Notes under the pieces: model-generated
Told to the model about the DNA's origin: nothing
The model's database searches: none
The model's input: only the letters and a program-made list of their open reading frames with translations
Assembly (NCBI GenBank): GCA_016839515.1
Contig: JAEOUE010000183.1
Coordinates: 626-24,625 of the forward strand
DNA: 24,000 nucleotides
Direction of reading: 5' to 3'
Origin: Candidatus Hodarchaeum mangrovi
Lineage (GTDB): Archaea > Asgardarchaeota > Heimdallarchaeia > Hodarchaeales > Hodarchaeaceae
Program-made: the position numbers and the translations under genes
In this document: one piece after another, positions 1-24,000 of the stretch
Numbering within the stretch: the first letter of the stretch is position 1
Layout: the number at the start of each line of letters is the position of its first letter

Positions 1-984
1 ACCAAAGCCGAATCCTGCGACTAAAAGGGGGATTGTCACGAATAATAGGTTTGTGATTAATGGTGTAGCGGTAATACCTATACCCACACAAGTTACCCCT
101 AAAATCATATTCATTCTATAGCCTATCAACCTAGCAATTCTCACTGTTAATAGACGACTAATTATTGCACAAAAGTCTCTCACGGCAAGGAGGCTACCTA
201 TTTCTAAAGAAGCCAATCCTAATCCCTTGAGAAATAAAGGATGAAATGAAACTACCACACCATAGCTTAATGACATGAGAAAAGATCCAATGGTTGCTAG
301 TTTTATGTTTCTTTTGCTTCGAAAAAGACAGATAGCCTTGGAATAACTCTCCAGAATTCCCTTTTTCTCATGAATGACTACTTTATTAAATTCTCGAACT
401 CGTGCTTTGCGATTCTCCTTTAAAAGAGGAAACGTTGAGAAAAATCCTACCATAGCGAGACATGTAAAAGCTAAAAAGACGGATTCATAACCTATTTGAT
501 CAATAAACCATCCAGCAATCGGTGGGCCAACTAACTGACCTAATCCTGTAACTGTTAAATATTGTCCCAATAATGTAGGTCGTTCACTGTCACTTCCCAT
601 TTCTGAGATATATGCAGGTTCTGTTACGCGAAATGATGCTGCTGTAATTCCCCAAAACATCTGTGCAGGTAGAAATAACAGAACTTGTTGTGTGATCATA
701 CTGATAAAGAATGTTACTCCTGATGCCAATCCAAGTACGAATGTTACTCCATAAAAGAGCTCCCAACCAAACCTATCAGCCCCTTCTCCAAGAGGTATCC
801 GAAATCCTGTTTGAATTATCATCCTTATGCTAACAATCAATCCGACTATAGCTGTTGTTGCTCCTAATGTGGTAGCTGCTAAAGGTATTGTGGGACTTAG
901 TAGACCCAACATAGTAGTATACAAAGTTCCAATCCAAATTATTAGCATAAGATCTTTATTCAATCTATATTATTACCTCTTTCA
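1..984 (-). CDS. MFS-family transporter, N-terminal ~328 codons (3' end runs off the left edge of the window)
   Basis: Not in the supplied ORF track. I reverse-complemented and translated 1-1023 by hand. The frame is stop-free from the in-frame TGA at 1026-1024 down to position 1. ATG at 984-982 gives MKEVIYRLNKDLMLIIWIGTLYTTMLGLLSPTIPLAATTLG...; an alternative ATG lies at 948-946. The product has successive hydrophobic helices, an MFS motif-A-like loop (GEGADRFGWE, i.e. G-x-x-x-D-R-x-G) and a basic central loop (KENRKARVREFNK). It is co-directional with the upstream dipeptidase genes, 66 nt after the stop of the first. Confidence 0.75.
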
Positions 985-1050
985 TTTTTCTTTCTAGTAA
1001 TATAGTTAAAGATTTCCATAAATCTCACGATGGAGTCATTAAATGGGAAT

Positions 1051-2121
1051 TTAGCCTATTACTCTTTTCATGAGATGCATCGCATTTCCAGCTACGATTT
1101 TTTCTATCTCCTGGTCACTATAACCTCTAGAAACTAAACCACGGATGATATTTGGCCATTCCTCAGGACTCTCAATTCCTCTCATATACGGAGCATTTAA
1201 GGTTTGCCCTGTACGTTCCAAAAAGAAGATTGATTTAGCTGCTTGACGATGATATTCAACTTGATCCTCAAAAACATTATCTAATCCTATTGCACATTTA
1301 TCATTACCTATTAAATCAACAATATAGTCAATATGATTTAAGAGGTCATCAATACTTTGCACTGATTTATTGCTTAGCTGATTGGGAATAGCAGAGACTC
1401 CAGCAATCCCCTTTTTTTCAGCTAGAGCCATGAGCTCTTCGTCGGTCTTTAAGCGTTTACATTGAGGATTTAAGGCGCGTGCTCCCACATGATTGGCAAT
1501 TACTGGATCTTTGGAGACCTGAATTGTGTCAAGTGTTGTTTGGACTCCAACATGGGATAAATCAATTAGCATCCCAATCTTATTCATCTGTTCGACTAAA
1601 TTAATACCGAAATATGATAACCCTTCATTTGTTCTTTCACCACATCCATCGCCTGCATATGTCCGCGTATTGAATGTAAGCAGAGCCATCCTAATTCCAA
1701 GTCCATAGGCAACTTCTACATTTTCTAGATCTTTACCAAAAGTCTGAGGTTCAAGCTGAAACATTATAGCTATCTTCTTCTCCTTCTTAGCACGTCTAAA
1801 GTCGTCAGCTCTGAAAGCAACCATAAAATCTGGATGTTTTATTGCACGTTGCATTAGATATCCTAATTCGTTCATCGATTGCTGAAAGTTTTCGTGAATT
1901 CCTGCAATAGCCTCTACGAATCCAGTTACACCAGAATTCTTTATTCTGGGTACAATGAAGTCTTCATCAGGCAGGATGTGCGAATGAAGGTCAATTGTTA
2001 CTATTTTTTTGTGTAATTCCTCAGCCCGTTCTTCTTCTGCTTTATCAAGTTTAACTAAGCGTTCTTTCAGAGGAAGCTTCAAATATTCGTTTAATGGAAG
2101 CATATTATACATTCCTATCAA
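1051..2121 (-). CDS. M19 (renal/membrane dipeptidase family)-like metallohydrolase, paralogue A1
   Basis: Collinear by-eye match to human DPEP1 along the whole length. TIDLHSHIL aligns with IDGHNDLP. FQLEP aligns with the bridging Glu of GVEGG. GLSYFG..MNKIGMLIDLSHVG aligns with GLSPFG..LNRLGVLIDLAHVS. PVIANHVGAR aligns with PVIFSHSSAY. AIGLDNVF aligns with GFGGDFDG. GYSDQEIEKIVAGNAM aligns with NWTEAEVKGALADNLL. The track start is TTG 2121. ATG 2103 (MLPLNEYLKL, AGGA 9 nt upstream) fits the paralogue N-termini better. Confidence 0.85.
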   Translation of the reverse strand: MIGMYNMLPLNEYLKLPLKERLVKLDKAEEERAEELHKKIVTIDLHSHILPDEDFIVPRIKNSGVTGFVEAIAGIHENFQQSMNELGYLMQRAIKHPDFMVAFRADDFRRAKKEKKIAIMFQLEPQTFGKDLENVEVAYGLGIRMALLTFNTRTYAGDGCGERTNEGLSYFGINLVEQMNKIGMLIDLSHVGVQTTLDTIQVSKDPVIANHVGARALNPQCKRLKTDEELMALAEKKGIAGVSAIPNQLSNKSVQSIDDLLNHIDYIVDLIGNDKCAIGLDNVFEDQVEYHRQAAKSIFFLERTGQTLNAPYMRGIESPEEWPNIIRGLVSRGYSDQEIEKIVAGNAMHLMKRVIG

Positions 2122-2156
2122 TTTATATTGGGATAGGAGGAGAAAATAAATTCCTA

Positions 2157-3236
2157 CTACCCGATAACTTTTTCAATGATTTTTAGCGCGTTCCCCCCGA
2201 TTATTTTTTGAATCTCTTCATCAGAATATCCTTCTGAGACTAAACCACGAACTATATTTTTCCATTCATGTGGACCTTCTAAACCGAAGAGGAAATCACC
2301 TTTAAGCTGTATCCCAGATTTATCAAAATTCCTAGAAGCCGCATTTTTTCTATGACCAGCCACCTGATCACGAAATACGTTATCTAGACCAATAGCGACA
2401 TAATTGATACCGACTAGGTTTACACAGTGGTTAATATGTTTAAGATGGTCTTCGATTCCTTGATTAACATCGAAAGAGAGTTGATTAGGGATTCCACTTA
2501 TGCCAATTAACCCTTTTTTCTCTGCGATAGCCTGTAATTCCTCGTCTTCTCTTAAACGTTTACATGGTGGATTTAGAGCTCGTGCACCCGCATGATTAAA
2601 TACACAAGGGTCTTTTGAATAGTCAATAGCATCCAAGGATGTCTGTATTCCACAATGGCTCAAATCTATTAACATTCCAATTTTATTCATACGATCCACA
2701 ATTTCTAAACCAAAATAACTTAAGCCTATATTAGTTCTTTCAGCAATACCATCGCCAATATAATTTCTAGTATTGAAAGATAATAAAGCCATCCTTATCC
2801 CAAGTCCATATGCTATATCTACATTATCTAAGTTCTTTCCGAATGTATTGGGTTCTAATTGAAAAAGTACTGCCTGTTTCCCTTCTTCCTTTGCTTTCAG
2901 TATATCTTTAGCTTTATAAGCTGGCATCAGACTTGGTTCTTTCTCAGTGATAGCTAGATACCTGCCTAGAAGATTCATGGATTCAGAAAAATCCTCTGAA
3001 AGCGCTGGAACAGCTTCAAAACAGCCTTCAACGCCCATTTGATGAACTAGGTTCATTTTTTCCTCATTCCACTCGAAAATTACTGATCCATAGATATGTG
3101 TATGTAAATCAATTTTCAATGATCTTTTAAAAAGTTCCTCGGCTCGTTCAGCCTCTGATGGGCTCAATTTGATGTATTTTTCTTCTTGTGGAAGTTTTAG
3201 ATATTCTTCACGTGAAAAACCTCTGTTTGGCATCAA
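2157..3236 (-). CDS. M19-like metallohydrolase, paralogue B1
   Basis: Same M19 architecture: DLHTHI, FQLEP, LIDLSHCG, CVFNHAGAR, IGLDNVF, GYSDEEIQKIIGGNAL. Subtype-B markers: HTH, FEAVP, SHCGIQTSLDAI. The likely true start is ATG 3233, with GAGGT 8 nt upstream, rather than TTG 3236. Confidence 0.85.
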   Translation of the reverse strand: MMPNRGFSREEYLKLPQEEKYIKLSPSEAERAEELFKRSLKIDLHTHIYGSVIFEWNEEKMNLVHQMGVEGCFEAVPALSEDFSESMNLLGRYLAITEKEPSLMPAYKAKDILKAKEEGKQAVLFQLEPNTFGKNLDNVDIAYGLGIRMALLSFNTRNYIGDGIAERTNIGLSYFGLEIVDRMNKIGMLIDLSHCGIQTSLDAIDYSKDPCVFNHAGARALNPPCKRLREDEELQAIAEKKGLIGISGIPNQLSFDVNQGIEDHLKHINHCVNLVGINYVAIGLDNVFRDQVAGHRKNAASRNFDKSGIQLKGDFLFGLEGPHEWKNIVRGLVSEGYSDEEIQKIIGGNALKIIEKVIG

Positions 3237-3263
3237 TTTCTACCTCTTTTAAGTTCAAAAAGA

Positions 3264-4316
3264 TCAACCTATAACCCTTTCAATTATAGAAAGAGCATTT
3301 CCTGAGAGAATTTTTTCAATATTCTGATCACTGTATCCCCTTTGAACTAACCCCCGAGTGATATTAGCAAACTCCTCTGGATTTTCAATCCCATACATAT
3401 ACGGGGCATTTAATCCTTGTCCAATGTATGAAAGTTTAAAGATTTGTTTAGCTTGTTGACGATGGTAACCAACTTGGTCTCCGAATACATTATCAAGTCC
3501 AATAGCAACGTTATTAATACCAATCAGGTCAACCATATAATCAAGATGATTTAATAGGTCGTTTATCCCTTGTTCTTCTTCACTACTTAGTTGATTGGGA
3601 ATAGCAGAAACTCCTGCAATCCCACCTTTCTCAGCTATTGCTTTGAGTTCTTCATCAGTCTTTAACCGTTTACATTGAGGATGTAATGTGCGTGCTCCTA
3701 CATGGTTTGCAATAACTGGACTTTTAGATACTTCAACCGTATCCAGCGTAGTTTGGACACCTACATGCGAAAGATCGATCAAAATCCCAACCTTGTTCAT
3801 TCTATCAACCAAGTCTATACCAAAGTAAGACAATCCCTCATTGGTTCGCTCTCCACATCCATCACCTGCATAAGTTCGAGTGTTAAATGTAAGAAGAGCC
3901 ATTCTTACTCCAAATCCAAAAGCAAAATCTACATTGTCCAAGTTTTTACCAAATGTTTGAGGTTCTAATTGAAACATTACAGCCATTTTTCCCTCCTTTT
4001 TTGCTCGTTTGAAATCCTCCGCTCTCAAAGCGAGCATAAACTCTGGATGTTTATTCAATTTAGTTCTAAAAGACCCTAATATATTCATCGATTCTTGAAA
4101 ATCTTCAGTTACACCGGCAATTGCTTCAATCCAGCCGCAAACTCCTGAATTTTTGATCCGATCTAGGATAAAATACTTATCCATTAGAATATGAGAATGC
4201 ATATCTATTGAAATTAATTTTTTGTGTAATTCTTCGGCTCGTTCTTCCTCTACTTTGTCTAACTTAATAAAACGTTCTTTCAAGGGCAATTTCAAATATT
4301 CTTCTCTAGAAATCAA
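3264..4316 (-). CDS. M19-like metallohydrolase, paralogue A2
   Basis: Close paralogue of 1051-2121. Shared strings include EEERAEELHKK, HSHIL, MFQLEPQTFGK, RMALLTFNTRTYAGDGCGERTNEGLSYFG, LIDLSHVGVQTTLDT, PVIANHVGAR, PQCKRLKTDEEL and GIAGVSAIPNQLS. TTG start at 4316 with AAGGAGG about 9 nt upstream. Confidence 0.85.
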   Translation of the reverse strand: MISREEYLKLPLKERFIKLDKVEEERAEELHKKLISIDMHSHILMDKYFILDRIKNSGVCGWIEAIAGVTEDFQESMNILGSFRTKLNKHPEFMLALRAEDFKRAKKEGKMAVMFQLEPQTFGKNLDNVDFAFGFGVRMALLTFNTRTYAGDGCGERTNEGLSYFGIDLVDRMNKVGILIDLSHVGVQTTLDTVEVSKSPVIANHVGARTLHPQCKRLKTDEELKAIAEKGGIAGVSAIPNQLSSEEEQGINDLLNHLDYMVDLIGINNVAIGLDNVFGDQVGYHRQQAKQIFKLSYIGQGLNAPYMYGIENPEEFANITRGLVQRGYSDQNIEKILSGNALSIIERVIG

Positions 4317-4328
4317 AAATATTCCTCC

Positions 4329-5399
4329 TTAACCAACTACTTTCTCAAGTATTCGTAACGCATTTCCGCCAATTATTTTGTCTACCTCTTGGTCACTGTA
4401 TCCCCTCTTAATTAATCCCCTAATAATATTGGGCCAGTCACTCGGAGACTCTAGACCATAAATATAATCCGCTGCAAGGACTATCCCTGCACGCTCCAAG
4501 TTAACTGTTTTTTCAGCTGCCATTTTTCTATGGAAAGCTACTTGGTCATGAAATGTGTTATCTAAACCTATTCCTACATGATCAACTCCCACTAGATTCG
4601 CAATATATTCAATATGGTTTAAATGATCCTCAATACTCTGTTCGGGTTTGCTAGACAATTGGTTGGGAATAGCAGAGATACCAATCAGCCCACCCTTCTC
4701 TACCAATGCTTTTAATTCCTCATCGGTTCTTAATCGCCCAACTGGTTCATTTAAAGCTCGGGCTCCTGTATGATTGAACAGACATGGGTCTTTGGAATGG
4801 TCAATTGCGTCTAGTGCAGTTTGAACGCCACAATGGCTGAGATCAATCAATATTCCAGCGTTGTTCAAACGTTCTACTAACTCAAGGCCCAAGTAACTGA
4901 GTCCTGCATTGGTTTTTTCTCCACAACCGTCGCCAATGTATGTTCGTGTGTTAAAGGTAAGGAGAATCATTCTAAATCCTAGCCCATAGGCAACATCTAC
5001 CAGGTCGAGATTTCGTCTGCCACTCCATGGTTCCAGCTGATACAAAATAGCCTGTTTGTTTTCCTTTTTAGCCTTTTTGATGTCTGCAGCGGTAAAAGCA
5101 GACACTAATCCCGGTTCTTTCTCGACAATACTACGATAGCGTCCAATTATTGCTGTTGTCTCGGCAAAATCTTCATTTAAGCATGGAACAGCTTCAAAAC
5201 ATCCATCAATTCCAGAATTTTCGACTAATTTTCTAATATTCGCATTCCACTCGAAATGGATCGAACCAAATATGTGGGTATGCAAATCGACTTTAATACT
5301 CTTTGAGAAGAGTTCATCAGCTCTTTCTTTTTCAGAAGGACTGAGTTGAATAAATCTCTCTTCAGGACTAAGAGAGAGATACTTGTCTCTAGATATCAT
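4329..5399 (-). CDS. M19-like metallohydrolase, paralogue B2 (first gene of the minus-strand operon)
   Basis: Motifs DLHTHI, YQLEPWSGRRNLDL, LIDLSHCGVQTALDAI, CLFNHTGAR and IGLDNTF. ATG at 5399 with GAGGT 8 nt upstream. Only 12 nt separate it from the next gene. It is the closest relative of the plus-strand copy at 12025-13077. Confidence 0.88.
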   Translation of the reverse strand: MISRDKYLSLSPEERFIQLSPSEKERADELFSKSIKVDLHTHIFGSIHFEWNANIRKLVENSGIDGCFEAVPCLNEDFAETTAIIGRYRSIVEKEPGLVSAFTAADIKKAKKENKQAILYQLEPWSGRRNLDLVDVAYGLGFRMILLTFNTRTYIGDGCGEKTNAGLSYLGLELVERLNNAGILIDLSHCGVQTALDAIDHSKDPCLFNHTGARALNEPVGRLRTDEELKALVEKGGLIGISAIPNQLSSKPEQSIEDHLNHIEYIANLVGVDHVGIGLDNTFHDQVAFHRKMAAEKTVNLERAGIVLAADYIYGLESPSDWPNIIRGLIKRGYSDQEVDKIIGGNALRILEKVVG

Positions 5400-5602
5400 C
5401 CTTAAATACCTCTAATGTTCGATAATGTTGGCAAAATTTATTTTTTTTATTTTTTCTTAAATTTTTCCATTAATTACTTTATAAATCGAAAAGCCTTTAC
5501 GGAAAGTTTTTTACTTATAATGAAAATTAAATAACGTTCTCCCAATAATATCGATTTCTTTTGTTATGGAGGAATCACAAAAAATAAATTGGTGAAAACA
5601 AA
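5400..5602. promoter_or_regulatory. Divergent intergenic region, probable promoters for the dipeptidase operon (-) and the ABC importer (+)
   Basis: A 203-nt very AT-rich gap between divergently oriented first genes. It contains TTTATAAA (5478-5485) and TATAAT (5516-5521). GGTGA (5591-5595) lies 7 nt before the TTG start at 5603. No transcription start can be assigned from sequence alone. Confidence 0.4.
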
Positions 5603-7315
5603 TTGTTGTTCATAAAAAATAGAAAAAATAATCTATATCTAAAAATTGGAGTTTTGGCACTCCTTTTAGTCCTATCTTCGTTCTCAGCAATCCCTATCAG
5701 AGCTCAGGAAAAGTCACGATTTGAATTTAAGCTAATTTACGGTGCTGGACGTTATGCCATGGACAAACAGATAGTAGAAACTGTTCAATCCTTTTTGGCT
5801 GACATTGATGTCAAAATGACTATTGAATCTAGGGATTGGGCTTCCTTCTCTGCTGCTCAAAGAGAAAGTAACATAACAAAGTTAACGGAAGATTACCAAG
5901 CATGGTTCGTAGGTTTCGGGAACCCCTGGATGAATGCAGATGGTGCGCTTAAGAATTTCATCTCTCAAAGAGGATTAGAGCCTCTTTTCTACAATAATTC
6001 TTATTTCGATCAATTATTTGTCCAGTCTCGGAAAGAATCCGATGAAACAGAGCTAATGAAACTCTATAAAGAAATGAATGATATTGTTATGACAGATGCT
6101 CCATGGATTTTCCTTGCAATTGAACCTAATCTTCATGCTGCTCAAGGAGTCCAGGGCCTAACGACATGGCATGATGAGTCAGTAATCGTCTCTGATGCCT
6201 ATTCTACAACATCAAATGACACTTTAACTCTTTCTCTTGGAACAGAACCATCAAAGTTCGATCCACAACATACATCAGGAATGTCCAACCTTGGTATTAT
6301 TCGACTCGTAACAGAGACTCTTGTTAGTTTAGATCAGGAAACTGGGGATGTCGTACCAGTATTAGCAACTTCGTGGGAAACTGATAATGAAGCAGAGAAC
6401 TGGACGATCCATATTCGTCAAGGTGTAAAGTTTCATGACGGTAGTGAGTTAACAGCAGAAGATGTAAGATACACACTTTGGGATCGATTATCGTCTCCAG
6501 ATAGTGGTGCTTTAGCCCAAGCATCCTTCGGTCCTCCAAGTGGTCCTATAAAGAATATTACAGTTGTTGACACATATACAGTAAAAATCGAGACCATTGG
6601 ATTCGCAGCATTAATGCCTTTCTTCAATTATCAGCCCTCAGAGATTGTTTCGAAGGCAAAATGTTTAGAATTATATAGAGAAAATGAAACAGTGCCTGGA
6701 GAAGATTTCCAGACTGATCCTTCTGGTACGGGCCCATATAAGTTTGTCGATTGGGTTAAAGGGGATCATATTACATTGATACGGAATGAGAATTATTGGG
6801 GTGAAAAACCAGCTTTCCAGACAATTATCATGAAAAAGATTACAGACTCCACATCTCGAGTTTCTGCGTTACTTGCTGGTGATGTGAACTATATACATCA
6901 AGTCCCTACAACTTCCGTTGCTACATTAATAGCAGATCCTGATGTCTACCTTATCAAAGCCGCTGAAGTTCGTATGATGCATATTGGTTTGAATCTTGAT
7001 TTTGATATCTTCAAAAACAGGAAAGTAAGACAAGCTATAAACTATGCTGTTAATCAGACCAAAATGGTTGAAACAATTTACGAAGGTTACGGATCACCCA
7101 TGATAGATACTATGATGTCTCCCAGCTCTTACGGGGTTCAACAAGGTAATATTAGCTATTCACAAGACGTTGAAAAGGCTAAACAACTCCTAGATGAGGC
7201 TGGATATACCGTTCCTAAAGAATCTGTTCCTGGATTTGATTTTCAAATCATGTTGATCGGAGTGATCTTTGCTGCTGGCCTAGGAAAGCGATTCCATCGT
7301 AAGCTAAGGAAATAA
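5603..7315 (+). CDS. ABC transporter substrate-binding protein, family 5 (Dpp/Opp type), apparently circularly permuted, with an N-terminal signal peptide and a C-terminal TM anchor
   Basis: N-terminus is MLFIKNRKNNLYLKIGVLALLLVLSSFSAIPIRA|QE: a positive n-region, a hydrophobic core and an AxA-like cleavage site, with no lipobox Cys. Family-5 SBP motifs present: TLTLSLGTEPSKFDPQ, ATSWE..NWTIHIRQGVKFHDGSELTAEDV, GTGPYKFVDW, ENYWGEKP, VRQAINYAVN and EKAKQLLDEAGY. The usual C-terminal block (DWASF, FVGFGNPW, YNNSYFDQL, LYKEMNDIVMTDAPWIFLA) lies upstream of these motifs. The protein ends with FDFQIMLIGVIFAAGLGKRFHRKLRK, a hydrophobic stretch plus a basic tail. TTG start with GGTGA 7 nt upstream. 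Confidence 0.85.
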   Translation: MLFIKNRKNNLYLKIGVLALLLVLSSFSAIPIRAQEKSRFEFKLIYGAGRYAMDKQIVETVQSFLADIDVKMTIESRDWASFSAAQRESNITKLTEDYQAWFVGFGNPWMNADGALKNFISQRGLEPLFYNNSYFDQLFVQSRKESDETELMKLYKEMNDIVMTDAPWIFLAIEPNLHAAQGVQGLTTWHDESVIVSDAYSTTSNDTLTLSLGTEPSKFDPQHTSGMSNLGIIRLVTETLVSLDQETGDVVPVLATSWETDNEAENWTIHIRQGVKFHDGSELTAEDVRYTLWDRLSSPDSGALAQASFGPPSGPIKNITVVDTYTVKIETIGFAALMPFFNYQPSEIVSKAKCLELYRENETVPGEDFQTDPSGTGPYKFVDWVKGDHITLIRNENYWGEKPAFQTIIMKKITDSTSRVSALLAGDVNYIHQVPTTSVATLIADPDVYLIKAAEVRMMHIGLNLDFDIFKNRKVRQAINYAVNQTKMVETIYEGYGSPMIDTMMSPSSYGVQQGNISYSQDVEKAKQLLDEAGYTVPKESVPGFDFQIMLIGVIFAAGLGKRFHRKLRK

Positions 7316-7389
7316 ATCATAGATCAGCTAAACATTATTTGGACTATAAGTGATTCTCGATTAAACTATCGATTCATCGCCCTCTATTT

Positions 7390-7423
7390 GTTATCCCCAT
7401 TATTTTGGGGATAACAGTTTTTT
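7390..7423 (+). terminator. Intrinsic (hairpin + T-run) terminator/attenuator downstream of the SBP gene
   Basis: Perfect 9-bp stem GTTATCCCC (7390-7398) / GGGGATAAC (7407-7415). The 8-nt loop is ATTATTTT. The stem is followed by AG and TTTTTT (7418-7423). It lies 75 nt after the SBP stop codon. Confidence 0.7.
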
Positions 7424-7805
7424 ATTGAAAACCATTGAAAGGAACTATAGTATAACCAAGTTTATAGTTATCGTTCTAGTACTCAGCTCTCTTAAAAAAT
7501 CCATTTCTGCTCTAATAATATATGACATATAGCTTATGTAACTGAAAGTTTACATTAGTATAAATTTAGAGACTAGAAAAGGAATTGAATAAGAAAAATT
7601 AATAATTATAGAGGTATTATAAAGGATTCAAGCGAGAAAGAAGTAATATCTCTCTGAAAACACATTTAATCATTTAAATATTGATTAGGACCACAAATTG
7701 GTTTAAGTATTTTCTATTTTTCCCATATAAGGAGAAGAATACAAAAATAAATAATAAAACTAACAAAAGATAATCATTCGTAAGTAAGAATCGCAGGTAT
7801 ATCTA

Positions 7806-8852
7806 ATGGATGAAAATAAGCCATTATTAAGGGTGAAAGATCTTTCCACGCATTTTTTCACATATACTGGAGTAGTTAAGGCACTAGACGGTATAAACTT
7901 AGAGATAATGGGAAAGAATGATTCACTAGGTCTTGTGGGGGAGACAGGTTGTGGTAAAAGCGTCACAGCGTTATCGATCTTACAGCTGATTCCAAGACCT
8001 CCAGGACGTATCGTTAATGGTGAAGTTTGGTTCAATGGTGAAGATCTATTGAAGAAAAATGAGAGGTACATGCAACGAGAAATAAGAGGCAAAAGGATAT
8101 CTATGATATTTCAAGAGCCAATGACATCACTTAATCCTGTTATTCGTATAATAGATCAAATCACAGAGGCTATCTTACTTCATCCAGAAATAAATGGAAA
8201 TGAAACACCTTCTTTGTCTAAATATGATGATATGCCCAAATCTGAACGTGAAAAGATTAAAAAAGAAGCTAAAAAACATGCTATTGAACTACTTGATCTG
8301 ACAGGCATCCCAGATCCTGAGGAGGTAGCAGAAAGATACCCACATCAATTAAGCGGAGGAATGCGACAACGTGTGATGATTTCAATAGCTCTAGCATGTA
8401 ACCCACAGCTTCTCATTGCTGATGAACCCACGACATCACTTGATGTTACGATTCAAGCTCAAATATTATCTTTAATTAAGAAATTAAGGAAAAAATTTGG
8501 AATATCACTATTGCTTATTACTCATCATTTAGGTTTAATTTCCGCAATGTGTAACCAAGTTGCAGTGATGTATGCAGGTACAATCGTTGAATATACAGAC
8601 CTTAGATCCCTCTTTAGAAATCCGATTCATCCTTACACAAAAGGTTTATTAAAGTGTATCCCACGATTAGGAGGAGAGAGAGGAATAAAACTTAATACAA
8701 TTCCTGGGATGGTACCAGATCTAATAAATCCTCCAACAGGATGTAGATTCCACCCTCGTTGCAAAGAGAGGGGTTCAGAATGCGGAAAAAGTAAACCTAA
8801 GTTTATCGAAATAGATAAAGGGCACTTTGTTGCCTGCAACAAATATCATTAG
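7806..8852 (+). CDS. Oligopeptide/dipeptide ABC transporter ATP-binding protein (OppD/DppD type)
   Basis: Walker A GETGCGKS, signature LSGGMRQR and Walker B LLIADEPTTSLD. The Opp/Dpp-specific C-terminal extension is present (HPYTKGLL ... GCRFHPRC). ATG start. Confidence 0.92.
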   Translation: MDENKPLLRVKDLSTHFFTYTGVVKALDGINLEIMGKNDSLGLVGETGCGKSVTALSILQLIPRPPGRIVNGEVWFNGEDLLKKNERYMQREIRGKRISMIFQEPMTSLNPVIRIIDQITEAILLHPEINGNETPSLSKYDDMPKSEREKIKKEAKKHAIELLDLTGIPDPEEVAERYPHQLSGGMRQRVMISIALACNPQLLIADEPTTSLDVTIQAQILSLIKKLRKKFGISLLLITHHLGLISAMCNQVAVMYAGTIVEYTDLRSLFRNPIHPYTKGLLKCIPRLGGERGIKLNTIPGMVPDLINPPTGCRFHPRCKERGSECGKSKPKFIEIDKGHFVACNKYH

Positions 8853-8886
8853 TCAGTATATAAGATGTTTCTGGCCTTAATATTGG

Positions 8887-8902
8887 ATATATACGTATAT
8901 AT
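8887..8902. repeat. Perfect 16-bp palindrome ATATATACGTATATAT between the two ATPase genes
   Basis: Checked base by base: the sequence equals its own reverse complement. It sits 7 nt upstream of the GGTG Shine-Dalgarno (8910-8913) of the downstream gene. Confidence 0.6.
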
Positions 8903-8920
8903 GAAAAAAGGTGTTATATT

Positions 8921-9901
8921 TTGCAAGAAATCTTATTACAGGTTAGTCATTTAAAAACCTATTTTCCAATCAGGGCAGGAATCTTAAAAAGAACAGTGGG
9001 CTGGGTAAAAGCAGTTGATGATGTCAGCTTTGACATCAAAAAAGGGGAGATCTTAGGATTAGTAGGGGAGTCAGGGTGTGGAAAAACAACGGTTGGTAGG
9101 GTTATTCTGATGTTAGAGAATCCAACATCAGGAGAAATTTTATTCAATGGAAAAGATATAACGAAAATGAAGAAAGACGCATTGAGAAAGCATAGACGAC
9201 AAATGATGATGGTTTTTCAAGATCCTTTTTCTTCATTGAATCCTCGAATGACAGTGAAAAGAATAGTAGGGGAACCACTTATCATTAATAAGTATTGTTC
9301 TAAGCATGAGAGCAAAAACAGAATTGTAGACCTATTAGGAAAAGTAGGTTTAAAGGAAGAGCACCTCAATCGCTTTCCTCATGAGTTTTCAGGAGGACAA
9401 CGTCAACGGATCTGTGTAGCACGTGCGCTTGCCTTAAATCCAAGTTTAATAGTTCTTGATGAACCAACTTCGGCACTAGATGTTTCAGTTCAATCCCAAG
9501 TCCTCAATTTGTTCAAAGAACTATTATCAGAGTTCGGTCTTTCTTACTTATTTATCTCTCATGATCTGGCAGTAATCAAATATATGAGTGATAGGATATG
9601 TGTAATGTATGTTGGTAAAATAGTAGAACAAGGTTATACAGAAACGATCTACCAAGAACCAGCACACCCCTATACAAAGGCATTAATGTCGGCAATTTTA
9701 GAACCAAACCCTGAATATGAACAAGAACCCATTATACTCAAGGGAGATGTACCTAGTTCATCAAATCCTCCTTTAGGATGTAGATTCCATCCTCGTTGTT
9801 GGCTAGCAAAACCTGTATGTAGTGAAAAAGAACCACCTTCTGTTAATGTAGGAAATAAACATTTTGCTTCTTGTTGGGCTTTAGAAAAAGATTGGGATTG
9901 A
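8921..9901 (+). CDS. Oligopeptide/dipeptide ABC transporter ATP-binding protein (OppF/DppF type)
   Basis: Walker A GESGCGKTT, signature FSGGQRQR and Walker B LIVLDEPTSALD. C-terminal HPYTKALM ... GCRFHPRC. TTG start with GGTG 7 nt upstream. Confidence 0.92.
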   Translation: MQEILLQVSHLKTYFPIRAGILKRTVGWVKAVDDVSFDIKKGEILGLVGESGCGKTTVGRVILMLENPTSGEILFNGKDITKMKKDALRKHRRQMMMVFQDPFSSLNPRMTVKRIVGEPLIINKYCSKHESKNRIVDLLGKVGLKEEHLNRFPHEFSGGQRQRICVARALALNPSLIVLDEPTSALDVSVQSQVLNLFKELLSEFGLSYLFISHDLAVIKYMSDRICVMYVGKIVEQGYTETIYQEPAHPYTKALMSAILEPNPEYEQEPIILKGDVPSSSNPPLGCRFHPRCWLAKPVCSEKEPPSVNVGNKHFASCWALEKDWD

Positions 9902-9958
9902 CTGAATAGATAAAAAAAGAATAAATAAGAATTATCATCAAAGATGACGTGAAGAAAA

Positions 9959-10876
9959 TTGATTGAGAAAAATAATGTCCTAGAAAAAAAACCGAAGACT
10001 TCAAGGTTACCTCTGACATTGTATAAATTTCAGAAGAATAGGCGCGCATTATTTGGATTTATTGTTCTTGTGATAATTTTTATTATTGCTGTTTTTGCTT
10101 TAGATCCTTGGGGACACCCTTTATTAGCACCCTATAATCCATATGGACATCTTCCAACCTCAGAACGATTAGATCGCAGAGCTGAAAAGCCTTCTGCGCA
10201 ACATCTCTTAGGACTCGATGAACTTGGAAGGGATCTCCTTAGCAGAATTATGGTTGGCTGTCGAATCTCGATTACAATTGGATTCGTTTCTGTTTCTATT
10301 GCTCTAATTTTTGGTATGTTTATTGGATCCATTTCTGGTTATTTTGGTAAGTGGGTTGATCATCTTCTAATGCGGATTATAGATATTATGATGGCGTTTC
10401 CTGCATTTCTATTAGCACTAATGATCATTGCAATCTTAGGCCCATCACTACAAAATGCAATGGTTGCTATTGGTATTGCTTTAATACCAGTGTATGCACG
10501 ATTAACTCGAGGGCAAGTTATTTCAATAAAAGAAAACGATTATGTTGAAGCAGCAAGGATGGTGGGAGCTAGAGACTGGAGGATTATTTTATTGCATATT
10601 TTACCTAATGCCACTGCTCCTCTTATCGTCCAATCAACCCTCAATTTTGCTAGTGCAATACTCTCAGCAGCAGCACTAGGTTATTTAGGCCTTGGAGCCC
10701 AACCACCTACACCAGAATGGGGGGTCATGTTAAGTGATGGAAGACTATATTTATTGGCAGGAGCAACCCATTTATCTTTGTTTCCTGGACTTGCGATTAT
10801 GATTACTGTACTAGCTTTCAACCTAGTCGGAGATGGCCTCAGAGATGCCTTCGATCCAAGAATGGTGAGTGAATAA
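9959..10876 (+). CDS. ABC transporter permease (DppC/OppC type)
   Basis: N-terminal TM helix followed by an extracytoplasmic loop with HLLGLDELGRDLLSR. EAA-loop region is YVEAARMVGARDWRIILLHILPNATAPLIV. C-terminal GDGLRDAFDPR. Multiple TM helices. TTG start. Confidence 0.9.
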   Translation: MIEKNNVLEKKPKTSRLPLTLYKFQKNRRALFGFIVLVIIFIIAVFALDPWGHPLLAPYNPYGHLPTSERLDRRAEKPSAQHLLGLDELGRDLLSRIMVGCRISITIGFVSVSIALIFGMFIGSISGYFGKWVDHLLMRIIDIMMAFPAFLLALMIIAILGPSLQNAMVAIGIALIPVYARLTRGQVISIKENDYVEAARMVGARDWRIILLHILPNATAPLIVQSTLNFASAILSAAALGYLGLGAQPPTPEWGVMLSDGRLYLLAGATHLSLFPGLAIMITVLAFNLVGDGLRDAFDPRMVSE

Positions 10877-11889
10877 TGTCATTTGTATCTTTTTTGATTA
10901 GGAGGCTACTTTTAGTAATTCCAGTTCTTTTAGCAGTTTCTTTCATTGTTTTCTTCATGATTCGATTAATTCCTGGAGATCCTGCCCTCCTTCTTGTTCC
11001 GGAAGATGCTCCACCAGAGCAAGTTGATTACCTTCGTGAAAGATGGGGATTAAATGATCCAATTCATGAGCAATTTTTAAGGTTCTTAGTAAATATCTTA
11101 AACGGGGATCTTGGAAAGTCAATTCGGACTGGCCGACCCGTTATTGAAGAAATCCTACCACGATTTACCAACACAATATTTTTGGCAAGTTCGGCCTGTT
11201 TAATAGCTATACTTGTCGGCGGATTTGCAGGGGTTATTTCTAGTGTAAAGCCTTACTCGAAAATAGACAACTTTGCAATGATAGGGTCAATGGTAGGTGT
11301 ATCTGCTCCAGCTTTCTGGCTTGGCCTGATGATGATGTGGATATTAGCTGTTGAGCTAAATTTACTCCCCGCGGTTGGTACTGGCAATTATACTCACCTA
11401 TTTTCTCTTATTCCAGGATTAATTTATCCTCTGGGTTCAACACTATCAGAATTTCTCGATGAGCTATTAAATTGCATCAAGCATCTAGTTATGCCAGCGG
11501 TCACTCTTTCAGCATTTCTAATGGCTGTTATTGCACGACAAACCCGTTCTTCTATGTTAGAGGTCTTGACTAGTGATTATATCAGAACGGCACGAGCAAA
11601 AGGAGCACCTAGACCACGAGTAATTGTTTATCATGCATTAAAGAATGCAATGATTCCGGTTCTTACAGTAGCAGGAGTTGCATTTGGTTCTATGTTAGGA
11701 GGTTCCATTATTGTAGAGAAGGTATTTGAGTACAATGGCTTGGGACAATATATGATAGATTCAATTCACACTAGAGACTATCCTGTTATACAAGCAGTGA
11801 TTCTTTGGTATGCTCTTATCTTCACTGTAGTTAATCTAATTGTAGATGTCATTTACGGATGGTTAGATCCCCGAATAGTCTATGAGTAA
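10876..11889 (+). CDS. ABC transporter permease (DppB/OppB type)
   Basis: N-terminus is FLIRRLLLVIPVLLAVSFIVFFMIRLIPGDP. The conserved loop is YIRTARAKGAPRPRVIVYHALKNAMIPVLTV, and the C-terminus is DVIYGWLDPRI. The ATG overlaps the upstream stop by one base (TAATG at 10874-10878), which implies translational coupling. Confidence 0.9.
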   Translation: MSFVSFLIRRLLLVIPVLLAVSFIVFFMIRLIPGDPALLLVPEDAPPEQVDYLRERWGLNDPIHEQFLRFLVNILNGDLGKSIRTGRPVIEEILPRFTNTIFLASSACLIAILVGGFAGVISSVKPYSKIDNFAMIGSMVGVSAPAFWLGLMMMWILAVELNLLPAVGTGNYTHLFSLIPGLIYPLGSTLSEFLDELLNCIKHLVMPAVTLSAFLMAVIARQTRSSMLEVLTSDYIRTARAKGAPRPRVIVYHALKNAMIPVLTVAGVAFGSMLGGSIIVEKVFEYNGLGQYMIDSIHTRDYPVIQAVILWYALIFTVVNLIVDVIYGWLDPRIVYE

Positions 11890-12024
11890 ATCTAAATCAA
11901 TTTAAAATTTAGAAAAATTTAATAAAACATCGTAATATTGTTGAAAAGTTATTAGCTATCAAATCTTATAAGAAGACTTGTAAGGAAAGAAAGGTGAATA
12001 AAAATATTACCTAGAAATGAATAT

Positions 12025-13077
12025 TTGCAGCTCTCTCGTGAGGAGAGATTCATTAAATTAGATTCAGTGGAAATCGAACGTGTAAAAGAGATTTTCGAGA
12101 AAAATTATACTATCGATATGCATACTCACTTTTTTGGGAGCATTCACTTTAAATGGACACCAGAAATTAGTGAGAGAGTTAAACAGTCTGGGATTAATGC
12201 AGGCTTTGAAGCTGTGCCATGCCTGGCGGAAGATTTTACGGAAACTACGGCCATCATTGGCCAATATCGTAGCATCGTTGAGAAAGAACCAGGTTTAGTC
12301 TCAGCATTTACGGCCGCAGACATCAGAAAAGCGAAGAAGGAAGGCATACAGGCTATCTTATATCAGCTTGAGCCGTGGAGCGGCAGACGAAATCTCGACC
12401 TGGTAGATGTAGCCTATGGCTTAGGATTCCGAATGATCCTTCTCACATTTAATACTCGAACCTACATAGGCGACGGGTGTGCGGAAAAAACCAATGCAGG
12501 ACTTAGCTATTTGGGGTTGGAATTAGTAGAACGCCTGAATAGCGCTGGCATCCTGATTGATCTGAGTCATTGTGGGATCCAGACCTCACTGGATGCCATT
12601 GAGCATTCCAAAGATCCCTGCCTGTTTAATCATACTGGAGCCCGTGCTTTAAACCCACAAGTAAAACGATTAAGAACCGATGAGGAGCTACAAGCTATTA
12701 CTGAGAAGGGTGGGATGATTGGCATCTCTGCTATCCCTAATCAATTGTCTAGCAAACTCGAACAGAGTATTGAGGATCATTTGAATCATATTGATTATGT
12801 TGCCGATTTAGTAGGTACAAACCACATGATGATTGGCTTAGATAATGTATTCGATGACCAAGTTCAAAATCATAAAGAAATGGATAAAAAAAGTAAAGGT
12901 CTTAATCGGAAACGAGACGGTATGGTTTTAGTAGCACCATACATCTATGGATTAGAAGCACCAGATGAATGGGAAAATATAGTAAGAGGATTGGTAAAAC
13001 ATGGATATTCAGATTCAGACATCAAGAAAATCATTGGTGAAAACGCTCTTAAAATTATCAAACAAGTTGTAGGATAG
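12025..13077 (+). CDS. M19-like metallohydrolase, paralogue B3 (inverted relative to the other four)
   Basis: Motifs DMHTHF, YQLEPWSGRRNLDL, LIDLSHCGIQTSLDAI, CLFNHTGAR and IGLDNVF. It is near-identical to 4329-5399 over the central barrel. The start is uncertain. TTG 12025 is the first canonical start, but paralogue-conserved residues (..PRNEYL) continue in frame upstream to the stop at 11995-11997. Confidence 0.85.
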   Translation: MQLSREERFIKLDSVEIERVKEIFEKNYTIDMHTHFFGSIHFKWTPEISERVKQSGINAGFEAVPCLAEDFTETTAIIGQYRSIVEKEPGLVSAFTAADIRKAKKEGIQAILYQLEPWSGRRNLDLVDVAYGLGFRMILLTFNTRTYIGDGCAEKTNAGLSYLGLELVERLNSAGILIDLSHCGIQTSLDAIEHSKDPCLFNHTGARALNPQVKRLRTDEELQAITEKGGMIGISAIPNQLSSKLEQSIEDHLNHIDYVADLVGTNHMMIGLDNVFDDQVQNHKEMDKKSKGLNRKRDGMVLVAPYIYGLEAPDEWENIVRGLVKHGYSDSDIKKIIGENALKIIKQVVG

Positions 13078-13103
13078 AAAAAGCTGAAAGATGGGATGAG
13101 ATA

Positions 13104-14519
13104 ATGATTGAGGATAAAAATGAAATTACATTAGGGGAGAAATTTGCACGATATGTAATTGAAACAGACTTTGATAACCTACCACAATCTGCTGTAAAAA
13201 GAGCTAAAAGTATTGTTTTTGATTTTGCTGGTATCGCATTGTCAGGATATGGGACTCATCATCCAATGATTAAGAGCCTTATAAGTTACGCCCGTGCAAA
13301 AGTAGCCAAAGAAGAAGCAACGATTCTAGGTGCAGGTACACAAACCAGTGCAGAAGATGCAGCTTTTACAAATAGTGTACTGTCTAACTTTCTAGATTCA
13401 AGCGATGGACACTATATGGGAGGGCATATCAATGATCGTGTAGTTCCAGTAGCTCTTTCAGTAGCAGAAAGTGTGGCAGCAAGTGGGAAAGATTTTCTAA
13501 CAGCGGTTGTTCTCGGTTATGAGGCATATATTAGATTATCTTATGTCCTATTTCGTTCAGCTGAAGCTGCATCGACAAAGAGGAGCCCTATGTTTGTCGT
13601 ACTTTCTACTCTTTCGAGTGTTATTCCTGCGGGGAAACTTCTGGGGTTGAATGCTGAACAAATTTCGGGTGCAATGGGATTAGCTGCATCAGCACAGATC
13701 GTAGGTTCACAATATACAATAAGTGGAGGAAATGAGAAGGATCTTGTCTGTGGACAAGAATCTAGACGAGCTGTAATGGCAGCATTCCTAGCAAAATATG
13801 GAATCACAGGCTCTAAAGATATATTAGAAGGAAAAAGAGCTGTTGGTAAAGTTATTTCAGATAATTGCAATTGGGATGAGTTCTTGGAGAACTTAGGTTC
13901 ACCTGAAAGTTTCAAAATAATGGAAACTTATTTTAAACCTTGGCCAGCCTGTAAATTTTTGCACTCGACTATTGAAGCAGCTTTGAACTTGGTCCATGAT
14001 AATCAGGTTAATTCTGAGCAAATTAATGAAGTAATAATCAAGTTGAACTCTGATTCTGCAAGAAGGTCTGCATTCAAGTTTTACTCTCATGTTAATGCGA
14101 TATTCAGTCATCCATATCAAGCAGTAACAGTTTTAGTAGATGGTAAACCTGATCTTCCTATTAAATGGTCAGAAAAGTTGCAAGATCCTAGGATTGTAGC
14201 ACTTTTAAAGAAAACAAAAGTAGCAGTGGACGAAGAATTCGAAAAAATGTATTCAACAAGGACAATAGAGGGGGGTACTTGGCCTTCGACAGTAGGTGTA
14301 AAACTAAAGGATGGACGATATTTGGAGTCAACAGTAATGTCCCCAAAGGGAGATCCCACAGTTCCCATGTCTGATGATGACCTTAAAATAAAAATTGCGA
14401 GCTTATCCCGAGGAGTTTTAGATTACAATCGGATTGAGAAGATATACGAGATAATTCAAGACCTAGAACAAGTTAAGGATATAAGATCCTTTACAAAGAA
14501 CTTAGTTTTACCAACCTAG
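13104..14519 (+). CDS. MmgE/PrpD-family protein (2-methylcitrate dehydratase superfamily; substrate unknown)
   Basis: Characteristic N-terminus: LGEKFARYVIETDFDNLPQSAVKRAKSIVFDFAGIALSG. The 471-aa length and the mid-protein ETYFKPWPACKFLHSTIEAAL block are both typical of the family. It begins 26 nt after the preceding gene. Confidence 0.82.
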   Translation: MIEDKNEITLGEKFARYVIETDFDNLPQSAVKRAKSIVFDFAGIALSGYGTHHPMIKSLISYARAKVAKEEATILGAGTQTSAEDAAFTNSVLSNFLDSSDGHYMGGHINDRVVPVALSVAESVAASGKDFLTAVVLGYEAYIRLSYVLFRSAEAASTKRSPMFVVLSTLSSVIPAGKLLGLNAEQISGAMGLAASAQIVGSQYTISGGNEKDLVCGQESRRAVMAAFLAKYGITGSKDILEGKRAVGKVISDNCNWDEFLENLGSPESFKIMETYFKPWPACKFLHSTIEAALNLVHDNQVNSEQINEVIIKLNSDSARRSAFKFYSHVNAIFSHPYQAVTVLVDGKPDLPIKWSEKLQDPRIVALLKKTKVAVDEEFEKMYSTRTIEGGTWPSTVGVKLKDGRYLESTVMSPKGDPTVPMSDDDLKIKIASLSRGVLDYNRIEKIYEIIQDLEQVKDIRSFTKNLVLPT

Positions 14520-14532
14520 GAGATAAAAAGAA

Positions 14533-15492
14533 TTGAAAACGCTAGTCGAAATTTTCGAATCAAACCTGAAACAGTGTGCTAATCTTCAGCCCAACGAATC
14601 AGTTTTAGTAATGTCGGATTTTGAACAAACCTCTGAGATTCCCTTATCCATAGTTAAGGCTATAGAAAAATTGCAGGCTAGACCATTATTGATTATAATG
14701 GAAAAAAATCTCTTGAAAGAGAAAGGGATATCGAAGTCTTATCAACAAGTAATGAATGAAGCTGATTTAATTGTAATATGTACTTCTGATTATTTCCCTG
14801 GAGAATCTCGCGTCATCGCTACACAAGCAGGTTCTCGAATTCTTTCAATGGTTAAAGCCGATGAGAATATGATTAGACGTTGTATAGATATCGATTATAA
14901 TGAACTCTCAAAGCTTACACGGAAAGTAGCTGATAGGTTCTCTGAAGCAAAAGAAATTAACATCAAGAGCGACTCTGGAACAGACATTTATTTTAGACCG
15001 AGTGGCAATAAAGCCTTTTATTTTGATGGCCTCTGTAGAGAAAAGGGAAAAATCACATCACATCCTTCAGGTGTAGTTGCTGTCGCTTTAGAAGAGAATC
15101 AAGCAGAAGGAACGTGGGTTATAAATGCTAGCGCTGCTAAACTAGGTTTAGTTGATCCACCAATAACTATTGAGGTGACTGAAGGTGTAGCAAAAATAGT
15201 AAGCAATTCAGAGCAAGCTGATCAATTCCAAAAGATTTTATCTGCTGGTGATGATAATTCATGGAAAATTTGTGAGGTTGGTTGTGGAACAAATGCTAGA
15301 GCTACCTACATTGGGGAATTGATTGAAGATGAAAGAGTACAAGGATCTGCTCATATAGGATTAGGAGGTAATACTCACTTTGGGGGAAAGATACAAAGCA
15401 TTTCTCATATTGATACATCTACGAGGAATCCTACTGTCATATTGGATGGATTCGCGATTATTTCCAAAGGAAATTTAAATCGCGAATTATGA
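14533..15492 (+). CDS. M29/AmpS (aminopeptidase T)-NicX superfamily metallohydrolase-like protein
   Basis: The C-terminal metal-site pattern is typical of the thermophilic-metalloprotease fold: CEVGCGTNARA...EDERVQGSAHIGLGGN...SISHIDTS (E, H and H-x-D). At 319 aa it is shorter than classical AmpS (~410 aa) and closer to NicX-sized members. TTG start with AGGAGA 9 nt upstream. Confidence 0.6.
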   Translation: MKTLVEIFESNLKQCANLQPNESVLVMSDFEQTSEIPLSIVKAIEKLQARPLLIIMEKNLLKEKGISKSYQQVMNEADLIVICTSDYFPGESRVIATQAGSRILSMVKADENMIRRCIDIDYNELSKLTRKVADRFSEAKEINIKSDSGTDIYFRPSGNKAFYFDGLCREKGKITSHPSGVVAVALEENQAEGTWVINASAAKLGLVDPPITIEVTEGVAKIVSNSEQADQFQKILSAGDDNSWKICEVGCGTNARATYIGELIEDERVQGSAHIGLGGNTHFGGKIQSISHIDTSTRNPTVILDGFAIISKGNLNREL

Positions 15493-15518
15493 TGAAGAAA
15501 CTTACTTATAGAAATTAG

Positions 15519-15932
15519 TTAAAGTCTTAGTGTCACAACTTTCGAAGGTTTTAATTGTATTAATATCAGTATTTTACCAGTTGGATCACCCTGTTGAGGA
15601 TATTTTTTCCCTCTAATTGAATAATACTTCAATATATTTTCCTTATTTTCAATTAGAGTCGTTTTTCCCTTAATCATGCAGAATTTGAGTTGACTCCAAT
15701 CTTCATCATAATAATCCACCAGAATGGCTGCTTCTGGATTTCTCCGAAGATTTCTCGCAGTTTTTGTCTCAGGTCTTGTTAATATATACACCATTTCATC
15801 TTGAATCCAATAACAGAATGGAGCAATACAAGGTGAACCATTTTTATCTACTGATGCAATTCGTAATAACCTTCCTTCTTCAAGGAATTTTTTTACATTA
15901 CTACTTATTTCAAGCATTTTAGATTTCTCCAA
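15519..15932 (-). CDS. Pyridoxamine 5'-phosphate oxidase-like (FMN/F420-binding split-barrel) family protein
   Basis: Family pattern: LLRIASVDKNGSPCIAPFCYWIQDEMVYILTRPETKTARNLRRNPEAAILVD. ATG 15917 (MLEISSNV...), with GGAGA 8 nt upstream, is a more likely start than the track's TTG 15932. Confidence 0.75.
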   Translation of the reverse strand: MEKSKMLEISSNVKKFLEEGRLLRIASVDKNGSPCIAPFCYWIQDEMVYILTRPETKTARNLRRNPEAAILVDYYDEDWSQLKFCMIKGKTTLIENKENILKYYSIRGKKYPQQGDPTGKILILIQLKPSKVVTLRL

Positions 15933-16184
15933 AGAATTATATGACCTCTTACTAAATTCTTTACATAAAATTCCATATATAGCTTATTTAATCATTAAAA
16001 ACATACCAGATCTATAGCTGCAACCTCTGATCGACCTTTTTTAGGTTTATTATTATTAGTCTGTATTTCTTTTCTTAGATCATTGTAACAAGCTATTAAA
16101 AATTCTAAAAAAATTTTTAAAAAAACTTTATTATTTTATAAAAATCCTAAAATTTTAATAATTTTTCTAGGTTGAGTAAATCTA
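15933..16184. promoter_or_regulatory. Divergent AT-rich intergenic region, probable promoters
   Basis: A 252-nt gap between divergently transcribed genes. TATA-like runs occur at 16134-16145 (TTTTATAAAAAT) and 16153-16161 (TTTTAATAA). The second run lies about 25-30 nt upstream of the TTG start at 16185. Confidence 0.3.
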
Positions 16185-17348
16185 TTGACACATGACGTAT
16201 TTTTTTCCCCTGCATGGTTATCTAAGCGGGATGCAAGCGATAGAAGTGGTAGTATTATCCAAAAAATACGAAAGATCTTTCAGAATGCTGAATTTTCTCA
16301 AAAAATCAGTAAAGGAGACCTGGTTTGCATCAAAACCAATTTTGGAGATCCTGGAAACACATATGTCATACGGCCAGTCGTGTATAGAACCATTATCGAA
16401 ATCATTCGCAAAGCAGGGGGGACACCTTTCCTTGCAGAAACTACAGGTCATGGATATATGAATCATAAGAGGTCTGCAGCTCATTACATTGACTCTGCAA
16501 CTTGGCATGGATTAACTATTGGCTCTTTAAGAGCACCCTTAATAATTTTAGATGGTTTTTGGGGAGTAGATGGAGTAGAAATTGAGATCCCAAATCATAA
16601 CGTCCTCAAAAAAGCTTGGGTTGCCCGAGGGCTTGTTGGAATAGATCATGTGGTTAGTGTATCCCATTTCAAAGGACACTCGCCCTATACACGTGGTCAA
16701 TCTATCGCTGCTTCTCTGAAAAATCTAGGTATAGGATGCACTACGAAAACTGGGAAGTATATGGCCCACTTTGATCCTCCTCTTATTGTAATAGAAGAGA
16801 AATGTGATGGTTGTAAGAAATGTCTCAGTAAATGCCCTGTTCCTAGTGCAATTAATGTTTCAAATGGAAAGGCCAAGATCAACAAAGAATTTTGTCTGCT
16901 TTGCGGAAATTGCAAGAGTTTATGCCCTCTAAAAGCAATAGAGCCTTCTGGAAAACATTCCGAAGAACTCCTCCAGAAATTTATTGTTGATTTAACTAAA
17001 GCTACTTTGAAAGTGGTAGGAAAAGAAAATTTCACTTGTTTAAACTCAGCTTATGATATTGTAACTGGATGTGATTGTAGATCAATCAATAGCGTTCCTA
17101 TCGTACCTAATGTAGGATTTATATTATCTAAAGATCCTGTTGCTGCAGATAGAGCGACATTAGATCTCGTCAACGAAACTTCAGGGATACCTGGTACTGA
17201 AGCAGAGCAACTTGTTTGTGTAGCCCCTGGTGAGGAAAAATTCAAAACTAGTCGTTTATTCGAATTTTGTGAAGCTGCAGGGCTTGGTTCGGGAGAATAT
17301 AAACTTATTAAGGCTGTACCAAAAGAAACTCCTCCTCTCCGACTTTGA
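16185..17348 (+). CDS. DUF362 domain protein with an inserted 2x[4Fe-4S] ferredoxin module
   Basis: DUF362-like N-terminus: DVFFSP...ISKGDLVCIKTNFGDPGN...RPVVYRTIIEIIRKAGGTPFLAETT. Two CxxCxxCxxxCP motifs are present: CDGCKKCLSKCP and CLLCGNCKSLCP. TTG start. Confidence 0.8.
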   Translation: MTHDVFFSPAWLSKRDASDRSGSIIQKIRKIFQNAEFSQKISKGDLVCIKTNFGDPGNTYVIRPVVYRTIIEIIRKAGGTPFLAETTGHGYMNHKRSAAHYIDSATWHGLTIGSLRAPLIILDGFWGVDGVEIEIPNHNVLKKAWVARGLVGIDHVVSVSHFKGHSPYTRGQSIAASLKNLGIGCTTKTGKYMAHFDPPLIVIEEKCDGCKKCLSKCPVPSAINVSNGKAKINKEFCLLCGNCKSLCPLKAIEPSGKHSEELLQKFIVDLTKATLKVVGKENFTCLNSAYDIVTGCDCRSINSVPIVPNVGFILSKDPVAADRATLDLVNETSGIPGTEAEQLVCVAPGEEKFKTSRLFEFCEAAGLGSGEYKLIKAVPKETPPLRL

Positions 17349-17625
17349 TAATTGTGGACATGAAAATTTGATGAACTAGAGGAAGAACTCCTATATTCTA
17401 GATTTAAAATCAACCTAATGTATTCTTCAAGGTTTTTGTATAGGTTAAGCAATGATTCGATTATAATCTGACTGGTTTAATCAATTTAGTATATTTCTGG
17501 TAAAATATTTCTTTTTCTCTTCTTTCGATCTTAAATAACTATTGTGATCTTATGGACTAATGAACAATTATAAGTAAAACTTAAAACTGAATGTATCTTT
17601 AATTCCAGAGTGAATTTTAAGAGAG

Positions 17626-18438
17626 ATGTCAATGAGACAATACAAATTCATTGTAATTAGTTTTTTACTATTACATGCCTTTGGTAATTTTCAGATAAAT
17701 GTTAAGGGAAATGATGAAATTCCTATTACCCCAAATGATGAATTCTTTATTGAGTCAATAGATTTCTTTAATATTGATCCAAATAGCTATAGATTGGTAG
17801 TTACAGGTGAAGTAGCCAATCCTTTAAATTTAACGCTTGAAGAAATCAAAAAAATGCCTGTTACATCGGAAATTGTTAGGTTAACCTGTGTTGATTATAG
17901 ATATAGGTCTACATCATTAACAGGAGTCGCTAATTGGACTGGAGTAAGATTGTCTTATATTTTAAATTTAGCAAAGATTAATTATTTTTCTGTAAAAGAT
18001 ATTACATTCCAGACTCCTGATTTAAGCCCCAATGCTTATTCAACAAGTCTATCGATAGAAGAATCGTTTTGGGGTGATGTTATTCTAGCATATGAAATGA
18101 ATGGTGAAGCATTACCCAAAGAACATGGTTTTCCAATACGACTAGTTTGCCCCCGATTCTATGGTTATAAATGGATTAAGTGGGTAGCATATGTTAATGC
18201 AACAACAATTGATTATTGGGGATTTTGGGAAAGTAGGGGTTATAATGACACACCATATGTCGATGTCCCTCTACCTATATATTATTCACCAATAGAATCT
18301 GATACTACAATTCCAATATCTATGTTTAATGAGTCAAAAACCACTAGTTTCCCTGGTATAGAGTTAATTCTCCCAATAGCATCAACAATTGGAATTTTAC
18401 GATCTAAACCCACTTATTGGAAAAAAAAATCAAAATAA
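17626..18438 (+). CDS. Exported/anchored oxidoreductase molybdopterin-binding domain protein (sulfite oxidase / MsrP-YedY fold)
   Basis: Domain pattern: GEVANPLNLTLEEIKKMP...RLTCVDY..WTGVRLSYIL......ILAYEMNGEALPKEHGFPIRLVCPRFYGYKWIKWV. The conserved Cys sits where the Mo ligand is expected. The hydrophobic N-terminus is MSMRQYKFIVISFLLLHAFG. The C-terminus is a hydrophobic stretch plus a basic tail (FPGIELILPIASTIGILRSKPTYWKKKSK). Confidence 0.75.
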   Translation: MSMRQYKFIVISFLLLHAFGNFQINVKGNDEIPITPNDEFFIESIDFFNIDPNSYRLVVTGEVANPLNLTLEEIKKMPVTSEIVRLTCVDYRYRSTSLTGVANWTGVRLSYILNLAKINYFSVKDITFQTPDLSPNAYSTSLSIEESFWGDVILAYEMNGEALPKEHGFPIRLVCPRFYGYKWIKWVAYVNATTIDYWGFWESRGYNDTPYVDVPLPIYYSPIESDTTIPISMFNESKTTSFPGIELILPIASTIGILRSKPTYWKKKSK

Positions 18439-18622
18439 ATCCTATTTAAAAGTATGATTTCATTCAATAATCATCTGATTGATAATCTGCAGTATATAAC
18501 CAGCTTCTTGTGGCATTTAAGTTTACTGGATTAATATAATAAAATAAAAAAGCAGAGATGTTATGCCATACAGGAAGGAATTTTTTTATTTAACATTCTT
18601 TATTTAATTATGGTGCCTTTAG

Positions 18623-19240
18623 ATGGAAAAAATCGGATTAAATGCATATGTACTAGACACAATGAGCCATACAGCTTTATTATCCGCAAATAGATTAATT
18701 TTAATTGACACTGCCATGGAAAATTCCGCTAAGACCCTCATAACGGAGATAAAAACTTGTGGATATAAACCAAAAGATATAGAAACAATTATTATTACTC
18801 ATAGTCATATTGATCACATTGGTGGATTACCAAGTGTAGAAGAAATTATTGGAGAACCAAGGATTGCGTGTCATGAGTTAGAAGTGGAGCCTATATATGA
18901 ACAAGTGAAAGTTAAGATCCACGATCTTCTAAAAGATGGCCAAGTATATGAGGGATTACTGGTTATTCATACTCCAGGTCACACTCAAGGTAATATATCA
19001 TTATTAGACCAAGAATCAGATTTATTAATTGTTGGTGATAGTTTTCAAACAGTAGAAGGAGAAGTACAACCCATGCCTGATAGATATAATCAGGATCCAG
19101 CTCAACATCGCAAATCAATGGAAAAATTATTAGGTTTTACATTTAATAAGGCAATCGTTGCCCATGGCCATTGTTTACATTCAGATGCCTATTCTCTTTT
19201 AAACAAAGCAACAAAAAATGACAATTTTAGGTTTTATTAA
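18623..19240 (+). CDS. MBL-fold metallo-hydrolase
   Basis: HxHxDH motif (THSHIDHIGG). Downstream HTPGHT and VAHGH ligand-type motifs are present. Length is 205 aa. Confidence 0.85.
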   Translation: MEKIGLNAYVLDTMSHTALLSANRLILIDTAMENSAKTLITEIKTCGYKPKDIETIIITHSHIDHIGGLPSVEEIIGEPRIACHELEVEPIYEQVKVKIHDLLKDGQVYEGLLVIHTPGHTQGNISLLDQESDLLIVGDSFQTVEGEVQPMPDRYNQDPAQHRKSMEKLLGFTFNKAIVAHGHCLHSDAYSLLNKATKNDNFRFY

Positions 19241-19331
19241 TTTACTTAAACGATTGTAAAAACCAACATTTATTCTAAAACAAATTTAATTTCCCCTTAA
19301 CACGCTATCTTAGAACTGATTTTTCGTATCA

Positions 19332-20333
19332 TTATGAAGAATGATTTGGACAGTGATTGTTCTCCCAAAAGCTTGCCAATCTGGTTAATGTCAAAAAATT
19401 CGGATCAAATTTAGTTTTTAAAAGATCAATCAACTGTCCCATTAACCCAACAGCTCCTTGACCTATATTTTGTTCTAGTTCGTAATGACCAACCTTCTGC
19501 ATTTCTGTGAACTCCCATATTGATGATTTAAAAGCAAAAATTATTGGAATGTCTGCTGGAGTCCGTTTAGCAATCCTATCAAGAATTGTTTCAACTCGTT
19601 GAATCCCTAAAGTTCTACAAGAAAGCATTGAAAAAGTTCTATGAATAACCATCATGTTCGTTGATATCTCAGGACGAGGATCACAACTCATGGGGATTTC
19701 TAAAAGCCTTAATGATTCTCTTTCTTCTTTGGGTTCCAAATTTAATGAATTTCTTTCTTCAGTAGTCATTTTATGAATATAAGGATGATAAGGAGGTCTC
19801 CAATCCCAATATTTCCAGTTTGGGATTGAAACATCCACTTGGTATTTTAAAGTGTCTAAGTACTTAAGAACTTCCCAATCAATTGTGGTGTAGGGCATCT
19901 TGAAGGATGTAGGTCGTTTACCAAAGAAGTTTTCAATTTGTGAGGTACTTTTATCAATGATTTCGAAAGCAGTTCTTCTATCATCAAAAGGGAGTGGATT
20001 GAATCCTTCAAAGAGTTGAAGATCCATTTCATCATCTTTCAATTTAAATCCAATTTTCTCATATTCTGCCACAGGTAGTCGTAATGAAGGCAAATAAAGC
20101 TCATGTTTGTAACCATGACAGGCTATTTCGTGTTGGTTATTAGCACAGTGTTTCAGAGCTTTTCCTCTATCTTCAATAAGTTTTGATGATAGTAACCAAG
20201 TGATTTGAATTCCTTGCTCTTTAAAAATATCTAACAGAATGGGAAGAGCAAGGTCTATTCCTTTGTATTTCGGTGGCATTGCACCTAGGTCTCTCTCAAG
20301 GTCTACTGTAAGGCAAACAACAACATTTCTCAT
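19332..20333 (-). CDS. Polysaccharide deacetylase (CE4-like) family protein
   Basis: N-terminal beta-strand plus Asp motif (VCLTVDLERD, compare TFDD). HGYKHE compares with H-x-x-x-H. FKMPYT compares with RxPY. The match is divergent, so the assignment is moderate. Confidence 0.55.
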   Translation of the reverse strand: MRNVVVCLTVDLERDLGAMPPKYKGIDLALPILLDIFKEQGIQITWLLSSKLIEDRGKALKHCANNQHEIACHGYKHELYLPSLRLPVAEYEKIGFKLKDDEMDLQLFEGFNPLPFDDRRTAFEIIDKSTSQIENFFGKRPTSFKMPYTTIDWEVLKYLDTLKYQVDVSIPNWKYWDWRPPYHPYIHKMTTEERNSLNLEPKEERESLRLLEIPMSCDPRPEISTNMMVIHRTFSMLSCRTLGIQRVETILDRIAKRTPADIPIIFAFKSSIWEFTEMQKVGHYELEQNIGQGAVGLMGQLIDLLKTKFDPNFLTLTRLASFWENNHCPNHSS

Positions 20334-20336
20334 TTA

Positions 20337-20801
20337 TTATACACCTTTAAAAGGACTAGTGACTTCATCAAGGAGATTATCCATCACAATGAATATTTGA
20401 TATCCATTAATGTCTTCTATGTGGGAAATTTCATCAATAAAACCTTTCAATTCGTCCAAATCTTTCATTCGAACTTTTATCATCACATTACTAGGTCCAT
20501 TAGTAATATAAGCCTCATGAACTTCATTTCTATTTATCAATTCCTTTGCGAAATTTTGAACCTTTACCGTTGGAACATTAAGACCTAGTAAAGCACAAAT
20601 CTTTTTTCCAATCTTTTCATAATTAATGCCAATAGTATAGTTTTTTATAACTCCTTTATCTTCCAACTTTTTAACACGTGAATAAATTGTTGGAAGGGAG
20701 ACATCCACCTCTTCTGACAATTTCTTAGCGGGAATTCGTGAATTATCTTTCAAAATCCTAAGAATTTTGTCATCTTTAGTATTCAATATAATTCTCACCA
20801 T
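20337..20801 (-). CDS. Lrp/AsnC-family transcriptional regulator
   Basis: N-terminal HTH: DDKILRILKDNSRIPAKKLSEEVDVSLPTIYSRVKKLEDKGVIKNYT. A C-terminal RAM-type domain follows. Length is 154 aa. Its stop lies 3 nt before the start of the downstream deacetylase gene. Confidence 0.9.
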   Translation of the reverse strand: MVRIILNTKDDKILRILKDNSRIPAKKLSEEVDVSLPTIYSRVKKLEDKGVIKNYTIGINYEKIGKKICALLGLNVPTVKVQNFAKELINRNEVHEAYITNGPSNVMIKVRMKDLDELKGFIDEISHIEDINGYQIFIVMDNLLDEVTSPFKGV

Positions 20802-20804
20802 TTC

Positions 20805-21128
20805 TTATCTTGGTCGAAACCAATCGTTTTCAGGAACACCAAAAGAATTATTGCTAATGTTCTCGAGTTTAAATAGAAATAAATCAGTGAAAAATCTTCC
20901 TTCACCGAAATTACCAATTGTCTTAGCGATATAGCCTCCAAAGATTCTAATCGTTTTACTATAAGTGTTTACCTTATTGGATCTTCTTATTGGTATTTTG
21001 ATTTTTCTTAATTGTGTTAAGTTTAAGAACTTTCTCTTTATTCTCAATGAGAATAATAGAAGATAGAGTAATAGCTGATATAATGTAAAAACATTTAGCA
21101 CAAATTGAAGAAAACCTTGATTTATCAA
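20805..21128 (-). CDS. Hypothetical small protein (one N-terminal TM helix, basic middle); coding status uncertain
   Basis: ORF with a TTG start and no recognisable family or Shine-Dalgarno. The only support is that its stop lies 3 nt upstream of the Lrp ATG (TAA GAA ATG). Confidence 0.3.
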   Translation of the reverse strand: MINQGFLQFVLNVFTLYQLLLYLLLFSLRIKRKFLNLTQLRKIKIPIRRSNKVNTYSKTIRIFGGYIAKTIGNFGEGRFFTDLFLFKLENISNNSFGVPENDWFRPR

Positions 21129-21339
21129 GATAATAAAAATTGGAAGTTTAAGGATTCCGAAATAAAGTATCCTATCTACTAAGAAATTTTCATGGTCTTG
21201 ATTTTATTAATATTTGGAAATCTTGGTAATAAATAGAAAATCTCTGTCATTCTAAAGGTTTTTTTATAAACTTAATAGAAAGAAAATAAGAATTTAAGTA
21301 TTATGTTTATTTTGAATATAAAAATGCGAATTCCTTAAT

Positions 21340-21384
21340 CAAAAACAAAAAAATGGAGAGAAAATAATTCCCTCAAAAGGAATT
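21340..21384 (-). terminator. Candidate terminator of the ABC-2 operon
   Basis: On the minus strand, a 6-bp stem AATTCC / GGAATT (21379-21384 / 21366-21371) with a 7-nt loop overlaps the permease stop codon. It is followed by a T-rich tract (TATTTTCTCTCCATTTTTTTGTTTT). The stem is short. Confidence 0.4.
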
Positions 21385-23104
21385 AAACCAGATAGTCTCT
21401 CTTTGGAGTCCGTTGTGTAAGGATAAGAATGTAGAAGCCAAGAGTCAAAATTGTGCCAATAATAATTTCAGGGAGAATGTCAAATAAAGTACGCTTGTCC
21501 AAGATAATACTTATTGAATCGAAATAACCGAAGGGGGTGAAAAAACGCATCCATGAAAAATCGCTGCCAGGGAGAAAAGCAATGAAGATTATTAGGACAA
21601 AAAAGACCCATCCAATTATCAAAGTTTTTAGTACATGTTTCGAGGGAACTAGAAGGGCAAGAGAGAGGAAAAAAACGAAGATTACACTGTATCCCCAGAT
21701 GGAAACAAGATAACTTACCAATGTAGGCATAAAACCATGTTCAGATAAACGACCAAGCAGAACTTCCATCCCAAAGAGAGTTAAAATTTGAGCTGAACAG
21801 AGAATAACGAAATAGATGAGAGCTGCGATAGTCCTACTCAAGATTATATGTGTTCCAGTCTTCGGAAATACCCATGTAATTTCAGTGGTTCCATTTTTAT
21901 AATCACGTGTTATTATCCCATAAATGAACACCAGAAACAATGGTGCAATGATCATCCAAGTGAAACTATAGATTTCAAAGGCAAGGAATGTTTCTAACGG
22001 TCGTTCGACAATGGTTTCAGCGATCGTATTTCCAAATAGCAATGCTTCCATGAATGGCATATTGAAACTCTGTAAAAGCTCACTTACTTCTTCTGGCATA
22101 TACATTGTGATAACATAAAAGGCATAAAATATCATAAATATAAGATAGACAATGAAAAGGGTTGCATTTGCGTGAAGTTGGTCTCTAATCGCCGGATATT
22201 TCCAGCCTATCTTCCCAAGTATATTATCTATAGGTTTTCGAATATATGAGAGTGTACTAGATAATTTTGCCGATGATTTTTCTTCTTTCTCTTCTACAAT
22301 TGTCTGTTGTTGGACTCCTGACTCCAAGAAATTCTTTCGATAGAACAATATAATAGATACCAAAATTAAGATCAGAACAAGTCCAATTACCAATAGAATG
22401 AACTCCTCGTTCAAAGTTCCCATAATACTATTATTGACAACTTTAGCTTGAGAAAAAAGACTTAACTGACGAAGTGAATCAAGTTCACTTATCTGATTAG
22501 CGGACAGGTCTACAATAATAGAAAATACAATGTATAACCCACCAAGGGCATATCCAGTATTCTTGGAGAAGTTAATACTACACCCAAACGCTGTGATAAA
22601 TGTTATCGCTATTACGAGTAGAATGGCGAGAGAAAAACAAATAGTAATGTTTTGGGCAGCATCCCAAGCGTTATTGATATAAAGAAGGGCAAGAGAAACA
22701 ATATAACTAGGCAGGGAGATTAACCCAATTAAAATGATAACAACTAGTGAATTTTCTAAGAATGACTTTGTAAGCGATTTTGGTGTAGTGAAAAGAATTT
22801 CCTTTCCATCTTTTTCGTTAATTGGTAACAAATTGCTTCCAAGAAATACCCCTGCAACTGGTAGATATAAAGACAAACTGAAACCACAGAAAAAGATTAA
22901 CCACAGAGAAAAACCAGGATTATCAGTTGGAAAATCACCAAGAAATTTCATCAATTGAATGAACTCTACCAAAGCATTTTCACCAGGGTAAAACATTGCT
23001 ATACCAGTAATTAATAGAACATAAAGAAAGATAGCTAATCCAACAACAGTTCGATGACGATAACTATGAAGATAAAACCGCTGAATCGTTTTTGAAAGGC
23101 TCAT
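21383..23104 (-). CDS. ABC-2-type transporter permease, fused double-module (about 6+6 TM)
   Basis: 573 aa. Two hydrophobic halves are separated by a hydrophilic linker (QQQTIVEEKEEKSSAKLSS...). The ATG overlaps the upstream ATPase stop (ATGA at 23104-23101). Confidence 0.75.
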   Translation of the reverse strand: MSLSKTIQRFYLHSYRHRTVVGLAIFLYVLLITGIAMFYPGENALVEFIQLMKFLGDFPTDNPGFSLWLIFFCGFSLSLYLPVAGVFLGSNLLPINEKDGKEILFTTPKSLTKSFLENSLVVIILIGLISLPSYIVSLALLYINNAWDAAQNITICFSLAILLVIAITFITAFGCSINFSKNTGYALGGLYIVFSIIVDLSANQISELDSLRQLSLFSQAKVVNNSIMGTLNEEFILLVIGLVLILILVSIILFYRKNFLESGVQQQTIVEEKEEKSSAKLSSTLSYIRKPIDNILGKIGWKYPAIRDQLHANATLFIVYLIFMIFYAFYVITMYMPEEVSELLQSFNMPFMEALLFGNTIAETIVERPLETFLAFEIYSFTWMIIAPLFLVFIYGIITRDYKNGTTEITWVFPKTGTHIILSRTIAALIYFVILCSAQILTLFGMEVLLGRLSEHGFMPTLVSYLVSIWGYSVIFVFFLSLALLVPSKHVLKTLIIGWVFFVLIIFIAFLPGSDFSWMRFFTPFGYFDSISIILDKRTLFDILPEIIIGTILTLGFYILILTQRTPKRDYLV

Positions 23105-24000
23105 ATAGCACCCTCTTCTTGTTGTCTGTAGAATTGAAGGAAATAATCTTCTAGACTAGCAGGAGGAAATACTATCTCTTCTGGTTTCATTGGTATGAGT
23201 ATTTCAAGATATTTTTCAATCGAATCTGATTGAGGAACTAGAATACGTGCACGATTTTCTTCGATTTCAAGTAAGTTATCACCAAATTTCTGAAGCTCTT
23301 GTTTATTAGGATTCCGAAGGGTTACCTCCAATATTCTAGACACTTCTTTGTTCAAACTTTCTATATCTAAGACGCTTATTAGGTGTCCATCCCTTACAAT
23401 ACCAACCCGATCACATATACGTTGAACCTCGGCTAAATTATGACTACTGAAGAAGATTGTTTTTCCACGACTTTTTGCATCTAAAATGAGGTCATAAGTC
23501 TCTTGTTGTAAAAGCGGATCAAGTCCAGAAGTAGGTTCGTCAAGGATTAGTACATCAGGGTCATGCATAAAGGCAGCAACTATACTTACTTTTTGTTTAT
23601 TACCTTTAGATAATTCTCCAATTTTCTTTTTGACAGGGAGGCTAAATCTTTTAATAAGTTCATCACGTCTAGGGCTAGGTGTACTCCGCATACTTTCAAC
23701 ATAGTTTAGGAAATCATTTGTGGTGTAGGTCTCTGGAAGAACCCCTGCTTCAGCTATGTATCCGATTTTTTCGCGTATCTTAGGATTTCTTCTTGTAATC
23801 TTACCTCCATTAATCCAGATTTCTCCCATATTCGGTAAAAGGATATTCATCATACATCGAATAGTTGTAGTTTTACCTGCTCCATTGGGACCGAGAAAGC
23901 CAAAGATTTCTCCACTGTAAATCTCGAGGTTTAAATTTTCTATTCCACGTTGTTTTCCATAATATTTGGTCAGATTTTGTATTTTTATTTTACTAGTCAT
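23101..24000 (-). CDS. ABC transporter ATP-binding protein (ABC-2/DrrA-like subfamily)
   Basis: Walker A GPNGAGKTT, a signature variant LSKGNKQK and Walker B LILDEPTSGLD, plus a switch His (FFSSHNL). The ATG is the last three bases of the window, so upstream context is unseen. Confidence 0.9.
   Translation of the reverse strand: MTSKIKIQNLTKYYGKQRGIENLNLEIYSGEIFGFLGPNGAGKTTTIRCMMNILLPNMGEIWINGGKITRRNPKIREKIGYIAEAGVLPETYTTNDFLNYVESMRSTPSPRRDELIKRFSLPVKKKIGELSKGNKQKVSIVAAFMHDPDVLILDEPTSGLDPLLQQETYDLILDAKSRGKTIFFSSHNLAEVQRICDRVGIVRDGHLISVLDIESLNKEVSRILEVTLRNPNKQELQKFGDNLLEIEENRARILVPQSDSIEKYLEILIPMKPEEIVFPPASLEDYFLQFYRQQEEGAI

Follow-up and report, generated by a model that had tools for sequence, protein, structure and literature searches.

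No prokaryotes are more closely related to eukaryotes than Asgard archaea, whose physiology is known mostly from genome inference and from a few peptide-fermenting cultures. Several described transport and enzyme systems bear on the gene island from Candidatus Hodarchaeum mangrovi analyzed here. β-Lactam rings are opened both by M19 enzymes and by metallo-β-lactamase (MBL)-fold proteins, and the first strand of cyclic amidohydrolases usually carries an H-x-H motif. In the dipeptide importer Dpp, we take mature Asp408 of the binding protein DppA to hold the free α-amino group of the peptide and a DppA Arg to bind the carboxylate; the iron triad of NicX is presumably His265, His318, and Asp320. 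The binuclear-zinc ligands of the M19 family are His20, Asp22, Glu125, His198, and His219, with H-x-D as the first motif, and Arg230 of DPEP1 binds cilastatin (PMC9305348). Enzymes of the MmgE/PrpD family act on C4-1,4-dicarboxylate substrates by proton chemistry at C2 (PMC6789909; PMC12290011), and D93, H103, K207, and K272 of hCAD are the four strictly conserved active-site residues of this family (PMC6789909).

The window, a stretch of 24,000 nt of contig JAEOUE010000183.1, opens with the two transporters, five M19-like hydrolases, PrpD-family enzyme, and NicX-like enzyme that a preliminary description had claimed for positions 1–15492; each named gene was confirmed at its coordinates, by Pfam matches or, for the NicX-like gene, by structure matches. 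The end that was set at 15492 did not hold: the real extent of the island is ~20.8 kb, with an Lrp/AsnC regulator and a CE4 deacylase, and PPOX, DUF362/Fe-S, and MBL genes are also linked to it. The gene island is genuine, and its genes are inherited together. From its sequence we read it, with a probability of roughly 0.55, as a module that has moved between lineages and that imports a small amide bearing a carboxylate and degrades it in the cytoplasm.

The M19-like genes lie at 1051..2121 (paralogue a), 2157..3236 (b), 3264..4316 (c), and 4329..5399 (d, the first gene of the minus-strand operon) on the minus strand and at 12025..13077 (e) on the plus strand. All five match PF01244, with scores of 228, 204, 228, 224, and 204 bits from a to e and a gathering cut-off of 26 bits; the conserved N-terminus of paralogue e, by a reading of the codons, runs on upstream without a canonical start codon. 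Paralogues a and c belong to type I and b, d, and e to type II, which form separate clades in the M19 tree (support 99/99 each); these are two ancient types that always co-occur, both being present in every complete cluster, and the catalytic motifs are intact in both. The paralogues had been called diverged, which overstates the case, because they are 53–73% identical (73% between a and c). Every one of the five proteins contains D-x-H-[ST]-H (D-L-H-S-H in paralogue a) together with the binuclear-site Glu, His, His, and Asp, with Glu in Q-L-E-P and the two His in D-L-S-H and N-H-x-G-A-R. The full ligand set of M19 enzymes is absent: all five genes and almost every orthologue have His at the position of Asp22. 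The Arg of R-L-(K/R)-x-D, matched by eye to DPEP1 Arg230, is invariant in 43 members of the M19 clade. The nearest solved structure to paralogue d is 2i5g, which is named 'amidohydrolase' (E 1.5e-38).

The importer had been described as a complete Dpp-type system with an atypical substrate-binding protein (SBP), and both points stand. The plus strand encodes a family-5 SBP (SBP_bac_5; 5603..7315), two Opp-type ATPases with ABC_tran and the oligo_HPY tail (7806..8852 and 8921..9901), and two permeases (9959..10876 and 10876..11889), for which as a pair BPD_transp_1 with OppC_N is given; ATPases and permeases (7806..11889) are syntenic in the related loci L001–L004, at 66–89% identity. The SBP is a clean circular permutant of its canonical orthologue in L001: PF00496 starts only at residue 250, and BLASTP returns two HSPs in swapped order (62–64% identity), residues 204–552 of the window protein matching 37–383 of L001 and residues 21–200 matching 362–540. 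The protein runs from a signal peptide through a C-terminal lobe segment and the N-terminal two-thirds to a PGF-type hydrophobic and basic tail. It is permuted in the window and in L002–L004 and canonical in L001 and in bacterial orthologues; such canonical and permuted forms at the same genomic position constitute a natural experiment in protein topology. The PGF-type C-terminal motif is also found in L001; a search of the genome (91% complete) with the archaeosortase A profile TIGR04125 found nothing, and one match to the exosortase family PF09721 lies at C169:9416-9706.

An alignment with DppA at 25–29% identity, in which a shift of one residue is possible, places Pro or Val at the position of Asp408 in archaeal and bacterial SBP orthologues; at the same level of identity an invariant G-A-G-R falls at or next to the position of the carboxylate-binding Arg. 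The lack of the DppA-type Asp, with Arg kept next to the carboxylate position, favors the earlier suggestion of an unusual amide-linked substrate over ordinary dipeptides. The transporter and the three hydrolase families of peptidase type would also suit general peptide scavenging, in which an ordinary Opp/Dpp importer and assorted peptidases serve normal L-peptides and the PrpD-like and redox genes are separate passengers. This explanation is unlikely: besides the missing Asp for the α-amino group, the PrpD-like gene shares its inheritance with the other genes (found in the same 3 of 201 genomes) and lies inside the cluster in both domains, and a canonical M19 gene is encoded separately, elsewhere in the organism's own genome.

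The importer and the hydrolases are arranged around an AT-rich divergent intergenic region (5400..5602), recognized by reading the sequence, between the M19 operon and the SBP gene, a layout that recurs in L001–L004. Three tightly packed transcription units had been proposed; the grouping of the genes is upheld, and a hairpin with a trailing T-run, directly after the SBP gene (7390..7423, plus strand), probably divides the plus-strand side. In a comparison of five Asgard loci, this hairpin is the sole conserved element of a 490-nt spacer, its stem shows compensatory changes, and it matches no Rfam family; with its T-run it is probably an intra-operon attenuator or terminator.

The last gene of the minus-strand M19 operon encodes an MFS carrier resembling anion:cation symporters (1..963; PF07690, E 2e-29), whose C-terminal part (the 3′ end of the gene) is cut by the window edge. 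It occupies the same position in L001–L004 and L009 (48–72% identity), and its best NCBIfam match is the D-galactonate transporter subfamily, far under the cut-off. A role in the uptake or recycling of a metal chelator (a nickel/cobalt-type opine or citrate-amide metallophore), with the hydrolases and the PrpD-like enzyme dismantling the polycarboxylate ligand, would be in keeping with the best NCBIfam matches of the SBP (NikA, GsiB, Opp5A-NikA, and CntA), the opine-binding proteins AgaA and AccA among the nearest solved SBPs, the weak matches of the MFS carrier to the metallophore exporters CntE and FslB, and the action of PrpD-family enzymes on polycarboxylates (PMC12290011). We consider it very improbable, since all of these SBP and MFS matches fall far under curated cut-offs, the regulator is of the Lrp/AsnC type and no metal sensor, biosynthesis genes are absent nearby, and five or six amidohydrolases would be hard to account for.

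The MmgE/PrpD-family enzyme (13104..14519, plus strand) has both domains of that family, PF03972 at the N-terminus and PF19305 at the C-terminus, and keeps its four strictly conserved residues: D98, H108, K212, and K278 are invariant in nine orthologues and align to hCAD D93, H103, K207, and K272. The retention of these C4-dicarboxylate/C2 residues (PMC6789909; PMC12290011) likewise supports an unusual amide-linked substrate. The nearest PDB entries are CAD/IRG1 and iminodisuccinate (IDS) epimerase (E ~1e-22). Two specific assignments were rejected. Orthology to 2-methylcitrate dehydratase fails on the PrpD equivalogs, which score 35–38 bits against NCBIfam cut-offs of 458–950, and cis-aconitate decarboxylase (IRG1/CAD) on the equivalents of the activity-required His159 and His277, which are absent: His159 aligns to Pro or Lys/Arg (invariant R160-x-P162) and His277 to Cys283.

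The third enzyme, a predicted NicX/M29-fold metalloenzyme of an uncharacterized family (14533..15492, plus strand; 319 aa), has no Pfam match, PF02073 included, even at E 10. The E-value of its match to NicX (PDB 7cn3) is 7e-10 and drops to 3e-23 when a profile is used, and a Foldseek search with its model (pLDDT 65) returns NicX (E 1e-18) followed by PepS, AmpT, and AmpS (E 1e-10 to 1e-12). E248, E265/D266/E267, H274, H292, and D294 are invariant in eight orthologues. The AmpS/NicX fold that had been described agrees with these matches; in place of the NicX iron triad the protein has an M29-like ligand pattern. The triad is incomplete: His265 aligns to the invariant Glu248, and the equivalents of His318 and Asp320 are kept. 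When its profile is compared with that of an M29-like gene of the same genome, the probability is only 7.6%, yet the I-x-E-x-G-x-G-T-N motif aligns.

Beyond 15.5 kb, a PPOX-class (FMN/F420-type) small oxidoreductase (15519..15932, minus strand; PF01243, TIGR03668-like but under the cut-off) adjoins the island in L084–L089 as well, and a DUF362 protein with an inserted 2x[4Fe-4S] domain (16185..17348, plus strand; PF04015 with Fer4) has copies of 66–86% identity beside the island in L085–L089 and L005. A small MBL-fold hydrolase (18623..19240, plus strand; PF00753) has copies of 67–78% identity in L005, L084, L087, and L088; the bacterial clusters L092 and L097, too, are preceded by MBL-fold genes, which at E 1e-8 could not be recognized as similar to the island hydrolase. 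The exported molybdopterin oxidoreductase domain protein of the sulfite-oxidase/MsrP family (17626..18438, plus strand; PF00174) is linked to the island in some relatives only (L085 and L086), and a second copy, 66% identical, lies on contig C40. The CE4 (polysaccharide-deacetylase fold) de-N-acylase-like protein (19332..20333, minus strand; PF01522, E 1e-10) is encoded directly after the NicX-like gene in L084–L089 (53–75% identity). An Lrp/AsnC-family gene (20337..20801, minus strand; HTH_24 with AsnC_trans_reg) lies beside the CE4 gene in all Asgard relatives and directly before the SBP gene in the bacterial clusters L008, L092, and L097; its product is likely the regulator of the island.

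The gene-neighborhood check that had been proposed came out in favor of the association, which is kept in five other Asgard genomes, in Chloroflexota, in Thermotogota, and in metagenome contigs seeded with the NicX-like protein. The MFS carrier, M19 array, importer, M19 paralogue e, PrpD, and NicX-like genes are syntenic in L001–L004, L009, and L084–L088, and CE4, Lrp, PPOX, DUF362, and MBL genes neighbor this core in the Asgard loci (L089 too). The bacterial clusters, in Anaerolineae and Thermotogae, are arranged as [Lrp]-SBP-permease-permease-NicX-like-[M20]-two or three M19-[flavodoxin]-PrpD-SDR and lack ATPase genes of their own. When loci were fetched by the NicX-like protein alone (12 loci at at least 34% identity that extend beyond the gene), an HxH-type M19 gene lay beside it in 11. 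In a sample of 201 Asgard genomes, M19 arrays of 5–6 copies and close homologues of the NicX-like and PrpD-like proteins are confined to the same three (G000, G107, and G144), with one further single M19 copy in G180; the other congeneric genomes of the sample yielded none of these features. An association kept across two domains of life, with genes gained and lost together, bears out the idea of one dedicated functional unit.

Because the island is rare, patchy, and atypical in GC (its contig lies above 99.3% of the genome's 20-kb windows), it was probably acquired horizontally, and probably from bacteria. This same GC content, the short contig (just 24,752 nt), and an estimated genome contamination of 6% could instead point to functionally unrelated genes lying together by chance or to a contig binned into the wrong genome. 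That explanation is largely refuted here and hardly credible, given that other genomes from this genus carry the same island on contigs as long as 165 kb and 304 kb, that gene order is kept across domains, and that the genes are strictly co-inherited.

The residue patterns lead us to favor as substrate a carboxylate-bearing amide that would have no free N-terminal amino group and would contain an aspartyl- or succinyl-type moiety; most likely it is an N-blocked and/or acidic (aspartyl-/succinyl-type, possibly D-configured) di- or oligopeptide-like molecule. The de-N-acylases that accompany the module, of the ArgE/DapE type in bacteria and CE4 in archaea, are a further argument for such an unusual amide. 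Gene content, active-site conservation, synteny, co-inheritance, and sharing across domains are shown here, whereas the class of substrate and the following steps, with their order and enzyme chemistry, are inferred. The Opp/Dpp-type ABC importer, whose SBP lacks the Asp for a free N-terminal amino group, would bring the compound in; a de-N-acylase (CE4 in archaea, an ArgE/DapE-type M20 enzyme in some bacterial clusters) would unblock it; and the NicX/M29-fold metalloenzyme would trim it. The type I and type II HxH-M19 amidohydrolases, acting as a heteromer or as two sequential specificities, might then cut the amide beside the free carboxylate, and the PrpD-family enzyme might carry out C2 proton chemistry (epimerization, elimination, or dehydration) on a 2-substituted succinate (aspartyl-like) moiety. 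The unit would be controlled by the Lrp/AsnC regulator, and the archaeal MFS carrier may move an organic-acid product or substrate. The two domains have different accessory genes (M20, SDR, and flavodoxin in bacteria; CE4, PPOX, DUF362, MBL, and MFS in archaea), so the pathway may not be identical in both, and no enzyme here has a characterized homologue, which counts against the module reading. The lack of ATPase genes in the bacterial clusters and of a His159 equivalent in the PrpD-like protein also speaks against it.

Distant NicX-like proteins (32–35% identity) in hydantoin-type clusters direct attention to cyclic amides rather than linear peptides. They lie beside genes for S-Me-THD-like proteins, hydantoinase A, Asp/Glu/hydantoin racemase, and an NCS1 permease, and both the H-x-H motif of the island M19 proteins and the island-linked MBL-fold gene would suit a carboxylated cyclic amide or heterocycle (hydantoin, lactam, dihydropyrimidine, or diketopiperazine) whose ring is opened by the HxH-M19 enzymes and whose product is processed by the M20, CE4, and NicX-like enzymes. 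We regard such a substrate as rather improbable, as the importer is of the Opp/Dpp and not the NCS1 type, the hydantoin-type clusters are without M19 or PrpD genes, and the identity of their NicX-like proteins to that of the island is so low.

The PrpD-family enzyme could conceivably be an epimerase or eliminating enzyme whose target is C2 of an aspartyl residue that remains in amide linkage (Xaa-Asp or N-acyl-Asp), by analogy with iminodisuccinate epimerase, which acts on an N-substituted aspartate. This is a long shot. If true, sediment anaerobes including Asgard archaea would, together with the paired HxH-M19 enzymes, feed on racemized or N-blocked acidic peptides from aged necromass, by a new enzymatic route to a new ecological resource that was spread by inter-domain transfer and amplified to 5–7 hydrolase copies in one Asgard genus. 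The island itself is a concrete and testable accessory module common to Asgard archaea, Chloroflexota, and Thermotogota, with three enzyme families that have no characterized member (the HxH-type M19, the PrpD-family branch, and the NicX/M29-fold branch). Identification of the substrate would give functions to all three and show which organic matter sediment organisms compete for.

Compared with known systems, the island M19 proteins share with DPEP1, Streptomyces Sco3058, and fungal GliJ their Pfam membership (PF01244, MEROPS M19), the bridging Glu, the His pair of the second metal, the strand-8 Asp, and the carboxylate-binding Arg. They differ from the renal dipeptidase family in an H-x-H rather than H-x-D first-strand motif, a conserved extra N-terminal helix of ~35 residues, a nearest structure (2i5g) that is uncharacterized, and their occurrence as obligatory sets of type I and type II in 2–7 copies; at the position aligned by eye to DPEP1 His152 they have Phe. 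The importer has the five-component architecture and all domain families of E. coli DppABCDF and NikABCDE, whereas its SBP, unlike those of Dpp/Opp/Nik importers, is permuted, has a C-terminal PGF-type tail as putative anchor, and lacks the α-amino-binding Asp. The NicX-like protein has the H-x-D pair (His318 and Asp320) of NicX 2,5-dihydroxypyridine dioxygenase but Glu in place of His265; its model matches the fold of the M29 enzymes AmpS, AmpT, and PepS, its extra invariant E/D/E and His recalling a two-metal pattern, but is shorter (319 aa against ~400 aa) and without a PF02073 match. The PrpD-like protein resembles iminodisuccinate epimerase, IRG1, methylsuccinate isomerase, and Bacillus subtilis YxeQ in its two-domain fold and four dicarboxylate/C2 residues, yet it is only ~20–25% identical to any characterized MmgE/PrpD member and lacks the His159 conserved in CAD and IDS epimerase. 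As in the yxe operon, where yxeQ is such a gene, the prpD-like gene lies beside an ABC importer, accompanied in the bacterial clusters by an M20 deacylase (PMC9706529).

The ORF map and Pfam scans reproduced the gene list and coordinates of the preliminary description. Four genes for PF01244 (M19-like) proteins, here called d, c, b and a, are located on the minus strand at 4329–5399, 3264–4316, 2157–3236 and 1051–2121, separated by gaps of 12, 27 and 35 nt; 87 nt after the last of them lies a minus-strand gene for an MFS carrier (963–1; Pfam) that is truncated at the window edge. The plus strand carries, in order, genes for a family-5 substrate-binding protein (SBP; 5603–7315), two Opp-type ATPases and two permeases (7806–11889), a fifth PF01244 protein (M19e; 12025–13077, 135 nt after the last permease gene) and an MmgE/PrpD protein (13104–14519), all recognized by Pfam, and a 319-aa ORF (14533–15492), referred to below as NicX-like, which had no Pfam match even at an E-value of 10. 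The conserved N-terminal sequence of M19e (I-K-I-L-P-R-N-E-Y) is encoded in frame 5′ of the first canonical start codon (TTG 12025), and no ATG, GTG or TTG occurs between TGA 11995 and this TTG. The SBP gene is separated from the first ATPase gene by 490 nt; the sole part of this spacer conserved among five Asgard loci is a hairpin shortly 3′ of the SBP gene (7390–7423; 9-bp stem, then a T-run), which shows compensatory changes in the stem and probably limits transcriptional read-through to the ATPase genes. An Rfam scan of the window matched no family.

The island had been taken to end at 15492, but in relatives the conserved block continues beyond that point. In every Asgard relative (loci L084–L088, and L089 as well) the NicX-like gene is followed by genes for a CE4-fold deacylase, an Lrp/AsnC regulator and a PPOX-class oxidoreductase; a DUF362/Fe-S protein and a small MBL-fold hydrolase are also encoded there in most of them, and a Moco protein in L085 and L086. 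The same accessory genes (PPOX, DUF362/Fe-S, Moco, MBL, CE4, Lrp) are found at 15519–20801 in the window, giving the island a length of ~20.8 kb and its own regulator; their order is rearranged, unlike that in L084, L087 and L088, where the CE4 and Lrp genes are directly 3′ of the NicX-like gene. The island takes up nearly all of its contig in the genome assembly (C119; 24,752 nt, the window plus 752 nt).

Lack of conservation in related genomes had been named as grounds for rejecting the association; it is instead conserved, in Asgard relatives and in bacteria, with the genes inherited together. The full arrangement (MFS carrier, four to six M19 genes, divergent SBP gene, ATPases, permeases, M19e, PrpD-like and NicX-like) is syntenic in five Asgard relatives; the long syntenic contigs of genus-mates are strong evidence against a chance juxtaposition or a mis-binned contig, which is very improbable. 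The module core also occurs in three bacterial genomes, two of Anaerolineae and one of Thermotogae, in the order [Lrp/AsnC]-SBP-permease-permease-NicX-like-[M20]-two or three HxH-M19-[flavodoxin-like]-PrpD-like-SDR, with identities to the window proteins of 56–67% (M19), 46–48% (PrpD-like) and 35–38% (NicX-like). Accessory genes differ between the bacterial and archaeal versions; an Lrp/AsnC-type regulator, from a family whose members typically respond to amino acids, is common to both. The bacterial clusters (L006, L008, L093, L097) contain no ATPase genes, despite an SBP and two permeases, and presumably borrow the ATPases of other Opp/Dpp systems, for which 14–25 matches were found elsewhere in those genomes. 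As an independent test, metagenome contigs were searched with the NicX-like alignment alone: an HxH-M19 gene adjoined the NicX-like gene in 11 of 12 loci that had at least 34% identity and extended past the gene, and the long loci placed permeases upstream and a PrpD-like gene downstream.

Across 201 evenly sampled Asgard genomes, homologues close to the NicX-like protein (63% identity or more) were confined to the genome of the window and two others (G107, G144), exactly the three genomes that contain close PrpD-like homologues and M19 arrays of five to six copies. In other genomes of the same genus (80–93% complete) neither the NicX-like nor the PrpD-like gene was found, and an M19 copy was found among these only in G180, as a single gene flanked by DUF362 and MBL genes; no close NicX-like homologue beyond the one already known was found in 301 Chloroflexota genomes. 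These matching phyletic patterns indicate a rare, patchily distributed gene set that is gained and lost as a unit.

The five M19-like proteins of the window share 53–73% pairwise identity; in all five, D-x-H-[ST]-H replaces the H-x-D of the family, and the binuclear-site Glu, two His and the strand-8 Asp are present. One further PF01244 gene in the genome, on a different contig, is canonical. The closest relatives (75–86% identity) are in MAGs labelled Promethearchaeota, Hermod-, Thor- and Heimdallarchaeota, two of which belong to the genus of the window genome according to a genome search; the host is accordingly an Asgard archaeon. Homologues at 30–40% identity (Acidobacteriota, Paraburkholderia and others) share no neighbours with the module and mostly lack HxH, and were rejected as informants on it. 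Two ancient types emerge from an unrooted maximum-likelihood tree of 48 M19 proteins, type I including paralogues a and c and type II including b, d and e (support 99/99 for the archaeal type I group and 99/99 for the whole of type II). Bacterial type I sequences adjoin archaeal type I, and archaeal sequences group together inside each type. Both types are represented by one or more genes in every complete cluster, whether from bacteria or archaea, and the genes alternate II-I-II-I in the Asgard genus. Because both types retain their catalytic motifs, except for a small type I offshoot without the second His, and co-occur obligately, they may form a heteromer or may provide two specificities that are both needed. 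Part of the metal site is lost in four type I copies (L002 11102–12208, L087 3305–4396 and L005 770–1876 in Asgard loci; L093 13550–14617 in a bacterial cluster), three of which read D-L-H-S-L and one D-I-H-T-C with G-L-E-P in place of Q-L-E-P; such copies could be duplicates in decay or subunits without a catalytic role. M19 copies have also moved or decayed inside the accessory block, as seen from a fragment comprising only the C-terminal third (54% identity) between the PPOX and MBL genes of L084 (5899–6270) and from the position of the complete type I gene of L005, between DUF362 and MBL. An Arg that aligns by eye with DPEP1 Arg230, which binds the inhibitor cilastatin (PMC9305348), is invariant in the M19-like proteins, so the scissile amide of their substrate probably adjoins a free carboxylate.

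The distribution of the two M19 types fits one inter-domain transfer of a module in which types I and II were already paired, with tandem copies added later in the Asgard genus. Although the M19 tree is unrooted, the direction was probably into archaea, given that the island is atypical in GC content (36.2%, vs. 32.9% for the genome and a mean of 32.8% for its 20-kb windows, 99.3% of which it exceeds) and that the module is confined to part of one archaeal genus and occurs in at least two bacterial phyla.

The SBP of the window is a clean circular permutant of the canonical orthologue at the same syntenic position in the Asgard locus L001 (4785–6512, minus strand): residues 204–552 match L001 residues 37–383 and residues 21–200 match 362–540, with 62–64% identity in both segments and true similarity starting near window residue 38. 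The signal peptide and PGF-type tail remain at the ends of the permuted protein, an arrangement that would follow from a duplication within the gene and a subsequent loss of the outer halves. The SBP is permuted in the window and in L002–L004, and canonical in L001 and all bacterial orthologues. Its C-terminus has a P-G-F motif, a hydrophobic stretch and a basic tail, an archaeal mode of anchoring; the genome (91% complete) yielded no match to archaeosortase A (TIGR04125) and has one exosortase-family (PF09721) gene (contig C169, 9416–9706) whose product may process the PGF-type tails of the SBP (7223–7315) and the Moco protein (18346–18438).

Canonical archaeal and bacterial SBP orthologues were aligned, at low identity, with E. 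coli DppA, in which we take mature Asp408 (precursor 436) to pair with the free α-amino group of the peptide. In this low-identity alignment, Asp408 is replaced by Pro or Val within a conserved G-W-G-N-P context and an invariant G-A-G-R motif occupies the position of the carboxylate-binding Arg355, which suggests a ligand that has a carboxylate and lacks a free ammonium group. A neighbourhood for general peptide scavenging is unlikely, given both this atypical binding site and a PrpD-like gene that is strictly inherited with the rest. The nearest solved relatives of the SBP bind oligopeptides, agropinic acid, agrocinopine, glutathione/haem and nickel chelates. Sub-threshold similarities to NikA, CntA and CntE are all that speaks for a metallophore system; with an Lrp-type regulator and so many hydrolases in the island, it is quite improbable.

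The MmgE/PrpD protein was rejected as a PrpD orthologue; the structures closest to it are cis-aconitate decarboxylase and iminodisuccinate epimerase. It keeps D98, H108, K212 and K278, which correspond to the family's four strictly conserved residues (PMC6789909); in every characterized member these bind a C4 1,4-dicarboxylate and assist proton transfer at C2 (PMC12290011). Equivalents of His159 and His277, two catalytic residues of cis-aconitate decarboxylase, are absent from the alignment of the protein, and this function was therefore rejected. Aspartate, like N-substituted aspartates (iminodisuccinate, for example), is likewise built on a 2-substituted succinate, and the PrpD-like enzyme would act on an aspartyl- or succinyl-type part of the imported amide.

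The earlier label "M29/NicX-like" for the 319-aa ORF is right as to fold: the sequence matches NicX (PDB 7cn3) with an E-value of 7e-10, or 3e-23 with a profile of eight orthologues, and an AlphaFold model (pLDDT 65) gave NicX as the top Foldseek match (1e-18), followed by the M29 aminopeptidases PepS, AmpT and AmpS (1e-10 to 1e-12). When the NicX-like family was compared by profile with an M29-like gene of the window genome, the match was weak. The NicX iron ligand His265 is replaced by Glu, and invariant extra acidic and His residues resemble what we take to be the two-metal ligand pattern of M29 peptidases; together these point to hydrolysis rather than ring-cleaving oxygenation. A NicX-type dioxygenase was rejected on the substituted iron ligand, and the lineages that carry the module are anaerobic, which also counts against it. 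Distant NicX-like proteins (32–35% identity) are encoded in clusters with S-Me-THD-like proteins, hydantoinase A, Asp/Glu/hydantoin racemase, NCS1 permease and nitroreductase (L101–L103, L105), neighbours that tie the wider family to cyclic-amide metabolism. These hydantoin-type clusters, and H-x-H as the customary motif of cyclic amidohydrolases, would agree with a cyclic-amide pathway, which we regard as unlikely for the island itself.

The earlier proposal is upheld in part: synteny, co-inheritance and the atypical SBP site give good support to a module dedicated to an unusual amide. De-N-acylases accompany the module in both domains but belong to different families, CE4 in archaea and, in some bacterial clusters, M20 (ArgE/DapE deacylase type). 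Taken together, the SBP, M19, PrpD-like, de-N-acylase, NicX-like and regulator evidence, whose residue-level part comes from low-identity alignments, leads us to favour as substrate an imported peptide-like amide that bears a carboxylate and is N-blocked and/or acidic. The best substrate of Sco3058 is reportedly an L-Xaa-D-Asp dipeptide, and by analogy D-Asp-containing peptides would be an attractive specific guess. The enzymes of the module have no characterized close relative, and a characterized cluster of this type was not found in the literature searched (on M19 with PrpD clusters, the structure 2i5g, Asgard membrane dipeptidases and cog2355). The module has the make-up of a catabolic island with an ABC importer, contains three uncharacterized enzyme clades and is distributed across two domains.

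Follow-up and report, generated by a model that had tools for sequence, protein, structure and literature searches.

Four co-directional genes for proteins resembling M19 (renal dipeptidase) enzymes stand side by side in a 24,000-nt stretch of Candidatus Hodarchaeum mangrovi DNA, hereafter called the window, and alternate between two sequence types, A and B. Are the two types separate enzymes, subunits of one enzyme or redundant copies of a dipeptidase, and how did the alternating order arise? A preliminary description had proposed that a two-gene A+B unit was duplicated as a block, and that A and B might form heteromers or have two distinct, sequential specificities.

The four reading frames were found exactly where that description had placed them, with gaps of 35, 27 and 12 nt. 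All lie on the minus strand and are transcribed in the order B2-A2-B1-A1. The first gene, B2 (4329–5399), encodes a B-type M19-like amidohydrolase of 356 aa (PF01244, E 4.5e-66) and is followed by A2 (3264–4316; A-type M19-like amidohydrolase, 350 aa, E 2.1e-67), B1 (2157–3236; B-type, 359 aa, E 3.6e-60) and, as the last gene, A1 (1051–2121; A-type, 356 aa, E 1.6e-67). A fifth paralogue, the B-type B3 (E 4.1e-60), is located on the plus strand at 12025–13077, and all five thus match PF01244 (Peptidase_M19) at E 1e-60 to 1e-67. With profile HMMs for the two types, B2 scored 688 bits for B vs 508 for A, B1 665 vs 515, A2 688 for A vs 516 for B, and A1 684 vs 506. The ATG at 2112 is the probable start of A1, giving 353 aa, because the 100% identical NCBI-derived product (P0001) has this length, and for B1 the probable start is the ATG at 3233; with these starts the 35-nt gap may really be 44 nt. 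A2 begins 12 nt downstream of B2 and in its reading frame, with the stop and four codons in between, and in the intergenic sequence TAAGGAGGAATATTTTTG a Shine-Dalgarno-like GGAGG precedes A2. The four genes would form one operon, read from the minus strand. An AT-rich divergent region (5400–5602), presumed from its sequence to hold promoters, separates B2 from a binding-protein gene, and a partial MFS transporter gene (1–963, minus strand; PF07690, E 2.3e-29) lies downstream of A1. Each of the other six Asgard arrays likewise ends in an A gene followed by an MFS homologue (family 7). An assembly artefact was rejected, as the copies are just 53–75% identical and the four-gene array is repeated on four other contigs.

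Sequence and predicted fold both place these proteins in M19. PF01244 scores were 204–228 bits in all five paralogues against a curated cut-off of 26, with the first 36–61 profile positions unmatched. The AF2 model of B2 is a (beta/alpha)8 barrel (pLDDT 95.3; 95.7 for A2) that can be superposed on DPEP1 and Sco3058, and the top 20 Foldseek matches, at E 1e-19 to 3e-29, all have the M19 fold. Fold or sequence matches included 2i5g, DPEP1, GliJ and Sco3058. Human renal dipeptidase DPEP1 and Sco3058 of Streptomyces coelicolor (MEROPS M19; PDB 1itq, 3id7) share PF01244 and the fold (TM 0.76–0.77), and their bridging Glu, the His ligands after strands 5 and 6, the Arg (hpRN in Sco3058) and the strand-8 Asp align with residues of A and B. 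Identity is, however, just 22–24%, and A and B have HxH for HxD, Phe for the His of the LTHN motif, about 35 additional N-terminal helical residues beyond the Pfam profile and neither signal peptide nor anchor; moreover, they are two fixed paralogue types within a conserved module.

The zinc ligands of human renal dipeptidase (hrDP) are His20, Asp22, Glu125, His198 and His219 (PMC9305348). Throughout the A/B family H46, E124, H190, H211, R223 and D281 are invariant (40/40 A, 30/30 B and 6/6 unsplit relatives), and the five window copies retain the complete catalytic set of HxH, Glu, His, His, Arg and Asp. The canonical His-x-Asp is replaced by His46-x-His48 in all five copies and in all B-type sequences, which is a variant metal-ligand set and not the loss of the site. 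In the alignment, Arg223 corresponds to the Arg in the hpRN motif of Sco3058, and Asp281 to the Asp of Sco3058 GIGGD and to Asp304 in GIGSD of GliJ; both are 100% conserved. The functional roles of Sco3058 His150, Arg223 (the substrate-carboxylate Arg) and Asp320 are assumed here, and we take the LTHN His (DPEP1 His152, Sco3058 His150) to stabilise the transition state. At this position Phe150 (LTFN) is found in 5/5 window copies, 32/40 A and 30/30 B, and because Phe replaces the transition-state His, the chemistry may differ from classical dipeptide hydrolysis.

The nearest solved structure both by sequence (E 1e-33 to 1e-47) and by fold (top Foldseek match of B2, TM 0.82/0.89) is 2i5g, a Pseudomonas aeruginosa 'amidohydrolase' from structural genomics, on whose function we found no paper. 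Its LTHN His is likewise replaced by an aromatic residue, but it is only 29% identical and has a leucine aligned to the first His of HxH. In most of the nearest library representatives, taken as the 2i5g type, HxH is absent and Gln stands where the bridging Glu would be (QHHRD in 97/132), whereas the A/B family retains a complete binuclear-type ligand set. The distant relatives that were fetched (28–39% identical, many from Paraburkholderia and Caballeronia) have one copy per locus. Going by the PDB titles, GliJ (5lwz; TM 0.79) is a Cys-Gly dipeptidase that makes gliotoxin together with other enzymes, an M19 fold assigned to one defined step of a pathway; unlike A and B it is fungal, of the HxD type, single-copy and 23% identical, and it has HxH solely as the engineered D38H mutant (5lx4). 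NCBIfam holds no specific family for A or B, and our literature search returned nothing relevant on the module described below, on M19 proteins in Asgard archaea or on M19 heterodimers, and no characterised subfamily member or substrate. To judge from their sequences, the A/B proteins constitute a distinct HxH subfamily of the M19 fold, uncharacterised so far.

The division into two subtypes is borne out by pairwise identities of 73.1% for A1/A2, 63.0% for B1/B2 and 74.5% for B2/B3, against 53–57% between A and B. Neighbour-joining trees with Kimura distances and bootstrapping recovered A and B as monophyletic (bootstrap 100 and 99), and neighbouring genes were not closest relatives. Each clade divides into a bacterial subclade (99 for A, 97 for B) and an Asgard subclade (100 for both), and unsplit singleton relatives fall outside both clades; the relationships among the Asgard A subgroups are poorly supported (27–64%). 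Database relatives of the proteins are labelled as various Asgard phyla. A and B are ancient sister lineages, with a split predating that between the Asgard and bacterial sequences. The subtype motifs listed in the preliminary description all occur in the translations, but most are specific to the Asgard copies, and over the full breadth of both clades a single alignment column tells A from B at 90% or more. The positions at which A and B diverge show no enrichment near the C-termini of the active-site strands (7/28 vs 25% expected, p 0.56, by a crude strand-end measure), and the motifs were therefore dropped as active-site markers. This lack of enrichment and the one discriminating column leave differing A and B specificity a putative feature.

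Could the copies nevertheless be redundant, serving to raise the dosage of a dipeptidase in an archaeon that ferments peptides, with an alternating order devoid of functional meaning? Loci L001, L004, L009 and L078 hold one-to-one orthologues of all four array genes, at about 86% identity (bootstrap 100 for those of B1). Against the orthologues, dN/dS was 0.04 for B2, 0.06 for A2, 0.05 for B1 and 0.06–0.08 for A1, within 0.04–0.08 for the five copies overall, which shows purifying selection on all of them. This, together with the invariant ligands, also excluded a model in which one partner is a pseudo-enzyme. Redundancy would find some support in a copy number and order that differ among related genomes, in an alternation that could arise by chance and in a possible gene conversion between B2 and B3, whose identity is mosaic along the gene. 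Against it stand the age of the copies (53–75% identity), their selectively maintained one-to-one orthologues, the depth of the A/B split with both types kept together in most loci, and the adjacency counts given below. We regard redundancy as very unlikely.

Two A and two B genes over four slots alternate with a chance probability of 1/3 within the window alone, so that the significance of the order comes solely from its recurrence elsewhere. About 30 further contigs, belonging to Asgard archaea, Anaerolineae and Thermotogae or coming from metagenomes, also have A next to B. The adjacent pairs counted over 36 loci were 25 A>B and 15 B>A (40 A/B), nine A>A and no B>B; the exceptions are B3 in the window and a lone A in L005, neither with a partner alongside. 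The gene order of the surrounding module (Opp/Dpp-type ABC importer, M29-like gene, often M20, A, B, MmgE/PrpD-like gene, often an SDR gene for a short-chain dehydrogenase/epimerase) is conserved in Anaerolineae and Thermotogae, on metagenome contigs and in Asgard archaea, with the M20 peptidase belonging to the bacterial module. Since A and B stand side by side in the peptide-uptake cluster of several bacterial groups, both are probably needed.

Such constant adjacency could also reflect an obligate heteromer, for instance a heterodimer derived from an ancestral M19 homodimer, with the alternation resulting from co-duplicated subunit genes. Paralogues of homomers often keep the ability to interact with each other, and adjacent paralogues form heteromeric peptidases in the bacterial M16B pairs and the mixed TET aminopeptidase complexes. 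As in those systems, two paralogous peptidase genes stand side by side, but one M16B subunit is catalytically dead, whereas both A and B are catalytically complete; in addition, their stoichiometry varies. Renal dipeptidase itself is a dimer (PMC9305348). The tiny intergenic gaps and the GGAGG between B2 and A2 also suit a complex, as does a natural two-domain M19-M19 protein (P0266) from a distant canonical (HxD) M19 subfamily. This was the only two-domain protein in a profile search of 1.84 billion representatives, however, and the best 120 matches in each of two word-index searches were 308–386 aa long; no A-B fusion occurred among the best matches of these three database searches. Nor is the stoichiometry fixed, with A:B ratios of 1:1, 2:1, 3:1, 1:2, 2:3 and 4:2 among the loci, and the gaps between A and B reach 259–341 nt in loci of the Anaerolineae type. 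Two genes, B3 and the A gene of L005, lack an adjoining partner, and the catalytic sites are full in both types. A mirror-tree test revealed no A-B-specific co-evolution (partial r of A and B given PrpD, 0.00–0.16), although this result is weak and confounded by A paralogy. The heteromers of the preliminary description therefore gained no support from fusion searches, copy-number ratios or co-evolution, and we consider them unlikely. Its other suggestion, of two specificities or sequential steps, fits better, because the copies are catalytically complete, under purifying selection and in fixed order within a multi-enzyme module; the lack of active-site enrichment tells against the part concerning distinct specificity.

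The neighbouring genes bear on what A and B might act upon. On the plus strand, the divergent binding-protein gene (5603–7315) encodes a family-5 solute-binding protein of an Opp/Dpp-type importer (PF00496). It is circularly permuted, with profile positions 2–282 at residues 250–539 and positions 289–363 at residues 41–122, carries a C-terminal hydrophobic tail, and has homologues adjoining A/B genes in 10 loci. It is followed by two genes for ABC ATPases of the Opp/Dpp type (7806–8852 and 8921–9901; ABC_tran with oligo_HPY), which are found beside arrays in Asgard loci only, then by genes for an OppC-like permease (9959–10876; BPD_transp_1 with OppC_N) and an OppB-like permease (10876–11889; BPD_transp_1 with BPD_transp_1_N), with homologues in 15 and 12 A/B loci, respectively. 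B3 comes next, in what is the ancestral B position directly upstream of the gene for an MmgE/PrpD-family protein (13104–14519; PF03972 and PF19305). Homologues of the latter occur in 18 A/B loci and are the most constant neighbours of B-type genes, in a recurrent B-then-PrpD-like order. The plus-strand gene at 14533–15492 encodes an M29-like or NicX-like metalloenzyme, with homologues in 14 A/B loci, mostly upstream of A. The window also contains a gene for an Lrp/AsnC regulator, as do five bacterial loci; the Pfam assignment covers the window gene and one of the bacterial ones.

These neighbours also allow a non-peptide pathway in which the M29/NicX-like enzyme would open or trim a nitrogen compound, A and B would perform successive C–N hydrolyses and the MmgE/PrpD-like enzyme would convert an unsaturated or branched polycarboxylate, in a layout that would parallel the lower nicotinate pathway. 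The 2,5-dihydroxypyridine dioxygenase NicX (7cn3, E 7e-10) is indeed the only PDB match of the product of 14533–15492, but its bacterial homologues exceed the Pfam cut-off for Peptidase_M29. The MmgE/PrpD-like protein lies far below the PrpD equivalog cut-offs, hence is not a true PrpD, and is nearest in the PDB to cis-aconitate decarboxylase and IDS epimerase (E 1e-22); with B it forms the tightest mirror-tree pair (r 0.91–0.92, partial r 0.74–0.82). The Phe at the His152 equivalent and a binding protein whose scores against nickel, opine and glutathione binders are nearly the same would likewise be compatible with a non-peptide substrate. In contrast, the transporter shows Opp/Dpp hallmarks and the bacterial module includes the M20 peptidase. 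A dioxygenase route is also unlikely in view of the anaerobic life of the host lineages. Altogether, a non-peptide role seems rather improbable.

As to the origin of the array, the A+B unit of the preliminary description is real, with its recurrent adjacency and monophyletic clades, and neither outcome named there as a refutation (closest kinship of neighbouring genes, A–B adjacency confined to this genome) was observed; but its duplication as a single block was not supported. Distances to orthologues are equal for the four array genes (0.14–0.16), and A1-A2 distances are 0.28–0.33 vs 0.49–0.50 for B1-B2. The roughly 1.5-fold greater divergence of the B pair at equal orthologue rates, together with the varying A:B ratios, makes one block duplication unlikely. 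B3, which has an orthologue in L102, groups with B2 as its sister (bootstrap 100) and is a separate duplicate of B2. Array forms seen were AB, AAB, AAAB, BAB, BABA(+B), ABABA and ABAABA; those related to the window array read A-B-A-B-A and A-B-A-A-B-A, bacterial ones A-A'-B and B-A-B. The ancestral arrangement would have been one A followed by one B within the conserved peptide-utilisation module. In Asgard archaea the pair would then have been amplified through several duplications and rearrangements into alternating arrays of four to six genes, with the additional B copy kept at the ancestral site beside the PrpD-like gene.

We lean, with moderate confidence, towards two non-redundant hydrolases of the M19 fold, A and B, in one peptide-utilisation module, the pair being amplified in Asgard archaea. 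The array would encode cytoplasmic metallo-amidohydrolases with the renal-dipeptidase fold and HxH instead of HxD. A and B would be separate enzymes of dipeptidase-type chemistry with differing substrate preferences, acting in parallel or in sequence on imported dipeptide-like compounds with a free carboxylate, and the additional Asgard copies would widen the substrate range. A bolder proposal, which we think improbable, is that A and B are two subunits, or obligatorily coupled steps, of an undescribed catabolic pathway. The HxH-type M19 pair would then process an unusual imported compound alongside the M29-like and MmgE/PrpD-like enzymes, and Asgard archaea and sediment bacteria (Anaerolineae, Thermotogae) would have exchanged the pathway horizontally. 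Candidate substrates would be peptides that contain D-amino acids or stem from cell walls, or else a polycarboxylate with an amide linkage.

Peptides and amino acids probably sustain Asgard archaea for the most part, yet the enzymes involved are annotated by family name alone. What emerges here is a subfamily of the renal-dipeptidase fold, uncharacterised so far, that has an HxH metal motif and two paralogue types and is set in a conserved importer-plus-enzymes module of bacteria and Asgard archaea. If A and B are ordinary dipeptidases with different preferences, this would be a routine gene-family expansion; if they assemble with each other, no heteromeric enzyme of M19 would be known before them. 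One A, one B, the M29-like and the PrpD-like enzyme provide a concrete unit for substrate discovery, which is also suited to asking whether paralogues of a homodimer turn into heteromers and to tracing the transfer of a module between domains.

Four co-directional M19-like ORFs are located on the minus strand of the window, as the preliminary description had it: A1 (1051-2121), B1 (2157-3236), A2 (3264-4316) and B2 (4329-5399), separated by gaps of 35, 27 and 12 nt. They are transcribed in the order B2-A2-B1-A1. B3, a fifth ORF of the family, occupies 12025-13077 of the plus strand. All five copies matched the Peptidase_M19 profile (Pfam PF01244) with E values of 1e-60 to 1e-67, with the N-terminal 36-61 profile positions unmatched. 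The start of A1 is probably at 2112, based on the length of 353 aa of the 100%-identical protein P0001, and B1 probably begins with the ATG at 3233. A2 shares the frame of B2, from which it is separated by the stop codon and GGAGGAATATTT, followed by a TTG start. The motifs by which two subtypes had been distinguished were all found in the translations, and the division was borne out by protein identities of 73.1% for A1/A2 and 63.0% for B1/B2, against 53-57% for A versus B; B2 and B3 share 74.5%.

With two A and two B genes in four slots, alternation is expected by chance alone in one of three cases. Family members on 157 fetched loci were typed by A- and B-specific HMMs. The order B-A-B-A was found in the window and in the contigs L001, L004 and L078, and partially in L009, while L003 has A-B-A-B-A, L002 has A-B-A-A-B-A and the Thermotogae contig L008 has B-A-B. 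Nine bacterial-type contigs have A-B, four have A-A'-B, where A' is a second-position bacterial A copy, and one has A-A-A-B. The Anaerolineae locus L006 has a single A:B pair (10001-11056 and 11316-12455). Altogether, adjacent pairs were A>B in 25 instances, B>A in 15, A>A in 9 and B>B in none. The A/B pairing is genuine, recurs in Asgard and bacterial contigs, and has a far greater age and spread than the window alone would suggest.

The closest relatives (72-92% identity) belong to MAGs labelled Thor-, Heimdall-, Hod-, Hermod- or Promethearchaeota, all of them Asgard archaea. MAGs of Anaerolineae and Thermotogae have homologues at 62-66% identity, and a further homologue, at 57%, carries the label Armatimonadota. 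Neighbour-joining on 81 sequences (100 bootstraps) placed the A and B types in separate clades, supported by 100% and 99%, respectively. In no case was a gene most closely related to its neighbour; the phylogeny that would speak against the A-B-A-B reading, with neighbours pairing together, was not found. Each clade divides into a bacterial-type subclade (support 99 in A, 97 in B) and an Asgard subclade (100 in both), a topology that places the A/B duplication before the Asgard/bacterial split. The A and B trees mirror each other, as expected if the pair was inherited or transferred together. Singleton genes scoring equally with both models branch outside A+B with a support of 83-88 and may represent the unduplicated state. 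They are located on the metagenome contigs L096-L100 and L104 in other surroundings, in some cases with a homologue of the window's molybdopterin-oxidoreductase-domain gene nearby.

One-to-one orthologues of A1, A2, B1 and B2 exist at ~86% identity in L001, L004, L009 and L078, while the orthologue of B3 is in L102, with a fragment in L004. All four array genes have equal orthologue distances from the window to L001 (0.14-0.16), but the paralogue distances in three genomes differ, with 0.28-0.33 for A1-A2 and 0.49-0.50 for B1-B2, the latter approaching the depth of the Asgard-to-bacterial B distance. Therefore, the proposed single duplication of a two-gene unit as a block is not supported under equal rates, and either separate duplication events or a later homogenisation of the A copies took place. 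By best identity, with margins of only 1-5%, the first three genes of L003 match the window's core A2-B1-A1 in order, while the B2-like gene of L003 is located elsewhere. The nucleotide identity of B2 and B3 is 77-91% over approximately codons 75-270 and 53-58% at both ends, and third positions follow the same mosaic pattern, as would result from gene conversion linking the array with the copy next to the PrpD-like gene. Several rounds of remodelling have clearly affected the arrays; despite this, B-B adjacency was never seen.

The nearest relative with a solved structure is 2i5g, an uncharacterised 'amidohydrolase' of P. aeruginosa (E 1e-33 to 1e-47), followed by Sco3058, GliJ and DPEP1. AF2 confidently predicts (beta/alpha)8 barrels for B2 and A2 (pLDDT 95.3 and 95.7), and the top 20 Foldseek matches of the B2 model were all M19-fold structures, with TM scores of 0.82/0.89 for 2i5g. 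In alignments with Sco3058 and GliJ, Glu124 corresponds to the bridging Glu, His190 and His211 to the two His ligands, Arg223 to the hpRN Arg and Asp281 to the GIGGD/GIGSD Asp. No variation was seen at these residues or at His46 among 40 A-type, 30 B-type and 6 unsplit relatives. In human renal dipeptidase the ligands are His20, Asp22, Glu125, His198 and His219 (PMC9305348). In contrast to the canonical His-x-Asp, the first motif of the A/B family is His46-x-His48, and the His of the canonical LTHN motif is replaced by Phe (LTFN). The nearest sequences among 1.84 billion representatives are mostly 2i5g-like, with Gln at the bridging-Glu position and without HxH (QHHRD in 97/132), which makes the A/B family a separate subfamily whose binuclear-type ligand set is complete. 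Literature searches found no description of the A/B family. A distant subfamily of the same library includes P0266, a probably secreted protein of 710 aa from outside the window. Its hydrophobic N-terminus resembles a signal peptide and precedes two canonical HxD M19 domains, both complete, so the protein joins two M19 units covalently in nature.

By alignment of active-site residues, none of the five window copies lacks a catalytic residue, and each is under strong purifying selection (dN/dS 0.04-0.08, with dS near saturation). Elsewhere, the sites of additional A copies are changed: the bacterial A' copies have His-x-Cys and, in place of Phe150, Leu, and the Asgard subgroup that includes L002_11102 and L005 has HxL. 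These changes point to functional diversification. Plain dosage redundancy of the copies appears very improbable. The A' copies, with their changed metal site, form a subclade of their own (L081 3432-4586, L082 1609-2700, L085 4723-5826, L089 1622-2728, L093 398-1489, L094 360-2686). The HxL gene of L005 (770-1879) is a lone A-type gene between a DUF362/ferredoxin gene and a metallo-beta-lactamase-fold gene, a position at which the window (compare 16185-19240) has its molybdopterin-oxidoreductase-domain gene (17626-18438); the family is mobile within this neighbourhood.

The conserved pairing had led to the suggestion of A/B heteromers. We consider an obligate heteromer unlikely: the top-scoring proteins of two word-index searches, all 308-386 aa long, included no A-B fusion, and neither did the profile search of the 1.84 billion representatives, where P0266 was the single two-domain match, the A:B gene ratios differ widely between loci, and the A-B gaps run from overlap up to 341 nt. 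Moreover, a mirror-tree analysis of 12 loci, a weak test confounded by A paralogy, yielded no A-B-specific signal, with r(A,B) of 0.68-0.83 and r(B,PrpD-like) of 0.91-0.92, and partial correlations of 0.00-0.16 for A and B given PrpD and 0.74-0.82 for B and PrpD given A. A concentration of A/B-divergent positions at the active site was looked for and not demonstrated.

In bacteria, the gene order runs from an Lrp/AsnC regulator (some loci) via a family-5 binding protein, two permeases, an M29-like protein and often an M20 peptidase to A (sometimes A') and B, followed by a flavodoxin-like gene (sometimes), an MmgE/PrpD-like protein and an SDR epimerase/dehydratase. The Asgard importer, which has two extra ATPase genes, is divergent from the A/B array and is itself followed by the PrpD-like gene; an MFS transporter gene comes after the array, as does a DJ-1/PfpI gene in 5/7 loci. 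Two ABC ATPase genes lie by the permeases in all Asgard versions (window 7806-9901), and none is found at that place in the bacterial versions (L006, L008, L084 and L087). The family-5 binding protein of the window (5603-7315, plus strand) appears circularly permuted, SBP_bac_5 positions 2-282 matching residues 250-539 and positions 289-363 residues 41-122, whereas its bacterial homologues in the module have the normal order. It ends in a hydrophobic, basic tail resembling a membrane anchor and has homologues of equal length in L001-L004. Just downstream of the module are a PNPOx-like flavoprotein gene (15519-15932, minus strand) and a gene for a DUF362 protein into which a 2x[4Fe-4S] ferredoxin domain is inserted (16185-17348, plus strand), both kept with the module in L102.

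The window's B3-PrpD-like-M29-like segment (12025-15492) retains the ancestral B-then-PrpD order. Its PrpD-like protein most resembles cis-aconitate decarboxylase and IDS epimerase, with scores far under the true PrpD cut-offs; the sole PDB match of the ORF at 14533-15492 is NicX, and bacterial homologues of this ORF pass the Peptidase_M29 threshold. That these genes serve a pathway of non-peptide C-N hydrolysis seems to us quite unlikely. One A and one B gene are part of a conserved, uncharacterised and probable peptide-utilisation module in Asgard archaea and bacteria. With modest confidence, we favour a mechanism in which A and B would be hydrolases with non-redundant roles whose substrates are imported and carry a free carboxylate, the pair having been amplified in Asgard archaea.

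Follow-up and report, generated by a model that had tools for sequence, protein, structure and literature searches.

A circularly permuted cluster-C substrate-binding protein in an Opp operon of an Asgard archaeon

Few bacterial and archaeal proteins are as well studied or as numerous as the substrate-binding proteins (SBPs) of cluster C, such as DppA, OppA, NikA and GsiB, and in the literature searched their chain topology has, to our knowledge, been treated as invariant so far. A literature search returned no described permuted cluster-C SBP, in agreement with the original prediction for this locus, and yielded only TpMglB-2 and engineered permutants. TpMglB-2 (Tp0684) of Treponema pallidum is a glucose-binding protein described as a circularly permuted 'Type Ic / Cluster Bc' SBP; it retains the bilobed fold and ligand binding, and its homologues are, according to the authors, mostly membrane-tethered (PMC4990184). 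The protein described here resembles TpMglB-2, by analogy only, in being a natural permutation of an ABC-transporter SBP, but the latter belongs to cluster B rather than C, to a different Pfam family, has a different cut site and contains an extra fourth hinge crossing. Furthermore, no sequence homology to canonical MglB can be detected in the permuted part of TpMglB-2, whereas in the present protein each of the two blocks shares 67% identity with a canonical orthologue and the origin is traceable.

The window is the whole 24,000-nucleotide stretch of DNA analysed, from Candidatus Hodarchaeum mangrovi. The gene for the family-5 (cluster C) SBP occupies 5603..7315 of the plus strand, as do all of its parts, and encodes 570 aa from a TTG start, which is common to the orthologues at loci L001 and L003, to a stop codon at 7313-7315. 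A Sec-type signal peptide (residues 1-35, ending ..AIPIRAQ; 5603..5707), with cleavage probably after Q35, is joined through junction 1 (residues 36-38, EKS; 5708..5716) to block B (residues 39-201, RFEF...SDAYS; 5717..6205), which corresponds to the C-terminal third of canonical SBPs. Junction 2 is the linker TTSN (residues 202-205; 6206..6217), which connects the former C-terminus with the former mature N-terminus, consistent with the short linker that had been predicted, and its pattern S-x-TSN-D is kept in all permuted orthologues. Block A (residues 206-535, DTLTL...LLDEAGY; 6218..7207) corresponds to the N-terminal two-thirds of canonical SBPs and is followed by junction 3, a short tether (residues 536-541, TVPKES; 7208..7225), and by a C-terminal sorting/anchor signal (residues 542-570; 7226..7312) composed of a VPGF motif, a hydrophobic helix and the basic tail KRFHRKLRK. 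The positions previously assigned to F40 (nt 5720) and F545 (nt 7235) were confirmed. The divergent intergenic region that separates the gene from an M19 dipeptidase gene (5400..5602) contains conserved T-rich blocks common to permuted and canonical loci, and an Rfam scan of the window gave no matches.

The protein scored 281.1 bits against PF00496 (SBP_bac_5; cut-off 32.4 bits) in a Pfam search, and the match fell into two stretches. When the blocks were scanned separately, residues 48-122 of block B matched HMM positions 295-363 of 368 and residues 250-535 of block A matched positions 2-278, that is, the later part of the model lies upstream of the earlier part and the protein departs from the collinear domain order of the family; the canonical relative P0007 gave a single collinear stretch (HMM 2-364). 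Two PF00496 matches with swapped ranges, and no single collinear alignment, were the outcome that the original prediction had anticipated. The same order was obtained with phmmer against PDB chains, residues 201-536 aligning with 39-360 of 5u4o and residues 55-169 with 376-487 of the same chain, while residues 40-188 aligned with 322-467 of 6hlx; 104 PDB family-5 chains matched at E <= 0.001. A canonical reference cut into seven segments was recovered in the order S6-S7-S1-S2-S3-S4-S5 with every segment present once, as had been claimed. The protein is therefore a natural circular permutant under the general definition, its segments occurring once each in a cyclic shift and the old termini being linked. 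The new termini are derived from a former internal loop, whose length in canonical proteins ranges from 3 to 17 residues (3 in P0008, 9 in P0006 and about 17 in P0125). The swapped Pfam ranges, the PDB alignments and the segment order bear out the proposed circular permutation, and we consider it highly probable that the gene encodes a functional, selectively maintained, circularly permuted cluster-C SBP of an Asgard archaeon.

Two canonical proteins, P0006 (L004, Logan SRR14739665) and P0007 (L005, JGI 3300041086), have the order signal peptide-A-B-tail, unlike the window protein, with which they share a homologous signal peptide and tail and the same flanking M19 and OppD genes. P0006 and P0007 are its positional orthologues, their upstream M19 gene being 87% identical and their OppD 78% identical to those of the window. 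Their identity to the permuted protein is 66.5-66.8% in block A and 67.3-68.5% in block B, and this equal divergence suggests that both blocks came from one ancestral gene. In a neighbour-joining tree the permuted Asgard proteins formed a clade with 100% bootstrap support, sister to P0006/P0007, also with 100%. Fusions of SBP units are known (P0124, P0125 and P0192), and the blocks could in principle have been joined from two different SBP paralogues; such a chimera is very improbable, as the two blocks share the same nearest relatives at equal divergence, these relatives occupy the orthologous locus, and all seven reference segments occur once each. The SBP has diverged from its canonical orthologue by 33%, compared with 13-22% for the flanking genes, and this excess may reflect an older split followed by allele replacement.

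The search for orthologues in the same order, which had been proposed as a check, identified four full-length homologues with the order B-A and a syntenic Opp operon: P0002 (100% identical, JGI), P0003 (82%, 6 contigs), P0004 (81%, Logan) and P0005 (77%). Permuted orthologues were located on contigs of up to 308 kb, and syntenic permuted loci were present in the assemblies GCA_048940395.1, GCA_048938455.1 and GCA_048882505.1 and in the GTDB representatives of L006-L008. The gene is under strong purifying selection, with dN/dS values of 0.079 (block A) and 0.042 (block B) between the window and L001, and of 0.039 (block A) and 0.052 (block B) between L003 and L007. Tandem SBP genes with an ABAB block pattern do occur in other genomes (for example L038 and L050), and from such pairs assembly could in principle produce a collapsed or chimeric join between two normal genes. 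However, the order, linker and ends are the same in five diverged versions, which show 77-100% identity and come from independent sources (NCBI MAGs, a JGI metagenome and Logan assemblies), the gene is a single ORF under purifying selection, and the junction contains neither an internal signal peptide nor a stop codon. An assembly artefact is thus effectively refuted already and retains a negligible probability.

Both ends of the protein had been described as new, and comparison with the canonical loci contradicts this. The signal peptide aligns with that of P0007 (LYLKIGVLALLLVL and LYLKISAVTLLLIL respectively, each ending ..AQ), and the DNA of the upstream spacer and signal peptide is collinear between the permuted locus and L004/L005. 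The C-termini of P0006 and P0007 have the same PGF motif, hydrophobic helix and basic tail. These sequence comparisons indicate that both end signals were inherited from a canonical ancestor and that neither is new. AlphaFold predicted a signal-peptide helix at residues 11-26, with low pLDDT, and an anchor helix at residues 545-568. The segment FDFQIML, previously interpreted as a relic of the strand FEFKLIY, lies within this anchor helix and is replaced by FETPIVL or FEFPLVM in orthologues. At the DNA level, TTTGAATTT and TTTGATTTT resemble each other no more than expected by chance, the only part of the earlier observation of which this is true: the window contains TTTGAWTTT 6 times, the expectation is 3.8 +/- 1.8, and a count of 6 was reached in 16 of 100 shuffles. 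The tail has the tripartite layout of VPGF, helix 545-568 and KRFHRKLRK, and it matched none of the curated C-terminal sorting models PGF-CTERM, Heimdall-CTERM and Loki-CTERM. PGF-CTERM (TIGR04126, archaeosortase A substrates) was rejected as a candidate, since the best tail of a relative reached only E = 4.6 and 7 bits (cut-off 24.5). Sub-threshold scores were obtained for the tail of P0003 against Heimdall-CTERM (NF045529; 22.1 bits, cut-off 24) and for the tails of P0006/P0007 against Loki-CTERM (NF033507; 15.9-17.4 bits, cut-off 19.9); nothing was found in a literature search on the Loki- and Heimdall-CTERM motifs.

AlphaFold2 was run with two alignments. With an ordinary alignment (A1) block B had a pLDDT of 30-58 and the pTM was 0.63; block B remained unfolded because the alignment was only four sequences deep there. 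In the second alignment (A2), canonical homologues were split into A and B fragments and rebuilt block-wise, and mean pLDDT rose to 86.7 and pTM to 0.82, with values of 86-98 in block B, about 81-87 in the linker and about 90-98 in block A. The A1 run was therefore rejected as evidence against the fold. Foldseek gave a probability of 1.00 to DppA, YliB, NikZ, AccA and GbpA, all top matches being cluster-C SBPs; block A alone superposed collinearly (TM about 0.5), and no PDB chain was collinear over more than about 400 columns. That block B packs into the ordinary fold is suggested by pTM and pLDDT only. Profile annotation and structure prediction from ordinary alignments under-model permuted SBPs.

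The model is consistent with an ordinary two-lobe Venus-flytrap fold of altered chain connectivity. The first element of the mature chain would be the lobe 2 (domain III) strand RFEFKLIY, followed by block B, the old C-terminal third; the chain would then cross TTSN to the old mature N-terminus, pass through block A and end at the helix ..KAKQLLDEAGY, which in canonical proteins directly precedes the strand where the permuted chain appears to begin. Both chain ends, and hence the membrane tether, would no longer lie on lobe 1 but on a surface loop of lobe 2. In comparison with canonical cluster-C SBPs (E. coli DppA, GsiB/YliB and NikA, and B. subtilis AppA; PDB 1dpp, 1uqw, 1zlq and 1xoc), the protein shares the Pfam family, the predicted fold, the OppBCDF partners and the clamp arginine, and differs in its order B-A rather than A-B and in the predicted location of its termini in lobe 2 rather than lobe 1.

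DppA holds the termini of the peptide by salt bridges from R383 and D436 (PMC12136057). R50, in block B, is the equivalent of R383, the carboxylate-clamp arginine, in an alignment for which the DppA sequence was checked only by the R and D at positions 383 and 436. The column of D436 is occupied by Pro108 in the permuted proteins and also in their canonical sisters, although the loop alignment, made with the same DppA sequence, is uncertain. Since the D436 equivalent is a proline, the ligand could be something other than a classical dipeptide. The permuted proteins and canonical P0006/P0007 do not differ in the binding loop GFGNPWMNADGALKNF.

Directly downstream of the SBP gene are the genes for its cognate transporter, all on the plus strand, encoding OppD-like (7806-8852) and OppF-like (8921-9901) ATPases and OppC-like (9959-10876) and OppB-like (10876-11889) permeases, and this order is the same in the orthologous loci L001, L002 and L003. 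Such a setting, with Opp/Dpp-type permeases and ATPases bearing the oligo_HPY domain, is that of cluster-C SBPs. Four tandem M19 dipeptidase paralogues are divergent from the SBP gene (1051..5399, minus strand), an arrangement conserved in L001, L003 and the canonical L004, and a fifth paralogue lies at 12025-13077 on the plus strand. The protein would be exported by its ancestral N-terminal Sec signal peptide and retained at the surface by the ancestral C-terminal motif, transmembrane helix and basic tail. Presumably it captures short peptides and passes them on to the OppBC permease and OppDF ATPases encoded next to it, and the five neighbouring M19 dipeptidases would hydrolyse imported dipeptides; the mode of anchoring, the ligand class and the docking to the transporter are inferred. 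Two observations would fit a protein no longer used in transport, either as a decaying gene or repurposed as a sensor or surface protein: a permuted bacterial clade (P0208) adjoins a sigma-54 response regulator on a short contig without ABC genes, and the DppA D436 equivalent is not conserved. Nevertheless, loss of transport function is improbable, given dN/dS values of 0.04-0.08, the presence in every permuted Asgard locus of a complete and conserved OppDFCB operon with the permuted gene as its only SBP gene, and the binding-loop sequence shared with canonical sister proteins; two further permuted clades (P0135 and P0458) likewise provide the sole SBP of complete Opp operons.

The protein is not unique. 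At least three further independent permuted clades were found among bacteria in public data, represented by P0208/P0284/P0285, by P0458 and by the P0135 clade (about 13 clusters). They are only 29-33% identical to the window protein. As each clade is nested in the tree among its own canonical relatives, the swapped order has arisen independently at least four times in family-5 SBPs; the P0135 clade, whose monophyly had 0% bootstrap support in the neighbour-joining tree, is provisionally counted as one event. P0208 and P0458 share the cut site of the window protein, the loop after the ..LL.EAG helix; the cut of the P0135 clade comes about 60 residues before that point, at ..IGFN|. The canonical orthologue of P0458 is P0462. 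The lineages with the same-loop cut are the Asgard archaea, a Nitrospinota/Nitrospirota-related clade and Dethiobacter. The bacterial clades resemble the window protein in having kept the signal peptide and permuted the mature domain; unlike it, they are lipoproteins tethered at the N-terminus, without a C-terminal anchor. All four permuted clades are membrane-tethered, by a lipobox or a C-terminal anchor.

Whether the permutation had any functional effect is finely balanced. There is about an even chance that it was selectively neutral, a duplication/deletion accident tolerated since the old termini lie next to each other and the cut falls in a variable surface loop, with no effect on function: the residues of the binding site have not changed, canonical proteins differ in the length of the cut loop, and canonical and permuted forms fill the same operon in sister lineages. 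Neutrality is less readily reconciled with three independent events at the same loop, with the tethering of all four permuted clades, by which the tether point moves each time, and with the excess divergence of the Asgard SBP from its canonical orthologue over that of the flanking genes, but none of these observations is decisive. A more doubtful, though possible, explanation is that the permutation is a recurrent and selected means by which surface-anchored cluster-C SBPs shift their membrane tether away from lobe 1, to a specific lobe 2 loop near the ligand-clamping arginine, the loop after the ..KAK.LL.EAG helix being a preferred re-entry point. Such a preference would account for the same-place cut in three lineages and for faster divergence of the Asgard SBP than of its operon neighbours after the event, and re-tethering would alter the orientation of the receptor towards the transporter, or delivery to it. 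In either case, a cluster-C SBP is viable with a permuted topology, and this topology is conserved and subject to strong purifying selection. The window with L004/L005, and the Dethiobacter locus L090 with L091, are natural syntenic operon pairs that differ only in SBP chain order, and they constitute natural experiments on the effects of connectivity and tethering on folding, hinge dynamics, ligand affinity and transporter docking. They also point to permissive sites for the engineering of circularly permuted SBP biosensors.

Permutation by duplication is reportedly a model proposed by Jeltsch (1999) for DNA methyltransferases and by Weiner and Bornberg-Bauer (2006). The original prediction had suggested tandem duplication followed by truncation of both ends; the duplication stands, whereas the truncation does not, since internal copies appear to have been lost and both targeting signals kept. 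One internal tandem duplication (..A-B-A-B..) would have created the B-to-A junction, and two in-frame deletions would then have eliminated block A of the first copy and block B of the second, with the signal peptide and anchor remaining in place. This order of events in the Asgard lineage is suggested by analogy with the young Dethiobacter pair. In agreement with the duplication model, tandem A-B-A-B forms exist as natural single-chain fusions (P0125, 26 cluster members, Methanophagales), and the B-to-A junction joins a native C-terminus to a native mature N-terminus, the Asgard ..AYS-TTSND-TLTLSLG matching canonical ..AYL| plus |EPSDD-TVVIALG. The route differs from the model in that redundant parts would have been lost by internal in-frame deletions rather than by terminal truncation, because the export signal and anchor at the ends had to stay. 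Neither B-A-B or A-B-A intermediates nor relics of a lost copy were found in the Asgard loci, and in the spacers flanking the SBP gene of the window, L001 and L003 all tblastn matches (word size 2) to the lost duplicate block had E > 0.7. The Dethiobacter pair provides unusually direct DNA-level evidence for duplication followed by deletion: in the comparison of L090 with L091 the canonical gene's last sense codon lies immediately next to codon 32 of the mature N-terminus, and former 3'-UTR supplies the new C-terminus, VISE*. This pair shows how export and anchoring signals constrain the route of permutation.

The gene for the substrate-binding protein (SBP) was found as a single ORF of 570 aa (5603..7315, + strand) containing the sequence quoted in the original prediction, which had described its product as circularly permuted. 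Pfam model PF00496 (SBP_bac_5) matched the window protein with 281 bits, in two stretches. Block B alone (the old C-terminal third, nt 5717-6205) aligned with HMM positions 295-363 of 368 and block A alone (the old N-terminal two-thirds, nt 6218-7207) with positions 2-278, while the nearest canonical relative, P0007, aligned over positions 2-364 in one collinear stretch; this is the swap of ranges that a permutation had been predicted to give. In phmmer comparisons with PDB chains, residues 39-360 and 376-487 of 5u4o aligned with query residues 201-536 and 55-169 respectively, and residues 322-467 of 6hlx with query residues 40-188. Seven consecutive segments of a canonical reference were each found exactly once in the window protein, as had been proposed, and followed the order S6-S7-S1-S2-S3-S4-S5. 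The swapped HMM ranges, the PDB alignments and the segment order together indicate that the permutation is real at the sequence level. Both its sequence and its predicted fold place the protein within the PF00496 family, and the family feature that it lacks is collinear order.

A homologue search yielded five proteins covering the full query in the order B-A: the window protein itself (P0001, NCBI), P0002 (JGI, 100% identity), P0003 (six contigs of up to 308 kb, 82%), P0004 (Logan, 81%) and P0005 (NCBI, 77%). The search for orthologues of the same order suggested with the original prediction was consequently successful, with P0002-P0005 lying in syntenic loci. P0281-P0283 were further members of this group, and permuted loci were identified as L001, L002 and L003, with L006-L008 in GTDB species representatives. 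The organisms were labelled by their submitters as Promethearchaeota, Thor-, Heimdall- or Hermodarchaeota, and all are therefore Asgard archaea. The permuted loci shared one arrangement, with M19 dipeptidases divergent upstream, followed by the SBP, OppD, OppF, OppC, OppB, a further M19 gene, and then PrpD-family and NicX-like genes. By the Nei-Gojobori method, restricted to pairs with unsaturated dS, dN/dS was 0.079 for block A and 0.042 for block B between the window and L001, and 0.039 and 0.052 respectively between L003 and L007. The SBP gene is not an artefact; it is maintained and very probably functional.

The next-best matches were P0006 (locus L004) and P0007 (locus L005), of which one HSP covered just 62% of the query and which read signal peptide-A-B-tail. 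Identity to the window protein was 66.5-66.8% in block A and 67.3-68.5% in block B, and this equal divergence argues that both blocks came from one ancestral gene. The M19 gene upstream of P0006 was 87% identical to that of the window and the OppD fragment downstream was 78% identical to the window OppD, a figure equal to that for the permuted L001. P0006 and P0007 are positional orthologues of the window SBP. In the original prediction, both the signal peptide and the anchor at the C-terminus had been described as new. The signal peptide of the window protein (LYLKIGVLALLLVL) aligned with that of P0007 (LYLKISAVTLLLIL), both ending in ..AQ, and the intergenic spacer and signal-peptide coding DNA were collinear between permuted and canonical loci; the C-termini of P0006 and P0007 likewise carried PGF, a hydrophobic helix and a basic tail. 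These data show that the signal peptide and the anchor are inherited, so that the permutation is confined to the mature region between them. The string FDFQIML, previously taken for a remnant of the FEFKLIY strand, lay inside the anchor helix (AlphaFold 545-568) and was replaced by FETPIVL or FEFPLVM in orthologues, and the nine-base DNA similarity of the two strings was no greater than chance would give (6 matches, with 3.8 +/- 1.8 expected). The window gene very probably encodes a genuine, functional, circularly permuted SBP in which the ancestral export and anchor signals have been kept.

PGF-CTERM was considered as the identity of the tail, but TIGR04126 gave no significant match, and the tail is not of the classic PGF-CTERM kind. 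The Asgard-specific NCBIfam models Heimdall-CTERM (NF045529) and Loki-CTERM (NF033507) scored below their cut-offs, the former against the P0003 tail (22.1 bits, cut-off 24) and the latter against the P0006 and P0007 tails (16-17 bits, cut-off 19.9), and the window's own tail (residues 542-570) matched none of these C-terminal sorting models. For these reasons the tail is called here only a putative C-terminal motif, TM and basic anchor of Asgard type. The Heimdall-CTERM and Loki-CTERM models were not mentioned in the literature searched, and the tail of Thor type may represent a variant not yet described.

AlphaFold2 run with an ordinary MAFFT alignment gave a pLDDT of ∼95 for block A, 30-58 for block B and a pTM of 0.63; block B scored low because canonical B blocks were aligned outside the query, beyond its end, leaving only four rows that covered it. 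With a second alignment, in which canonical homologues were split at the cut point into A and B fragments, mean pLDDT was 86.7 and pTM 0.82, with 86-98 for block B and 81-87 for the linker region. The packing of block B in the predicted model is supported by the pTM. Standard alignment-based structure prediction fails silently on permuted proteins, and a remedy is to divide the homologues where the permuted chain is cut. Foldseek against the PDB returned cluster-C SBPs exclusively (DppA, YliB/GsiB, NikZ, AccA and GbpA; probability 1.00) in alignments of 340-400 columns with TM ∼0.5, equivalent to block A alone, and no solved structure with the chain order B-A.

Of 1.84 billion representatives searched exhaustively with phmmer, 61,574 belonged to the family at E <= 0.001, and among the best 150 of these two more proteins, P0208 and P0135, matched across the B-to-A junction. 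Permuted order was seen in 3 of the 150 unbiased representatives, and in 25 of the 499 normal-length proteins retrieved (471 were canonical). P0208, P0284 and P0285 were bacterial lipoproteins that read signal peptide-B-A and share the cut loop of the window protein. The P0208 clade was only 29% identical to the window protein and was nested, with 100% bootstrap, among canonical Nitrospinota/Nitrospirota-type SBPs to which its members were 50-54% identical. The P0208 gene (L086 1501-3048) adjoins a sigma-54 response regulator on a 4.1-kb contig without ABC genes. P0458 (L090 163-1704) was also permuted at this loop, and was 86-90% identical to the canonical P0462 (L091 8001-9554, Dethiobacter alkaliphilus GCA_025989135.1), with a nearly identical lipoprotein signal peptide; the two operons were perfectly syntenic, with ∼90% identical DNA, and differed solely in the chain order of the SBP. 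The P0135 clade (L087 2543-4159, L088 and L089; P0403-P0413 and P0418), from soda-lake and other alkaline samples, comprised ∼13 protein clusters cut ∼60 residues earlier, with the chain ending in ..IYIGFNLQPQ and the segment order S4'-S5-S6-S7-S1-S2-S3, a second kind of circular permutation. On three soda-lake contigs a complete OppBCDF and M20 peptidase operon had a member of this clade as its only SBP; canonical relatives were up to 83% identical, and monophyly of the clade was not resolved in an NJ tree. The window protein is, as these three clades show, not unique. Counting that of the Asgard clade, there were at least four independent permutation events, and three of these share the cut loop.

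The Dethiobacter pair is young, and its breakpoints, which bear on the route of origin, are preserved. Compared by blastn with the canonical locus, L090 read [upstream + signal peptide][B][A][downstream] in pieces 85-91% identical (block B 84.9%, block A 90.5%, flanks 90%). At the B-to-A junction of P0458 the canonical last sense codon (..TGG ATT GAA) ran straight into codon 32 of the mature N-terminus (GAT GAA GAT CAG GAT TTG, canonical GAT GCA GCT CAG GAT TTG), and the new C-terminus, VISE*, was read from the 3'-UTR of the canonical locus. Such breakpoints are those expected of a tandem duplication, which would have created the B-to-A junction, and subsequent deletions, which would have taken out A from the first copy and B from the second. 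P0411, of the P0135 clade, compared with P0416 followed the same junction logic. Single-chain A-B-A-B fusions were also found: P0125 (1016 aa, 26 cluster members, Methanophagales), P0124 (1137 aa, with a repeated N-terminal domain ahead of each unit) and P0192 (1202 aa), and P0126 (2754 aa) had four matched stretches. The B-to-A linkers of the SBP-SBP fusions were short, and these natural A-B-A-B fusions are the intermediates required by the duplication model. The Asgard junction, ..SDAYS-TTSND-TLTLSLG, corresponds to the canonical fold end (..SGAYL) running on into the mature N-terminus of canonical proteins (EPSDD-TVVIALG), and duplication with deletion is therefore the most economical explanation; as the Asgard loci retain neither intermediates nor relics, we infer this route there. 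The second Asgard deletion would have been in frame, keeping the anchor, one difference from the Dethiobacter route. Of the tandem duplication and double truncation originally envisaged, the duplication is retained in this sense, while truncation of the ends is at odds with the retained signal peptide and anchor.

Divergence was uneven across the locus. Between the window and the canonical L004 the SBP differed by 33%, OppD by 22% and M19 by 13%, the comparison of the flanks covering a single M19 gene and 195 aa of OppD. Among permuted loci it was the SBP that diverged less (14-19%, OppD 22-31%). This pattern fits a burst of change in the SBP on the permutation branch, and also fits an older split of permuted and canonical forms with later replacement of one by the other at the locus.

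A natural circular permutation has been described in the Treponema pallidum TpMglB-2 (PMC4990184), a cluster-B SBP, whereas the window protein is of cluster C/family 5. In biosensor work, engineered permutants of this protein class, under its older name of periplasmic binding proteins (PBPs), are common. A full-text literature search, with journals partly covered, found no description of a naturally permuted cluster-C/family-5 SBP, in line with the original prediction and as absence of evidence only. The recurrence, the shared cut site, the retained targeting signals and the canonical/permuted pairs of positional orthologues raise the phenomenon above a mere curiosity. That the permutation is functionally adaptive, for example by relocating the tether, seems rather unlikely.

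The window carries a complete Opp/Dpp-type operon with this protein as its only SBP, and five M19 (renal-type) dipeptidase paralogues flank it (1051-5399, − strand, and 12025-13077, + strand). From this context a short peptide is the probable ligand. In E. coli DppA, R383 and D436 bind both dipeptide termini and also the DppB scoop loop (PMC12136057). The loop GFGNPWMNADGALKNF was identical over its whole length in the permuted proteins and in canonical P0006 and P0007. From an alignment with a DppA sequence checked solely by R and D at 383 and 436, we take R383 to be R50 of the window protein; R50 was kept in all Asgard and Bacillota-type proteins aligned, and P0208 has Gln. The D436 column presumably holds proline in the permuted proteins and their canonical sisters. 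As this proline and the loop are common to permuted proteins and P0006/P0007, the binding determinants appear to be untouched by the permutation. The M19 expansion points to an enlarged dipeptide-hydrolysing capacity tied to the window importer. M19 paralogues were 51-87% identical to one another across loci, and L003 had six M19 genes upstream.

Several minor features of the locus were also recorded. A 319-aa ORF (14533-15492, + strand) had no Pfam match, and its L001 homologue has a precomputed PF26233 (NicX) match. ORFs of 572 aa (21383-23104, − strand) and 106 aa (20805-21128, − strand) had no Pfam match; the former immediately follows, with an overlap of 4 nt, an ABC ATPase gene (23101-24000) that runs off the window end. 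The SBP-OppD spacer (7316-7805) was unusually long at 490 bp (348-469 bp in other permuted loci, 156-291 bp in canonical loci), and no SBP-block relic or Rfam family was detectable in it. A TTG start of the SBP gene was seen in the window, L001 and L003. The divergent intergenic region (5400-5602), aligned for the window, L001, L003, L004, L005 and L007, contained conserved blocks common to permuted and canonical loci: TTTTTTATTTTTT was present in every one of the six and CGGAAAGTTTTTTA in four (window, L001, L004 and L005). These blocks are possibly shared archaeal promoter elements.
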